64,000 bases of DNA from a virus (lineage: Duplodnaviria; Caudoviricetes): the IMG/VR virus record IMGVR_UViG_3300011008_002712, one strand, 5' to 3'. Shown here piece by piece: positions 1 to 64,000 of this stretch (positions within the stretch are counted from its first letter, which is position 1; every line of letters starts with the position of its first letter). The notes below the pieces were generated by a model. That model ran no database searches, was not told the DNA's origin, and saw nothing but the letters and a program-made list of their open reading frames with translations. The position numbers and the translations under genes are program-made.

Positions 1-294
1 AGGTTGTTCGAAATAAATATCATTATCTATGTTTAAATCGCAGTTGCAATGAATAACAATAAATTTGTCACCAAATTGAAAAAGAAATTTTTCCAAATCT
101 TTGAAATCAATCAAAACGATATTTTTAAAATTATTATTTTTTAGTACATCATATGCATAACCAGCAGTCCCATTCATAACCGGATCGATTATACAAAAAA
201 TAAATCTTTTTGCCGGCATGCTAAAAATTCTATCATGAAGTTTCCAAAATTTATGTATAAGTTTTTGTTCTTCTAAATAAGAAAAGTTTTTCAT
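1..294 (-). CDS. hypothetical protein, partial (runs off left edge)
   Basis: ATG at 294 with GAGAGGAG SD and CTATTTACA promoter upstream; frame open to base 1. Confidence 0.6.
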   Translation of the reverse strand, partial: MKNFSYLEEQKLIHKFWKLHDRIFSMPAKRFIFCIIDPVMNGTAGYAYDVLKNNNFKNIVLIDFKDLEKFLFQFGDKFIVIHCNCDLNIDNDIYFEQP

Positions 295-360
295 AATGTT
301 TCTCCTCTCTTTATTATTTTATCATATAACAAGATAAATGTAAATAGTTTATAAAAGAAA

Positions 361-382
361 AAGAGAAGATTTATCTTCTCTT
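361..382. terminator. intrinsic terminator hairpin
   Basis: AAGAGAAGAT-TT-ATCTTCTCTT with a T-rich tail on the minus strand. Confidence 0.6.
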
Positions 383-413
383 ACTCTTCAAAAAGATGAT
401 TTTGTTGTTTTAA

Positions 414-905
414 TTAAAAACAATGAGAATTATCGAATGTCTTATCCATGCGAGCTAGCCAGATGAATTCCTTGATATAATCAACTTGGCGAAGATAAAC
501 ATCTATAACCTTGTGATAATCAATCGTGATAGAGTCACCAGGTACTTCTCGTTCAATGATAATCCATATCATCTTGGAAATAGTCTCTCGCAATTCATTT
601 GAGAAATGCTCTTCATCAATGTAGACATCAAAGAAAAGATCACCAAGATCATCAAGAATATTATCGCAAGCAATCCTTCGCTGTTCTTCTACCTTAGTGT
701 AAATCTCAGCATTGAATTCGGGAAGACTTGCGAGATAAGCATCATAAATCTTGTTGATGTAATTACGCTTTGTCTCATAATCAAACACCTTAGAACGACC
801 TATACGGTCGCTTCCATATTCACCATTAGTGCGGTGATAGGTGAAACCCAATTGTTTGGCGTCTGGAATATTTTTGATTAACGCTTCAATTTTTTCTTTA
901 TTCAT
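414..905 (-). CDS. hypothetical phage protein
   Basis: 163-aa ORF with GAGGA SD. Confidence 0.7.
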   Translation of the reverse strand: MNKEKIEALIKNIPDAKQLGFTYHRTNGEYGSDRIGRSKVFDYETKRNYINKIYDAYLASLPEFNAEIYTKVEEQRRIACDNILDDLGDLFFDVYIDEEHFSNELRETISKMIWIIIEREVPGDSITIDYHKVIDVYLRQVDYIKEFIWLARMDKTFDNSHCF

Positions 906-1047
906 GCTTTTTCCTCATACTTTCTCTGAAAAGAAAATTATAAAAAACACCAACAAAAAACAAGGAGTAAATATCCTCACACCATATGGTGTAAAACAAC
1001 GACATTGCAAAAAATATGAAATTAAAAATTTCCATTTAATTACCTCC

Positions 1048-1341
1048 TTAACGAATCTTTTCAAATCGCGGTAGGTCTTCATATTCCGAATATTTATCAT
1101 CCACGGCGCTGGTATCGTCAGTGCTGTCATCATCGTCATAGTACGGAATATCCCTATCATGAATTCCATGGCCATTCAAAGTAACACCCGGGAATAAGCC
1201 TTCACGTTCTTTACGTTTTTCCTCTTCGCGTAAACTTTGTTCATACAAAAATTCGTCAATTGCTACTTGGCGGTCGTACTCTCTATCGAGTTCTTTCTCC
1301 AATTCCCAATTGTATTCGTTTTCATTGCCCCAAATGCTCAT
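1048..1341 (-). CDS. acidic hypothetical protein
   Basis: 97-aa ORF, AAGGAGGT SD. Confidence 0.7.
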   Translation of the reverse strand: MSIWGNENEYNWELEKELDREYDRQVAIDEFLYEQSLREEEKRKEREGLFPGVTLNGHGIHDRDIPYYDDDDSTDDTSAVDDKYSEYEDLPRFEKIR

Positions 1342-1360
1342 AATATTTTACCTCCTTCAA

Positions 1361-1735
1361 TTATCTCAATCCAAGAGTGCTAGCGGAGCAGGTGTACTGC
1401 GTTCCTTTTTGATCCCGAATTACAAAACAATTGATTCTTGCTCTCGGCTTGAATCCAACCAAAACAAATTTCTTGCCGTTGATGACGAACTCTTTTCCAT
1501 AATCATCCGGTGTGATTCCGTATCTATTCCCCAGAACGTTATGCTCAAACATAACTTTTTCCGCATCTTCAGCATTGCTTCCATTTGTAACCTCAATCTT
1601 TGTGCTGAAGAAATTTTCTGTATAAGAAATGCTATTGCCAAATGAAATGCTTACATCGTACTTATCTTCCAGTGCCTTGACAGCTTCCATAAAATCCTTC
1701 TTGAAGTTGTTGAAGTTTTCTTTATTCATTTTCAT
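1361..1735 (-). CDS. hypothetical phage protein
   Basis: 124-aa ORF, AAGGAG SD, promoter at about 1770-1800. Confidence 0.75.
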   Translation of the reverse strand: MKMNKENFNNFKKDFMEAVKALEDKYDVSISFGNSISYTENFFSTKIEVTNGSNAEDAEKVMFEHNVLGNRYGITPDDYGKEFVINGKKFVLVGFKPRARINCFVIRDQKGTQYTCSASTLGLR

Positions 1736-2146
1736 ATGTACCGCACTCCTTTACTTGTTTATGTATTTATTGTATCACAAATTTCGGAAAATGTAAATAG
1801 TAAAATGCAAAATTTTATGATTTTATGCAAAAAAAATGGTGATAGTTACATAGCCATCACAAATTCTTTTTAAAGATAAATCTAATTTTGAAAATAACAA
1901 ACGACTCTAAGAGTGAAAAATTTTCACAACAAAGAGCTAACATCGATATTAATTTTCGAATAATGTAATCTAATTAAAAAACACAAGTTGAATAAGCCTG
2001 CTGGCACACTATTGCCTTTCACTTACTATCCTTCGGTTACTCTATGGCGGTGCGAAGTACTCCGTTCAAAACAAATATTTTTCAATTATCTTACAAAAAT
2101 TATATATAACAAAAGCTCATCATTATTTCTGATGAGCTACAATAAA

Positions 2147-2638
2147 TCAACTGAATTCACAAGCTGTTTGATATTCGATTGGCGTTGAATGCTGTTTCAT
2201 AAACTCACTACATGTGAATTCATTACCATACTCATCTACGATAAGATTTTCTGGATTGTCAATGTTTTCGTTGATGATTTTTTTATGAATCATCAATGTC
2301 CAATGAAATGATGTAGTATATTCTGGTTCATTGCCACAACATGGACATTTTTCATTCCAGTATATGTTTTTTTCTTGTATATATTTTTCTAGAAATTCTT
2401 TGGCATGAGCCTGATCTTCCATTCCTTCAAACAACAACCCAATATCAGGATTGTGACTTCCATGTATTGCCGTTGTGCCGTATCTATGCATTGTAGTGCC
2501 ACACTTATGACAATACATTCCAGCTCCAGAACTTTTCCCAATATGCATAAAAATACTATCTTCAGATATTTCCGGTTTTTTTGCATTTTCCTCAAACCAC
2601 TTAGGAAGTTTTTTCCAATAAAAATTTGTGCTCATCAA
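2147..2638 (-). CDS. hypothetical protein with CxxC pairs
   Basis: CHKC and CPCC motifs; AAGGAG SD. Confidence 0.7.
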   Translation of the reverse strand: MMSTNFYWKKLPKWFEENAKKPEISEDSIFMHIGKSSGAGMYCHKCGTTMHRYGTTAIHGSHNPDIGLLFEGMEDQAHAKEFLEKYIQEKNIYWNEKCPCCGNEPEYTTSFHWTLMIHKKIINENIDNPENLIVDEYGNEFTCSEFMKQHSTPIEYQTACEFS

Positions 2639-2647
2639 TAACTCCTT

Positions 2648-2848
2648 TCAACACATATCAAACGGAATGTTTTTCAGTCGATATAGACAATGCTCACGAG
2701 TATGAGCATCTGGAGACCAGATAGTAGAACGAAGTTTTTGCTTTCTAGTAAGATTATTCCAAACTTTTCTCAATTCGATTTTGGTCAAGTGTGTCTTAGC
2801 AAAAACTGCATGACCATCATATCCACAGTAATCAATACTAAACTTCAT
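2648..2848 (-). CDS. hypothetical protein
   Basis: start reassigned to MKFSIDY after a GGAGGAAAAGG SD. Confidence 0.55.
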   Translation of the reverse strand: MKFSIDYCGYDGHAVFAKTHLTKIELRKVWNNLTRKQKLRSTIWSPDAHTREHCLYRLKNIPFDMC

Positions 2849-3416
2849 TCCTTTTCCTCCTTTGTTCTGCGTATATCTTTTTATTTTCTTCAGAAAGAAC
2901 TTGTTCAACAAATTCGGGATTTTCATCACACAATTTTACCCATTCATCCATCCACTTGTTGTAATTGGGATTAGTCGGATCATCAGGAGGTATACACATG
3001 GTGAACTCAAGAGGACCTTTGTTTTCAATTGGCACTTTAAATTGTTTCGCCCAAGGTATAAAAATACTTGAATAAACGTCTGCGAGTTCTTGCCAAACCT
3101 TAAAGTAAAATATGATTTCAATGGTTTTTTCAGGAACAGCTTTTTCATTTATTACAACATCATCTTTATCAGATTGATAACACGAAAATTCAATCAATAA
3201 ATCTGCTTTATCATTACGATTCTTCTTTCTCCAAAGAAATCTAACCGGATATGTATCTTTTAAGCGCGAAATATACATCCCAGGAATTTGGCTAATCAAT
3301 CCCTTTTCATCATGACCGCAATACACTTTTATTGTCATGTTTTTATGATAAAAAGTTTCCAATTTAGAGACAACTTTTTTCATTTCAGTTTCTAGCTTTA
3401 CATTCATGATGCTCAC
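2838..3416 (-). CDS. hypothetical protein
   Basis: 192-aa ORF downstream of a CTATTTACA promoter. Confidence 0.7.
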   Translation of the reverse strand: MSIMNVKLETEMKKVVSKLETFYHKNMTIKVYCGHDEKGLISQIPGMYISRLKDTYPVRFLWRKKNRNDKADLLIEFSCYQSDKDDVVINEKAVPEKTIEIIFYFKVWQELADVYSSIFIPWAKQFKVPIENKGPLEFTMCIPPDDPTNPNYNKWMDEWVKLCDENPEFVEQVLSEENKKIYAEQRRKRNEV

Positions 3417-3632
3417 CCCTTAATATGATTATATCATATAAATTCAAAAATGTAAATAGTAAAAATCATTTTATTTATTGCGGCTAATCAAAAATTTTTG
3501 AACATATTTTTTCAAGGAATCCAAATCTTTATAAATTTGATTGCCAGTAATGTATAACCTGCCTAATCCTTTTATGCCAGTGTCCATAATTTCATCACGT
3601 GCAGCAAACAGATTCTTATTGAGAATCCTATA

Positions 3633-3971
3633 TCACATCAATTTTCCAGACACATTGCCTTCATTATCAACCGGATATACTCCAGCTAAACAAACTATAT
3701 CGTCATATCCCCTGCGCACAAGCTCGGCAACAAAACATTTGCCATATAAAATATTTGTTATACCAAGAGGTGGATCTTGATATACATAGAATTCTTCCAT
3801 TTCTAAAGTGGGTTCATACCAGTCGCCATCCTCTGGATAAATTGGTTTATTTTTAGATCTAAGTTCATCTAAATGTTTTTCAGCGTCTTCTTTTGTGACA
3901 AAGTATTTTTCAAATTGTTTTATTGATTTTAAATCTTCTAATAATCCAGCGAGTTTCTTATAAAAAGACAT
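3633..3971 (-). CDS. hypothetical protein
   Basis: 112-aa ORF. Confidence 0.6.
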   Translation of the reverse strand: MSFYKKLAGLLEDLKSIKQFEKYFVTKEDAEKHLDELRSKNKPIYPEDGDWYEPTLEMEEFYVYQDPPLGITNILYGKCFVAELVRRGYDDIVCLAGVYPVDNEGNVSGKLM

Positions 3972-4101
3972 TATAATTCTTTTTTTTGATTATGTTATTA
4001 GTTTTTATTACTAAAGATTTTGCATACCTAATAATTTTATCAATCATAAAATCACACCTTTTTTTAAAGAACATAAGCGGACATTACGTCCGTTTGTTTG
4101 T

Positions 4102-4398
4102 TTAGCATCCACGATCAATGACTTCTTTCTGACGTCTTACTACATCTAACAATTGTTTCAAAAGTTCAAATTTTTTAACTTGCGTTTCATCTGTACAGAA
4201 AATACTTTTTTGATAATCTGGAGATCCATGATATGAAGCGTCATATATCGTATATAAGCAATTGTTTACATTATCAATAAGAACTTCATTTGCAGTGCGT
4301 CTTTCTCCAATAATGTTTTTAATCATTTGAAGCAACAGTGTTTCTTCATCAACATCAAACTTTATGCTTTTAAGAGTTATGTTTGCTTGGATTTCCAT
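4102..4398 (-). CDS. hypothetical protein
   Basis: 98-aa ORF with AGGAG SD. Confidence 0.7.
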   Translation of the reverse strand: MEIQANITLKSIKFDVDEETLLLQMIKNIIGERRTANEVLIDNVNNCLYTIYDASYHGSPDYQKSIFCTDETQVKKFELLKQLLDVVRRQKEVIDRGC

Positions 4399-4410
4399 TT
4401 TTGTCTCCTA

Positions 4411-4983
4411 TTATTGATGACTTAAAGAAAACTTCTTATTATATTCTATGACTTCATCCAAAGTTCTTGGAGTAAAATCAAGAATATCTGCGCCTACATT
4501 ATATGCATTATCTATATTCTGCATAATTTTTAATGTTTGGTTTTCCGTGTTATTATGGATATGCCCGTACAAATGAATGCTTCCTCTGAAAAAACCATTC
4601 CATTCAAGAATCGGATAATGGGAAAGAATGATTCTTTTGTTTTCGCCGTTCAACTCATCTCTAATTTCAGAATAATCTGAAATCCATTTCGCAATCTTTT
4701 GCTTCAAATATTTCTGTTTGTTTTTTAAAATGTCATAATCATGATTTCCCATTATGATAATTTTTTTCCCATTGAGTTTGCTCAAATATTCATCTGGACT
4801 CTTGGAACCCTTGCTAAAAGAAACATCTCCAAGGATATATACAGTATCTTCATCACTTACTGCTTGATTCCAATTTTTGATCATAGTCTGATCCATTTCG
4901 TCCACTGTTTGAAATGGACGCTGGCAAAGCCTGATGATGTTATAATGTCCGAAATGAGTATCTGCAATGTAAAAATTTTTCAT
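4411..4983 (-). CDS. calcineurin-like metallophosphoesterase
   Basis: DTHFGH, LGD, GNHD, SHYP and GHIH motifs. Confidence 0.9.
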   Translation of the reverse strand: MKNFYIADTHFGHYNIIRLCQRPFQTVDEMDQTMIKNWNQAVSDEDTVYILGDVSFSKGSKSPDEYLSKLNGKKIIIMGNHDYDILKNKQKYLKQKIAKWISDYSEIRDELNGENKRIILSHYPILEWNGFFRGSIHLYGHIHNNTENQTLKIMQNIDNAYNVGADILDFTPRTLDEVIEYNKKFSLSHQ

Positions 4984-4986
4984 GTT

Positions 4987-5379
4987 TTATTTTTTCCTTT
5001 CAAGTCTCTCGATTTCGGCAACGATAAGCGCTGCCGCGCGAATCAAATTACTCCGATCATCCTTCAACTTAGGAGGATTATCAAATGGCCAGATAATTTT
5101 TTCAACACCTGGACAAGCGTATACGGCCGCTGCTATCGCTAGGTCTCCGTGAACGAACTTGTCATCGTGCTCCTTGGAATAGCCCTCTTCTTTGACCTGA
5201 CGAATTCTCTCAGCCTGAATCTCGTCATAGACTGTGTACGGAGAGATTCCGTTGATTTCTGGGTCAATGTCAGCGTAGTCAATGAGAAATGTTTCATGTG
5301 CATCTGCTACACCCTCAGCTTCGACTACAGCGTAATCGTTCTTACCGTTGTATTCATATTCAATCTTGTACTTTCCCAT
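4987..5379 (-). CDS. conserved phage hypothetical protein
   Basis: AERIRQVKEEGYSKEHDD ... LIRAAALIVAEIERL motif recurrent in phages. Confidence 0.75.
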   Translation of the reverse strand: MGKYKIEYEYNGKNDYAVVEAEGVADAHETFLIDYADIDPEINGISPYTVYDEIQAERIRQVKEEGYSKEHDDKFVHGDLAIAAAVYACPGVEKIIWPFDNPPKLKDDRSNLIRAAALIVAEIERLERKK

Positions 5380-5402
5380 ATTCTTTTCCCCTTCCTTATT
5401 TG

Positions 5403-5455
5403 TTACCTCTTGAGTCTATTATACCATGTTATTCAGTGTTTGTAAATAGTTTTTT
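5403..5455 (-). promoter_or_regulatory. repeated promoter cassette (sigmaA-like: TTTACA-17-TATAAT, extended TG, TCAAGAGGTAA leader)
   Basis: minus strand AAAAAACTATTTACAAACACTGAATAACATGGTATAATAGACTCAAGAGGTAA. Confidence 0.85.
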
Positions 5456-5493
5456 CAATTTTTTATAATATTTACCTCCTGTTTTTACCTCTT

Positions 5494-5889
5494 TTAATTT
5501 TTCATCCAATATCCATATAACGATTTCTCTCCACTGTCCCATGTGTCATAGAAACTTCCGTCAACGCTTGCTACAAGATGATGTGCTGTTCTCATTACAC
5601 AAGTCTTGTGTTCATCTGTTGCGAATTTCTTGACCGTCGGTCTCTTTGTTCCTTTGCGGTTTGATATGCCGTGATACTCAAACCCATTCTCCAGCAAAAC
5701 CGCTTCATACACTGGCTTTGAGTTTGGCAAACACTGGAAATCTCTTCCCTTTTCCACCAACATATCGTATACTTCTATCCACTCTTTGTTGAGTACTTTG
5801 CATATTGCACGAATAACGCAGTCCCCGTAATTATCTTTAAGGTCTTTCTTGTTTGGTTGGAAATAAACAAAGTTTCTTGATTTTCCCAT
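5494..5889 (-). CDS. conserved phage hypothetical protein
   Basis: GDCVIRAI ... HHLV ... YDTWDS motif (Cys/His/Asp, possible peptidase-like fold). Confidence 0.7.
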   Translation of the reverse strand: MGKSRNFVYFQPNKKDLKDNYGDCVIRAICKVLNKEWIEVYDMLVEKGRDFQCLPNSKPVYEAVLLENGFEYHGISNRKGTKRPTVKKFATDEHKTCVMRTAHHLVASVDGSFYDTWDSGEKSLYGYWMKN

Positions 5890-5940
5890 CTAAATCACCC
5901 TTTTTCTAAAATCTCACATGATTTTCACCTACCACGTCAT

Positions 5941-6543
5941 CTATGCATTCAACAATTTCATTATTTCTTCTTTTATTGCTTTCAGAGATTTGCCTCTGTG
6001 TGAGATTTTATTTTTTTCTTCAGCAGTGATATCTGCGAATGTTTTGTCTTCTGTAAAATAGAAATATGGATCGTATGAAAAACCAAAGCTGCCGTGAGGA
6101 GTTGTTTTGATTGTGCCCTTGACATCTTTTTCTACGGTGATTTCTTTGCCGTCTGGGAAAACAAGTGCAATAGCAGAAACATATCTTGCGGGTGAAGATG
6201 CCTTGTTGATTTTATTCATTTCTTCGATGAGTTTTTCGTTGTTGGTTTTATCGTCAGCATGGGCACCGGTCCAACGAGCCGAAAAAACTCCAGGTTTGTT
6301 ATCAAGATATTCTACTTCCAAGCCAGAATCGTCACTGATGCAAGGAAGATTTGTAAGATTGGCATAAAATCTTGCTTTTTGTAAAGCATTGCCGATAAAA
6401 GTATCTGAAGTTTCTTCTGCATCAACAGAAACATGTAAATCTTTCAAAGAAAGAACTTCGCAAGGAAGGTTTTTTAGTGCCGATTTGAATTCGTTGATCT
6501 TGCCAGGATTTTGAGAAGCAATGACAAACTTCATGTTTTTCAT
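5941..6543 (-). CDS. rdgB: non-canonical purine NTP pyrophosphatase (RdgB/Ham1 family)
   Basis: ASQNPGK, DDSGL, PGVFSAR, GFSYDPYF and EKNKISHRGK motifs. Confidence 0.95.
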   Translation of the reverse strand: MKNMKFVIASQNPGKINEFKSALKNLPCEVLSLKDLHVSVDAEETSDTFIGNALQKARFYANLTNLPCISDDSGLEVEYLDNKPGVFSARWTGAHADDKTNNEKLIEEMNKINKASSPARYVSAIALVFPDGKEITVEKDVKGTIKTTPHGSFGFSYDPYFYFTEDKTFADITAEEKNKISHRGKSLKAIKEEIMKLLNA

Positions 6544-6631
6544 CCTTTCTGCTCTCTGTTTGTTCTTTCCTTACCTCTGTATTTATTATATCACAGCTAT
6601 ATAAAAATGTAAATAGTTTTTTCAAAATTTC

Positions 6632-6850
6632 CTACTGCGACAAAGAGTTTTGTTTGTTTAAAAATTCAACAAATTTAAAAAGCTCAGATTCTAGCCGAGG
6701 AAAATCCTCAATAAACCTGTCAAGATGATATGTTGAATTAATTTTTGAATGAGTCTTATTTATGTAATCATCGCGAAATTTATAGCACAATTTTCCTGGC
6801 ATTACAAATAAATCCCATTTATCGTTTACATCATCTCCACGGACTACCAA
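6632..6850 (-). CDS. hypothetical protein
   Basis: 72-aa ORF overlapping the end of the dcd-like gene. Confidence 0.4.
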   Translation of the reverse strand: MVVRGDDVNDKWDLFVMPGKLCYKFRDDYINKTHSKINSTYHLDRFIEDFPRLESELFKFVEFLNKQNSLSQ

Positions 6851-7341
6851 TGAAATTTCAGATTGTGCAGTTTTTCATTAGAGATTTTTCCTGTTACTTC
6901 TTCAAATACTATCTGTGCAATGATTAAATTTGGATAAATGTCTATTATGTTACGAGTCGCATTATATAACCCAATATACAAATATCCATTAAAATTGGGA
7001 TCTATATGTTGGTCATACATAATCAATCCTAATTTAATCAATGTTCGCCATGAGCGTAAGTGTGCAGTCATATTTTCAGGCATAGATAATTTTTCTTTTG
7101 TTTTTACTAAGATGTATTCACCAGGTTTGATATGATATCCATTAGCAATTTCAATTTTATGAGAAATTAATTCTATTTGTTTTTTGTTATTCAAATTAAC
7201 AATCTCATTTAAAGACTGATACACTATGGCTACTTTTCCTGATAAAATACAATATGATGTTGTTTGTAGTTGTTTTTCGTTAAAAGGTTCTAATAATTTA
7301 TTATTAGCAACTAATTCTCTTATTTTTTGATCTGACAACAT
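6844..7341 (-). CDS. dCTP deaminase/dUTPase family protein
   Basis: MLSDQKI, IKPGE, IDPNFNGYL, IAQIVFE; catalytic motifs look degenerate. Confidence 0.8.
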   Translation of the reverse strand: MLSDQKIRELVANNKLLEPFNEKQLQTTSYCILSGKVAIVYQSLNEIVNLNNKKQIELISHKIEIANGYHIKPGEYILVKTKEKLSMPENMTAHLRSWRTLIKLGLIMYDQHIDPNFNGYLYIGLYNATRNIIDIYPNLIIAQIVFEEVTGKISNEKLHNLKFHW

Positions 7342-7397
7342 AAAAACACCAGTTTCTATATAAAAATAAAAAATTACCAAGCAATTAATTTTAATCT

Positions 7398-7745
7398 TTA
7401 GCATCCATCATACGTCATCTCAATAGCAGGCGAACCTTCAAAAACACTATTGAATAAATCTTCTAGCATGAACGAATAATCTTGTGCAATTGATTTTCTG
7501 TATATCTTACAATCTTTAACTTTTTCTACATCTACATTTTGATCAGAAAGAATATGCATGATATACTCATCTTTTTCTTCAAATTCTTTTGTGATATCTT
7601 CTGCTTTATATGTTTCATAATCATCAGTCGCATCTAAAAATCCATCTAAAAATTTCTTTTCTGTATCATTCAACAGATCTTCGTGAACAAAAATAATAAA
7701 ACTTGAGCTTGACGAGTTAGTTACAAAATCTTCTCTTATTCTCAT
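7398..7745 (-). CDS. hypothetical protein with FVTNSSSSSF N-terminus
   Basis: MRIREDFVTNSSSSSFII, a recurrent uncharacterised motif. Confidence 0.75.
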   Translation of the reverse strand: MRIREDFVTNSSSSSFIIFVHEDLLNDTEKKFLDGFLDATDDYETYKAEDITKEFEEKDEYIMHILSDQNVDVEKVKDCKIYRKSIAQDYSFMLEDLFNSVFEGSPAIEMTYDGC

Positions 7746-8091
7746 TACGAATCCTCCTAGCTTCTTCTTGAGATAATGGTTTTAAATACTTAGATGGAAT
7801 ATTAGTATCAATCATAATATGTACTTCATTGTTTACAGAATTTACCATTGAATTTAAATGTTTATTCCAGATAACATCAGATAAATCTACAGCAAATGTC
7901 ATATAATCTATTTCTAGAGTAAAAGGCACATTAGAAAGATAGATATAAGGTTGCGTTTCCTCACTAAATTCTCTAATGCAATTTATTTTTAATCCCTCTT
8001 CTAAGATTTTATCTTTCGAACCTTTTAATGTAGAATGATACCATATGTAATTGTCAAATAAAATATTTTTAATACCTTTCATATTAACCAC
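7717..8091 (-). CDS. putative ADP-ribosyltransferase-fold (Tpt1/KptA/DarT-like) protein
   Basis: WYHST...ILEEGL, YIYLS, E-V-H-I...IPSKYL pattern. Confidence 0.55.
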   Translation of the reverse strand: MVNMKGIKNILFDNYIWYHSTLKGSKDKILEEGLKINCIREFSEETQPYIYLSNVPFTLEIDYMTFAVDLSDVIWNKHLNSMVNSVNNEVHIMIDTNIPSKYLKPLSQEEARRIRNENKRRFCN

Positions 8092-8214
8092 CGATTTTAT
8101 TTTATAAAAAACAAACGTCTTTCAATCATAAAAATAAATAAATTCATACTACGATTGAAAGATGTTTTTATAAATAAAATTGTGGCCTTATTTAAGGCCA
8201 CATTGCAAAAATCG

Positions 8215-8595
8215 CTAAAAGCCCATATATTCGCATTTTGGATCTTCACGAAGAATGCAAATACACATGCGTTTCCAAGAAGGAGTCTTGCTGAGAATCT
8301 TAGAAGCATTTTCATCAGGAGTTGGTTGTGCAAGCTTCACAATAGACTTTCCTGGTTTTTTTGACGGAGAAGTTTGAAGTTTAACACCAGCTTCTTGAAG
8401 AAGAGATATAGTCTGTTCATCAAGAGTTGCGCCTTTTTTCCTCCAAAACACGATAGATTTTTTAAATTTTTTCCTATATATATTTGCCGTTTCTTGTGGA
8501 AGATTGTTTAGAAGAAATAATGTATATTCTTTCCAAGTTTTAAATTCCTCCGGAAGAGCAGTCTTGGCACCGATAGAAGAGCGAATATATTTCAT
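8215..8595 (-). CDS. stand-alone DUF3440 (YbdN C-terminal) domain protein
   Basis: TWKEYTLFLL..LP, FWRKKG, PSWKRMCICILRED..C.YMGF. Confidence 0.75.
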   Translation of the reverse strand: MKYIRSSIGAKTALPEEFKTWKEYTLFLLNNLPQETANIYRKKFKKSIVFWRKKGATLDEQTISLLQEAGVKLQTSPSKKPGKSIVKLAQPTPDENASKILSKTPSWKRMCICILREDPKCEYMGF

Positions 8596-8625
8596 AGATA
8601 TTCTCCTTTTCGTTGTCTAATTCTT

Positions 8626-8817
8626 CTACATCTTAATAGTTACAGTAATCGTTCCATGACCAGAGAGAAAAATGTCTTTCTGAATATTAGCAACGTTTTC
8701 CTTTTTAGCAGCAAAAAACGTATCTCTTGTCATAGAACTTACAAGACCAGGAGAAATTTTCGCCATAAGATTTGTTTTCGAAATACGTTCACCATTTAAT
8801 TTATACGTTGTACGCAT
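8626..8817 (-). CDS. hypothetical protein
   Basis: MRTTYKLNG start after an AAGGAAG SD and promoter. Confidence 0.6.
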   Translation of the reverse strand: MRTTYKLNGERISKTNLMAKISPGLVSSMTRDTFFAAKKENVANIQKDIFLSGHGTITVTIKM

Positions 8818-8946
8818 GTGTATCTTCCTTTCTAATGCTATATTCACTTCTTGATTGTATTATACAACAATATTCAGTGTTTGTAAATAGCTTTTAGAAA
8901 CTTTTATGCAGAAATACTTGGCAAATTATATTTTATTACATTCGAT

Positions 8947-9237
8947 TTACATCATTATTTCCCATTGTTTTTCTTCTTCCTCTTCTTCGACAATGTTATT
9001 TTTTTTCTTCCATTCTTCATAAGTTGGATAATGAAATGATTCTCGATGAGATGCATATTTTTTATAAACTTCATAACCGTTTTTATTTTTCAATATTTTT
9101 TTCATTGCAGATCCCAATCCATTTTCAAGCATATACTTGGTATAATTTTCACTATCAGTATCGCTTAACATCTCAACATATTCCATACCTACGGTCGCAA
9201 GCATTGATATCTCTCTATTGGTTAGATTGATTTTCAT
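8947..9237 (-). CDS. hypothetical protein
   Basis: 96-aa ORF. Confidence 0.65.
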   Translation of the reverse strand: MKINLTNREISMLATVGMEYVEMLSDTDSENYTKYMLENGLGSAMKKILKNKNGYEVYKKYASHRESFHYPTYEEWKKKNNIVEEEEEEKQWEIMM

Positions 9238-9320
9238 GATTTCACTCTTTCTATAAATAGGTTTCTATTTGTGTTTGTTTTATTTCATTATATCAAGGCG
9301 TCATGAATCTCCAATATAGT

Positions 9321-9755
9321 TTATTTGATTCTGTTTATGATATTGAAAACAACGTTTTCATCATGACGAACATCTAAGATATGCATCGTAAAAATAGTAC
9401 GTAAAAACATATTAATATTTTTTCGTCCTAATTCACTATAGCAATGTTCATTGCATTCTTTCTCTACTTCAAGACCACTGAGAGTTAAGCGATTGTTTGC
9501 AAATTCAATGATAGTATGAATCCTGTTATTCCCATCAAGTATATTATACGAACCATCTTTATTTTCATGCAAATAAAACGATTGTATTGGTATTCTCATG
9601 AACATAGACTCAATGAATAGCGACTTTTTGTTATTTTTAAAAAACCACTCGTTATCGTGAGCAAAACGCAAAAGATTTTTTCTAGCTAACTCAATAATAT
9701 ATGAACACGTAAATTGTTGTGTATTAATCCTTACATTGTTGATGTCATAGTTCAT
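9321..9755 (-). CDS. stand-alone DUF262 (GmrSD/ParB-like) domain protein
   Basis: KSLFIESMFMRIPI ... ILDGNNRIHTI resembles the DGQQRLT motif. Confidence 0.75.
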   Translation of the reverse strand: MNYDINNVRINTQQFTCSYIIELARKNLLRFAHDNEWFFKNNKKSLFIESMFMRIPIQSFYLHENKDGSYNILDGNNRIHTIIEFANNRLTLSGLEVEKECNEHCYSELGRKNINMFLRTIFTMHILDVRHDENVVFNIINRIK

Positions 9756-9942
9756 GATTTTTCTCCTTTATTCAATATTACCATTTTCTACAAAGATATA
9801 TGTATCTCCATCAGCATTCTTTTTAAGTTTCAAAGCACTAAATCTTTTTGTCATTTCATCACCTTTTTTATTACTATATCATAAAATGATCTTGATGTAA
9901 ATAGTTTTTCAGGATATTCTAAACTTTTTTAAAGAATTACAA

Positions 9943-9964
9943 AAGGGGAGGAATTCCTCCCCTT
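9943..9964. terminator. terminator hairpin (perfect 22-bp palindrome)
   Basis: AAGGGGAGGAATTCCTCCCCTT right after the stop of 9968..10696. Confidence 0.6.
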
Positions 9965-9967
9965 CAA

Positions 9968-10696
9968 TCAAATCTTTTTTACCAGCACTCTTATATGAAG
10001 TTTCTGGATGTTATATCCTCCGGCATTGATGGATTCCAATCTTGCCTTTCCATTCTCACCTTCCACAATGCCGTTCAAGACAAGAGAGTTATTTGAGCCT
10101 AATGTTACATACACTCCTTTCCAGTCTGTGATATCTCCGGTGATTTTATGAACCTTGGAGATGGTGTTTATGATGATGTTCTCTGCGGTTTTTTCACTGT
10201 CTCTTTTTATATCATCATCTGATTTGTAGAGAAGTTCTGCGTCTGCATTTGAATACTTGCGGATAAACTCTTTGTAAGAGTATTTTTTTCTCGCTTCCTT
10301 GATTCTTGCCTTGTACTGAATCATGAATTCATAATCTTTCTGGATTATGAATTCTTTCAGTTTTTTCATTTGCTCCGGAAGTTCTTCAATCTGAAGTTCT
10401 CTTACTTGCTCTTTTGCAAGTTGCTCTTTGTACTTCTGGAGCGTAGATTCAAATTTCGCAATTTCCTTTTTTGCAGACTCTATGCTTTCTTTTGCATCGC
10501 TTACTTTGTATGCTTTTTCGCAGTTATCTTCCCAGTTAGAATCTCTCTTCTCGGCTTCAATCTTCCAAAGTTCTTCGTATGTTGGGATGTCCGCAAACTT
10601 CTCGATGATTTTATTTCTTTTCTCAATGAGAGCAAGTTTCTTCTGAATTTTTTCTTCCGTATTGTGAATCCTCTCTTGAATCTGATTTACTTTCAT
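9968..10696 (-). CDS. conserved phage coiled-coil protein
   Basis: C-terminal AGGYNIQKLHIRVLV motif; cassette promoter upstream. Confidence 0.8.
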   Translation of the reverse strand: MKVNQIQERIHNTEEKIQKKLALIEKRNKIIEKFADIPTYEELWKIEAEKRDSNWEDNCEKAYKVSDAKESIESAKKEIAKFESTLQKYKEQLAKEQVRELQIEELPEQMKKLKEFIIQKDYEFMIQYKARIKEARKKYSYKEFIRKYSNADAELLYKSDDDIKRDSEKTAENIIINTISKVHKITGDITDWKGVYVTLGSNNSLVLNGIVEGENGKARLESINAGGYNIQKLHIRVLVKKI

Positions 10697-10713
10697 TGTG
10701 ATTCCTCCTTTAC

Positions 10714-10765
10714 TTACCTCTTGAATATATTATACCATGTTATTCAGAGTTTGTAAATAGTTTTT
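10714..10765 (-). promoter_or_regulatory. repeated promoter cassette
   Basis: CTATTTACA...ATGGTATAATATATTCAAGAGGTAA. Confidence 0.85.
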
Positions 10766-10823
10766 AACAAAAAAAGCCCATATTTCATGGACTTTTTTTT
10801 AAAGTATGAGCTCTAATGCATTA

Positions 10824-11228
10824 TCAGAACATATACTTCTCTATGTTCTTTTCAAAGAAGGGATGTTTTTTGGTTATCAATTTTTCAAATCCAGCCGGAA
10901 AACGGACTTTAAATTCTTCAATCAAATAATGTGCCAGATACAATGCATATCTTTTTGTTTCAAGCGAATCCAGCATGTGAATCCATAACTCAGCAAACTG
11001 CTTGTCATCAACTGTTTTTACAATCTTTTTGCATACATCATGAAAATTCTTATCAACTTTTTCCAACTTCATTTTGCAGACGTGCAAATCGTTTTTTGCG
11101 TCTTCTGAACGTGTTTCATCATCTTTTAACATTTCATATGTTCGTTCTGCAATTTTAACACTCATCAATGCATTTTTAATTTGATGTTCCCAGTTTTTCA
11201 GTGTTGACATGATCCTGCTAATATGCAT
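10824..11228 (-). CDS. hypothetical protein
   Basis: 134-aa ORF, AAGGAGG SD. Confidence 0.75.
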   Translation of the reverse strand: MHISRIMSTLKNWEHQIKNALMSVKIAERTYEMLKDDETRSEDAKNDLHVCKMKLEKVDKNFHDVCKKIVKTVDDKQFAELWIHMLDSLETKRYALYLAHYLIEEFKVRFPAGFEKLITKKHPFFEKNIEKYMF

Positions 11229-11247
11229 TGTAATTCCTCCTTTTGTG

Positions 11248-11294
11248 TACCTCTTGAATATATTATATCATGCTATTCAGAATTTGTAAATAGT
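11248..11294 (-). promoter_or_regulatory. repeated promoter cassette
   Basis: CTATTTACA...TGATATAATATATTCAAGAGGTA. Confidence 0.8.
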
Positions 11295-11349
11295 CAAAAC
11301 AAAAAAGTCTGCATTTCAACAGACTTTTTTATCACATATTAACATATCG

Positions 11350-11613
11350 TTACCAGCAATTTGCATACTTCTCAGAAGCTTCTGCTAAAGCTTTATCAAT
11401 GGGAATAGACAATGTAAGAACATTTTTCCCTTTTTGAGTAGAATGGAATACCAGATAACTTGCTTTTTTGTTATCTTTTCGATAAATAGGATGCTGGGTA
11501 AGTTTCAATGTTTTTTGAATGACGGTGTTCAAGCGTTTGTCGCTCCACCTCTCAAAATTGATGACTTTGCCATTACCATCTACCCATGCAGAAACAAATG
11601 TCTGAATTTTCAT
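11350..11613 (-). CDS. hypothetical protein
   Basis: 87-aa ORF, AAGGAG SD. Confidence 0.65.
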   Translation of the reverse strand: MKIQTFVSAWVDGNGKVINFERWSDKRLNTVIQKTLKLTQHPIYRKDNKKASYLVFHSTQKGKNVLTLSIPIDKALAEASEKYANCW

Positions 11614-11615
11614 AA

Positions 11616-11993
11616 TTACACTCCTTTGCGATTACGGTGTGTTTTTTCTCTCCTCAGATTGTTGTCTATGACATCATCCAACCATCTGCCACCAACAGAA
11701 AACCTTGCCGTGACAATCTTTGAAACATCTTCAATGTCTTCCAATTTAACACACACGATGTTCAAATCATCTGGATATGCATTGTCACCACTAAGTTGAT
11801 ACCATTTATTCATGTCACCTCCTGAGATAACATGGAAACGTTCATTCTTCATCAGTGTATATGTATTGATCCAGTCACGAAGTTGTCCAAGAGAATCACT
11901 TGAGGTGTTGATACCTTCAATCGTGAAAGCAGATCCACTACGAAGCGACTCACATTTCTTTACAGAATCAATTTTCAAAATCTCCATACTCAT
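11616..11993 (-). CDS. conserved phage hypothetical protein
   Basis: 125-aa ORF ending GGRWLDDVIDNN. Confidence 0.7.
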   Translation of the reverse strand: MSMEILKIDSVKKCESLRSGSAFTIEGINTSSDSLGQLRDWINTYTLMKNERFHVISGGDMNKWYQLSGDNAYPDDLNIVCVKLEDIEDVSKIVTARFSVGGRWLDDVIDNNLRREKTHRNRKGV

Positions 11994-11999
11994 CTCTCC

Positions 12000-12437
12000 T
12001 TATAAATTCATATTTTGACGCTTATGTATAGCGTTGAGGATAGTTTTCTCATCATACTCACCGGTTTGGATGAGATGACGAAACGCTCTTTTGATTATAA
12101 CCATCAATGTTTCATCAGTAGGATTAGCATCCAATACTGTAGATAAAGCATCCCACATCTTTTCAATTTCTTGGTCCAATCTGCTATCCAGATATTTTTC
12201 AAACATTTCAGTCTTTTTGTTCCAATCATCCGCAAGTTCTGTCTGGGTATGATACATTCCAGCCAAATCCCATTTCTCTGCTTCTTTTCTGTTGAGTCCA
12301 AAATAAAGATTGCAATTATCACAAAATGCAAAGCAACCATTCTTGTTTGTAAAATCAAAAGCATATCCCAATTTCATTTCATGTTTGCACAGCGGACAAT
12401 GATTCAGCTTTACGCCTTCAATATTTTTAACTTCCAT
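12000..12437 (-). CDS. Lar-like (restriction alleviation) zinc-ribbon protein
   Basis: LNHCPLC ... CDNC ... ADDWNKK resembles the Lar CPxC/CxxC/WN pattern; GGAGGT SD. Confidence 0.5.
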   Translation of the reverse strand: MEVKNIEGVKLNHCPLCKHEMKLGYAFDFTNKNGCFAFCDNCNLYFGLNRKEAEKWDLAGMYHTQTELADDWNKKTEMFEKYLDSRLDQEIEKMWDALSTVLDANPTDETLMVIIKRAFRHLIQTGEYDEKTILNAIHKRQNMNL

Positions 12438-12560
12438 TGTTGACCTCCAATCTGATGCAATTGATACACTTTCCATTGATTCTATTATAACACTTTGTTT
12501 ATTGTTTGTAAATAGCTTTTTGATAAAAATTCAACAAAGGAGGCTTTCGCCTCCTCGTTA

Positions 12561-13685
12561 TCAAATCTTCGTTCTCTTGCATCTTGTCAAGATTGTCTGC
12601 TTTGTATCATTATATTCGTTATGTTCTTTAATTGTTCCGGAAATAATATACCTTTGACCTTCTTCTAAGCAGGCACTGGAAGTTTTCCAAATCAGCTGAT
12701 GTCCTTCATCATCAACAAAAATGTGTATATATACAGTAGTTTCTTTATATCCAAAGTGACTTTCATAGGATGAAACCTTATTCAATGTCACTTTTCCGGA
12801 AAATTTATCTCCAACCTTTCCTACATACTCGTTGTTCGTGGCTTCTTTTTGAGCCAATTTGATAAGATGCCTTTTATAAGACTGTGGGAGAAAAGTAATC
12901 AAGGCGACTTTGCTTGTACGTACATATCCACTCTCAAGAATCTGCTGGACATTGAATGTGAAAGAGTCTTCATTCGAAAGAGTCATATACCATTCAATAA
13001 TTTTTTTTGCAAGTTCGATGGATTCTTCTTTTGGTTCCGGACTATTCTTCAGCTGCTCTTTTACAAGAGTAAACGTAGCCGGTTCATCTTTCCATTCGGA
13101 ATCTGCCTTGCTGACATATCCATTTTTCTTAATTATCTCATGAGAGATTGCAATCACTTTCTCAACTTCGTTATACATATCGATACTATGAAATTGAGAA
13201 TCATAAGATTCGCGATTATCACCAATCTGCTCCAAAGACTTATAGTAGAAAATTGTGGAAACAATAGAATCTCCAAGAAAATCTTTAATGCATGCAGATC
13301 CTACTTGAATGATGTTTCCATCATCATGTTGAAGAATGTAAACTTCTTTTTTTGCTCTGCGAGTTCCGCAGTGATTGCACATAAAATCATCGTTTCTATA
13401 TTCTTGTGGTACTCCATCGCTTACTGTAATTGCGCCAGTTTCCAAATCTTTGAATTTTCTGCCAAGGACAGTATATCCATTGATGACATTCGAGAAATCT
13501 TGTTTCAAGTCGAAAGAAATATACTTTTCGTATCCTGCACCCTGCTTTTCATATGAAGTTCCAGTGACTTCCACCTCAATAGATGTTTTTCCGCGCTTGT
13601 TGATTTTTTCTACTTTATCAAGGATATTCTGAAAATAATCTTCACGAACAGTAAAGTTAGGAACTTCTACATTTACATTCATCAT
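12561..13685 (-). CDS. conserved large-phage protein with zinc ribbon and C-terminal OB-like domain
   Basis: CNHC..RR, VGSACIKDF, YVGKVGDK, GTIKEH..Y...QT.LTRCK. Confidence 0.75.
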   Translation of the reverse strand: MMNVNVEVPNFTVREDYFQNILDKVEKINKRGKTSIEVEVTGTSYEKQGAGYEKYISFDLKQDFSNVINGYTVLGRKFKDLETGAITVSDGVPQEYRNDDFMCNHCGTRRAKKEVYILQHDDGNIIQVGSACIKDFLGDSIVSTIFYYKSLEQIGDNRESYDSQFHSIDMYNEVEKVIAISHEIIKKNGYVSKADSEWKDEPATFTLVKEQLKNSPEPKEESIELAKKIIEWYMTLSNEDSFTFNVQQILESGYVRTSKVALITFLPQSYKRHLIKLAQKEATNNEYVGKVGDKFSGKVTLNKVSSYESHFGYKETTVYIHIFVDDEGHQLIWKTSSACLEEGQRYIISGTIKEHNEYNDTKQTILTRCKRTKI

Positions 13686-13711
13686 TGTGACCTTCCTTTC
13701 AGCTACTATCC

Positions 13712-13765
13712 TTACCTCTTGAATCTATTATACCACGTTATTCAGTATTTGTAAATAGTTTTTTT
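13712..13765 (-). promoter_or_regulatory. repeated promoter cassette
   Basis: CTATTTACA...GTGGTATAATAGATTCAAGAGGTAAGG. Confidence 0.85.
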
Positions 13766-13819
13766 AATAAAAAAGGAGGATTTTTCATCCTCCAATTTTT
13801 TGTGTTAGGTTTTAATTCG

Positions 13820-14632
13820 TCAAACCCAGCCTTTCATCTCCCCCTTATGATAATCTTCAAAACGAAGCTTTCTAATTACCGATCTGTCTTGAGTTCGAAC
13901 CACAATTCCCTCTGCTCTTGCAAATTTCTGGTTAGAACCAGTTCCATTCCCAATAATTGCATGGGATTCCTTGAAGTTGTCTTCAATCCAAGATTTTGTC
14001 TCAACAGCACCACGTGGCATATCATTGCTGTAGATAGTCATCCAAATAGGTGTTCTATCGATGTCATACTCCTTGCAAAATTCATCGAGTTTTTCAGTGC
14101 TAAACCATGGCTGTATATTATGTTCACGGTCGAATGTAATCTGCTGATTAGAAGCATCAGAGAGATACTTATCAACATCATCAATTGCCATTTGCCACAC
14201 ATCGAACACACGACACTTTCTTTGGTTGTTATTGTCGGCACAGTATATTTTAGAGCCATCTTGAATACGATGTCCATATACTTCGCCATAGATAACGGTA
14301 AACATATCGTCACCATAGTCAATATACGAACGCAGCGCTTGTTTAATTGGATCTACCACTTCAGAATTAATGACACGATCTCCACGAGCATATTCAAATC
14401 TTTCACGTTGACCAATCAGATAATCTCCATTAAAGAACACAAGTCTTCCGTTTGTTCCATCTACTTTTTCCGTGATTTCGAGTGTTTGAGAATCAGGAAA
14501 ACCACCATCAATCAATTCATCTTTCAAACCACCTTTAATCCCAAGGTGATGATACGTCAAAATAGACGGATATTTCGTAAAAGAATTAATCTTATCCCAT
14601 CCATGCCTTGCAATCAAATCGTTCAATGTCAT
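13820..14632 (-). CDS. RNA ligase, Rnl2-like nucleotidyltransferase
   Basis: motif I EKVDGTN, YGEVYG, FDV, EGIVVR, KLR. Confidence 0.85.
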   Translation of the reverse strand: MTLNDLIARHGWDKINSFTKYPSILTYHHLGIKGGLKDELIDGGFPDSQTLEITEKVDGTNGRLVFFNGDYLIGQRERFEYARGDRVINSEVVDPIKQALRSYIDYGDDMFTVIYGEVYGHRIQDGSKIYCADNNNQRKCRVFDVWQMAIDDVDKYLSDASNQQITFDREHNIQPWFSTEKLDEFCKEYDIDRTPIWMTIYSNDMPRGAVETKSWIEDNFKESHAIIGNGTGSNQKFARAEGIVVRTQDRSVIRKLRFEDYHKGEMKGWV

Positions 14633-14731
14633 AATTTCTGCGGCTAGGAAACCCACAGACTTACCGTGAGAGGAATCGCCGCTACACCACCTTTCTTAGT
14701 TCACATAAATAATTCCAACGCATTATCTTTC

Positions 14732-14947
14732 CTACAACCCCAATATTGTACAGACATCATTGGTCGTGAGCACAACATTTCCTTCAATATCGAAATTTGT
14801 ATCAGAAATAAATATCCAATTCAGAACATCTTCATTCGAGGCGTCGCATCCATTCAATACATTATAGCATTTTCTCATGATTTCAAATGCGTTCTTTTTT
14901 GCTTTTTCGCTCAGTTCGTTATAATCATAGACGGTTATTGTTCGCAT
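14732..14947 (-). CDS. hypothetical protein
   Basis: 71-aa ORF (VYDYNELSEKAKKNA motif), ends GL. Confidence 0.6.
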   Translation of the reverse strand: MRTITVYDYNELSEKAKKNAFEIMRKCYNVLNGCDASNEDVLNWIFISDTNFDIEGNVVLTTNDVCTILGL

Positions 14948-14953
14948 TTATAA

Positions 14954-15535
14954 TCATTCCCATACCACTTTTTTCTTAAGTGTCTTTGGAAAATCGCTGT
15001 AATCTCTTTCCTCGATATCCAAATCGAAAAAGTCGTTAGAAAATCTCTCCCCGCATTTGGGACAGAAAAAAACCAATTTTTTCAGATCGCTTACGTGCCG
15101 GACAAAACCATTCGTGCAGTCTTCGGTCGGGAACCAGTTTTCGCAGTGCGGGCACTGTATAACTGCGTGCCGAATTTCTAACGGTTCGTATTCAACTACA
15201 ATATTGACCTTATCTTTACTCATATTTGTTTCGTCCTTTCTTTTTTGTTGAACGGCACTGTTTGAGTTGTCTTCCTCGACGAGTTGCTTCATATTTTCGA
15301 TAAGTCTGTCAATTTCATGAAGAATAAATTTTGCACTGTAACGATCATATGGATACCATACAATCATTTGCTGATCGTCTTCACAAAAATCACTTATCTC
15401 ATCCGCAGTAGCTTCTTCTTCTACTGCTTTCCTAAGAATCTCTATCGGATTCTGTGGCCAATCATTTTCTTCGACATTGTAAAATAAATAGGAAAATGCA
15501 ATGTCCTCGATTTTCTTTGCGTTTTCTTTGGTCAT
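14954..15535 (-). CDS. hypothetical protein with C-terminal zinc ribbon
   Basis: CPHC and CPKC motifs. Confidence 0.7.
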   Translation of the reverse strand: MTKENAKKIEDIAFSYLFYNVEENDWPQNPIEILRKAVEEEATADEISDFCEDDQQMIVWYPYDRYSAKFILHEIDRLIENMKQLVEEDNSNSAVQQKRKDETNMSKDKVNIVVEYEPLEIRHAVIQCPHCENWFPTEDCTNGFVRHVSDLKKLVFFCPKCGERFSNDFFDLDIEERDYSDFPKTLKKKVVWE

Positions 15536-15550
15536 TATAATTTTCCCTTC

Positions 15551-15672
15551 TTAATAATTATCATAATCCGGCGACTGGTCTTTGATCCATTCGTCTAGGG
15601 CTTTCGCATCGTAGAATTGAGGAACTGGATAATCTGCTCCTTAGTAGCATTTGGTTCTGCTAATCTAGACAT
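15551..15672 (-). pseudogene. internally deleted relic paralogue of 15699..16493
   Basis: MSRLAEPNATKEQIIQF fused out of frame to FYDAKALDEWIKD, matching distant N- and C-proximal parts of the neighbour. Confidence 0.75.
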
Positions 15673-15698
15673 GGTTTTTCTCATTCCTTTCATGTTTT

Positions 15699-16493
15699 TC
15701 ATTCGTCAGCCCTTCTACGCTTCAGCTCGTTGAGAAGCTCCGAAAGGTCTTCACACTGTTGTCTACTGAGATACTCTCCATCGGACTCAGGCTTGGACCT
15801 ATCTGTTAAGAGCCAAATATAGTCATCAATGTAATCATCTTTCGGTTTATCCTTGAGCCATTCATCCAGCGCCTTAGCATCGTAGAACAATCCGTGCTTT
15901 TTCTTGAATGGTACCACTGGAGTGGCGCCCTCGATTCTCGCACCGATATCCTTGAGCATATCGTCCAGATTTATCTTGGCTGCGAGGTACTGATGCCAAT
16001 CTTCGAGTCGGTTTTCGTCCAGGAGGTCACCGGGCAACAATTTCTTGAGGTCATCTTTGCGGTGATATTCTTCTTCGCTTCCCAACGCTACCTTGAGATA
16101 GACATTGAAACAGTTACCTACTGTGGGAACGTAGGCGCGAAGTTTCTTCCCGCCACGCTCAAGATACACTGCGAAGTACACGGGATGTTCCCAGTCACCG
16201 CCAGCTTTACATAATGCGATTGTCGTACCATTGACTTCATGCCAGCTGGTGTCATCTTTATCGTACTCATGATCCTTTTGCCAAGGCGCATCGAAGTTCT
16301 CGAAATCGAACCTAATCTTGAAGTCAGATTCGGGTATGATTTCTGGAGTATGATATTCCCACGCCCATTCTTCCCAATCTTCCCTATCTTCTGCATCCAT
16401 CCAGTCCTTGCTCGGCCGGTCCTTGATAAACTGGATAATCTGCTCTTTAGTGGTATTCTGTTCTGCTAATCTAGGCATTACATATTCCTCCAT
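15699..16493 (-). CDS. hypothetical phage protein
   Basis: 264-aa GC-richer ORF; AGGDWEHPVYFAVY...LRAYVP..GN motif. Confidence 0.75.
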   Translation of the reverse strand: MEEYVMPRLAEQNTTKEQIIQFIKDRPSKDWMDAEDREDWEEWAWEYHTPEIIPESDFKIRFDFENFDAPWQKDHEYDKDDTSWHEVNGTTIALCKAGGDWEHPVYFAVYLERGGKKLRAYVPTVGNCFNVYLKVALGSEEEYHRKDDLKKLLPGDLLDENRLEDWHQYLAAKINLDDMLKDIGARIEGATPVVPFKKKHGLFYDAKALDEWLKDKPKDDYIDDYIWLLTDRSKPESDGEYLSRQQCEDLSELLNELKRRRADE

Positions 16494-16566
16494 TTCTCCA
16501 TTAACGTAGTGTTCGAAGCACTTAAGCTATTCACTCCGGTTTGTTAGTAAGTATTAGTGAGATTCA

Positions 16567-16971
16567 TTACTCCCAATAAAAACATCCATTTTCGCAATTT
16601 CCATCGGTAAAACACCACAATCCTTTATGGCTGCTGTCGTCTTCGTAATGTTTGCTATCTACAAAATGCCACTGAGAATAACGTACTTTACCGTATTCAA
16701 AATGTACTCTTGAACGTAATGCTACATCATAATAAGGTTCTCCTACTTCATTTTCATCTCCTGTCTTGTAGTAAATGTCTACCAAATAGATATATTCCCC
16801 TTTGTTTTGAATAACATCCTCAGCCATCCTCATTGCTTCAAGCAAATTTGCTGCATCAAGTACCTTCCAAATGATTTGTTTGCCTGTTGCATCTAAGCCT
16901 TTTGAATTGGTGTCAATGTACAAAAGAAAATTTGGATAAGCGGCTTTTTGTTTTTTTGTTAGTTTTTTCAT
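16567..16971 (-). CDS. hypothetical protein
   Basis: 134-aa ORF with promoter. Confidence 0.7.
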   Translation of the reverse strand: MKKLTKKQKAAYPNFLLYIDTNSKGLDATGKQIIWKVLDAANLLEAMRMAEDVIQNKGEYIYLVDIYYKTGDENEVGEPYYDVALRSRVHFEYGKVRYSQWHFVDSKHYEDDSSHKGLWCFTDGNCENGCFYWE

Positions 16972-17053
16972 GTCGTTTCATCCTTTACTATTTGATCTTG
17001 AATCCATTATAACACAACAATTCAAAGATGTAAATAGCAAAATTGAAAAAATT

Positions 17054-17506
17054 TTATTTTACAGAAGCATCAAATTGTTTGATAATCGTATTCTTTGGAA
17101 CTACAATCGTAACTTTTAGATTTCTTGTGTGATAGTAAAAATATTTATTTTCCTCACCTTTCCATCTATTGACATCACTATCTGTTTCATATGAAACGAT
17201 TATTTGTGGAGAAATGTCATCTCTTTCTACCAAATAAGTGGTAGCAACGTCATATTTTTCAATCAACGTTCCTTCAGGATAAACAGCTCTCACATAATAA
17301 TAAGTATTCGAATCTAATACCCCATCAATTACGCCAGTGCCGATAACAAACAAACCATCCATAGATCCTTTTGTGTCTCTAACAGTATTTAAAGATACAA
17401 TGTTAATTGAGTACTCTTCTTTCTGCCAAACGCTGCCAATGTGGTTGCAACCACTTAATGATACTGAAAAAGCAACAAGCAGTGCTATAAACAAATTCTT
17501 AATCAT
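17054..17506 (-). CDS. putative lipoprotein
   Basis: signal peptide with LSGC lipobox. Confidence 0.7.
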   Translation of the reverse strand: MIKNLFIALLVAFSVSLSGCNHIGSVWQKEEYSINIVSLNTVRDTKGSMDGLFVIGTGVIDGVLDSNTYYYVRAVYPEGTLIEKYDVATTYLVERDDISPQIIVSYETDSDVNRWKGEENKYFYYHTRNLKVTIVVPKNTIIKQFDASVK

Positions 17507-17521
17507 AAAAATACTCCTTTG

Positions 17522-17947
17522 TTATTTCCGGCGCAGTTTTGCGTGAAATGTTTTGTCTATCGTTTTTTCTATCAAAGGCAAAGCAAACTCATTCCAAATA
17601 GCATCTAATCCATCTCTGTTGATTTTGCAGTAAACATGATTGACTCCATTGTCATCTTTGCCATGAGTAATCTCAAGATATCGTTCAAAATTGGCTTGAT
17701 AGAATTGAACCCAATTCGGAATTGGAACACCAGTAGCTTTAAGTTCTCTTGCTCTGCGACGCATATCATTTATTACAATGTGTTTTGCTTCATCTCTAAC
17801 GTATCGAACAAGATATTTGTGATTATAATCTTCACCAACAAACTCAAATTTGTCAATGCCCATTGAAATAGCTTGAGCAAAATCTTCTCTTATCATCTGT
17901 TTCTGCGATTTCTTTTTGACAGAAATTTTGTCAACAGCTTTTATCAT
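17522..17947 (-). CDS. hypothetical protein
   Basis: start at MIKAVDK after a GGAGGT SD. Confidence 0.65.
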   Translation of the reverse strand: MIKAVDKISVKKKSQKQMIREDFAQAISMGIDKFEFVGEDYNHKYLVRYVRDEAKHIVINDMRRRARELKATGVPIPNWVQFYQANFERYLEITHGKDDNGVNHVYCKINRDGLDAIWNEFALPLIEKTIDKTFHAKLRRK

Positions 17948-18069
17948 TTTTCCTACCTCCCAAAATCTCATTAATTTTAGATTAATTCTATCATAAAGCA
18001 TTGTAAATGTAAATAGATGGGAGGAAATCATCCCATCATTTTATATTTTTTTTAAATTAAATCTATCAG

Positions 18070-19308
18070 TCACATATCTAAAAGTATGCATTCTAATGCC
18101 TTTAATATTTTGATCCTTTCATTTCTTACATAATCTTTGATTTTCTTGCCTTCCTTCATGCTAGAAGGAATTTGTATTTTAGTATCACATATTTTGCTCT
18201 GAATTTCTTTATTCAAAAACCATGGAACGTTTTGCCCATCATTTTTTACAATCAATGCAATTTTGTCTATATCAAACCCATTCCTTTTTATTTTAACCAG
18301 CAAATCAACAATCTTTGCATGTTTTTTCATTTTAGCTACTTTCATGTGAGAACTGCATGTAATTGCTGCTGCTTTTTTCCATTCATTCGGATAAGCTGAT
18401 GGTAAGTCATTAACGATATTGGCTCCTCTTATGTCATGCATAAAATGATGAGGAAGTTCTTCTTTAGGAGTCAATCCCTTTCCAACATCATGCATTAGCG
18501 CAGCAAAACGTGTTGTAATATCACTTGTAGCTTGAGAAACATCATCCAAAATTTTCATAGTGTGATTATACGCATCTCCTTCTGGATGAAATTTTTCAGA
18601 ATGAGTTTGGCCAATAAGTCTATATATAAAAGGAAAACATACATCTAAAATATTAGCAATCTTTAAAGCTTCAAAGAAAATAGATGGTTTGTCTGTAGCG
18701 AGAGCTTTTTTCAATTCTTCTACAATACGATCCTGAGACATTTCTTTGAGTTCTTCTTTGCATTTATTCATCATATCAAATGTATAATCATTAATCTTGA
18801 AATTGAATTTCGCAGATTGCCTAGCTGCACGAAGAGCACGCAAAGGATCCTCAAGAAAATGTTCAGATACAGCACAAATTCTTTTGTTATTTATGTCTTC
18901 AATCCCATGAAAATAATCAATAATTTCATGAGTATCAACATCTTCTGCTAATGCATTCATTGTCAAATCTCTGCGGTATAAATCTTCTTTCAATGTCACA
19001 GATGGGTCGAAAACTACTTCAAATCCATTATGTCCAGAAGCTATTTTACGTTCTTTTCTTGCAAAAGCAAATTCTACTTCGCCAAAGTTGTCAACATCCA
19101 TTCTATATACAGGAAACGATTTGCCTGTCATCTTTGCTTCAGGAAAAAGTTTTTCAAAAATAGTTTGTTCAATACCGACAACCACAACATCAACATCATG
19201 ACAAGAGATGCTGAGAAGTTTGTCCCTAACAGCACCACCAACGATGTATATTTTTCCGTTATGTTGTTTTAATATATTATTAATTTCTTTTAATGTCATA
19301 AAAGTCAC
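18070..19308 (-). CDS. cca: tRNA CCA-adding nucleotidyltransferase with HD domain
   Basis: VGGAVRD, DVDVVV, EDLYRRDLTMNA, EDPLRALRAAR, HPEGDAYNHT, MHDVGKG. Confidence 0.93.
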   Translation of the reverse strand: MTFMTLKEINNILKQHNGKIYIVGGAVRDKLLSISCHDVDVVVVGIEQTIFEKLFPEAKMTGKSFPVYRMDVDNFGEVEFAFARKERKIASGHNGFEVVFDPSVTLKEDLYRRDLTMNALAEDVDTHEIIDYFHGIEDINNKRICAVSEHFLEDPLRALRAARQSAKFNFKINDYTFDMMNKCKEELKEMSQDRIVEELKKALATDKPSIFFEALKIANILDVCFPFIYRLIGQTHSEKFHPEGDAYNHTMKILDDVSQATSDITTRFAALMHDVGKGLTPKEELPHHFMHDIRGANIVNDLPSAYPNEWKKAAAITCSSHMKVAKMKKHAKIVDLLVKIKRNGFDIDKIALIVKNDGQNVPWFLNKEIQSKICDTKIQIPSSMKEGKKIKDYVRNERIKILKALECILLDM

Positions 19309-19347
19309 TCCGTGTATTATTTTTATTTAAAAAATGAGGTATCAAAA

Positions 19348-19881
19348 ATGAGAAGACTTTTTCCACGAAAATTTATTTTTTGTAAAAATTATCTATTAGA
19401 CAAAGAAACTTTAAAACAAATAATTGCAAGCTGTAAACAAATAACTGATTCTAATTTAATAGTAAATACAGATACTGAATTAAATGAAATTCAAACTCTT
19501 AATTCAAAATTGATAAAAGATTATTTAATCAATTATGCAAAAGAAGAAGGCGTTTTTGGCGGAATCTATTATGAAAAAAATTCAGCTGATGAAAAGGTAC
19601 ATTTATTTGTTGTTGAATTTTTTATTTTTAAAGATGTACCTACAACTAATGGCAAAATCACAGAGTATAGCGATTACATTGGAGCTGTTGCTACACCAAT
19701 TGACAAAAATGGTAAAACTGAAAATTATCATTACACTGGTGTATTTTCATCAAAAAATGCACCTAGTGATATGCCAACATATAGACAACATATTCAAATT
19801 GAAGGTCTTTGGCTAGAATATCTTGAATCTGTAAATTACACATCTGCTTATGAAGAAGCGCAAAATAAATTGTCCGTTTAA
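19348..19881 (+). CDS. hypothetical protein (opposite orientation)
   Basis: long AT-rich ORF with GAGGT SD. Confidence 0.6.
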   Translation: MRRLFPRKFIFCKNYLLDKETLKQIIASCKQITDSNLIVNTDTELNEIQTLNSKLIKDYLINYAKEEGVFGGIYYEKNSADEKVHLFVVEFFIFKDVPTTNGKITEYSDYIGAVATPIDKNGKTENYHYTGVFSSKNAPSDMPTYRQHIQIEGLWLEYLESVNYTSAYEEAQNKLSV

Positions 19882-20255
19882 AAGCTATATTCACGAATGG
19901 TGGCTGTGTAATCAATTAAAGTATTACCCATTGCCACTTTAACTTCATGTAAAATATCGTCTGGAGCAGTAACTTTAATTTCTGCTCCTTTTTCATTGAT
20001 ATCTGCAGTCATAGTCAATTTATCTCCGGTTTCCACAATGATTTTGGTAATATAATCACTGTTGTTAGGAATAGGCTTACGTTCAAACAACACGTGGCAC
20101 CCATACATTATATTTTCATTATACCAAACAGCAAAAAATCCCTCAATGTCTCTATTGCAAGTAAACACCTTGCATTTATCGTTCAAACGAAAGATTTTAT
20201 CGTTTGCATCGATAAAAAACTTCTTAATTTCTTCGCGGATTCCTTTAGACAACAT
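19878..20255 (-). CDS. hypothetical protein, tandem paralogue B
   Basis: near-identical to 20272..20649; GGAGGGG SD. Confidence 0.75.
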   Translation of the reverse strand: MLSKGIREEIKKFFIDANDKIFRLNDKCKVFTCNRDIEGFFAVWYNENIMYGCHVLFERKPIPNNSDYITKIIVETGDKLTMTADINEKGAEIKVTAPDDILHEVKVAMGNTLIDYTATIREYSF

Positions 20256-20271
20256 AATATTTCCCCTCCAT

Positions 20272-20649
20272 TTAAAATGAATAAGTATGAACATCTGCCA
20301 TATAATCGAGCAAATTGTCACTCATAACTACAACTACTTCGTGCAAATCTTCTTCTGGAGCAGTAACTTTTATTACCGCTCCATTTTCATTAATATCTGC
20401 AGTCATAGTTAGTTTATCTCCAACTTCCACAATAATTTTAGTGATATAATCACTCTTGTTAGGAATTGGTTTGCGTTCAAACAACACATGGCACCCATAC
20501 ATTATATGTTCATTATACCAAACAGCGAACAATCCTTCTATGCTTCTATCGCAAGTAAACACCTTGCATTTATCATTTAAACGGAAGATTTTATCATTAG
20601 CATCGATAAAAAACTTCTTAATTTCTTCGCGAATTTCCTGAGGTAGCAT
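20272..20649 (-). CDS. hypothetical protein, tandem paralogue A
   Basis: IREEIKKFFIDANDKIFRLNDKCKVFTC shared with neighbour. Confidence 0.75.
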   Translation of the reverse strand: MLPQEIREEIKKFFIDANDKIFRLNDKCKVFTCDRSIEGLFAVWYNEHIMYGCHVLFERKPIPNKSDYITKIIVEVGDKLTMTADINENGAVIKVTAPEEDLHEVVVVMSDNLLDYMADVHTYSF

Positions 20650-20746
20650 ATCACATCCTCCATACATCATTTTCTCTTTTTTTTATTATACCACCTTTTC
20701 ACAAAAAAGTAAATAGCTTTTTTCAAAAAAGCTAGAGCGTTTAACT

Positions 20747-21331
20747 CTAGCTTATAATGTATTTATCAAAATAACAAACTTTCATAAATGCAACAAAATC
20801 ATCCCATTGTATACGTGAATAGATATTTTTAAAAAAAAATTCATGAACATCATCGTATTTTTCATCTTGATTATCAAGAAAATCTGTAAATGTTTCTTTA
20901 TTGAATCTTTTATCAAAAAATTGTTTCACTATATCTCGAATATCAATGTTTTTACTAAAAATTTGTTCGTGTTGTTTGACATTATTTGATAAAAAATCTT
21001 CTATAGCTTCGTTAGAATATCCGAATAACTTTCCTAAAATATAATGTTTTTCATAAGTATTGGGATATGGCATGCATGATTTAAACATTTTCAATTGATG
21101 TGGATATCTATAAACAAAGATTCTTTTGACAACACCAAGAAAATCATCTGTATCTATTTCATCTTCATAATGCATAAGATTTTCTTCTTCTATTATCTTA
21201 CAAATTTCATCATATGTTCCTAATGTACATTCTAACCATGCACAATTTCTCACTCCTTTTTTAATCAAATAGACATGTTCTTTTACAGCGCGTATATCTT
21301 CATTATCTTTGATTGTTATTTTATTCTCCAC
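20747..21331 (-). CDS. hypothetical protein
   Basis: 194-aa ORF; ILGKLFGYS motif. Confidence 0.7.
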   Translation of the reverse strand: MENKITIKDNEDIRAVKEHVYLIKKGVRNCAWLECTLGTYDEICKIIEEENLMHYEDEIDTDDFLGVVKRIFVYRYPHQLKMFKSCMPYPNTYEKHYILGKLFGYSNEAIEDFLSNNVKQHEQIFSKNIDIRDIVKQFFDKRFNKETFTDFLDNQDEKYDDVHEFFFKNIYSRIQWDDFVAFMKVCYFDKYIIS

Positions 21332-21695
21332 TGTAGTTCCTCATTCTCCTGCTTAGATACCAAGATTTATGTTCTTCTTGCTTTTTCTTAGGAGTGTCCC
21401 ATGTTGTATGATCGTCCGTAGCATGATGAGGCAAACAAAATCCCAATCCACGACTGTATTTATAACAAGCATGTTTTTCTTGTTTGAAAAGCTTTTCAAA
21501 TTCGCTTCTGTGTTCTTTTGCTATGTTATCTTTAGTTATAATACCTTGAGATTCTATATTCCCGAATCCAATAATCTTCTGAAGATATCTTTTTGCATCT
21601 TTTTCGTTTTTTGCTTTAACTAGATATGCGCCTTTTGTATTATGTTGATCAAAAATCCAGCGGTGATAATCAACAATAAGCCAATAAACATTCAT
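21321..21695 (-). CDS. hypothetical protein
   Basis: 124-aa ORF. Confidence 0.65.
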   Translation of the reverse strand: MNVYWLIVDYHRWIFDQHNTKGAYLVKAKNEKDAKRYLQKIIGFGNIESQGIITKDNIAKEHRSEFEKLFKQEKHACYKYSRGLGFCLPHHATDDHTTWDTPKKKQEEHKSWYLSRRMRNYSGE

Positions 21696-21701
21696 TGAAT
21701 A

Positions 21702-22526
21702 TCATCTCTTTCGTATCAATGTTTTAACATAATTTTTTCCATACTTATCATTGACGTATTTTATATATTTTGAAACGTCTGTCAAAATGATAACATTATT
21801 TTCAATAAGAGCCCTAACTCTCGCTTTCTGGACATCATCTAGTGCCATAAAATATTTGCTTTTAATTTCTATCAACTGATCATTTACCTTAAAATCTACA
21901 GTTGTTGTATGAACCACACCATGATATGAGTAATTCAATTTAATCGGATTCCTTTCAATGGGAATGTTATTATCACGGTGCCAAATATAAAATGCAACTT
22001 CCCAAGAAGAATCAAATATCAAGTCATCTAATTCATACTGAATTTTGACAATCCTTAAAATGCCTTTTTTCTTTTTTGTTTTCAAGCTTTTTATCTGAAA
22101 ACACCTGGCATTAAATGCATATTCTTTCCCATATTTTTCAATATTATTACTTTTTACTTTTTCTTTAATGTCATCTTTTTGCCAGGGATTATTTTTTCCA
22201 AAATTTTTTATCCACGTGTTCTTTTTCTTTTCGATTTGTTCCTTGCCGTTCAAAGAACATTTATTTCCATATTTTTTAAGATTAGTAGAGAATGTTTTTT
22301 CTTTTACGCTTTGAGCTTGTGCTGGGTTTTTACATCCAAAACGTTCTATGTTAGTAAGTTCTGTATTGCATTTTTTGCATAAAAATTTCTTAATAGTTTC
22401 TATTCTGTTTTTTAAAAATAAACGTTCAACCAATTTATGACAACGTCTACATATAAATTGAATCTTCTGATATTTTTTTAATCCTTCTAAATCTTTTTCA
22501 TCAGAAACAAAAATGATTTTATTCAT
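21702..22526 (-). CDS. putative homing endonuclease-like protein (KYG repeats plus PD-(D/E)xK domain)
   Basis: repeated N.(E/K)(R/K)(F/Y)G..N motifs; FDSSWE...DFKV...IEIK. Confidence 0.65.
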   Translation of the reverse strand: MNKIIFVSDEKDLEGLKKYQKIQFICRRCHKLVERLFLKNRIETIKKFLCKKCNTELTNIERFGCKNPAQAQSVKEKTFSTNLKKYGNKCSLNGKEQIEKKKNTWIKNFGKNNPWQKDDIKEKVKSNNIEKYGKEYAFNARCFQIKSLKTKKKKGILRIVKIQYELDDLIFDSSWEVAFYIWHRDNNIPIERNPIKLNYSYHGVVHTTTVDFKVNDQLIEIKSKYFMALDDVQKARVRALIENNVIILTDVSKYIKYVNDKYGKNYVKTLIRKR

Positions 22527-22584
22527 AAACGTCCCGCAATCTTAAACACGCGAAGGGAGACATTGTCTCCCTTCTAATTTTAAC

Positions 22585-23796
22585 TCAATGATTCATTCGC
22601 CAATCAATGCAACGTTTCAGATAATTGACATATTCTTCGTTTTTACACATTCCTTTTCCAACAGTATCAGAGATTTTAGCTACATCTTGCCCATTGCACT
22701 TTGTTACTTTCATGACAATATTGAGAGCTGGAACATCTGTGTCATTACTAAGATACGTTCCAATTCCAAATGCAACATTTGTGCGTGCGTTGAAATGTTT
22801 ATTGATTGCATTCGCTCTTTCAAAATCTAAACTGTCGCTGAAAAGAAGAGTCTTTGCATTCGGATTAATTCCAAGTTTATTATAATGCTGAATAATTTTT
22901 TCTCCCCATTCAATTGGATCCCCAGAATCATGTCTTACGCCAGAAAACAAAGTAGCAAATGTCAAATCAAAATCTCTCAAAAAACAATCGGTAGTAATAG
23001 TGTCAGTCAATGCAATACCATTCAATACTCCATATTCTTTTACCCAAGACCTCAATGCATAATAGTTACTGTATGCCGGGTTGTGCTTGTGGTTTCCTTG
23101 ACCAACACACATGAGATATTCATGCGCCATTGTTCCAACTGGAGTAACATTGTATTTTTTTGCCAAAAATATATTGCTCGTACCAACAAAATAACTCCCC
23201 GTATCTGAGCACTTATTGATTTTTGCCAATTCTTTTACTGCCAATTCTTGAGCTTCAGAAGACAATCTTCTCCGCAGTCCAAATTCAGAAAAATTAGAAA
23301 TACAATATTTGCCAGACATAAGATTATTGATTTTTTCTTTTAATCTTGCTTGAAAAGACTTGAAAAGATCATTATAATCATATTGCATTCTAAAATATGT
23401 TTCATTGACAATGGCAAGAATTGGTATTTCATACATGGATGTATTTAACCAAGTTCCTTTTGCTTCTATGGACAACCCACATGGAGAATCTGTAGTAACC
23501 TCGATGTCTTCATATCTTGGTTTCCAAAGTCTAAGAAAATCAATATATGATCCTTTCAGCCATTTGATGTCGTCAAGATATCTAAGCTCATCTTCTGTAA
23601 ATCTCAAACCGCAATAATGTTTGATTTGCTCTTTTATTTCTTCTACCATTTCTTGAGTAAAATGAACATCCTTGTTTCTACACTTGAATGTCCAAGTTGT
23701 CTTATATGATGGAAACAAGTGATATATAGCCTGTCCCATACTCATTTTATAAAGATCATTCTCAAGCAGTGAAGTAATAATGGCATTCAATTTCAT
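22585..23796 (-). CDS. pncB: nicotinate phosphoribosyltransferase
   Basis: SLLENDLYKMSM, SEFGLRRRLS, GTSN, GTMAHE, GVRHDSGDP, FSDSL, FGIGT, AKISDTVGK. Confidence 0.95.
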   Translation of the reverse strand: MKLNAIITSLLENDLYKMSMGQAIYHLFPSYKTTWTFKCRNKDVHFTQEMVEEIKEQIKHYCGLRFTEDELRYLDDIKWLKGSYIDFLRLWKPRYEDIEVTTDSPCGLSIEAKGTWLNTSMYEIPILAIVNETYFRMQYDYNDLFKSFQARLKEKINNLMSGKYCISNFSEFGLRRRLSSEAQELAVKELAKINKCSDTGSYFVGTSNIFLAKKYNVTPVGTMAHEYLMCVGQGNHKHNPAYSNYYALRSWVKEYGVLNGIALTDTITTDCFLRDFDLTFATLFSGVRHDSGDPIEWGEKIIQHYNKLGINPNAKTLLFSDSLDFERANAINKHFNARTNVAFGIGTYLSNDTDVPALNIVMKVTKCNGQDVAKISDTVGKGMCKNEEYVNYLKRCIDWRMNH

Positions 23797-24041
23797 TTGG
23801 CACACTCCTTTTTAATTTACCAATTTTCTATATTTTATCACATTCAACTGAAAAAGTAAATAGCCGGAGATTTATTCCGGCTAAAATTTACTTTAAGATA
23901 ACAGCTTTTTTCTTATTTCCGTTATAGAATTCACACAAATGCTTTTGAAACTGATGACGTTCATTATTGATAATTGTAAATCCTCTGCACTTTCTGTTTT
24001 TGTTGCAAGAACACTTAAGACAAATTTTAAGTTGTTCTTCT

Positions 24042-24347
24042 TTATTCACACTTTATCACCCCATTTTTAAGAAGAGATTTGATCATCCAATCATATCCGC
24101 TGAATCCACGAGAACCTCTTATAAGAGCATTTTTTTCTTTGGCTGATTTGACTAACCTTACATCCACAACTGCAGTCCAGCCGTCATTCCAACGATACTC
24201 ATGATATTTTCCTATTATATCTGGAAGTTTCTCGAAATCTTTTTTGTAGAAGCTTTTTGCTACTACATATTTGAAATCTTCGCCAGACCATTTGTTATTC
24301 CATGATCCTTTGCTTGGCATGTGAAGAGTGAAGATTAAGTGGTAAAT
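24042..24347 (-). CDS. conserved phage hypothetical protein (possible ATT start)
   Basis: MPSKGSWNNKWSG...GFSGYDWMI; AAGGAGG SD spaced for ATT at 24347 rather than ATG at 24320. Confidence 0.6.
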   Translation of the reverse strand: MYHLIFTLHMPSKGSWNNKWSGEDFKYVVAKSFYKKDFEKLPDIIGKYHEYRWNDGWTAVVDVRLVKSAKEKNALIRGSRGFSGYDWMIKSLLKNGVIKCE

Positions 24348-24435
24348 AAAATCGCCTCCTTTGTGATCTTCTTTTATTTTTATGAAATCTCGTTAGAGAA
24401 AATCACCTCCTTTCTCATCTGTACTTTGATTTGTC

Positions 24436-24915
24436 TCACATTGTCGCCTTGGTAATATCATTGAGAAGCTCGTCGAGTGCATTAAACTCTATCTGTATTT
24501 CCGTATAACCATTTGCATGGCCAGTCTCATATGCTCTGTCATAAAGAATATCAAAGACTTTGTCTTTGTTCTTTCCATTATAGGTGAAGTTGCTCTTCAG
24601 AATCTTCTTGAACACCTCGGTAATCTTATACTGCGCATTATCATACTCATCACTCAACTTGTGGTTTGCTTTCTTTACCGCATCCTTTGCATATTCCACA
24701 TATGCATCATAGTCACTGCGGGTTAGAGGAAGCTCGTCGATCTGTTTAATGATCTGCTTCACATCAATCTTCTGATAGGGAAGCTTGATCGACAGCTGGG
24801 CGAGATCATTGACTGTTATGCTGTCATTAAGTGCTCTATTAACCTGTGCCATCGCAACACCGCTGAGAGAATCAAAAGCACTTGCAACAATCTTGTCAAT
24901 TTTCGCAATTTTCAT
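24436..24915 (-). CDS. hypothetical protein
   Basis: GC-richer ORF behind a cassette promoter, GGAGG SD. Confidence 0.75.
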   Translation of the reverse strand: MKIAKIDKIVASAFDSLSGVAMAQVNRALNDSITVNDLAQLSIKLPYQKIDVKQIIKQIDELPLTRSDYDAYVEYAKDAVKKANHKLSDEYDNAQYKITEVFKKILKSNFTYNGKNKDKVFDILYDRAYETGHANGYTEIQIEFNALDELLNDITKATM

Positions 24916-24951
24916 TTTTATTCCTCCATTCACTCTTTACACTCTTTTTCC

Positions 24952-25004
24952 TTACCTCTTGATTATATTATACCATGTTGTTCAGTATTTGTAAATAGTT
25001 TTTT
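24952..25004 (-). promoter_or_regulatory. repeated promoter cassette
   Basis: CTATTTACA...ATGGTATAATATAATCAAGAGGTAAGGAA. Confidence 0.85.
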
Positions 25005-25053
25005 CAATTTTTTAGAAGTTTTGTGTTTATCACCTCCTCTCTGTTGTTTCCTT

Positions 25054-25374
25054 TTAAATCTTTATGATGATAGTGTTGTTGATAATGTCAATCATCTGCT
25101 CGTTTTCCTTGTTTGCATAAATCTTGTGGCCGTCGATATCGATTCTCTCGATCGCATATGCATCATTCAAGGACCAAAGTTTTTTCACCGTCGCTTCAGC
25201 ATTGTGTGTATCAAACTCAAGTGAAATGTTCTTGGCGAATGTTTTCTCAACAATCATCCCGTCTTCCATGACAAGAGATTTCACGATATCATTTGCCTGG
25301 AATTCCGAAACATCGGCATTCTCAATAACCTCAACGCGACCAGACTCGAAAATTACCTTAACGTTATATTCCAT
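25054..25374 (-). CDS. hypothetical protein, paralogue of 34613..34942
   Basis: MEYNVKVIFESGR... shared with the second copy. Confidence 0.8.
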   Translation of the reverse strand: MEYNVKVIFESGRVEVIENADVSEFQANDIVKSLVMEDGMIVEKTFAKNISLEFDTHNAEATVKKLWSLNDAYAIERIDIDGHKIYANKENEQMIDIINNTIIIKI

Positions 25375-25401
25375 TTTTTATTCCTCCATTCTTTTATTTC
25401 C

Positions 25402-25455
25402 TTACCTCTTGAATCTATTATACCATGTTATTCAGAGTTTGTAAATAGTTTTTTT
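25402..25455 (-). promoter_or_regulatory. repeated promoter cassette
   Basis: CTATTTACA...ATGGTATAATAGATTCAAGAGGTAAGGAA. Confidence 0.85.
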
Positions 25456-25670
25456 CAGTTTTTATACCCTTTTTCTCTCAATTTCTCTCCGATATATTTC
25501 CGCACTATCTTGGACGGAGTATTCTCAAAGTAGTAGCTCGTACCCTTATAGATTACCACCGCAAGGTCATTCTTTTCGTACTCTTTGCGGATAATATACT
25601 GCATCCTGTCGTTTCCCTCAGCAAGTGCTACAAGTTCTTCTCCGCTCAAGTATTCATATTCATTTGACAT
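25455..25670 (-). CDS. hypothetical protein
   Basis: shares the TGAATGGAGGAATAAAAATG leader with the 24436 gene. Confidence 0.7.
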   Translation of the reverse strand: MSNEYEYLSGEELVALAEGNDRMQYIIRKEYEKNDLAVVIYKGTSYYFENTPSKIVRKYIGEKLREKGYKN

Positions 25671-25706
25671 TTTTATTCCTCCATTCATTTACACTTTTAT
25701 TAAACA

Positions 25707-26006
25707 TCAAATGCACCCACCGCAGCAACCGTATTCTACATTGTCGTTGAATACCTCAGAGATTTCGCTGGCATACTGCTTCAATTCATCTGGCAGATCG
25801 TTTACATCAATTTCCCATTTTCCTTCAGTTACATACGATTCAGACTGATCTTCATCAAAACCGCATCCACCGCCTGTACTCCAAAATTTAATATTCGGTT
25901 TGTTGGTGCCGAAGAAATAGCTCTTGCCGTTAATTTTCAAATGTAAAGTGCCATGGCAGAGACAGGGAAATTTGCCATCATAGCTTACGAATTCTACATG
26001 TTTCAA
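25707..26006 (-). CDS. conserved phage protein ending GCCGGCI
   Basis: YDGKFPCLCHG ... GCCGGC motif. Confidence 0.7.
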   Translation of the reverse strand: MKHVEFVSYDGKFPCLCHGTLHLKINGKSYFFGTNKPNIKFWSTGGGCGFDEDQSESYVTEGKWEIDVNDLPDELKQYASEISEVFNDNVEYGCCGGCI

Positions 26007-26035
26007 TATATATCATCCTTTCTTTTCTCTCTTCC

Positions 26036-26088
26036 TTACTTCTTGAATCTATTATACCATGTTATTCAAGGTTTGTAAATAGTTTTTT
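26036..26088 (-). promoter_or_regulatory. repeated promoter cassette
   Basis: CTATTTACA...ATGGTATAATAGATTCAAGAAGTAAGGAA. Confidence 0.85.
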
Positions 26089-26294
26089 AACAAAAAAGCG
26101 GAGATTTTTCTCCGCTTTTATCACTTCTCATTTTTCGGTTTTTTATGGAATACTCTTGAGTCGTAATTCATATCTTCCAGTTTTGTATTGCTTTTTACAA
26201 TTTTTTCGTATGCTTTTTTCTTTGCCTCCTCATAAGAATTTGCGTTTACTTCAACCATTTTGAAAAAAATTGCTTCTACTTCCCACCTCATTTT

Positions 26295-26618
26295 CTAATC
26301 ACGCCTTTTTGTTATTTTTAACTGTCCGCGTATAGAAATATCACCTCTGTTGATAGAATTGACAAAATCTTCGATATAATAATGTCTTACACCAAAAGAA
26401 GAAAACATAGACCAAATTGATATTTTATAATTTTTGAATGGATCGTATTGAGATGTATCTATCTTACATGGAACTTCAATCTGCTCTTCACTTTCGTCTG
26501 TCCACGAAAAAAATCCTGGAATGTTATGAAGCTTACGCATAGAAGCATTGAATACAATATTTTCAACTCCTTCTTCTTTGATGATTTGAAGAAGCCTTTC
26601 TGATGTCATCCAATTCAT
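26295..26618 (-). CDS. hypothetical protein
   Basis: ORF with GAGGAG SD. Confidence 0.65.
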   Translation of the reverse strand: MNWMTSERLLQIIKEEGVENIVFNASMRKLHNIPGFFSWTDESEEQIEVPCKIDTSQYDPFKNYKISIWSMFSSFGVRHYYIEDFVNSINRGDISIRGQLKITKRRD

Positions 26619-26632
26619 AAACACCTACTCCT

Positions 26633-26794
26633 CTAGAATTTTTCCGGATCGTCTGTGACTCCAGCGATTTTAAATTTGCAGTCTGGACACCTTCCTCCAA
26701 TCTCTACCAAAATTTCATCAAGTTCTTCTCCACAATTTTCACAAATATACATATTGGAATCACTGTCATATAATGCTAAGCAATTCATATTCAT
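26633..26794 (-). CDS. small zinc-ribbon protein
   Basis: 53 aa with CENC and CPDC; AAAGGG SD and promoter upstream; not in the ORF track. Confidence 0.5.
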   Translation of the reverse strand: MNMNCLALYDSDSNMYICENCGEELDEILVEIGGRCPDCKFKIAGVTDDPEKF

Positions 26795-26870
26795 TCCCTT
26801 TCTGTATTTATGTTAGATTATATCATATTGCTATATACTTGTAAATAGATAAATAAAAATTTGCAAATGT

Positions 26871-27689
26871 TTATCCTTTTACTTTTACATCAATTTTTGC
26901 TAAAGATAATTGAATCTGTTTTGTGTTGACATTTTTCTCAAAAACTTCTCTGTATTTGTTCAAAAAGTCATTCAACTCTTTTTCATTATTGCAACGTTTT
27001 GAGTCAATGCGTTCATTTCCTTTTATAATGAAATAAATGTTAGTCGTAAAATCATATGCTACGACATATTCATCATCTTTCATTTGAATCCAATTTGTGG
27101 CGACTAGTTTTCTACTAGAATTGTCGTATAACATATTTTGGACCGGAATCCTGACAAGCTTAATTTGTTTTGAAACTACTGGTTGAAAAAACTTGACTGC
27201 CCACATGAAGCCATTCATTCTAACCATGTAATTGCGTTCATTGTTGTCGATAACAGAAATTTCCAGCTTGTTGAAATCGACGTTACCGTCAAGCAAATTG
27301 GACGTATTTGCTTTGAAAGCATGCGTAAGAATCTTTTTAAATCCGTTGCATGGAATTTCATCCCACTTTAATTCTTCTATCTTGTCAACTTCATATTCAC
27401 AGTCGGCAATCTCAACTGATTTATCATTCTCAATCCTATATCCGATTAAACGGTTTCTTTCAAAAGCAACAACCACAGAACCATTTTCAACAGCAATCAA
27501 TCTTTCTATTCTATTTTTATCTGAAACGCGATTATGAATGTTGAAATCACTTTCCATTATTCTTGAAAATGCATTGCCGAACTTCCTGTTCAAACGAATA
27601 AATTTGAATGATTGATTCTCATTCGTAAGCAAAAACATCGACTTCTCACCATGAAACAACGGGTTTGTTTTAATTCTTTTCAAGATCAT
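26871..27689 (-). CDS. hypothetical protein
   Basis: 272-aa ORF behind a cassette promoter. Confidence 0.75.
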   Translation of the reverse strand: MILKRIKTNPLFHGEKSMFLLTNENQSFKFIRLNRKFGNAFSRIMESDFNIHNRVSDKNRIERLIAVENGSVVVAFERNRLIGYRIENDKSVEIADCEYEVDKIEELKWDEIPCNGFKKILTHAFKANTSNLLDGNVDFNKLEISVIDNNERNYMVRMNGFMWAVKFFQPVVSKQIKLVRIPVQNMLYDNSSRKLVATNWIQMKDDEYVVAYDFTTNIYFIIKGNERIDSKRCNNEKELNDFLNKYREVFEKNVNTKQIQLSLAKIDVKVKG

Positions 27690-27717
27690 GTTTATTCCAT
27701 CCTTTCGCTCTTTTTCC

Positions 27718-27770
27718 TTACCTCTTGAGTCTATTATACCATGTTATTCAACATTTGTAAATAGTTTTTT
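27718..27770 (-). promoter_or_regulatory. repeated promoter cassette
   Basis: CTATTTACA...ATGGTATAATAGACTCAAGAGGTAAGGAA. Confidence 0.85.
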
Positions 27771-27806
27771 CAATTTTTTCGATAAGTTCGAACATTTCGT
27801 AAAAGA

Positions 27807-28994
27807 TTATCCTTTTAATTCCACCAAAGCGTAAATTGTTGCTTGTGCTAGATCATATACAATAAATTCATCGTTTCTCAAATCAGCTCCTTTATGTGCG
27901 TATACACTGTCATAATTTCCTTTTTTCTTAAGCATCTTTTTCCCAAAAGTATAGCACTCAGGAGTATGCTTATAAACATTGTGATATTTTCCAGTATTGA
28001 CTTTAAAAATTGCCATGTATACCGTTTTTGCATTTCCCTTAGTCCAATATCCAGCGCTTGTATATCCAAAACTTTTCCTAGCTTTATTTGCAAAGTATAA
28101 AGATACTTCTTTCGGATCATTGAACATCGCGCCAGTTACTATCGCACCGGAAGGACGATACATCAATCCATTCTGAAGTATGCTCATCCAATTTTCATTT
28201 CGAGAGCCATGCCAGAATAATTTTTCATCCTTATGAATTCCAGTTTGATTTGCAATATGCTCATCATAACGTTTTTGAGTAAAATCATTATTAACATACC
28301 AGCAATTGACATATTTGTCGGAAATTTCTCCAAGCATGTCTTTTACTTTTTCTTCAAGAACATTGTCTTTATTCTTTATTGTCAGGCCAAGAGACTCAAG
28401 AATAGTCTGATTATTTTTTACAGCAATTGCTTTTGTCGCATTTGTATTTACTTTTGCTGCCATGACATCAAGCAAATCTATTTCTTTAGACATAATTTTG
28501 GCAAAATCTTTTGTGCTTTTGGCAAGATAATCTTGCACTTTTTTCATCTTGCGCGGGATTGTAGCAAAAAGCTCCAGAAGAGAAGCATTAAAACTTTCGA
28601 CATCTTTCTTCTTAGAAAGCTCATCCAAGATCGATTGTGCTTCATCAATCATTGTTTGAGTGACTTGTTTGTCAGTGATCTTATAATTGCTTTCAATTGT
28701 TTTGTTCGCAAAATCTTGAAGTTTCCTGATAAGATTAGCAATCACTCTGTCGCTGATCGGTGCATAGTCGCCGGATTCTTCTGCAACTTCTACAATAAGA
28801 TCAGATTTGTCGATATATCCTTTTTTAATTTTTGAGTTATAAATTTTATCCCACTGAGACATTGGCTTGGAAAGGACGGTCTTTGTAGCATCAATACGTC
28901 CATATTCAATAGTAAAAGTATCTCCATTCGGGATCATGTTATAATACTTATTGTTGTTTTTGTCTGTAACCATGACCAAATGAACGGGCTTCAT
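27807..28994 (-). CDS. poly(ADP-ribose) polymerase-like protein (WGR + regulatory + catalytic domains)
   Basis: NNNKYY..EYGRI..KIKKGY (WGR-like), LFATIPRK, FWHGSRNENW.SILQNGL, GAMF..LYFANKARKSFGY, LRNDEFIVY (H-Y-E triad). Confidence 0.9.
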   Translation of the reverse strand: MKPVHLVMVTDKNNNKYYNMIPNGDTFTIEYGRIDATKTVLSKPMSQWDKIYNSKIKKGYIDKSDLIVEVAEESGDYAPISDRVIANLIRKLQDFANKTIESNYKITDKQVTQTMIDEAQSILDELSKKKDVESFNASLLELFATIPRKMKKVQDYLAKSTKDFAKIMSKEIDLLDVMAAKVNTNATKAIAVKNNQTILESLGLTIKNKDNVLEEKVKDMLGEISDKYVNCWYVNNDFTQKRYDEHIANQTGIHKDEKLFWHGSRNENWMSILQNGLMYRPSGAIVTGAMFNDPKEVSLYFANKARKSFGYTSAGYWTKGNAKTVYMAIFKVNTGKYHNVYKHTPECYTFGKKMLKKKGNYDSVYAHKGADLRNDEFIVYDLAQATIYALVELKG

Positions 28995-29021
28995 GTTACA
29001 TCATCCTTTCACTCTTTTTCC

Positions 29022-29073
29022 TTACCTCTTAAATCTATTATACCATGTTGTTCAGCATTTGTAAATAGTTTTT
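29022..29073 (-). promoter_or_regulatory. repeated promoter cassette driving the PARP gene
   Basis: CTATTTACAAATGCTGAACAACATGGTATAATAGATTTAAGAGGTAAGGAA. Confidence 0.85.
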
Positions 29074-29081
29074 GAAACAAA

Positions 29082-29104
29082 AAGAGAGGATTTGCTCCTC
29101 TCTT
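29082..29104. terminator. terminator hairpin
   Basis: AAGAGAGGA-TTTGC-TCCTCTCTT with a T tail on the minus strand. Confidence 0.6.
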
Positions 29105-29122
29105 CATTGTTTTAGGTAGAAT

Positions 29123-31036
29123 TTATTTAGTTTTTGGCACAAGCATTGAGATGAATACATCTTTTGTTACTTGCTGCGGATCAAGATTGATATCCCAATC
29201 TTTATCATCATCTTTCGTGAAGACAGCACCAGCCATTTTCAAGATAGTATCAAGCTTCAGGCAAGATTCCATCTTTGTACGAATTGCTGAGAGCATTTTA
29301 GCTGCATTGTCATCATACCTTGAGACTATGTTATTACCCATTGTTGCAGATGTGAAATAGAATTTCTTATTTTCATCTTTGATATCCAAGAATCCTAAGA
29401 ACATAGCATTTTCTTGAATAACATTTTTCATGCAATAGTTCATGGTATGAGAATTGATAAGATAGTCTCTGTCTATACGATTTTTTTCTGGGCTATCAAT
29501 AACAAATTGGAAATCAACCGGACCATTTGCTGTGAAATTATTAAGGTTGACCATAATCATTTCATCAACCTGTACTGCAGAGCCAACATAATATGCTTCT
29601 GTTGCTCCTTTTGGTGCAGGAGCAGTTGTCATATCTCCAGAGAAAATGATTGTTTTTGCCAGACGAACTTCATCATTTTTAGAAGTAAACTGAGTATTCC
29701 AACCAATGTTATATTTATGCGAATTCATATGTAAATCAAGATCTACACGATGGTGTTCTTTATTCATCCAATGAACTGCTACAATAACATCTTTCTTGAG
29801 CTGGATGTAAGAATTAAACGGAATATGTCCCCAGAATAACTTCTCAGAAGTAGGCATAGCATACGTCATATTCTCAGGAATATAAATAGACTTACCTTCT
29901 ACTTGAGGACGAATATCATCAACAATAGACTTCATAATGATATTCAAGACATTGTCATAATTGATATGCTTATCATTATATTCGCTAGCAAAAGCACGCC
30001 CATTACGAACAAAATATGCAATTGCTTTCGGATCAAAACGACGGAACAAAATCGCATTCGCCAAAGAAATCTTCTTATAGATAGTAACCTTTTGAAGCTC
30101 TTTCTTCAGATCATCAAAATCAATCTTGGGATCACTGGTAATTCTGTCAAGAATCTTTTTCTTGACAGGACGATGGTATTGATTAGCAAGACGTCTAATC
30201 TGATTAATGTAATAAGCAGCTTTCGGGCATGCTTTCTTGATAGCAAGGAAAATAAGCTTATAGCGATAAAAAATAGACGCAAGCTCAGTAAAATCAGCCG
30301 TAGCAAAATATCCATATACATTTGTGGCAGAACCACTTGATACAATGGACTGATACGTGATTTTATTCTTAATAAGCATAGAAGAACCAGTTATCTTATA
30401 AACAACATAGCGAAGCCATTCTACACCATTTTTGGGAGTGATATTATAATAATCATAAAGACGAATGTTGAATTCCTTGTTTTTGAAATTCTCAATATCA
30501 TTCTTGAAATCAAATTGATAATACATAATAAGATTGAGAATATCGTCTTGAGTAGATTTCTTCAATGCAATACCAGAAGAAAGCATCGAGACAATGCGAG
30601 AACGCAACTCTTCCGTAGAGATATAATTGATGACTGTAACCTTGATCGGCTGAGCATCTTCAGGAAGATTCAGTTCTTTATTAGGAATATACACATAATC
30701 ATGATTAAAAACGCCAAGAGCTTCAAGCCCATATGTCGTGAAGTAATGCATAACTTGGTCTGCAAACAATTCTTCCAAAGACTGATTGGCAACTTGCTTG
30801 AATGTCTTAAAAGAATTATTAAGCTTATTCAAATCAAATCCATAATCAGAAATGATTTTAGAATATATATCATAGCTAATATTGCAATGATCATATGCAT
30901 CGTCAGTAATGAAAACCCCATTCTTCAAAGAATCATATTTCTTGGTAGTTTTTTCTTTTGTGTCAGGAACAGCTTTAAAAAGATTAAGAGAAGCACAAAT
31001 TACATCATATTTAGAAACAAAACTTACTGAACTCAT
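29123..31036 (-). CDS. large helical protein with C-terminal TerD-like domain
   Basis: HW...VDLDLH...IGWN...FSGDMTTAP..GATE resembles TerD-type motifs; start MSSVSF after a GAAAGGAG SD. Confidence 0.6.
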   Translation of the reverse strand: MSSVSFVSKYDVICASLNLFKAVPDTKEKTTKKYDSLKNGVFITDDAYDHCNISYDIYSKIISDYGFDLNKLNNSFKTFKQVANQSLEELFADQVMHYFTTYGLEALGVFNHDYVYIPNKELNLPEDAQPIKVTVINYISTEELRSRIVSMLSSGIALKKSTQDDILNLIMYYQFDFKNDIENFKNKEFNIRLYDYYNITPKNGVEWLRYVVYKITGSSMLIKNKITYQSIVSSGSATNVYGYFATADFTELASIFYRYKLIFLAIKKACPKAAYYINQIRRLANQYHRPVKKKILDRITSDPKIDFDDLKKELQKVTIYKKISLANAILFRRFDPKAIAYFVRNGRAFASEYNDKHINYDNVLNIIMKSIVDDIRPQVEGKSIYIPENMTYAMPTSEKLFWGHIPFNSYIQLKKDVIVAVHWMNKEHHRVDLDLHMNSHKYNIGWNTQFTSKNDEVRLAKTIIFSGDMTTAPAPKGATEAYYVGSAVQVDEMIMVNLNNFTANGPVDFQFVIDSPEKNRIDRDYLINSHTMNYCMKNVIQENAMFLGFLDIKDENKKFYFTSATMGNNIVSRYDDNAAKMLSAIRTKMESCLKLDTILKMAGAVFTKDDDKDWDINLDPQQVTKDVFISMLVPKTK

Positions 31037-31065
31037 TGCAATATCTCCTTTCATTTGCATGACAA

Positions 31066-31300
31066 AGGGGAGAATATATTCTCCCCTACATTAAAAGATT
31101 TTTGCGAGAAGTAGATGTAGCCTTGATTCAAATAACTGCCTCAGCAAGCCTTGCAGTTATTTGAATCAAAAAAATATATGAAAAGGAACTTCTTATGCAA
31201 AAACCTAGCGGTGGTTAACCGATCTTCCTGTTTGACAGGAAGAAGTAGGCGGAAGGTAAAATTTATTTTGCGATTATCAAAAAAGGAACCTTCTATGCCA
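31066..31300 (-). ncRNA. putative structured leader/small RNA with two repeated stem motifs
   Basis: two GCATA(A)GAAG(G)TTCC ... CTTC(T)CGC units, a perfect 17-bp hairpin at 31123-31169, a terminal hairpin at 31066-31087, promoter at about 31330-31358. Confidence 0.55.
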
Positions 31301-31388
31301 ATATGAAAAAATTATCAACAATCAATTCTATTTTATCACATAAAATGATTTTGTAAACTGCTTTTTATAAAAATACGAAAATTTTTTG

Positions 31389-32294
31389 TTACCAATCTGT
31401 TTTTACTTTTGACCTGATAGTCTCAGACAACACTTTCCCATGCACATCTCTTGTTATATATGCTGTAATAGAAATTTGTTCATCCCTTATGATAGCTTTC
31501 ATTTCATAAATACTTTGTATTACAAAATCAAAATCACCATAAATTAATTCATCTTTGATATACCAAGAATTTACCAAATGCTCTATCTCAATTGGAGTGT
31601 ATTTGGATTTGATTTTATTTATAGCTAAATCCAAATAGCCTTCTGCTTTTTGGAAATCTTGACAAGATTCATCTTCAAGATATATCTCCGCCAGTCTTAA
31701 ATATGGCTCTAAATAATCTGGATCAATTTTCATAGCTTCTTGATATAATTGAAGCTTATATTTTTTATCAGTTGCATTATACGCAGCTAAAGATATATTT
31801 TTTGCTTGCTGTTGAGTTGCAGTCAGATGTTCTCTTTTATCTGGTATCGGCTGAGAACGAAGCTTTCTAATAATAGCTTGCAATTCTTTGTTTTTTTGCT
31901 TCTGTTTATTTAACTCCGATCTTTCAGTAAGAAATTTTTCTATGTTCTCTGTATCTACGCGAGCAGTCAAATAACTTCTGAATTCTATATGTTTTCCTGC
32001 TGGTGTCATTACAATATCTTCAGAAATAATTTCCAAAATAGAAGCAGAAAGAATATGTATTTCATCTTCTGTTAAGACATGATTATTTACTTTGCTGGAA
32101 GATTCTACAAAAACACATGCTTCTTCTGATATTCGACGCATAGCATCTTCCCTAGCTCTTTCTTTTGCTTTATAAAGATTCTCTTCTTGAGAATCTCCCA
32201 TAATATATATTCCAACAGATGAAATAATTTTTTGTTCAGCAAATGCATGATTAAATGAAAAAAATATGCATAACATCAAAATAATTTTTTTCAT
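31389..32294 (-). CDS. exported protein with TPR-like repeat, Negativicutes-like family
   Basis: signal peptide (AFA-E); YIMGD..E....AKERAREDA.R..SEEA.VFVES motif. Confidence 0.65.
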   Translation of the reverse strand: MKKIILMLCIFFSFNHAFAEQKIISSVGIYIMGDSQEENLYKAKERAREDAMRRISEEACVFVESSSKVNNHVLTEDEIHILSASILEIISEDIVMTPAGKHIEFRSYLTARVDTENIEKFLTERSELNKQKQKNKELQAIIRKLRSQPIPDKREHLTATQQQAKNISLAAYNATDKKYKLQLYQEAMKIDPDYLEPYLRLAEIYLEDESCQDFQKAEGYLDLAINKIKSKYTPIEIEHLVNSWYIKDELIYGDFDFVIQSIYEMKAIIRDEQISITAYITRDVHGKVLSETIRSKVKTDW

Positions 32295-32505
32295 ATCACT
32301 ACCTCGTAAAACATGCATTTCATAAACATAATCAATTCTCCCCTTCTATTTTTTAGATAATTCTAACACAAAATACAAAATTTGTATACAAAAAATAGTT
32401 ATTCATAAAAAAAGAGTATATGACCGTGATTTACAAATTCTAGTTGTTTCAGATTTATAAAAAGTCTCCAACCTATCAAGGAAGGAGACTCTTTTGCATA
32501 TTTGA

Positions 32506-32952
32506 TTATTGGGTAATCAATTCTTTTAGTTCATAAAACCACAGCTCGGCTTCTCCAAACCCACATTTGTGAATAATTTGCTTTTTCAAAATGAAATTTT
32601 TTATTTTCTTTGCAACGTTTTTGTCAGTACCAGAAGAAATTTCTTCAAAAAAGCTGTCAACAATTTTTGCATACAGATTATCATATATGTTTTTTATCTT
32701 ATCTTTAGTGTCTTTGCAGTTAGCTGCAAGTTTTTTCATTTCTTCTTTAAACATTATATTCGGCATTGAGATTGTTGCAATTTCATTTTCTTTTGCATTT
32801 TGAAATTCATTGATAAGTTGCGTAGCCAAATATCTTTCATTTTTGATTGTCCAATAAAGACCCTGGTGGTCTACATATTCTTCTGCTAGAGCTTCTTCAA
32901 CATCTTTTGACAAAACGACATATTTCTCAATAATGCTGTCTAAATTTTTCAT
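32506..32952 (-). CDS. hypothetical protein
   Basis: 148-aa ORF, AAGGAG SD. Confidence 0.65.
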   Translation of the reverse strand: MKNLDSIIEKYVVLSKDVEEALAEEYVDHQGLYWTIKNERYLATQLINEFQNAKENEIATISMPNIMFKEEMKKLAANCKDTKDKIKNIYDNLYAKIVDSFFEEISSGTDKNVAKKIKNFILKKQIIHKCGFGEAELWFYELKELITQ

Positions 32953-32954
32953 TG

Positions 32955-33353
32955 TTATCTCCTTTTGAATTCCTTGTAATTAAGATTAAAAATGTTGTTT
33001 TGAGCATTCACAAGGGTTTTCCTGATATTAACAAACAAAGTGTTGATTCGCAAATGTTTGCCAAGAAATTTATAAACAAACCCGTTTTTTGTAGACCATC
33101 TCATGATTATTCTTACAGCGTCACCAGTTTTATCTCTCATCATGTCAGTTTTTCTAGATATGCTTGAGTAAATAATAATAGACACTGCAGGATTTTTGGT
33201 AGGAAGAATGTAAACATATTCATAAATCTTTTTGTTTGACTGCTTTTCAATTTCTTCTGTAGCATCATAGATATGAGCAAGGTGATACATATCAGAAATC
33301 TTGCTCATCGTAACTTCAAACTGAGATTTTGTGTACTGCTTATAATGACTCAT
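32955..33353 (-). CDS. hypothetical phage protein
   Basis: 132-aa ORF with promoter. Confidence 0.7.
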   Translation of the reverse strand: MSHYKQYTKSQFEVTMSKISDMYHLAHIYDATEEIEKQSNKKIYEYVYILPTKNPAVSIIIYSSISRKTDMMRDKTGDAVRIIMRWSTKNGFVYKFLGKHLRINTLFVNIRKTLVNAQNNIFNLNYKEFKRR

Positions 33354-33457
33354 TTTCCTAACCTCACTTTCTTGAATACATTATATCACAGAATCTCAAC
33401 AATGTAAATAGTATTTGACAAAATTATTTAAAAATGGCTAGCATTTGCTAGCCATAA

Positions 33458-33721
33458 TCATTCGTATAAATTTGTTATCGTCCGTTTCCAATTTTCGAAA
33501 TCTTTATTGAACCTATCCTGGAATTCTTCTTCACTGTCATAGCACTTCACGAGATCACTGTGGTGAGAATAATTCTTAACTTTTGATTTATCCATTGTGG
33601 CTCGAAGTCTAATCCCTCCAAAGTCATCTAGATTTAAAGTAATATGACACAACCCAACACGCTTTTCATAATTATCTTCATCGATCTGTACAAATCCAAA
33701 ATAAGGCAATATGTTAGACAT
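33458..33721 (-). CDS. hypothetical protein
   Basis: start MSNILPY after an AAGGAG SD. Confidence 0.6.
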   Translation of the reverse strand: MSNILPYFGFVQIDEDNYEKRVGLCHITLNLDDFGGIRLRATMDKSKVKNYSHHSDLVKCYDSEEEFQDRFNKDFENWKRTITNLYE

Positions 33722-33938
33722 CTTTATTCTCCTTGTATGTTGTAGTTTTGGTTTCGTGTGTCCAAGTCGGCATGTGATTTTTCTCCAAAATACTGTCGAT
33801 GTCATTCTTTGATTTACTTATGGATTTTGTTTCTACTTTACTAGAAAAATAGCAATTCATCACATATCCAATAGTAAGACAAATAATCAAAATACTAAGA
33901 ACTGCGGCTACTAAAACGTTATCTTGTATTACTGGCAT
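33714..33938 (-). CDS. small membrane protein
   Basis: single hydrophobic helix. Confidence 0.55.
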   Translation of the reverse strand: MPVIQDNVLVAAVLSILIICLTIGYVMNCYFSSKVETKSISKSKNDIDSILEKNHMPTWTHETKTTTYKENKDV

Positions 33939-34020
33939 TATAATCACTCCAATTTTTAATACTCCATTTTTGTTACATTCAACGAGGGTGCTTTTTATTA
34001 GCACCCTCGCGCATTGATTC

Positions 34021-34479
34021 TTACTTAGTCAACCTGCTCGGATCGAACTTATAGTTCATATTGCCAGAGATGGTTTTATCGACCATGTCCTGATTGATGA
34101 CGCCGGACTTAACAAGTTTTCCCAATTCCTTTTCGTTGACAGTCTCAACCATCTTGCGAGATACAACACTCTTGACATTGGCACCGGCAGCTTCCAGCAA
34201 AACCTTCAGTGCCTTAATATCATACTCTTTCTTTGTCAGCACCGGGATTTTCTTTACCTGGTATTCATTGCCAACAATCGTCTCCGGCACTGCGTTATCT
34301 TCCACGAAATATTCGCCAGCAAATTCTATCTTCATCTTCTTCAGTTTGCTCTGCATCGCTTTGATTTGAGCATCAAGCGACATAATCTCTGCTACGCGAG
34401 AATCGATATCATCCTGCCGTGCCGGAATCTTCTTAGCCTTGATCTGATTTGCTGCCATTGCCATCGTCATTTCAATCAT
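34021..34479 (-). CDS. hypothetical protein (coiled coil)
   Basis: GC-richer 152-aa ORF behind a cassette promoter. Confidence 0.75.
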   Translation of the reverse strand: MIEMTMAMAANQIKAKKIPARQDDIDSRVAEIMSLDAQIKAMQSKLKKMKIEFAGEYFVEDNAVPETIVGNEYQVKKIPVLTKKEYDIKALKVLLEAAGANVKSVVSRKMVETVNEKELGKLVKSGVINQDMVDKTISGNMNYKFDPSRLTK

Positions 34480-34505
34480 CCTTTCATCTTTACACTCTTT
34501 TTTCC

Positions 34506-34559
34506 TTACCTCTTAAATCTATTATACCATGTTGTTCGGTATTTGTAAATAGTTTTTTT
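34506..34559 (-). promoter_or_regulatory. repeated promoter cassette
   Basis: CTATTTACA...ATGGTATAATAGATTTAAGAGGTAAGGAA. Confidence 0.85.
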
Positions 34560-34612
34560 CAATTTTTTTTGAAAAATTTTTGTATTTATCACCTCCTCTC
34601 TATTGCTTCCTT

Positions 34613-34942
34613 TCAAATCTTTATCATGATAGTGTTGTTGATAATGTCAATCATCTGTTCATTTTCTTCGTTTGCATAAACCTTATGCCCGTCGATATCA
34701 ATTCTTTCAATCATATGTGTATCATTTAAAAGTTTTTTCGCTATTGTTTCGGCGTCTGGTGTATCAAACTCAAGCGAAATGTTCTTGGCAAAAGTTTTCT
34801 CAACAATCATGCCATCTTCCATGATAAGGGATTTCGTAATATCATTTGCCTGGAATTTCGAAACTTCAGCACTCTCAATAACTTCGATGCGGCCAGACTC
34901 AAAAATTACCTTGACATTGTATTCCATTTTTTGTTCCTCCAT
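34613..34942 (-). CDS. hypothetical protein, paralogue of 25054..25374
   Basis: near-identical protein and flanks. Confidence 0.8.
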   Translation of the reverse strand: MEEQKMEYNVKVIFESGRIEVIESAEVSKFQANDITKSLIMEDGMIVEKTFAKNISLEFDTPDAETIAKKLLNDTHMIERIDIDGHKVYANEENEQMIDIINNTIMIKI

Positions 34943-34954
34943 TCTTCTATTTCC

Positions 34955-35007
34955 TTACCTCTTGAGTCTATTATACCATGTTATTCAATGTTTGTAAATA
35001 GTTTTTT
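34955..35007 (-). promoter_or_regulatory. repeated promoter cassette
   Basis: CTATTTACA...ATGGTATAATAGACTCAAGAGGTAAGGAA. Confidence 0.85.
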
Positions 35008-35701
35008 ACAAAATTCTTAGTATTTTTTGATAAAGGCAGTGGAATCTTCCATAATTAATATCTTTATGCCAATGACCGAAATACCAACCATCAAATGAGT
35101 CAATATTGTTCAGAAACTCTTGAAGCATCTTAGATGTTGGATCTGGATCTTCTAATGGATTTATATGGAACATTGGGTAAATTAAACCTTGAGGGCATGT
35201 GTGACTTAGAATATAGTCTAATCTGATGTTCTTATTTTTCAGTAATTCCAAATTGGAAAATAATCTATCACATTCATCATAGCTCCAAAGCTCTTCTTTC
35301 CACCAATTAATATCTAATTGACGATAGCATCTGTCATATGATTGTGCTCCCCCAGCAGCTAAAAAATATTTCCCATCTATTTCATAATAATTCCCTCTTA
35401 TTAAATGGATAATATTATCTTCTGTCTGATGAACATCTCCTCCATGCCATTTAGTAATAGGAAAACTATTAATCCACTTAAAATTTTCATGATTTCCGTC
35501 AATCCAGAGCAACGTAAATTTCTTTTCTATCAGCCACTTTCTCCAGTGCTGATAAAACTTATTATCTTTCCAATATAGACCAAAATCTCCCAGAACTATC
35601 ACATAATCACCTCTAGTCATATTTTTCTGCTCTGGGAAATTTTTCATATTCAATTTTTCTATGTCTATGTCAATGTGAGTATCACCAGTAACGTATACCA
35701 T
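35006..35701 (-). CDS. metallophosphoesterase
   Basis: GDTH, LGDFG, DGNHEN, SHTCP, WYFGHWH. Confidence 0.9.
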   Translation of the reverse strand: MVYVTGDTHIDIDIEKLNMKNFPEQKNMTRGDYVIVLGDFGLYWKDNKFYQHWRKWLIEKKFTLLWIDGNHENFKWINSFPITKWHGGDVHQTEDNIIHLIRGNYYEIDGKYFLAAGGAQSYDRCYRQLDINWWKEELWSYDECDRLFSNLELLKNKNIRLDYILSHTCPQGLIYPMFHINPLEDPDPTSKMLQEFLNNIDSFDGWYFGHWHKDINYGRFHCLYQKILRIL

Positions 35702-35719
35702 AATCTTTTTTCCTTTTTA

Positions 35720-36061
35720 TCATAAGTGATGGTTATATTTGAATTTTGAGTTATTGCTTTTCAACAAGATGGGAGTAGTTTCAAATAATCCACCATCTCT
35801 ATCGAAATGCTGAGTACAAGCATTGCCTCCAAATTTTTTCAAAAGTTTTTTTGCTGTAGATACAGAACAATCAAACTCAATCGGGAAATTTCTATCTAAT
35901 ACTTCGTCTGATATGTCTTCAGGAATCTCAATTATGTCTTTTCCTTCAACAATCTGTTTATAAGCAAGAACCCTTTCTCTAATCGGAAGTTCAACAGGAA
36001 AAGAATAATATGTAATGCGCATTTCTTTTACCACCTTTCGAACTTTTTCTATTTGAATCAA
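35720..36061 (-). CDS. hypothetical protein
   Basis: 113-aa ORF. Confidence 0.6.
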   Translation of the reverse strand: MIQIEKVRKVVKEMRITYYSFPVELPIRERVLAYKQIVEGKDIIEIPEDISDEVLDRNFPIEFDCSVSTAKKLLKKFGGNACTQHFDRDGGLFETTPILLKSNNSKFKYNHHL

Positions 36062-36176
36062 TTATAATATAGTAATTCAAAAAAGTAAATAGTTTTTATA
36101 AATTAAAACATATTTTTCGATTTTTTTTCTATTATAAATTTGGATTGAACACATTTTTAAATTAGAAGATGAATTC

Positions 36177-37259
36177 ATGAATTACATCTATTCAGGAGGA
36201 GAATACACTGTATATGATAATAGCGTAAAAAGTTTTGACAAGCTTCCAGCTGGCATGTACAGAGTAAATTTTCATCCTCAAAAAGGATGGTGGCTGACGA
36301 GTGATCATCCTATCATTATCAATGAAAAAATTTATGGCGATCATGAAAGAAAAGCAAGAAAAGCAGTAGAAACTTTTAAGATATTCCCTCGTAATCTTGG
36401 AGTACTTTTATCTGGAAATAAGGGAATGGGCAAGAGTTTAGTATGTAAAATGATATGTAAAAATATGGTAGATCTTGGTTATCCAGTCATTACTGTAGAT
36501 AGTTACATACCTGGAATCAGTGATTTCTTGCATAAAATAGACACGGAATCAGTGATATTTTTAGATGAATTTGACAAAATTTTTCATCAAAGCGAAGAAG
36601 ATTATGAAAATAATTCTCTCAGACCACAAGATGAAATGCTTAGTCTATTTGATGGCAGTGACACAAACAAAAAAATGTTCTTAGTGACATGCAATCAAAT
36701 AGCAAACATAAGCGATTATTTCATTAACAGACCAGGAAGATTCCATTACCATTATCGTTTTACTTATCCAACAAAAGAAGAAATAGAGCACTATCTTAGA
36801 GAAAATGTAAAAGAAGAATACGCAGACGAAATTGTCAATGTATTAGCATTCTCTAAGAAAGTAAAGCTAAGCTATGATTGTCTGAGAAGTATTGTATTTG
36901 AGTTAAATCTTGGGAATTCTTTCTATGATTTCATTGATGATCTTAATATACTAAACGTACAAGAAGAAACATATGAAATAAAACTCATAGATAGCGAGCA
37001 TAACATTTATTCATGTGCAGAAAATCTAAACATCATATCTGAAGAACCTCAAAATCTTTATCTTTACTGCAGAGGAAAAGGCGACATATTTGTAACATTC
37101 AACATGAACGATCTTGACTATAATGAAGAAACGCATTGCTACGTTCCAAAAGATATAAAAGACATAATAATAGAAACAACAGAATCTAAGAAAAACATAA
37201 AAGTAAAGAGCTTTACAATAAAATCACTAAACGATAATATGTATAGCTATTTTGTATAA
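36177..37259 (+). CDS. AAA family ATPase
   Basis: Walker A GNKGMGKS, Walker B IFLDEFDK, NRPGRF arginine finger. Confidence 0.9.
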   Translation: MNYIYSGGEYTVYDNSVKSFDKLPAGMYRVNFHPQKGWWLTSDHPIIINEKIYGDHERKARKAVETFKIFPRNLGVLLSGNKGMGKSLVCKMICKNMVDLGYPVITVDSYIPGISDFLHKIDTESVIFLDEFDKIFHQSEEDYENNSLRPQDEMLSLFDGSDTNKKMFLVTCNQIANISDYFINRPGRFHYHYRFTYPTKEEIEHYLRENVKEEYADEIVNVLAFSKKVKLSYDCLRSIVFELNLGNSFYDFIDDLNILNVQEETYEIKLIDSEHNIYSCAENLNIISEEPQNLYLYCRGKGDIFVTFNMNDLDYNEETHCYVPKDIKDIIIETTESKKNIKVKSFTIKSLNDNMYSYFV

Positions 37260-37286
37260 CGTAAAAGAGGCTGAAAATTCAGCCTC

Positions 37287-37553
37287 TTATTTTTCTTTAG
37301 CTTCTTTAAGAAGAATCTCAGAATTTTCATTCATCCATTTTGAAAGTTTGATGTAAGCTTTTTCTTGAGATGAATTACTAAATCCTCTGAATTTAGTACG
37401 CACTGGATATACTTTATAATTTTTGATTTCTCCTGTTTGTTTATCTTCGTCAAAATCTATGACAATGGACCAACCAAAAATCTGAAGAAAAGTATTGACA
37501 AACATAAGCAACCCAGTAGAACGAAATTCTTCCCACTCTTTTCTAAATATCAT
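37287..37553 (-). CDS. conserved phage hypothetical protein
   Basis: WEEFRSTGLL..VN..L..FGW ... KFRGFS. Confidence 0.7.
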   Translation of the reverse strand: MIFRKEWEEFRSTGLLMFVNTFLQIFGWSIVIDFDEDKQTGEIKNYKVYPVRTKFRGFSNSSQEKAYIKLSKWMNENSEILLKEAKEK

Positions 37554-37562
37554 AAAAACACC

Positions 37563-38135
37563 TCATATGCCATAATAAAACAAAATCCTAGGAGAAAGTA
37601 TACTCAAAAAATCTGCCATGCATTCATATGCATAATCTAAAAACATTTGATTAGACAATAAAATCTTTCTTTGAGCTACTCTCACTTTTGATAAATCTCC
37701 AACAAGACGATGGGTAAAATAATCTTTTGGAATAAACATGCTCATGTAAGAATCATTAAAATATCTATATATCTGAAATTCTTTTCCATTACCTCCTATG
37801 CCGCTTGTTTTAGGTTTTCTCATCTGAGAAGCATCAGCATATATAGCAAAAGTGAAATTACTCTTAGTATTACTATGTTTAATGTTTACATGCACAATCT
37901 GTATCTTAATTCTTTCTACTTCTGAAATACAAAATTTTTTGCCATTAGTCCTGTAATCTTTTTTTAGAAAAAGCTTTAATTCATTATAACAATCTCTACA
38001 AATTTTTTTGCCATTGTAAATTTCTTCTTCATTTACAAATGTTGGTGCATAACTTTTTCCATACATGTATTTTGTTGGTTGATTGCATCTAGTACATACA
38101 TCAAAAACTTTTATGATCTCTCTTTTGCTTGGCAT
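37563..38135 (-). CDS. hypothetical protein with zinc ribbon; C-terminal ...LFYYGI tail
   Basis: CTRC and CRDC motifs; GL-like tail. Confidence 0.65.
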   Translation of the reverse strand: MPSKREIIKVFDVCTRCNQPTKYMYGKSYAPTFVNEEEIYNGKKICRDCYNELKLFLKKDYRTNGKKFCISEVERIKIQIVHVNIKHSNTKSNFTFAIYADASQMRKPKTSGIGGNGKEFQIYRYFNDSYMSMFIPKDYFTHRLVGDLSKVRVAQRKILLSNQMFLDYAYECMADFLSILSPRILFYYGI

Positions 38136-38170
38136 GTGATAACTCCTTTTTTATTTAATTTTATCACATT

Positions 38171-38566
38171 TCAAACATTATGTACATTACTAAGCAAATA
38201 CTTCTCAGCATTTTTCTTTAATTCGTGTCCTTTGATATACATTAAAATAAAAGGAATTTTTTCCAAAATACTATCATCGTTAGTTAAAGTGACTTTAGTC
38301 TTAATACTTTCATTTAATACATAAAAACAATCTTCAAAAACAGCAAATTCATAATCATTCATTTTGACTATCCGATATGCTTGGCCAAACTTATGATGTA
38401 TCTCTGAGATGTATATGACATAGCATTCTTTTTCTATCAGCATAAATTTAACATCTTCATCATATAAGATAGTAGAAATCTCATGAGTAAGTACGTTCTT
38501 CATGATTATTTTGTCTGTCTCATAAATGACATTGTATTTCATCAATTGCTCCTTTATTCGTCGCAT
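38171..38566 (-). CDS. hypothetical protein
   Basis: 131-aa ORF. Confidence 0.55.
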   Translation of the reverse strand: MRRIKEQLMKYNVIYETDKIIMKNVLTHEISTILYDEDVKFMLIEKECYVIYISEIHHKFGQAYRIVKMNDYEFAVFEDCFYVLNESIKTKVTLTNDDSILEKIPFILMYIKGHELKKNAEKYLLSNVHNV

Positions 38567-39026
38567 TCCAAAATTTATAAAATCTTTCTATTTTTTCTAT
38601 GCTCGCATTTAAAGGATAAATATGAATAGCTGCTAACCAGCATTCAATCGTATCCCACCAACTGCTTCCAGAAAAAAATATATCGTCTGCAATCTTCATG
38701 TTGATATCATATTTATTTTTATTCCCTTTAATTTTATCAAAGCAATAATATGCATATTGTTGATCAATGTCAAACAATTTCATGTCTATGCTCTCATACT
38801 TTTTAAACAAATCTACTTGTTTGAAAATATCTTTTGCTATCTCCCAAGATAAACTTGATGAAAAATTTTTTTGTTCCATGAATTCTTTTTGAATAGCATG
38901 TAAAGCAATGATTGTACCATTTTTGTCTGTTCTCATGAATTGTCCACCAATACAGACAACATCATCGTCTATTATCATTTCTTTTAATGAATAAAAATGC
39001 TTGCTTTTTCTAAATCTTATTTTCAT
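38520..39026 (-). CDS. hypothetical protein
   Basis: start MKIRFRK. Confidence 0.55.
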   Translation of the reverse strand: MKIRFRKSKHFYSLKEMIIDDDVVCIGGQFMRTDKNGTIIALHAIQKEFMEQKNFSSSLSWEIAKDIFKQVDLFKKYESIDMKLFDIDQQYAYYCFDKIKGNKNKYDINMKIADDIFFSGSSWWDTIECWLAAIHIYPLNASIEKIERFYKFWNATNKGAIDEIQCHL

Positions 39027-39128
39027 AATCCATTTTATTTCCTTTGATTCTATCAAAACAATAATGTGGTCTTAAAATTAAAAAAGACTGTTTTTATGCA
39101 GTCTTTTTTGTTAATCATCATAATCTTA

Positions 39129-39536
39129 TTAAATATATGATCTATATGCACTATCTTCTAAGTCATCTGTAATACTTGCCCAATCTTTTCTGAATTGTTT
39201 AAGATTTGAAAGCAAATTGGAGGTAGCTTCTATTAAAGAATTCAAATTTTCAATAGCTTCATCTCCTGGAGAATATTTTCCATTACCTAAGAGTTAATAT
39301 GCAATTGGTTCTGAAAAATTATCAGTTTCTTTAGCAGCATTACCACATGTAAAATATCTTTCAAAATTTTGTCCATCCAAAATATCATCATATGCTGCTA
39401 ATACTTGTTCATATACAGATACAACTTCTTTTGATTTTCCGTCTAAATCTTCTAAAAAATATTGTAAAGCTTCTTTAGCTTCTTCTGGTACTTCAGCTGC
39501 ACTTTTCTTCTGTAAATGCGATTTGATTGTATTCAT
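39129..39536 (-). pseudogene. hypothetical gene interrupted by an in-frame TAA at 39294
   Basis: frame stays open for another 54 codons after the TAA. Confidence 0.5.
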
Positions 39537-39589
39537 ATTTTTTATCTCCTTATATCATTTCTTTCAATGAATAAAAATATTTACTTTTT

Positions 39590-40243
39590 TCATAATCCAT
39601 GTTCCAATAATTCGAAAAAATTTTTTTCTATCGCCTTATATGTTTTTATGATCCTAATACACTGTGAATAAGTTTTCTCATTATATCTTTTTTGTTTGTT
39701 TAAGAACAAATTTAATCCAACATAATTATTATCTTCATCCATAGTCAGTGTTCTTACAGCATCAATCAAACATTGTGTTTTTGTATAGACATAAACAATT
39801 TCATTCTTATTAAAATTATCTAATACATTCCCAGTAAGTTTATCTATTCTAATTATATGATTTTCTTTTTTTACATCTTCTTCAAAGATATACGGAGAAA
39901 AAAAGTTTCTTGTTATTAATGTCTTATCAAACTGTATCAGAAGAGCAAGATTAACAAACAAATCAATAAAATGATTCCAATAAACAACATCTAATAGATT
40001 GTTATAATGATTTGCTATATCAATTTCTTCTATGGTCAACTTAGATGAATCCATGTCACAAGCTAAGAAATCATATATCATTACTGGAATAACATTAGAG
40101 CCATGCTTTTTAATATAAGCATGGAGATTTTTTTTGAATAAATTTTCTATGTATTTATCATGCCTATCTACATAATCATCTAACCATCTAATTCTAGGAC
40201 ATAATAAATTAATAACAGTTGATCTAATCTCTGAATACTTCAT
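39590..40243 (-). CDS. hypothetical protein with GL tail
   Basis: start MKYSEIR after GAGGT; ends FFELLEHGL. Confidence 0.65.
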   Translation of the reverse strand: MKYSEIRSTVINLLCPRIRWLDDYVDRHDKYIENLFKKNLHAYIKKHGSNVIPVMIYDFLACDMDSSKLTIEEIDIANHYNNLLDVVYWNHFIDLFVNLALLIQFDKTLITRNFFSPYIFEEDVKKENHIIRIDKLTGNVLDNFNKNEIVYVYTKTQCLIDAVRTLTMDEDNNYVGLNLFLNKQKRYNEKTYSQCIRIIKTYKAIEKNFFELLEHGL

Positions 40244-40505
40244 GTTCAAAACCTCAAAAAAACAACAAGGAAAACTGTAAAATAAATTATTATTGGCAGA
40301 AGTCGCTGAAATGCTAAAACGTCTCGATGCTATATGCATTAAGGCTTGATGACTATCGCTGAGCCGAAATGATTCCGATTTTGGTCATATTTCTTTCTTT
40401 AGTTTTTTAGCATTTCGTTAAGTTTCTTTGTATGCGAAAAGCATTTTAGCTATTTACATTTACAAAGAGTTTTGTTATAATAATTTCAGAAAGGAATGAT
40501 GTCGT

Positions 40506-40769
40506 ATGAAAAAAGTATTTTTAGTTTCAGCATGTATTATGTTATTTAGCGCAATGCTATATCCTCCATCTAATGAGATCAAACATACGGAGATATATGT
40601 TGTGAAGGAAGGTGACACACTCTGGAACATCGCTCAAGAGTTTTGCGAACACGATAATAGATATATTAACCAACTTATATATGACATCACTCAGGATAAT
40701 CCAGAGCTTAGTAAGAACCATGGACAAGTTTGGCCAGGACAAAAATTGGTCATCAACCTTAAAAAGTGA
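40506..40769 (+). CDS. LysM-domain membrane protein (YneA-like)
   Basis: N-terminal TM helix, YVVKEGDTLWNIA...PGQKLVI; promoter at 40449-40482. Confidence 0.85.
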   Translation: MKKVFLVSACIMLFSAMLYPPSNEIKHTEIYVVKEGDTLWNIAQEFCEHDNRYINQLIYDITQDNPELSKNHGQVWPGQKLVINLKK

Positions 40770-40775
40770 TTTTAA

Positions 40776-40799
40776 AGAGGAGACAAAAAAGTCTCCTCT
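40776..40799. terminator. bidirectional terminator hairpin
   Basis: AGAGGAGAC-AAAAAA-GTCTCCTCT between convergent genes. Confidence 0.7.
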
Positions 40800-40821
40800 A
40801 TTTATTTTTGAGAATCTTAGT

Positions 40822-41835
40822 TTAAGGCTTTGAAGAGTCAAACGTCTTAAATAAAATATCTTTGTCAGAGGTTTGTGTTGCTTTTTCAAACACAGCAAGA
40901 ATAGACATACCTATTTTCCAATTATTTTTTCTTATTTTTTTTCTGATATTAAAATACCATGAGTTTATGATCGTTCTAATTCTTTTTTCTATGTAATCAC
41001 ATATTTTTTCAGAATCTTTTTCTATTGGCAATTTTAATAACATTTTATTTTCATTATCATTTGCGAATTCATCTTCAACAAATTTGACGTTAACATGATG
41101 CATGTGGTCTTTGTATTTTTTAATTTTGCCTTGATTACGATAAATATAATCATGTACGTCTTTGTTGATGTTTATACATAAATTGACCTTTCCATTTTGC
41201 TTTATTCTACCAAAGAAATTGATATGTCCAAAACTAAAAGAAATGGTTTGAATATAATCATCATTAGCAAGTTTTGATATTGCCATAGCTCTTTTAAGAT
41301 TTTCTTGAGGTTTTTCAATCCATGTTATTGGTGTATTTTTGATCCAATCCGGCATGTTTTCCGTTCTTTTTTTTCTAGTATTAGCAGCTTTTACAGCAGA
41401 TGCATTTTTATTTTTTGTGACGTTTTCTTTGTGTTCTTTTCTCCATGCATTAATTGTGTCATTTGATATTTGCATGATCTCATATGAATCATAATAATCA
41501 ACATTAATTTCATATCCATAAGAAGAATCTTGCAATTTTAAAAAAATGATATGCAATTTATTTTCTTTTACAAAAATTTTTCGTTCTGAGTTTTTGATGT
41601 TCAAAATTTTGTTTACTAAAAATCCTGGAATTGCTAGTTCGTTTTTAAAATGAGAATAAAATTCTTTTACTTTGTCTTCCGTGTCAATAACATCTCTTAC
41701 TTTTTCGCATACTTCTTTTTTCTTCGGTCTTGGTTTTACGTTCATTTTAAATCCAATATAATCAGCTAGATCATCAACTTTTATTTTGCAAATTATTTTA
41801 TCAGTAAGATATTTTTGTGCTAATTCTGGATTCAT
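40822..41835 (-). CDS. hypothetical protein, distant paralogue of 41832..42680
   Basis: shared ENMP..IKN...I..(A/S)KL.N.D block. Confidence 0.7.
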   Translation of the reverse strand: MNPELAQKYLTDKIICKIKVDDLADYIGFKMNVKPRPKKKEVCEKVRDVIDTEDKVKEFYSHFKNELAIPGFLVNKILNIKNSERKIFVKENKLHIIFLKLQDSSYGYEINVDYYDSYEIMQISNDTINAWRKEHKENVTKNKNASAVKAANTRKKRTENMPDWIKNTPITWIEKPQENLKRAMAISKLANDDYIQTISFSFGHINFFGRIKQNGKVNLCININKDVHDYIYRNQGKIKKYKDHMHHVNVKFVEDEFANDNENKMLLKLPIEKDSEKICDYIEKRIRTIINSWYFNIRKKIRKNNWKIGMSILAVFEKATQTSDKDILFKTFDSSKP

Positions 41836-42680
41836 TCTTTATCTCCTTCGATTAAATATTGCATTCGTTCTCTGAATTTTTTCATCATTGGTGTTTCTGT
41901 ATGTTCTTTCCTTCCAAGATATAATTTATTCAGTCTTTCTTTTATTTGTTTTTCTATTTTTTTTACATTGACATTGTCTAAATTCAATTTAAAAGTATTG
42001 AAACATAATGTTTTATATATTGAATATTCAACGCCAAATTTTTCTTTCATATCAGCAAAAAATTTTAAATAACCTTGAGCATATACTTTGCCAAATAATT
42101 TTAATTTGCCAAATTGAAAGATTACATCATCTTGAGCTATATCACTATTTGATAATTTTGCAATTGCAACAAGACGTTTTATGTTTTTAGATATGGGTTG
42201 TATTTCTTTAAGTTTTATATTCTTTAAGAATTCTGGCATGTTTTCTTTTCTATATCTAAGAGTTTCTTTTGCTTTTATAGCAGCTTTTATTCCAGCCATT
42301 TTTCTTGTTTTATGACGATAAAAAATAATGTATTCATCAACTTTTGATCGCAGTTCTATTTTTTTATCATTTGTAATTTGTTTTAAATCGTATAAATTGA
42401 TAAGCATGCATTTATTTTCTTGATTAAGATAACTTGGAATTAAATGTAACATCATTGCAATGTCAATATCACATTTTGACATTTTAAGATACCATGCTGC
42501 CCAGCTAGAAGTTACTCCAAGCTCGTATTTAAAGTGATAATAAAAATCTTTTTCGTCTATGGAAAGATTTTTAATTTCATTTAATATGTCTTTTTTCTTT
42601 ATGTTAGTTAGATGAAAATAATCTAACAGATCTTTCTTTTTTATTCTATTTATTTCTATGTTAGAGATTAACATACTCAT
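41832..42680 (-). CDS. hypothetical protein
   Basis: 282-aa ORF, ATGA-coupled to the next gene. Confidence 0.7.
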   Translation of the reverse strand: MSMLISNIEINRIKKKDLLDYFHLTNIKKKDILNEIKNLSIDEKDFYYHFKYELGVTSSWAAWYLKMSKCDIDIAMMLHLIPSYLNQENKCMLINLYDLKQITNDKKIELRSKVDEYIIFYRHKTRKMAGIKAAIKAKETLRYRKENMPEFLKNIKLKEIQPISKNIKRLVAIAKLSNSDIAQDDVIFQFGKLKLFGKVYAQGYLKFFADMKEKFGVEYSIYKTLCFNTFKLNLDNVNVKKIEKQIKERLNKLYLGRKEHTETPMMKKFRERMQYLIEGDKE

Positions 42681-42742
42681 AAGAGGGGAATTTTTAGTTC
42701 CCCTCCTTTTTTTGCCTCCTTTTATATATCAATTGGTATTGA

Positions 42743-43192
42743 TTACAAAAAATCTGTTATCAATACTTCTCTACGAAGATAAGCTAAATCAGGACCGTCT
42801 CCGTCAATCTCAAAAACTTTTTCAAATTCCGAATTATCTGCATCAACAATAAAATCCAAAGTATGTCCTGCTTGAGAATTAGCGCATATAAACTTGAGCA
42901 GTTTTCTTAGTTGATGATCACAATCTGAACCGGAAATTTCATAGAGAACAGAATCATCAAACTTGAATAATTTCTTTAGATCAAAAGTTTCGATTTTTTT
43001 TGATTCTCTTGACAAAATTTTTAAAGATGAAATATGACAATTTTCGTCTCCAAAAATGTAGATAATATCATAACCATCATCAACGTCTATAGGAAAACTA
43101 TGACCATTATTTGATAATTCGCGAACATAATCCAAAAGAGTAAAAATTCGTTTCTCAGGATCTCGAACAACTTCCAAATAAAATGTATTCAT
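42743..43192 (-). CDS. hypothetical protein with internal duplication
   Basis: two L..L.....GH.....VD.D repeats. Confidence 0.65.
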   Translation of the reverse strand: MNTFYLEVVRDPEKRIFTLLDYVRELSNNGHSFPIDVDDGYDIIYIFGDENCHISSLKILSRESKKIETFDLKKLFKFDDSVLYEISGSDCDHQLRKLLKFICANSQAGHTLDFIVDADNSEFEKVFEIDGDGPDLAYLRREVLITDFL

Positions 43193-43203
43193 AAATTCTC
43201 CTT

Positions 43204-43494
43204 TTAGATATACATATCGAACATGTCAATCACAAATCTTTTATCGCCACGTTTAACATCAAGAATTTTGATAATGTCACTATCTTTTTCTATTTGTGTA
43301 AAGATAGTGATATCGTTTTCTCGGTCATAGATATTGTCATACGTATCAGACTCACATTCATCAAGAAATTCCTGGAATTTTTCATCTCGAGAATGTTCTA
43401 ATACAATATCTTCTACATCATATGGGGATAGATATTTGAATCTATTAATGCTTTTAGCAGCTTTGTCTTCAAGTTTTGTATGCAATGCTATCAT
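43204..43494 (-). CDS. hypothetical protein
   Basis: 96-aa ORF, ATGA overlap. Confidence 0.6.
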   Translation of the reverse strand: MIALHTKLEDKAAKSINRFKYLSPYDVEDIVLEHSRDEKFQEFLDECESDTYDNIYDRENDITIFTQIEKDSDIIKILDVKRGDKRFVIDMFDMYI

Positions 43495-43805
43495 TCCTTT
43501 ATTGTAAGAGAAACATCATAATATCCATTCTTGTTTTTCTTGTAGATTCTTCCAATTCGGTTGACTCTTGCATATTTTATTGTTGATAACAAAAGTGAAG
43601 TAATTTCGTCTTCTTCCATTCCCTGGCGACGAAGGAGACGTGTCATATATTGCTTTGCCTCTTTTTCGTTTGTCAATGTTCTATCATCATACGCAAATTC
43701 GCCAAGAGATGACTTCCATTTGTGGCTCACAATATATTTCATACGATGCTTAGCAAAAGACTTAACATTTTTGAATTCTTTGAGTTGTTTCTTCCAATCT
43801 GTCAT
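43491..43805 (-). CDS. hypothetical protein
   Basis: 104-aa ORF, ATGA overlap. Confidence 0.65.
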   Translation of the reverse strand: MTDWKKQLKEFKNVKSFAKHRMKYIVSHKWKSSLGEFAYDDRTLTNEKEAKQYMTRLLRRQGMEEDEITSLLLSTIKYARVNRIGRIYKKNKNGYYDVSLTIKE

Positions 43806-44275
43806 TTTGCATCCTCCATGTTTTTGAATTTTTTATCCAATTTCTTTAAAATATGATTATGCATTGATTTTAATGAAACTTCATTCAATTTTAAATTAAA
43901 GTCTTTCATAGTTTTTTCCAAGTCAGCGGTTACAAAATTGGCCGTTGCATCTTCAATGCATTTGCGCATGAATTTAATGTGTCTATTTGCATAATTTTTC
44001 ATAGCGCTGTAAACATACTTTTGTCTCTGTCCAAATTTGTATTTGTGTTTGGAACGTCTAGCAATATCATAAATTTCATCATCACTAAGATGAGACAAGA
44101 AATACATGCCATTGTCCTTTAGAGGATAATCGTCCATTAGAATTTCCAACTGTATTCTAAATGGATTAATTGGCATATCATAAGAATGATAAAATACGTT
44201 ATTCTTATATACAACAAATTTATCTTTTACAATATTACATGTGAATTGCTGTTTTCCAACATTGACTATGTCCAT
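43802..44275 (-). CDS. hypothetical protein
   Basis: 157-aa ORF. Confidence 0.65.
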   Translation of the reverse strand: MDIVNVGKQQFTCNIVKDKFVVYKNNVFYHSYDMPINPFRIQLEILMDDYPLKDNGMYFLSHLSDDEIYDIARRSKHKYKFGQRQKYVYSAMKNYANRHIKFMRKCIEDATANFVTADLEKTMKDFNLKLNEVSLKSMHNHILKKLDKKFKNMEDAK

Positions 44276-44339
44276 TTAAAAAGTTACATCCTTTCGTTTT
44301 GGCGTTTCCTACGGTTGCATGCTTCTCTTTTGAGCTTTT

Positions 44340-44534
44340 TTAGCTGGGATACCATGGATTTACTCTCATCCAGTCCTGCATATGGCAACGTCTCAATGAG
44401 ATAATGAGATATTGAATTTCGTTGAGTGCCTCATCTTCCGTCAAATCACGTCCCAACCCCTCAGCACGTGCAACGAATCGAGAATGAGCATCTGTTTCAA
44501 GACATTTTTGAAAAAGTGTTTTTCTCTTTCTCAT
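44340..44534 (-). CDS. small hypothetical protein (3' end possibly frameshifted)
   Basis: AAGGAG SD; a one-base shift near 44345 would extend it to about 44285. Confidence 0.45.
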   Translation of the reverse strand: MRKRKTLFQKCLETDAHSRFVARAEGLGRDLTEDEALNEIQYLIISLRRCHMQDWMRVNPWYPS

Positions 44535-44563
44535 GATAGTTACTCCTTATCTTTTGACTATGT

Positions 44564-44815
44564 TCAAAAGTATATTGTTTCGCTAAGGTCTAATTTATCT
44601 TCGATCTTGTCATATATTTCGCGTCTTGTGATATCTATTTCTGTTTCTATACCACTCTCAGATAAACAAAAATTTATTTTTTTTATGACATTGAAAGTAA
44701 TTTCATATACTGCTTTATCTTCCAATCTGATCCCACGAGGTTCTAATTCTCCAACTATGTCCTGAGTAATTTCTATGGATTTATCCAAAATCTTTGACAA
44801 TTTCAATTTTATCAC
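44564..44815 (-). CDS. hypothetical protein
   Basis: 83-aa ORF behind a CTATTTACA promoter. Confidence 0.55.
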   Translation of the reverse strand: MIKLKLSKILDKSIEITQDIVGELEPRGIRLEDKAVYEITFNVIKKINFCLSESGIETEIDITRREIYDKIEDKLDLSETIYF

Positions 44816-44858
44816 CTCCTATTTATTTTATCACAATTCTCAGAAAATGTAAATAGTT

Positions 44859-46895
44859 TTATTGAAGTGCATTACCAAAATGTGATTTCATTATACTTTC
44901 ATATTCTTTTGAGTCTTCAGAAAAACATACTGTAGTATCTTGCTGTATGGGATTTTCATCTACTAATTGTTGTTCAATGTTTTGAGTTGTTTCTTTTTGT
45001 AAACCAATAGTCTGATAAGTAATAACATCATTTGGAATCTCATCTATAAATCTGCTGTGTACTTGTTTGTTGCAGTTTTCATCATATAGATAACTAGAAA
45101 TAGACAAGTTTTTCATAGCTCTAGTAATAGCTACATAAAATAACCTTCTTTCTTCTTCTAACAAGCTTGTATTATATACATCTAACATTGCTTTTGCTTG
45201 TCTTGACGGAAGAAATTGGTCTACAGCTGCAGCTAAAAAAACTGTAGGGAATTCTAATCCCTTAGATTTATGTATAGTCATAATTTTTACTTGATTATTG
45301 TCATCAACATTAGAATTTTTCATGTAATAAAAATACGATATAAAGTCTTTCATGTCATGACCTTCATCTGAAAAACTTTTTGCTATATTTTTTAGCTCTT
45401 CTATATTCCCAAATTTTTCATTTCTTATATCAATGTCATCAACAGATTGAATATGAGATTTGTAATTCAAATCATCCATAATAGCTTCTATATATTTGTC
45501 TGTGCTAAAAGATTGATTTTTCAGATTCAATAAATCTTTATAGAAATTTTTTATTGCGTTAATTTGCTGTGGTTTGAATCCAATAGATACTTTATCGAAA
45601 TGATTTGTCAATACATCAAAAACATTAGTTTTCTTAAGATTGCAATAATTTATGATAGATGTTTTTGTAGCTTTAGAAATAAATCTTGACGGTTTATTGA
45701 TAATACGGGAAAAATCGTCTACAGAACCGCTGTGAAGCAATTCTAAATATGATATGATGTCTAAAATTTCTTCTCGTTCAAAAAATGATTTATCTCCATA
45801 TACTGTAAATGGTATATTATTTTCTCTAAATGCTCTTTCGAATGGGGCAGACATAAAATTATTTCTAATAATAACTGCTATGTCATTATAATTTTGCCCT
45901 TTGATTTGTTCGGCTATATATTTTGCTTCTATCAATTTGTTCTTGCAATCGACAACATTTATTTTATTTTTGTCTATATGAGTTGCAATTAATTTTTTGT
46001 CAAAACGATTTACATTGTTCGATATAACAGAATTTGCTGCTTTTATGATATTAGGATTAGAACGATAATTATTCTCTAATTTAAAAATCTGAGCTTCTGG
46101 AAATGTATCTTTAAAAGAAAGAATGATTCCCATATCGGCTCCTCTAAATCCATAAATAGACTGATCATTGTCACCGACAACATATAGATTTCTAGATGTT
46201 TTTGTCAAAGTTGAAATGATATCGAACTGCAAAGGAGATGTATCTTGATATTCATCAACAAGAACATACTCAAATTTATTTTGATATTTTGTTACTATTG
46301 CTTGGTTTTGTTCAAATAGTGACGCAACATAAAAAAGCATATCGTCAAAAGATAAAACATTTTCTGTCATATATATGTTTTGAATAGAACGATATAATTC
46401 TCTGAATAATGGCATGTGTTTTGCTTGATCAGGAAAATGTTTCAACGTTTTTTCTTTTCTAAGATAATCAAAAAAATCGTCCTTTTGATACTGAAAACGT
46501 TTTTGGTCAATATTCATTTGTTTTAGTGCTTTATTCAAAATAATTTTTGACTGATAACTGTCTGCGATTTTGAAATCATTACGTAGCCATGGTAATGAAT
46601 CTATTTCTTTATATAAAATTTTCAAACAAAATGCATGTATTGTTGTTATGCATGGATGACTGTTTTTGATATCTATCATCTTAACGATTCTTTTTTGCAT
46701 TTCTTGCGCCGCTTTTTTTGTGAATGTAACAGCAAGAATCTTATTGGGTTCTATATTCATATTTTCTATAAGATATGCTATTCTATTTGTTAATACTCTT
46801 GTTTTGCCAGTGCCAGCTCCAGCAAGCACGCATACTGGACCAGGAGAAGCTGTTACTGCTAATTGTTGCTCATTATTCAGATGTCCTAATTTCAT
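44859..46895 (-). CDS. pcrA: UvrD/PcrA/Rep superfamily 1 helicase
   Basis: AGAGTGKT, VDEYQDTS, VGDNDQSIYGFRGA, NYRS, MTIHKSKGLEF, EERRLFYVAITRA. Confidence 0.93.
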   Translation of the reverse strand: MKLGHLNNEQQLAVTASPGPVCVLAGAGTGKTRVLTNRIAYLIENMNIEPNKILAVTFTKKAAQEMQKRIVKMIDIKNSHPCITTIHAFCLKILYKEIDSLPWLRNDFKIADSYQSKIILNKALKQMNIDQKRFQYQKDDFFDYLRKEKTLKHFPDQAKHMPLFRELYRSIQNIYMTENVLSFDDMLFYVASLFEQNQAIVTKYQNKFEYVLVDEYQDTSPLQFDIISTLTKTSRNLYVVGDNDQSIYGFRGADMGIILSFKDTFPEAQIFKLENNYRSNPNIIKAANSVISNNVNRFDKKLIATHIDKNKINVVDCKNKLIEAKYIAEQIKGQNYNDIAVIIRNNFMSAPFERAFRENNIPFTVYGDKSFFEREEILDIISYLELLHSGSVDDFSRIINKPSRFISKATKTSIINYCNLKKTNVFDVLTNHFDKVSIGFKPQQINAIKNFYKDLLNLKNQSFSTDKYIEAIMDDLNYKSHIQSVDDIDIRNEKFGNIEELKNIAKSFSDEGHDMKDFISYFYYMKNSNVDDNNQVKIMTIHKSKGLEFPTVFLAAAVDQFLPSRQAKAMLDVYNTSLLEEERRLFYVAITRAMKNLSISSYLYDENCNKQVHSRFIDEIPNDVITYQTIGLQKETTQNIEQQLVDENPIQQDTTVCFSEDSKEYESIMKSHFGNALQ

Positions 46896-47017
46896 AAAAT
46901 TACTCCTTGCGAAAATAAAAATTTTATGTTTATTTATTTTAATAAAGTTACTAAGATAAAATAACAACTATGTTCAAAAAAGCATTGACATTGTTGAAAA
47001 CTAAGAGGTGAAATATA

Positions 47018-47251
47018 TTGGACAGAGATTTACCTAAAATGGGCGAGAAATGGAGGCATTTTGAAAACAAAAATAATAAAATCATTACAATAGCTACTCA
47101 TACGGAAACAAAAGAAAGATTTGTAATTTATCAAGCTTTATATGATAATATGCAGATTTTTGCAACACCATTAAAGATATTTATGAGCGAAGTTGATCAT
47201 GACAAACATCCTAATGCTGAGCAAAAATTTAGGTTTGAAAAAATCAATTAA
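47018..47251 (+). CDS. DUF1653 domain protein
   Basis: WRHF...ATHTET.E..VIYQALY...MFMSEVD..K.P...Q.FRF-like pattern. Confidence 0.8.
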   Translation: MDRDLPKMGEKWRHFENKNNKIITIATHTETKERFVIYQALYDNMQIFATPLKIFMSEVDHDKHPNAEQKFRFEKIN

Positions 47252-47264
47252 GGAGTTGCTTACA

Positions 47265-47465
47265 ATGTCGTTTGATAAAAATATGGGAAAAGATTGGCGC
47301 AAACAATTTACTGGACCGAAAGCTTTTGATCCAGCGTGCAGAAATCATGGTGCATGCAGTTACTGCTCATCCAATAGAACCTGGTTTGATACAAAATATA
47401 GACAAGCGGCTGAACAAGCAATAGAAGATTATTACAATGATGATTATTACGATGATCATGAGTAA
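47265..47465 (+). CDS. small conserved phage protein
   Basis: CRNHGACSYCSSNR motif; AAGGAG SD. Confidence 0.65.
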   Translation: MSFDKNMGKDWRKQFTGPKAFDPACRNHGACSYCSSNRTWFDTKYRQAAEQAIEDYYNDDYYDDHE

Positions 47466-47492
47466 TCACTGGGGAGCAAAATGCTCCCATTT

Positions 47493-47771
47493 TTACATTC
47501 CATAAAATAAAATTTCTAATTCAACAAAATCTTGAATGATGTGATGTTTGTTTTTAGGATAGAATCCAAATTTATCACTAAACAAAATAACTACGCGTTC
47601 CTTGTCATTAATTAAAATAAATATCATGTTTGCACCAATGTATGGTAAAACAACGGGGTCATATTTAAATTCTTGAACGCTATAACCACGCATTTCGTAT
47701 GATAAGATTTTTTGTTTAACACAAATAACAAATTTATCAAAATAATCTTTATGATTCATGTCATAGCCCAC
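47493..47771 (-). CDS. hypothetical protein with GM tail
   Basis: ends DFVELEILFYGM. Confidence 0.55.
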   Translation of the reverse strand: MGYDMNHKDYFDKFVICVKQKILSYEMRGYSVQEFKYDPVVLPYIGANMIFILINDKERVVILFSDKFGFYPKNKHHIIQDFVELEILFYGM

Positions 47772-48012
47772 TGTATAAAACCAAAAAAGTTTTAAATCGA
47801 TTGATTAAATCAAAACTATCTTGTGAAAGCATTTCTTTCTTTATATTTGAGTGCAATTCGTATATCTCATAATCAAGTCTTACTTTGTTTCTATGAATTA
47901 GATCCTTGAAATAAAGAGATGCTGTTGGATTTGAATCTTCATTACTCATACGAGATCTGAAATAAGTTATTTTTACATTTTTGCTGTGAAAATTTTTTAA
48001 TTGATTATTCAT
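47761..48012 (-). CDS. hypothetical protein with GL tail
   Basis: ends FKTFLVLYSGL. Confidence 0.6.
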   Translation of the reverse strand: MNNQLKNFHSKNVKITYFRSRMSNEDSNPTASLYFKDLIHRNKVRLDYEIYELHSNIKKEMLSQDSFDLINRFKTFLVLYSGL

Positions 48013-48029
48013 TTGTTATACTCCATTTT

Positions 48030-48300
48030 TTATAATCCTTGCAACAAAATAAGAAAATGGTTAAATTTAGCGCATAAACAATCGCAAACAGAATCAACAT
48101 GTTCGTTGTATGTTATCTTATATGCAAATCCATTTTTTTCATCATAACAAAAAGTCATGAAAGAGCATGAGTCGTTTCTACATATAATTTCAAAAGAATC
48201 TTTATGTATAAAAAAATCGAGAATCGAATAATCGTTTTTTTATTAAATAATTTCTAACGTATAATAATGTTTTTGCTGTTCCTCTCATTAAAAATTTCAT
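48030..48300 (-). pseudogene. frameshifted tandem duplicate of 48305..48607
   Basis: near-identical DNA with an extra base in the homopolymer at about 48240; ends NHFLILLQGL. Confidence 0.7.
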
Positions 48301-48304
48301 AATC

Positions 48305-48607
48305 TTATAATCCTTGCAACAAAATAAGAAAATGGTTAAGTCTAGCGCATAAGCAATCACAAACGGAATCAACATGCCCGTTATATGTTATCTTATATGT
48401 AAATCTATTTTTTTCATCATAGCAAAAAGTCATATAAGGATACGTATCATTTCTACATATAATTTCAAAAGAATCTTTATGTATTAAAGAATCAAGAATC
48501 GTAGAATCTTTATGTATAAAAAAATCAAGAATTGTATAATCGTTTTTTATCAAAAAATTTCTAACATATAATGATGTTTTCGTTGTTCCTCTCATTAAAA
48601 ATTTCAT
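48305..48607 (-). CDS. hypothetical protein with GL tail
   Basis: internal ILD..IHKDS duplication; ends NHFLILLQGL. Confidence 0.65.
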   Translation of the reverse strand: MKFLMRGTTKTSLYVRNFLIKNDYTILDFFIHKDSTILDSLIHKDSFEIICRNDTYPYMTFCYDEKNRFTYKITYNGHVDSVCDCLCARLNHFLILLQGL

Positions 48608-48611
48608 AATC

Positions 48612-49253
48612 TTATAATCCTTCTGTTTTTATCAGAAAATCATTACAATTAATTTTAAAAAAATCTTTTAAAATTTTTTCCATCTTTTTGTTTCCGTATT
48701 TCCCATCTTCCTTGAACCACCACGCAGAAGCTGGATGCACCAAACAATATACATTAAATGCATTTCGTCGCGCATATGTTGCATAAGTCATATAAGATTG
48801 ATAAGCTTTTTTAGATAAGAAAAACACAAGATTAGGCCATATTGCCAACAGTATTGTCAATAAGTTTTCTGCAGCAAAAATGTCTTCTCTGCTATCACGA
48901 AAAATAGTCTTGAAGCTTCCTTTTTGTAAGTTTGGTCTTTGAAAATAATTATAGAATGACGTATACGTAAAAGCTTCTCTATAAGGTATGCCAAAGACAC
49001 TGCCCAAGCATTGAGCTGGGAAACGATAAATTGCATATAATTTTGATGTCTTTTTATTCAAAAATTGATTAACTTGATATGTTGTATTGAATTGATTAGA
49101 AATATGTTCTGGGAATTGTATATGACATGTCGGATCATACCAATCTTTGAATAATTTTTCATCTAAATTCTTATCGATATAATGGCTTTCACCAATTAAA
49201 AGAATTTTAAATTTATCATAATTTTCTCCTATATACGGCTGGATTCTTATCAT
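48612..49253 (-). CDS. uracil-DNA glycosylase-like protein with GL tail
   Basis: PYIGENY, ILLIGESHY, FYNYFQRP and VHPAS motifs of the UDG superfamily. Confidence 0.65.
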   Translation of the reverse strand: MIRIQPYIGENYDKFKILLIGESHYIDKNLDEKLFKDWYDPTCHIQFPEHISNQFNTTYQVNQFLNKKTSKLYAIYRFPAQCLGSVFGIPYREAFTYTSFYNYFQRPNLQKGSFKTIFRDSREDIFAAENLLTILLAIWPNLVFFLSKKAYQSYMTYATYARRNAFNVYCLVHPASAWWFKEDGKYGNKKMEKILKDFFKINCNDFLIKTEGL

Positions 49254-49603
49254 TTTTCATCCTTTGATAAATCTGTATGAAGATCAAAGTCTATATATTT
49301 AGGAAAACATTTGACAAAATCTATTAATGCTAATGCTTTAGATACATCCATTGGATCTGAGTTGTAGTTCTTGAAATTATTTTCATATCTTGTCATGCAT
49401 TCAGAAATTTTCTCATTCAACTCTTGATGTTCTTTATAATAGCTAATAGATTCTTGTATAGACTTTTCTCCTTCATTGTCTATAAAAGACATGATATTCG
49501 TATAATCGTTATTCAAAACATCTGGTTTAGTAACATCCATTCTTATTTTCAATAACTTAATATTGTGTCTCATTGTTTTCCAAAGATTTTCTATTTTATC
49601 CAT
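49250..49603 (-). CDS. hypothetical protein
   Basis: 117-aa ORF, AAGGAG SD. Confidence 0.65.
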   Translation of the reverse strand: MDKIENLWKTMRHNIKLLKIRMDVTKPDVLNNDYTNIMSFIDNEGEKSIQESISYYKEHQELNEKISECMTRYENNFKNYNSDPMDVSKALALIDFVKCFPKYIDFDLHTDLSKDEK

Positions 49604-49621
49604 TCAAACATCTCCTTCATA

Positions 49622-49712
49622 ATATTATTTTACAATAAAAAAAGAAATAAGTACATAGTAAGTTACATTTTTGTTTTTCGCTATGTACTTTTTTAGTAAT
49701 TTATTTTAGAAT
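49622..49712. promoter_or_regulatory. back-to-back divergent promoters with a CTATGTACT variant -35 region
   Basis: CTATGTACTT...TA(A/G)AAT on both strands at the transcription divergence point. Confidence 0.5.
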
Positions 49713-49763
49713 AAAAAAAAGAATAAAGATCGTGAAATATATTTGTATAACAAATATGATTGA

Positions 49764-50114
49764 ATGTTAATGGAGAAAATCATGTACGTTCAAAAAATAA
49801 TCAAAGATGTTTTAGTAATTGGAGTTAAAACTAACTTTAAAATAAAAGGCGGTACTTGCGTATATGTTAATGCATTTTACATTAGAAGTGATGTCAATTT
49901 AGAATCCATTCCAGAATTATCAAATCTAGTCAAAAGATATGATAAAGAAAAATATAAGGAAGACATTATTTATTTTCAATTTGTTAATCAAAACAAAAAT
50001 CTGATATACTCTTTTCAATTGCCATTAAGAAAATTAGTTAATCCTCCCTATTCTGGGATGAAAGATGCTTGTTTAGAGATATATGAAGCAAAAATAAAGG
50101 CATTTGGATTATGA
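49764..50114 (+). CDS. hypothetical protein with GL tail
   Basis: ends YEAKIKAFGL, ATGA-coupled. Confidence 0.65.
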   Translation: MLMEKIMYVQKIIKDVLVIGVKTNFKIKGGTCVYVNAFYIRSDVNLESIPELSNLVKRYDKEKYKEDIIYFQFVNQNKNLIYSFQLPLRKLVNPPYSGMKDACLEIYEAKIKAFGL

Positions 50115-50431
50115 AATTTAATTACAAGGTATTAGATAATCGATATGATATCTTTGAAGTAGATATATATGTAAATTTTGAATTGCCAACATTGATTGGA
50201 AGTTATCGAATGAATCATCATATATGCAGAATAAATATTTATCAAATTGATTCATGACCATTTTCCAATGCAACATTTTCAATGCAAATAAGTTTCATCA
50301 ATAAACAAGAGAAATGTGTTCATGCGATGATTTTTAGAGATCATGATTTAAACAAAGATTTCAAGTGCGTGCATATTAAAAAAATAATCAATTTTTATTT
50401 TTATTTATTGATTTGCGATCAAGGATTATGA
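50111..50431 (+). pseudogene. GL-tail gene interrupted by an in-frame TGA at 50255
   Basis: ATGA-coupled at both ends; read through, it ends FYFYLLICDQGL. Confidence 0.65.
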
Positions 50432-50706
50432 TTATGGTAAGAAAATTCAGACACAGAACAGATCGTTACATAAATGGATTTCACATAGTTGAAGTTGATC
50501 TTTTAATTTCAGAAGATAATTTGTTTTTTCACAGTCCTACATTTCAACTCAAACTACGTGCTAAACATAATACTGAAAATCCTATTTTGATATATAACTT
50601 GACATTGAATCAATTAGAGTGTGAAAATTTTAAATCTTTTGGCGAAGAGATAAAAGAATTTTGTTTATTTGCTTATAATTTTTATATACTTGCAAATGGC
50701 TTATAA
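50428..50706 (+). CDS. hypothetical protein with GL tail
   Basis: ends YNFYILANGL. Confidence 0.65.
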   Translation: MIMVRKFRHRTDRYINGFHIVEVDLLISEDNLFFHSPTFQLKLRAKHNTENPILIYNLTLNQLECENFKSFGEEIKEFCLFAYNFYILANGL

Positions 50707-50736
50707 AAAATATATTTTTATGAAAGGAAGGAAAAA

Positions 50737-51111
50737 GTGGAAAATTTTATTGGTGAAAACATTGAAAAACTTACAAAATCAAGGAAACTTTCAAGAAAAC
50801 AATGTATGAATTTGAAAAACAATCAATATGTAAGAATGGATGGGATTGGCTATTTTAGAGTAAATTCTATCAATAAACTAAATAAAACGGTTGATGTTTT
50901 TCATAAGCAAGGTGCAAATACATATGATTTTGAAAACATTACGTATGATAAAACGTGCAAGTTATTAGATAAGTTGTACAAAACTTCCAAAAAGTTTAGA
51001 GCAACTTATGGAAATGGTTTAGAAGAAGGGATTCAATTAAAAAACTTCCTTATACATTTGAATGCATATACTCAAGAACCTAAAAATGTAGTGCAACAAA
51101 TTTTGAGTTAA
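50737..51111 (+). CDS. hypothetical protein
   Basis: 124-aa ORF, AAGGAAGG SD. Confidence 0.65.
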   Translation: MENFIGENIEKLTKSRKLSRKQCMNLKNNQYVRMDGIGYFRVNSINKLNKTVDVFHKQGANTYDFENITYDKTCKLLDKLYKTSKKFRATYGNGLEEGIQLKNFLIHLNAYTQEPKNVVQQILS

Positions 51112-51217
51112 TTGAAAGGAGAGGAAAAACCTCTCCTTTTCTTCTAATTAAAAAACAATTTGGCTATTTACATTTTGCATATTTTATGGTAGAATAAATA
51201 CAGAGGTGGATCATTAA

Positions 51218-51670
51218 ATGAACATTATAGTACAAAATTTAAAGAAAAAAGTTGGTAGAACTCCAGGTACATCGCCTGTTATTCCAGATGATACAATCAT
51301 ATCTCTTATTCAAAATAGCAAATATAATTATTTGTTAGACGATGTTAAATATGAAAGATTTTATGTTCCTAAAAATGTTCCTCAAGGAACCGATGGGAGA
51401 TTCGGGCATACATATAATGGGAATATATTTTTAACAGAAATTTACGCATTTAAAAATAAAGAAACAGAAAAATTTGAATGCGTTATTATTTCAATTCAAT
51501 TCGATAACAATGGCAAAGTAAAAATCCCAACATGTGTTGATATTCAATGTGAAAATGGAAAAGCTAGCGAAATAGCCAATAAGGTATTTTCTGGATGGAA
51601 AATGTTAAATGGTCAAGATATTACATATGATGGATATTTGTATGAAGACGCTTATAATGAGGTTAATTGA
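51218..51670 (+). CDS. hypothetical protein
   Basis: 150-aa ORF behind a CTATTTACA...TGGTAGAAT promoter. Confidence 0.7.
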   Translation: MNIIVQNLKKKVGRTPGTSPVIPDDTIISLIQNSKYNYLLDDVKYERFYVPKNVPQGTDGRFGHTYNGNIFLTEIYAFKNKETEKFECVIISIQFDNNGKVKIPTCVDIQCENGKASEIANKVFSGWKMLNGQDITYDGYLYEDAYNEVN

Positions 51671-51671
51671 A

Positions 51672-52064
51672 ATGAAAACAAAAATTAAAAACATTACAAA
51701 GCAACTTATTAATAACATGAAGAATTTTACTTATGTTAACATTTATATTGAAGGCGAAGATGTTAATTTTCAATCGTTAGCAATTCCATTTTATGGTTTT
51801 TCTTTTCATAACACGTCTTGTGTTATTCATGAGCGCGAATTGTTTAATAAAACCAATAATGGAATGATCCTTCACTTTATGCATATTCCCAATTCTATTG
51901 ATGACATTGAATTCTTTAAAAAAAATGATGAATATTTTTTAATCATTAAATCACAAAATTCTAATATGTTGGGCGATTTTTGGGGAATTATTAGAGAAAA
52001 TTTACTTTCACATAACATTTTAGATGAAATGCTGGGTAAAAATAATTGGACGAGAGACTATTAA
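51672..52064 (+). CDS. hypothetical protein
   Basis: start MKTKIKN after GAGGT. Confidence 0.6.
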   Translation: MKTKIKNITKQLINNMKNFTYVNIYIEGEDVNFQSLAIPFYGFSFHNTSCVIHERELFNKTNNGMILHFMHIPNSIDDIEFFKKNDEYFLIIKSQNSNMLGDFWGIIRENLLSHNILDEMLGKNNWTRDY

Positions 52065-52265
52065 AAAAACAAAATGATCAATATAAAACATGAAAAATGA
52101 TGTTGTATATTATGTCACTAAAGACAAATAAGATTTAAGGACGCAATATGGATAAAGATTTCGGAAAAACTTTAAGCATATGGTTAGATTCAACGAAAAT
52201 CATTAACTGAAATTAGAGGAGACAAAATCTCCTCTCTTTTTTATAATAAAGGGGGGTGATATTCT

Positions 52266-53266
52266 ATGCATGAACTAAAAGGAAAAAAATTCAATCATTT
52301 ATATGTTTTAGATGATATTTGTGAAAATGGAATTCATTATTGTATTTGTCAGTGTGATTGTGGAAACATAAAGAAAATTTTAGCTATTAATGTAAAACGT
52401 GGTCACACAAAATCTTGTGGATGCGTTTTAGGCAGATCAAATAATGTAGCTAAACCAAGTTTGAAACATAAATGCTATAGACAAGTATTGACTTATCCAC
52501 CATCTAATCTCAAGGAACTAGATTCAACTGAATATCTATTTGCTAAAAAATGGAAAAGAATGATTGGCAGAGCTTTTGAACCTGATGTAAAAAATTATAG
52601 TGCTCGTGGGATTAAAGTGTGCAAACGCTGGTATGATTATTTCAATTTTAAAGAAGATATGTTTCAATCTTTCAAAGAACATCTTCAAACATATGGATTG
52701 AAAGATACAACTTTAGATAGAATTGATGTTAATAAAAATTATGAGCCAAGCAATTGTAGATGGGCTACTATAGAAACTCAATCAAGAAACAAACGAAATA
52801 CAATATATGTATACATCAATAACAAAAAGATTACTTTAAATGATGCTGCAAAAGAAATTGGTATTAGCGAAAATAAATTATATCATTTGTTAAAAAGTAT
52901 TCAAATGACGAAGCTATAAAAAAAGCTGTATCATATGCTGAATGCGTTAATCGTAAAATTGCATACAATGATTGTTTTTATTCGTTATTAGAATTAGCTA
53001 AAAAATTTAACATCAGAGTTGATCAATTATACGTTTGGGTAATAGATAAAAATTTGTCTATTGAAAACGCAATTTTTCATTGCAGATTGCTATCAGGACA
53101 AGATGTAGAAATTTCGTATAATGATGAAAAGAAACTACTTTCAGAATGGTGTGAATGTTTTAATTTGAATAAAAGAATCGTTATTCAAAGATTACTCAAA
53201 GGATGGAATGTTGAGAAAGCTTTCTTTGCTTCTATTAGAAATAGAAACAGAATGAAAAATCCATAA
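52266..53266 (+). mobile_element. HNH-type homing endonuclease-like gene, frameshifted at about 52895
   Basis: CQCDCGN, TKSCGC, RGIKVCKRW, TLDRIDVNKNYEPSNCRWAT..Q.RN; a one-base shift in an A-run joins the downstream helical repeats through 53266. Confidence 0.75.
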
Positions 53267-53295
53267 TAAAAAAATTTTTCAATTTTTTTAAAAAA

Positions 53296-53340
53296 CTATT
53301 TACAAATACGTCATTGTGTGATAATATAGACTCAAGAGGT
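53296..53340 (+). promoter_or_regulatory. repeated promoter cassette with no gene behind it
   Basis: CTATTTACA...TAATATAGACTCAAGAGGT, followed within about 50 bp by a second cassette. Confidence 0.7.
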
Positions 53341-53388
53341 GAGGAAAAAGAAAAAGTTGATAAAAACTCAAAAAAAAAATGAAAAAAA

Positions 53389-53435
53389 CTATTTACAAAT
53401 GGCGAACAACATGGTATAATCTAATCAAGAGGTAA
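53389..53435 (+). promoter_or_regulatory. repeated promoter cassette
   Basis: CTATTTACA...ATGGTATAATCTAATCAAGAGGTAA. Confidence 0.85.
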
Positions 53436-53469
53436 ACAAAAACGGTAAAAATGAAAGGGGAAGATTGAC

Positions 53470-54423
53470 ATGGCTGCAAACTTTGAGAGTGGATTTGTTG
53501 TGAGAGAACCTGCATGGCACGGATTGGCAACGGTCATCAATGAGGCACCCACATCTGCGGATGCTCTTCGTATCGCTGGTCTTGATTGGAAGGTCCTTGT
53601 TGGAGATGCGTTCCTTCAGACTCAGGACGGCAAGATGGTCAAGACGGATCGCAAGATTACTTACCGCGACAGCGATGGTTCGGTTCTCGGATTTGTGTCT
53701 GACAAGTATTCGGTTGTCCAGAATGATGAAGCATTCTCATTCACCGACGAGCTGATTGCTACTGGCGAAGTTACTTACGAGAGTGCTGGTTCGCTGGATG
53801 GTGGTAAGAAAGTCTTCATGCTGGCGAATCTGCCGGAGACCAGCATCCTTGGAGATGCAGTTGTTCCCTACATGCTCTTCAGCAACAGCCATGATGGCAG
53901 TTCATCTGTGAGAGTAACAGCCACTCCTGTGAGAGTTGTCTGCGAAAATACGATGAATGCTGCCTTGCAGGGTGCAAAGAGAATCTGGTCCTTTGTACAT
54001 CGTGGCAATATCGACGAGAAGATTCATGAAGCGCAGGTTACTCTCCGCAACATGAAGGAGTACATGACCGAGCTGAACAAGGACGCAGAGCGCCTGGCAA
54101 AGATTACCATTTCTCCTTCCCAGATGCAGGATTATCTCAACAACATGTTCCCCATCGATGAGAACGATGACAATATCACCAAGCGGCGGGCAAAGAACAT
54201 GATCTATCTTCGTGAGATGTTTATGGGAAGATACAATGTCGACGATCTCGGAAATTTCCGTGGGACAGCTTGGGGACTTCTCAACGCAGCAAGCGATTTC
54301 ATCGGACATGTTCAGCCGGTACGCAAGACAAAGAATCACCAGGAAAAAGTAATGGAAGGATGGATGAACGGCAATAAATTCTTCGATACGACATACGATT
54401 ATATCAACTCTGTAGCAGCCTAA
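53470..54423 (+). CDS. DUF932 phage/plasmid-like protein
   Basis: REPAWHGL, AGLDW, YSVVQN.EAF, ESAGSL.GGK, NSHDGS, TPVRVVCENT, GTAWG. Confidence 0.9.
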   Translation: MAANFESGFVVREPAWHGLATVINEAPTSADALRIAGLDWKVLVGDAFLQTQDGKMVKTDRKITYRDSDGSVLGFVSDKYSVVQNDEAFSFTDELIATGEVTYESAGSLDGGKKVFMLANLPETSILGDAVVPYMLFSNSHDGSSSVRVTATPVRVVCENTMNAALQGAKRIWSFVHRGNIDEKIHEAQVTLRNMKEYMTELNKDAERLAKITISPSQMQDYLNNMFPIDENDDNITKRRAKNMIYLREMFMGRYNVDDLGNFRGTAWGLLNAASDFIGHVQPVRKTKNHQEKVMEGWMNGNKFFDTTYDYINSVAA

Positions 54424-54433
54424 CAAAAAAGAC

Positions 54434-54459
54434 GAGGAGAGGCATCAAAACCTCTCCTC
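54434..54459. terminator. terminator hairpin
   Basis: GAGGAGAGG-loop-CCTCTCCTC after the DUF932 stop. Confidence 0.6.
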
Positions 54460-54593
54460 ATGAAAGGAGGATTTATCTAATATAATAAAATTAGAGACAA
54501 GTTTGTTCTGAATGAAATGGTGGAGAAAAAAATCTCCACCATTAATTCTTTTAGTTTGATTTTACATGAAGCATAAAATGTTTTAAAATTAAA

Positions 54594-55178
54594 ATGGAGG
54601 TGATAAAAATAATAGAAATTATTTGTACAATATGTGGTTTGATTCAGGGGTTGTTAATTCTTTTAAAGAGAAAAGAAAATTGGATTTTTTATTTGCTAAA
54701 CATTTCAACTCTTATTATTTATTCATTTTGCGCACATCTTTATGGAGATGTTATAGAAAATTGCATATATCTTACTATTGGAATTTTCGGAACATTCGCT
54801 TGGATGAATAATAAATTCGCTAAAAGATTCAATACTGAAAAAATTAGACACGCATCTAAAAATGAAAACATTGTCTTTCTTTTGGCAATATTAATTTTGT
54901 CAGCAATTACATACTGCTTGATTTTTAACAGCAATGACCCTCTTCCTTCCATGGATTCTATAACTACTGGGATGGGTTTTGTTGCTACTTTTATGATGGC
55001 ATGTAAAATTATAGAAACATGGATTGTGTGGTTTATTGATGACATTTTAATGTTATGTGTATATTTATCTTTACCAGAACCTGGATATGCATTAGCAATG
55101 TTGAATTTTGTTTGGATTTTTATGGCAATAGGAAGCTACATATCTTGGAAAAAGGAGATAGAATATGAAGAAGTATAA
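54594..55178 (+). CDS. pnuC: PnuC-family nicotinamide riboside/vitamin transporter
   Basis: multi-TM; ENWIF, LYGD, DP.P.MDSITT, K.IETWIVWFIDDI, GSYISWKK. Confidence 0.8.
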   Translation: MEVIKIIEIICTICGLIQGLLILLKRKENWIFYLLNISTLIIYSFCAHLYGDVIENCIYLTIGIFGTFAWMNNKFAKRFNTEKIRHASKNENIVFLLAILILSAITYCLIFNSNDPLPSMDSITTGMGFVATFMMACKIIETWIVWFIDDILMLCVYLSLPEPGYALAMLNFVWIFMAIGSYISWKKEIEYEEV

Positions 55179-55995
55179 AGAGCTGGAAATCATTTTACCA
55201 TCATTTGATTGTGATAAACATTGCCCATATTGCACTGCTAAAACAACAAAATGGCCAGAGAAAAAAATATCAGTTGAAAAACTAAAAACATATATTAACA
55301 AAATGAGAGATAGTTTTTCATTTGTTTATCTTACTCTTGGTGGAAATGGTGAACCAACATTATATCCATTAGATACATTAGAAAAAATTGTAAAAATATT
55401 TGATGGTTATGACATTCCAATCAAAAGAGTCTTAACATCTGGAAACATTTTTAGAGACGAATCAAAAGCAAAACATGAAATGTTTATGAAACATGGATGG
55501 AAATTTGAAATAACTGCAGCATATACAAATATTGAAAATGATATGAAAGTTCTTGGATACGATCACAAATATTATCTTTCGGAAAGATTTAAAAAATCTC
55601 CAATAATGTTAAATTATGTTATGTTGAAGAATAATTTTGACATGATAATTGATGAAATTAATTATTGGGCAAATCATTTTAAAAACATCGAAACGATTTC
55701 ATGTAAATTACTGAATGTGAACACAAGAGAAAATGGCGAAAATAATCCAATTTCAAAATGGATTATTAAAAACGCAATACCAAAAACAGATAGAGAAAAA
55801 ATAAAAAATTTGCTAGATAAAAATTTTTATTTTATCAATCATGAATTTGATGCATTAAATTATAAGCATCCATCTGGAACTAACATTCATTTTTCTTGGA
55901 AAAATGGCACATATGGAATGCACGATCTTGTGTGGTATTGTGACGAATTTGTAGATTACCATTTGAATCACGTCGATCCGTTTGGAGGTAATTAA
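55165..55995 (+). CDS. radical SAM protein
   Basis: CxxxCxxC (CDKHCPYC) and GGNGEPTL; overlaps the pnuC stop. Confidence 0.85.
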   Translation: MKKYKELEIILPSFDCDKHCPYCTAKTTKWPEKKISVEKLKTYINKMRDSFSFVYLTLGGNGEPTLYPLDTLEKIVKIFDGYDIPIKRVLTSGNIFRDESKAKHEMFMKHGWKFEITAAYTNIENDMKVLGYDHKYYLSERFKKSPIMLNYVMLKNNFDMIIDEINYWANHFKNIETISCKLLNVNTRENGENNPISKWIIKNAIPKTDREKIKNLLDKNFYFINHEFDALNYKHPSGTNIHFSWKNGTYGMHDLVWYCDEFVDYHLNHVDPFGGN

Positions 55996-55997
55996 TC

Positions 55998-56507
55998 ATG
56001 AATGTGTACATTGGAGGAAGTTTTTATAAAAATGGTAATTCGTTGAACGATGATTTCAGAGCAGAACTTCTCGGATGAGAACATATTTTATGGAACGAAA
56101 ATGAAGATGCTAAAGTAACTATCTTTGGAAAAGAAATGAAATATATTGGCCCGTTTTTCTATTATCCAAAAAAAGAAAAAGAATTGAAAAAAAATGGAAT
56201 GAAAGATCATGAAATAATTGTGCATATTGAAAAAAAAGCAATAGAAGAATGTAATTTATTTGTCGCTTATTTAGGAACAAAATCTTCTCTAGGTACTGTA
56301 GCCGAACTAATTCATGCAGCAAATTTTGGAAAAAACATATGTTTGTTTTATCTTGCTGGGAAAAATGAGAAAGCATTAAAATCTGAATATTGGTTTCCCA
56401 TTATCATGGCAAGAGAAATAGCGAAAGATAAACATTCAAAATTTATTATGAAAGAAGTAGATAATGCTAGCGAGTTTATTTATTTTTTAAAAAATAACAC
56501 GTTTTAA
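55998..56507 (+). CDS. nucleoside 2-deoxyribosyltransferase-like protein, in-frame TGA at 56076
   Basis: MNVYIGGSF start after a GGAGGT SD; YIGPFF, AIEECNLFVAYL...SLGTVAELIHA..FGK.I. Confidence 0.65.
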
Positions 56508-56512
56508 AGAAG

Positions 56513-57169
56513 GTGAAACTTATGATATGGTTGTTATATTTTCCTTTGATGTGTATCATCATGGTTGTATGTTATCTAACTAATCCCATTGTTGTTCTAT
56601 TCTGTGACGAAAATGGAGAACTTCCTGGATTTTTAAAGTATTGGCAGACGTGGGATGATTCTTGTGACAGCAGATATATGATGACATCTGTTATTCCAAA
56701 GTCCAAGCTATTGTCATGGTTAGATTATGGATGGGCTGAAAAGTACGATTGGTACTATGATGATTCAGACGGACTAAAAGAACTTGGATGCATCAGAGAA
56801 AGAACAAAATTAAAAGATGGTGTTAGTTTTTCTGTAGCTGAAAGATTCAAGCGATATGTCTGCAGAACACTTTGGCTTACAAGGAATTGCGCTTATGGAT
56901 TTGCATTTTGGGTATTTGGTCGTGATGGAAAAATTGAAGACCTTGTATTCCACAAACGTATAGAAGAATCTGAATTCAATGAACATGTAGATGTAAGAGA
57001 AGATAAAGAAAGACTTTCTACTCGTAAATGGTCTCTTAGATTCTACAAACATGTAGTAGGTCCTTTGTATATTACAGGCTATCTTGGATGGAAGATACCA
57101 TTCTGGAAAGAATCTGGAAAGTATCATGCAATGATTGCTAATCGAATCGTGCCTCGGTTCAAATTATAA
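56513..57169 (+). CDS. phage membrane-anchored hypothetical protein
   Basis: N-terminal TM; LPGFLKYWQTWDD, WLTRNCAYGF, YLGWKI. Confidence 0.7.
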   Translation: MKLMIWLLYFPLMCIIMVVCYLTNPIVVLFCDENGELPGFLKYWQTWDDSCDSRYMMTSVIPKSKLLSWLDYGWAEKYDWYYDDSDGLKELGCIRERTKLKDGVSFSVAERFKRYVCRTLWLTRNCAYGFAFWVFGRDGKIEDLVFHKRIEESEFNEHVDVREDKERLSTRKWSLRFYKHVVGPLYITGYLGWKIPFWKESGKYHAMIANRIVPRFKL

Positions 57170-57180
57170 AATGCCTATAA

Positions 57181-57200
57181 AGGAGAGAATTTTCTCTCCT
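57181..57200 (+). terminator. intrinsic terminator
   Basis: AGGAGAGA-ATTT-TCTCTCCT plus T run. Confidence 0.7.
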
Positions 57201-57359
57201 TTTTTGATTTATTTGAAAAAATGTCATCTCCAGAACCTTGACAGGTGTATCGTATGAGCAAACGTATAGATTTATATTGACATTAAAAAAATAATCATCA
57301 GAGTGCATATTCTACATAGAACCTTATCGTGAAAGGATTTGTATGATTTTTTGAATATG

Positions 57360-57410
57360 CTATTTACATTTATGTTATTCTATGGTAGAATAGAATCAAG
57401 AGGTAAGGAA
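57360..57410 (+). promoter_or_regulatory. repeated promoter cassette
   Basis: CTATTTACA...ATGGTAGAATAGAATCAAGAGGTAAGGAA. Confidence 0.85.
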
Positions 57411-57423
57411 GGAGTGGATATAA

Positions 57424-57750
57424 ATGAAGGGTGTATCTTCTAAGAATTTCAGCGTATTTAATCGTGATAAAGTGTTGACGTCTGAATATAGTTTGATCAC
57501 CGTAGATCGTGACTGGGCTGAAATGCCAAAAATTAGATGCATGACGAATCCCAAGACCAAACGCATTGAGCAGATTCGCACAATGCTTATAACATCTGAG
57601 CGTACTGGCGCCACTACAATCTGGCACTTCAGCAATAGAATCAATGATAACAATGGTGAATTTTTTTACGATGAATTCATTCCGTCAAACAAAACATTGA
57701 AAGATTTTCCGCAGTTGAAAGGATATATCTTGATGATATATAATGATTAA
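57424..57750 (+). CDS. hypothetical protein, paralogue of 58728..59045
   Basis: MKGVSS...ITS..TG...(Y/F)ND shared. Confidence 0.75.
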   Translation: MKGVSSKNFSVFNRDKVLTSEYSLITVDRDWAEMPKIRCMTNPKTKRIEQIRTMLITSERTGATTIWHFSNRINDNNGEFFYDEFIPSNKTLKDFPQLKGYILMIYND

Positions 57751-57813
57751 ATTTTATTTACAATTGATTAATGTCGTGGTATAATTTGATCAAAAGTTTA
57801 TGAGGTTAAGAAT

Positions 57814-57984
57814 ATGACAGTCAGAGAATTATACGAATGGGCAAAGAAGAATAACGCATTGGATTTTGACATAGAAATTCAACACCGTGATGGTGGAGGC
57901 TATTATGCAGGAGTAGATGACTGTGATCCTGAAATCTGCTACGGAGAAGAATCTTATCATACTGAAAAAGTTGTATTGCTTTAA
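57814..57984 (+). CDS. small hypothetical protein
   Basis: 56 aa MTVRELYEWAKKN...; own promoter and GAGGT SD; not in the ORF track. Confidence 0.6.
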   Translation: MTVRELYEWAKKNNALDFDIEIQHRDGGGYYAGVDDCDPEICYGEESYHTEKVVLL

Positions 57985-58044
57985 ATAATGCTGAATAACA
58001 TGGTAGAATAGACTCAAGATGTAAAAGAGTGTAAAAATGAAAGG

Positions 58045-58542
58045 ATGATTGAAATGTTGGATATGCACAACGAATATTTCCGTAATATGAAGCTTTTGCT
58101 TTGTGACTGGCAGAAGAAAAAGGATGACATTTTCCAAAAGAAGAAGGAAATTATCTATAAATTTGGTTATGACAGCAAAGAATATGAAGCTTGGTACGAT
58201 GAGAACAAGGCATCGATTTTCCCTTTCTCTTCAGGCGCAAGTAAAGCATATCACGCATACAACAAGAGTGTCGAAATGAAGCAGAAGTACCTCACTATTG
58301 ACACGGCTCTCATTGCAGAAGAGGTGAAAGATTTTATCGACACACTTCGTACTGCAGGTATCGAGAGTTTTGTATACACCAGTTCTTCCAGCTCTGCAAT
58401 GGAAAACATGCATGACCTTGCAGCAAATGGATGCACCATGGTCGATTTGTTCACGGTTGAATCGTATAGTAACAAAACGGGACAACAATGCCAGAAATTG
58501 TCAAAGGCGTTCGTTTTATCATCGACTAATATTGAAACATAA
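58045..58542 (+). CDS. conserved Firmicutes mobile-element protein (3' end probably frameshifted)
   Basis: FP.S.GASKAY, DFIDTLRTAGI..FVYT..SS.AMENMH; the alternative frame gives a PEIVKGVRFIID end. Confidence 0.7.
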   Translation: MIEMLDMHNEYFRNMKLLLCDWQKKKDDIFQKKKEIIYKFGYDSKEYEAWYDENKASIFPFSSGASKAYHAYNKSVEMKQKYLTIDTALIAEEVKDFIDTLRTAGIESFVYTSSSSSAMENMHDLAANGCTMVDLFTVESYSNKTGQQCQKLSKAFVLSSTNIET

Positions 58543-58649
58543 CACAAAAGAGGAGACAAATATCTCCTCTTTTTTACGTATATAAATCCATTTATGTTTG
58601 CACAAAGGCGTTCTGTCAAGGCCTGATGAGGAAAAATTTTTTTGAATAG

Positions 58650-58694
58650 CTATTTACATTTCTGTTATTCTATGGTAGAATAGAATCAAGAGGT
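58650..58694 (+). promoter_or_regulatory. repeated promoter cassette
   Basis: CTATTTACA...ATGGTAGAATAGAATCAAGAGGT. Confidence 0.85.
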
Positions 58695-58727
58695 GGAAAG
58701 GTAAGGAAATGAAAGGAGCAGATAAGT

Positions 58728-59045
58728 ATGAAAGGTGTATCTTCCAACATTTTCACAGTGAACAATTCTAAAAAGAGTTTGGTGGCTGAGATGTCTACAA
58801 TCGCCTGCGACCCGAATTTCAACGAAATGCAAAAGACAAGGATCAATGAAAATTCTCAAATAAATGAAATCTTGGTAATCACTTCTCATAAGACTGGTGT
58901 CAATGCAATCTTTGACCATGTCAAGACAGAAAGAGACTTTGCTGGCGAAGGTGAAATACTTTACATGGTGTACGAACCTTCTCCTGATACCCTCCGGCGG
59001 TTGCCAAACCTGGCAGGATATACAGTGACAGTTTTCAACGACTAA
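58728..59045 (+). CDS. hypothetical protein, paralogue of 57424..57750
   Basis: MKGVSS start, AAAGGAG SD. Confidence 0.75.
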   Translation: MKGVSSNIFTVNNSKKSLVAEMSTIACDPNFNEMQKTRINENSQINEILVITSHKTGVNAIFDHVKTERDFAGEGEILYMVYEPSPDTLRRLPNLAGYTVTVFND

Positions 59046-59059
59046 AAAAATCAAAAAAA

Positions 59060-59150
59060 CTATTTACATTTGAGTTATTCTATGGTAGAATAGAATCAAG
59101 AGGTAAGGAAGGAATAGAGAGGAGGTGATAAACACAAAAGTTTTTCAAAA
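59060..59150 (+). promoter_or_regulatory. empty promoter cassette (promoter plus orphan SD tail)
   Basis: ...TCAAGAGGTAAGGAAGGAATAGAGAGGAGGTGATAAACACAAA with no ATG-initiated ORF. Confidence 0.75.
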
Positions 59151-59165
59151 AAATTTTCGAACAGG

Positions 59166-59215
59166 CTATTTACAATAGCTAAAGAATATGGTATAATCTA
59201 ATCAAGAGGTAAGGC
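59166..59215 (+). promoter_or_regulatory. repeated promoter cassette
   Basis: CTATTTACA...ATGGTATAATCTAATCAAGAGGTAAGG. Confidence 0.85.
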
Positions 59216-59231
59216 AAGGCCTCTAAAAAAT

Positions 59232-64000: not shown

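What the first reader, a model, noticed from the sequence alone, without database searches (positions are those of the whole stretch)
24952..59215. Filled and empty versions of the same cassette slot, with AAGGAA direct repeats at the gene boundaries
At 25.0-25.4 kb and 34.6-35.0 kb the order is promoter-TCAAGAGGT[AAGGAA]-leader-106-aa gene-stop-[AAGGAA]rcaayAGAGAGGAGGTGATAAAYACAAAA-next promoter. At 59060-59165 the same flanks are joined directly: TCAAGAGGT[AAGGAA]GGAATAGAGAGGAGGTGATAAACACAAAA-next promoter. That is the product expected from precise loss, or the state before insertion, of the gene at the 6-bp repeat. 53296-53389 is another gene-less tandem promoter. Leaders are also shared between unrelated genes (24915/25670; 34479/58045). 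This suggests an integron-like gene capture and shuffling scheme with no integrase visible in the window.
Basis: partly seen in the sequence, partly recalled or inferred. Interest (0 to 1): 0.7.

Follow-up and report, generated by a model that had tools for sequence, protein, structure and literature searches.

The report
Repeated promoter cassettes shuffle phage genes
In a 416-kb phage genome, dozens of near-identical promoter-plus-leader cassettes sit in front of small genes of unknown function; the "filled" and "empty" slots are real, but they fit ordinary recombination among these repeats, as already described for T4-type phages, better than an integron-like capture system.

Summary
A 24-nt block (AGAGAGGAGGTGATAAAYACAAAA) occurs exactly three times in the 416,024-bp virus genome. 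Two copies follow the stop codons of two paralogous small genes ("A"). The third directly follows a promoter's transcribed box at 59.1 kb.

The integron-like reading is not supported.
- The two filled sites are one duplicated module, so they count as a single event.
- The genome has no tyrosine integrase, and it does have a RecA-like recombinase.
- Each gene has its own promoter.
- In relatives (~95% and more distant), gene-module gains and losses have junctions at many different places. These include 77-100-bp promoter repeats, the 24-nt block itself, a shared ribosome-binding leader, 7- and 14-bp microhomologies, and sites with no homology.
- The "empty" tandem promoter is conserved at the same site in a distant relative, while the closest relative has lost the first promoter's core.

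This is a PeSL-like regulatory-cassette architecture (Arbiol et al. 2010), here in a large low-GC phage whose host I infer to be a Firmicute.

The block is a start-codon-less, 10-11-nt perfect Shine-Dalgarno sequence. It may be a STAB-SD-type mRNA stabiliser or a relic; this is untested.

Earlier notes of this scan describe the same cassettes on this genome only, not on other DNA.

The parts
25378..25466 (-). Promoter/leader cassette of gene A1: A-rich upstream tract, -35 and extended -10 at 25417-25448, then the transcribed box TCAAGAGGTAAGGAA and an SD leader
   Evidence: repeat family D1, 12 copies
25054..25374 (-). Gene A1, 106 aa, ORFan
   Evidence: no Pfam or PHROG hit; homologues only in related phage contigs
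25019..25053 (-). AAGGAA (25048-25053) plus the start-less strong Shine-Dalgarno block (25019-25042) after the A1 stop
24928..25016 (-). Promoter/leader cassette of gene B1 (promoter 24967-24998); its leader is shared with gene C
24436..24918 (-). Gene B1 (160 aa from the ATG); the orthologue in the relative carries the other (B2/B3-type) leader
   Evidence: (phrog_10980, unknown function)
34931..35019 (-). Promoter/leader cassette of gene A2 (promoter 34970-35001)
34613..34927 (-). Gene A2, 104 aa, paralogue of A1 (82% aa)
34578..34612 (-). AAGGAA (34607-34612) plus the start-less SD block (34578-34601) after the A2 stop
34482..34570 (-). Promoter/leader cassette of gene B2 (promoter 34521-34552); its leader and first codons MIEM are shared with B3
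34021..34479 (-). Gene B2 (152 aa), unrelated to B1 and B3
58728..59045 (+). Gene D (105 aa), paralogue of E (57424-57750); a third paralogue D' sits between A1 and B1 in relatives
59046..59110 (+). P1, the gene-less first promoter of the tandem pair (59060-59091), with the transcribed box at 59096-59110. It is the same subtype as the E and D promoters. Its 54-bp core (59051-59104) is absent in the closest relative.
59116..59139 (+). Start-less strong SD block between P1 and P2; the core AGGAGGTGATA is invariant in the window, L009 and L006
59145..59216 (+). P2, the promoter of gene F (59166-59197), plus its transcribed box
59250..60047 (+). Gene F (262-265 aa depending on the ATG chosen), ORFan
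53296..53420 (+). Second gene-less tandem promoter pair (53296-53327 and 53389-53420), with a diverged copy of the spacer block, upstream of the DUF932 gene. A distant relative has one chimeric promoter here.
58045..58542 (+). Gene B3 (DUF7698). It shares the B2-type leader. In the window its promoter lacks the upstream tract and -35 that the relative has.

Best explanation
The window is a hyperplastic, probably early-expressed region of a 416-kb low-GC phage. About 34 copies of one regulatory cassette sit in front of single small genes, most of them ORFans. Each cassette has an A-rich upstream tract, CTATTTACA (-35), a 17-nt spacer, an extended -10 (TGnTATAAT), often the transcribed box TCAAGAGGTAAGGAA, and one of a few stock SD leaders.

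Because these 20-100-bp sequences recur in direct orientation, general recombination between them duplicates, deletes, moves and re-heads gene modules. Short-homology and illegitimate events add to this. The genome encodes a RecA-like protein that could drive the homologous part.

The two filled slots are one module (promoter, A, block, promoter) that was duplicated. The empty slot is a tandem promoter whose spacer is the transcribed box plus a strong Shine-Dalgarno sequence with no start codon. That block travels with the downstream promoter, and what lies upstream of it varies.

AAGGAA is the tail of the transcribed box, not a recombination core site.

Shown here: the anatomy, the copy numbers, the polymorphisms and their junctions. 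Inferred: promoter activity, early timing, a Firmicute host, and the recombination mechanism.
For: 1. Cassette family. There are 16 exact matches against 0 expected, 34 loose matches in the window and 88 in the genome, concentrated at genome positions 280-360 kb.

2. The closest relative (L002 and L009, one contig, 94.5-95.7% identity) differs by whole modules.
- A 1179-bp block of three genes is flanked by 77-bp promoter repeats at 86% identity.
- A 427-bp D' module is flanked by repeats of block plus promoter. Window 24947-25049 matches both L002 19610-19712 and L002 20035-20137.
- A 567-bp indel is flanked by an exact 14-bp repeat that covers a start codon.
- A 275-bp indel is flanked by AATTCTA.
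- The 164-bp and 54-bp indels have no flanking repeat.
- Two 20-21-bp indels add or remove an upstream tract and -35.

3. L004 joins the remnant of gene I directly to A through the shared SD leader, without gene C or its promoter.

4. The B1 orthologues carry different stock leaders.

5. L006 has one chimeric promoter where the window has the 53.3-kb tandem pair.

6. The arrangement P1, SD block, P2, F is conserved in L006 and L007, where F is 65% identical at the protein level. L009 keeps the box and the block but lacks the P1 core. Relics of the box (L009) and of the -35 (L002, after D') score above shuffles: 0 of 500 and 2 of 500 shuffles reach them.

7. Recombination genes. RecA family at 269 bits. 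No Phage_integrase and no RecT. One small resolvase lies about 200 kb away.

8. The window's arrangement at 24.6-44.9 kb is reproduced base for base in an independent assembly (L003).
Against: - The A junction itself does lie exactly at AAGGAA on both sides. AAGGAA directly after a stop codon is uncommon (3 of 95 genes).
- No promoter relic can be shown statistically in the 3' end of A (136 and 261 of 500 shuffles reach the score). How A came to abut the block is therefore unresolved.
- No empty allele of an A site was found in any relative.
- Only one close relative lineage and a few fragments were available. Directions of events (gain or loss) are mostly not polarised.
- About half of the larger indels are not flanked by cassettes, so cassettes are not the only route.
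- Promoter activity and timing are untested.
Confidence: 0.78

Rival explanations
1. Integron-like, site-specific capture. A dedicated recombinase inserts and excises gene cassettes precisely at the 6-bp AAGGAA repeat, and the empty slot is the product or substrate of that reaction.
For: Removing leader, A and stop between the two AAGGAA copies formally recreates the empty-site sequence. AAGGAA directly after a stop codon is uncommon.
Against: - There is one independent junction only, because A1 and A2 are one duplicated module.
- Junctions in relatives are scattered.
- No tyrosine integrase is found. The only serine recombinase is about 200 kb away.
- There is no attC-like hairpin.
- Every gene has its own promoter.
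- The empty site has a different promoter subtype and different neighbours.
- The empty arrangement is conserved at its own locus in L006 and L007.
Confidence: 0.03
2. The 24-nt block is a functional RNA element. It would be a strong Shine-Dalgarno sequence without a start codon that holds a 30S subunit or ribosome near the 5' end of P1 transcripts, or on read-through transcripts after gene A. That would protect downstream mRNA from 5'-to-3' decay, like STAB-SD of cryIIIA or the phage SP82 polypurine stabiliser. On this view the tandem promoter with the block is a selected architecture. This complements the main explanation rather than replacing it.
For: - The block has a 10-11-nt perfect complement to the 16S rRNA 3' end. 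No ATG, GTG or TTG opening 30 or more codons lies 4-13 nt downstream.
- The core AGGAGGTGATA is invariant between the window, L009 and L006, while the flanking spacer has diverged.
- It is 23 of 24 identical between the A1 and A2 copies, against 85% for the module as a whole.
- It is retained when the P1 core is lost.
- It is predicted to be largely unpaired.
- It lies about 20-32 nt from the inferred P1 start site.
- A review states that in Bacilli a strong SD, even without an initiation codon, stabilises downstream RNA (PMC3997798).
- A fourth intergenic start-less SD (14-nt match) follows B1 at 24415.
Against: - There are no expression or half-life data.
- The host is unknown, and a Firmicute host with RNase J is only inferred.
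- In the two A sites the block is not near a 5' end.
- A more distant relative (L011) has a single promoter and no such block upstream of F.
- Copies could be kept alike by gene conversion rather than by selection.
Confidence: 0.3
3. The block is a relic. It would be the leader and ribosome-binding site of a gene that was deleted, left stranded between two promoters and then copied around with the downstream promoter, with no function of its own.
For: - The window shows this process directly. The 67-aa gene present in L009 and L006 is reduced in the window to its SD (GAAAGGAGG, near 54462) plus a 5' fragment. A 10-bp deletion removed the start codon and a 164-bp deletion removed the body.
- The same SD followed by a TTG start is a working ribosome-binding site at 44820.
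- Diverged copies of the block at 53356, and at about 5.8 kb beyond the window's end, have weaker SDs.
Against: An 11-nt invariant core at a locus where F has diverged to 65% protein identity is unexpected for neutral sequence. The block is also retained through several independent upstream deletions.
Confidence: 0.35
4. The block acts at the DNA level, as an operator or far-upstream element of the downstream promoter (about -60 to -85). It would be bound by a phage or host regulator, so that B1, B2 and F are co-regulated.
For: The block always lies 45-55 nt upstream of a -35, whatever precedes it. The motif GGTGA(T/A)(A/C)AAAC recurs in the spacer blocks of three tandem promoters.
Against: There is no dyad symmetry. 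Only five copies exist in the genome. No regulator has been identified. The conserved core is exactly the anti-16S sequence, which points to RNA.
Confidence: 0.1

Closest known systems
PeSL (promoter-early stem-loop) mobile regulatory cassettes of T4-type phages (Arbiol et al. 2010, PMC2839356; Comeau et al. 2014, PMC4122927)
   Same: - A repeated motif of about 100 bp: an AT-rich tract, a strong sigma70-type promoter, then an SD and start codon.
- Dozens of copies, clustered in hyperplastic regions in front of ORFans.
- Genes that differ between close relatives are flanked by cassettes, and chimeric cassettes remain after loss.
- General recombination is the proposed mechanism, not a dedicated enzyme.
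   Different: - A different phage lineage: a 416-kb low-GC phage with Gram-positive-style promoters and SDs.
- A terminator stem-loop precedes only about 12 of 34 cassettes, so it is not part of the unit.
- There is an extra conserved transcribed box and a small set of interchangeable leaders that include the first codons.
- There are gene-less tandem promoters with a start-less SD.
- Mini-circles were not tested.
Host-takeover module of Bacillus phage SPO1 (Stewart et al. 1998, as cited in PMC6873191)
   Same: A cluster of small early genes, each or each pair with promoters and ribosome-binding sites typical of highly expressed genes.
   Different: The SPO1 module is about 12 kb with 26 genes. 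No role of its promoters in gene shuffling has been described, to my knowledge. The proteins here show no detected homology to it, though this was not searched specifically.
STAB-SD of cryIIIA and the phage SP82 polypurine 5' stabiliser (Agaisse and Lereclus 1996; Hue et al. 1995; reviewed in PMC3997798)
   Same: A strong Shine-Dalgarno sequence in an untranslated leader with no associated start codon. At the P1 sites it lies near the transcript's 5' end.
   Different: Function is untested here. Two of the copies lie after a gene rather than near a 5' end. The host's RNase set is unknown.
Integron gene cassettes
   Same: A linear array of single-gene units with recurring boundary sequences, and a formally filled or empty slot.
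   Different: There is no IntI, no attC hairpins and no common Pc promoter. Each unit has its own promoter, and junctions are not at one core site.
Morons of lambdoid phages (Hendrix and colleagues; from my own knowledge)
   Same: Autonomous units of promoter plus gene (with or without a terminator), present or absent between conserved neighbours.
   Different: Morons do not share one repeated promoter cassette that itself provides the recombination homology.

Membership tests
Integron | IntI-type tyrosine recombinase encoded next to the array | tested here: not met
   PF00589 gives no match in the 416-kb genome, while the control genomes all match
Integron | attC site (imperfect inverted repeat forming a hairpin) at the 3' end of each cassette | tested here: not met
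   The block after gene A has no inverted repeat and folds weakly. The alignment of 11 copies shows no paired arms.
Integron | Promoterless cassettes expressed from one common promoter | tested here: not met
   Each gene has its own promoter cassette
Integron | All cassette junctions at one conserved core site | tested here: not met
   Junctions in relatives lie at six or more different kinds of position
PeSL-type mobile regulatory cassette | Repeated strong sigma70-like promoter with an AT-rich upstream tract, ending in an SD and start codon | tested here: met
   16 exact and 34 loose copies, with consensus -35, extended -10, A-tract and SD leaders. Promoter activity was not tested.
PeSL-type mobile regulatory cassette | Stem-loop (terminator or attenuator) as a constituent of the motif | tested here: not met
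   A strong hairpin plus T-run lies directly upstream of only about 12 of 34 cassettes. None is present at the A1, A2, B1, B2 or P1/P2 cassettes.
PeSL-type mobile regulatory cassette | Concentrated in hyperplastic regions, upstream of ORFans | tested here: met
   Genome distribution peaks at 280-360 kb. A, C, D, E, F and I have no family match.
PeSL-type mobile regulatory cassette | Genes that differ between close relatives are flanked by cassettes, and loss leaves a chimeric cassette | tested here: met
   The 1179-bp and 427-bp modules are flanked by 77-100-bp cassette repeats. L006 has a single chimeric promoter. Other indels are not cassette-flanked.
PeSL-type mobile regulatory cassette | Excised mini-circles | not testable with these tools
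   Needs reads or PCR
STAB-SD-type 5' mRNA stabiliser | Strong complementarity to the 16S rRNA 3' end with no start codon at initiation distance | tested here: met
   A 10-nt match (11 with the conserved A) and no ATG, GTG or TTG opening 30 or more codons 4-13 nt downstream, at 25038, 34597 and 59120
STAB-SD-type 5' mRNA stabiliser | Located in the 5' untranslated leader of the stabilised transcript | tested here: inconclusive
   True for the P1 sites if the start site is as inferred (about 20-32 nt from the 5' end). Not true for the two copies after gene A.
STAB-SD-type 5' mRNA stabiliser | Increases mRNA half-life through 30S or ribosome binding | not testable with these tools
   Needs half-life and toeprint assays

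The most novel reading that the evidence does not exclude
The gene-less unit (promoter, transcribed box, start-less perfect Shine-Dalgarno, second promoter) is a selected expression device of this phage group. It would be a ribosome-docking 5' stabiliser that is kept even when the first promoter decays. Together with a small set of interchangeable leaders that include the first codons, it would form a plug-in platform into which new genes land and are expressed at once.
Probability: 0.25. Interest if true: 0.55.

Novelty: new variant of a known kind. Interest (0 to 1): 0.35.

Why it matters
If this is right, modular shuffling through repeated regulatory cassettes is not peculiar to T4-type phages of Gram-negative hosts. 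PeSLs are so far the worked example of that mechanism. It would also operate in a very large phage of a different lineage, with a different cassette anatomy: no obligatory stem-loop, a conserved transcribed box, and swappable leaders.

That helps explain how huge phages accumulate and turn over ORFans while keeping them expressed.

The conserved start-less Shine-Dalgarno sequence between tandem promoters is a small, directly testable candidate for a phage mRNA-stabilising element.

For the scan, the main value is negative. There is no new recombination system here.

Tried and rejected
- Public phage records. Megablast of window 24-36 kb and tblastn of gene A against the phage collection found nothing.
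- IMG/VR scans with gene A peptides, the promoter-plus-box pattern and the 24-nt block gave no relative. The single pattern hit (L001) has no such promoters and is a chance match.
- The genome search with the gapped promoter pattern on the window's own genome returned 0 matches, although the matches exist. I treated this as a tool limitation and redid the search in Python.
- The genome search cannot reach the ENA contigs behind L002 and L003. I reached the 59-kb region of the relative through 90%-identity cluster members instead.
- Several related contigs gave gene tables but no DNA.
- Rfam found no family in the window.
- I tested whether the 3' end of gene A, or of the 122-aa gene in L002, hides a decayed promoter. 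The scores are not above shuffles, so I dropped that claim for those two sites.
- Hue et al. 1995 could not be read. It is cited only through the review.
- Assembly artefact was considered. Window 24.6-44.9 kb is identical in an independent assembly. The 59-kb site is colinear with L009 apart from the 54-bp indel.

Full report
**What the window is.** The window is the minus strand of positions 287,998-351,997 of a single 416,024-bp virus record. The record has about 29% G+C and no N. Genes run on the minus strand up to about 49.6 kb and on the plus strand after it. Annotated products include UvrD-type helicase, AAA ATPase, a PARP-like protein, NAPRTase, an NMN transporter, a radical-SAM protein, DUF932 and a metallophosphoesterase. 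These sit among many small proteins with no family. Promoter and Shine-Dalgarno style point to a Firmicute-type host. That is an inference; the host was not identified.

A pattern of CTATTTACAA, 14-20 nt, then TATAAT gives 16 exact matches in the window against 0 in 100 shuffles. A looser pattern gives 34 cassettes in the window and 88 in the genome, concentrated at genome positions 280-360 kb. The cassette has these parts:
- an A-rich upstream tract;
- CTATTTACA, which holds the -35 TTTACA;
- a 17-nt spacer that is itself conserved;
- an extended -10 (TGnTATAAT);
- in 17 of the 34, the box TCAAGAGGTAAGGAA at about the transcription start;
- a purine-rich leader with an SD.

The 24-nt block AGAGAGGAGGTGATAAAYACAAAA occurs three times in the whole genome and nowhere else, even allowing four mismatches. 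The copies are at 25019-25042 and 34578-34601 on the minus strand, each 11 nt after the stop of a copy of gene A, and at 59116-59139 on the plus strand, 5 nt after the box of a promoter. AAGGAA abuts both A stop codons.

Leaders are shared between unrelated genes. B1 and C share one type. B2 and B3 share another, including the codons MIEM. B1, B2 and B3 show no similarity to each other.

**Three qualifications.**
- A1 and A2 are paralogues (82% aa) inside one duplicated module of about 470 bp (25008-25474 against 34567-35027, 85% nt identity). The module runs from A's promoter through the block into the next promoter. The two filled junctions are therefore a single historical event.
- The first promoter of the empty site belongs to the subtype that drives the paralogous genes E and D. 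It is not the subtype in front of A.
- The neighbours differ (D and F, against C/G and B1/B2). The empty site is an analogue of the filled sites, not an allele.

**Relatives.** Public phage records and IMG/VR gave nothing. Protein searches with A, F and D, together with 90%-identity cluster members, led to metagenomic contigs.
- L003 is 100% identical to window 24,613-44,927. It is the same phage in an independent assembly.
- L002 and L009 are two stretches of one 166-kb contig. They are 94.5% and 95.7% identical to the window and cover 24.8-44.3 kb and 52.2-64 kb.
- L005 (570 bp) and a contig without DNA share L002's gene order.
- L004 is a rearranged fragment at about 80% identity.
- L006 and L007 are more distant (F 65% aa) and L011-L013 more distant still (F 50%).

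**Where the junctions lie.** Window against the L002/L009 contig:
1. Three extra genes (1179 bp) in L002 sit between gene G and A2's promoter. They are flanked by 77-bp promoter-cassette repeats at 86% identity.
2. A D' module (427 bp; its own promoter plus a 100-aa paralogue of D) sits between A1 and B1 in L002, in L005 and in a third contig. Window 24947-25049 (block plus promoter) matches both flanks of the insert. The 3' tails of the two block copies show that the crossover lay inside the 24-nt block, not at AAGGAA.
3. A 567-bp stretch is present only in the window. It is flanked by an exact 14-bp repeat that begins with a start codon.
4. A 275-bp stretch (a 107-aa gene) is present only in the window. 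It is flanked by AATTCTA.
5. A 67-aa gene present in L009 and L006 is reduced in the window to its SD and a 5' fragment. A 10-bp deletion removed the start codon and a 164-bp deletion removed the body. Neither has a flanking repeat.
6. The 54-bp core of P1 (59051-59104) is absent in L009. There the stop of D is followed by G, then 14 of the 15 nt of the box, then the block.
7. Two 20-21-bp indels remove or add an upstream tract and -35. One is at the H promoter and one at the B3 promoter.

Further cases:
- L004 joins the remnant of gene I to A through the ~19-nt SD leader that C and A share. It lacks C and A's promoter, and it fuses A's 3' end to the NAPRTase gene.
- The B1 orthologue in L002 carries the B2/B3-type leader with extra N-terminal codons.
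- L006 has one promoter in front of DUF932. Its 5' half resembles the window's first tandem promoter and its leader resembles the second. This is what unequal exchange between the 93-bp-spaced pair would produce.

Junctions are therefore scattered over every repeated regulatory element and beyond.

**The empty slot in evolution.** In L006 and L007 the D-like gene is followed by a promoter, a diverged spacer that still contains AGGAGGTGATA, a second promoter and then F. In a three-way alignment that 11-mer is invariant, like the -35 and -10 elements, while the surrounding spacer has diverged. L009 has lost the P1 core. The copy behind D' in L002 keeps only a relic of P1's upstream tract and -35. 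Both relics score above shuffles, with 0 of 500 and 2 of 500 shuffles reaching them.

L011, more distant, has a single promoter and no block.

The tandem arrangement is thus old within a subclade. Its first promoter is repeatedly lost and the block is retained. Genome-wide, five copies of the spacer block exist. Three lie between tandem promoters (53.3 kb, 59.1 kb, and one about 5.8 kb beyond the window's end). Two lie behind gene A.

Gene A can therefore be described as sitting inside such a tandem unit. How it got there is unresolved. I could not show a promoter relic in its 3' end.

**Recombination genes.** The genome has no Phage_integrase match and no RecT. It has one 217-aa resolvase about 200 kb away and a clear RecA-family gene at 269 bits.

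**What the block may be.** It is a 10-11-nt perfect complement of the 16S rRNA 3' end. No start codon opening an ORF lies 4-13 nt downstream. It is predicted to be mostly unpaired. The same SD followed by a TTG start is a real ribosome-binding site at 44820.

In Bacilli, a strong SD without an initiation codon stabilises downstream RNA. The examples are STAB-SD and the SP82 polypurine element (PMC3997798). I give that reading about 0.3.

The relic reading gets about 0.35. It has a direct precedent in the window, the stranded SD of the decayed 67-aa gene. A DNA-level operator gets about 0.1.

**Comparison with known systems.** The closest match is the PeSL cassette of T4-type phages. These are repeated units of about 100 bp (AT-rich tract, strong promoter, SD), clustered in hyperplastic regions in front of ORFans. 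Differential genes between near-identical phages are flanked by PeSLs, and exchange is attributed to recombination between them (PMC2839356; PMC4122927).

Here the stem-loop that defines a PeSL is present at only about a third of cassettes. There are also extra features: the transcribed box, the stock leaders and the gene-less tandem promoters. I therefore call it PeSL-like in how it works, not a member of the family. Functionally the region also resembles the SPO1 host-takeover module (PMC6873191). All four integron criteria that could be tested failed.

**Verdict.** One small testable novelty remains, the conserved start-less Shine-Dalgarno sequence between tandem promoters.

Earlier notes of this scan describe the same cassettes on this genome. 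A look-up by sequence found nothing on other DNA.

Noticed in passing
window 59204-59249; L006 2985-3040; L011 425-455: The leader of gene F starts with a 5'-terminal hairpin whose stem changes by compensatory substitutions in three lineages: AGAGG/CCTCT, AGAGCTG/CAGCTCT and AGCTG/CAGCT. The loop is similar in all three. In the window and L006 it is followed by a conserved ATGTGA (a start codon directly followed by a stop). It looks like a conserved 5' RNA element.
   Followed up: partly
window 24402-24415 (minus strand): The longest Shine-Dalgarno match in the genome (14 nt, AGAAAGGAGGTGAT) lies at the stop of gene B1. No start codon opening an ORF lies 4-13 nt downstream, and the next gene starts about 95 nt further on. 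This is another start-less strong SD after a gene in the same region.
   Followed up: no
window 54440-54516: Remnant of a 67-aa gene that is intact in L009 and L006. In the window the SD and a 5' fragment remain. The start codon was lost in a 10-bp deletion and the body in a 164-bp deletion.
   Followed up: yes
about 5.7-6.7 kb beyond the window's end (extended window coordinates 69770-70700; genome about 281.3-282.2 kb): Three tandem cassette promoters are followed by a GC-richer stretch that looks poor in ORFs. The first spacer is a diverged copy of the block. The lead came from earlier notes; I only read the sequence.
   Followed up: partly
L004 1040-1094 against window 25069 and 23750-23795: In a rearranged relative, the 3' end of gene A is joined to the 5' region of the NAPRTase gene. 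B1, the block and several other genes are absent. This is either a real deletion fusing two genes or a short-contig artefact.
   Followed up: partly
window 19873-20566 and 48030-48622: Two tandem duplications of small genes (79% and 87-93% nt identity). They show further local gene duplication that is independent of the promoter cassettes.
   Followed up: no
window 22585-23805, 27807-28994, 54594-55178: The region holds a group of NAD-related genes: NAPRTase, a PARP-family ADP-ribosyltransferase-like protein and an NMN-transporter-like protein. The Pfam marks come from related contigs. They might serve NAD salvage during infection.
   Followed up: no
window 57744-57764 and 57987: The window and its 95% relative differ reciprocally in whether the promoters of genes H and B3 have an upstream tract and -35. 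The indels are 21 bp and 20 bp. Promoters seem to be switched on or off by small indels.
   Followed up: partly
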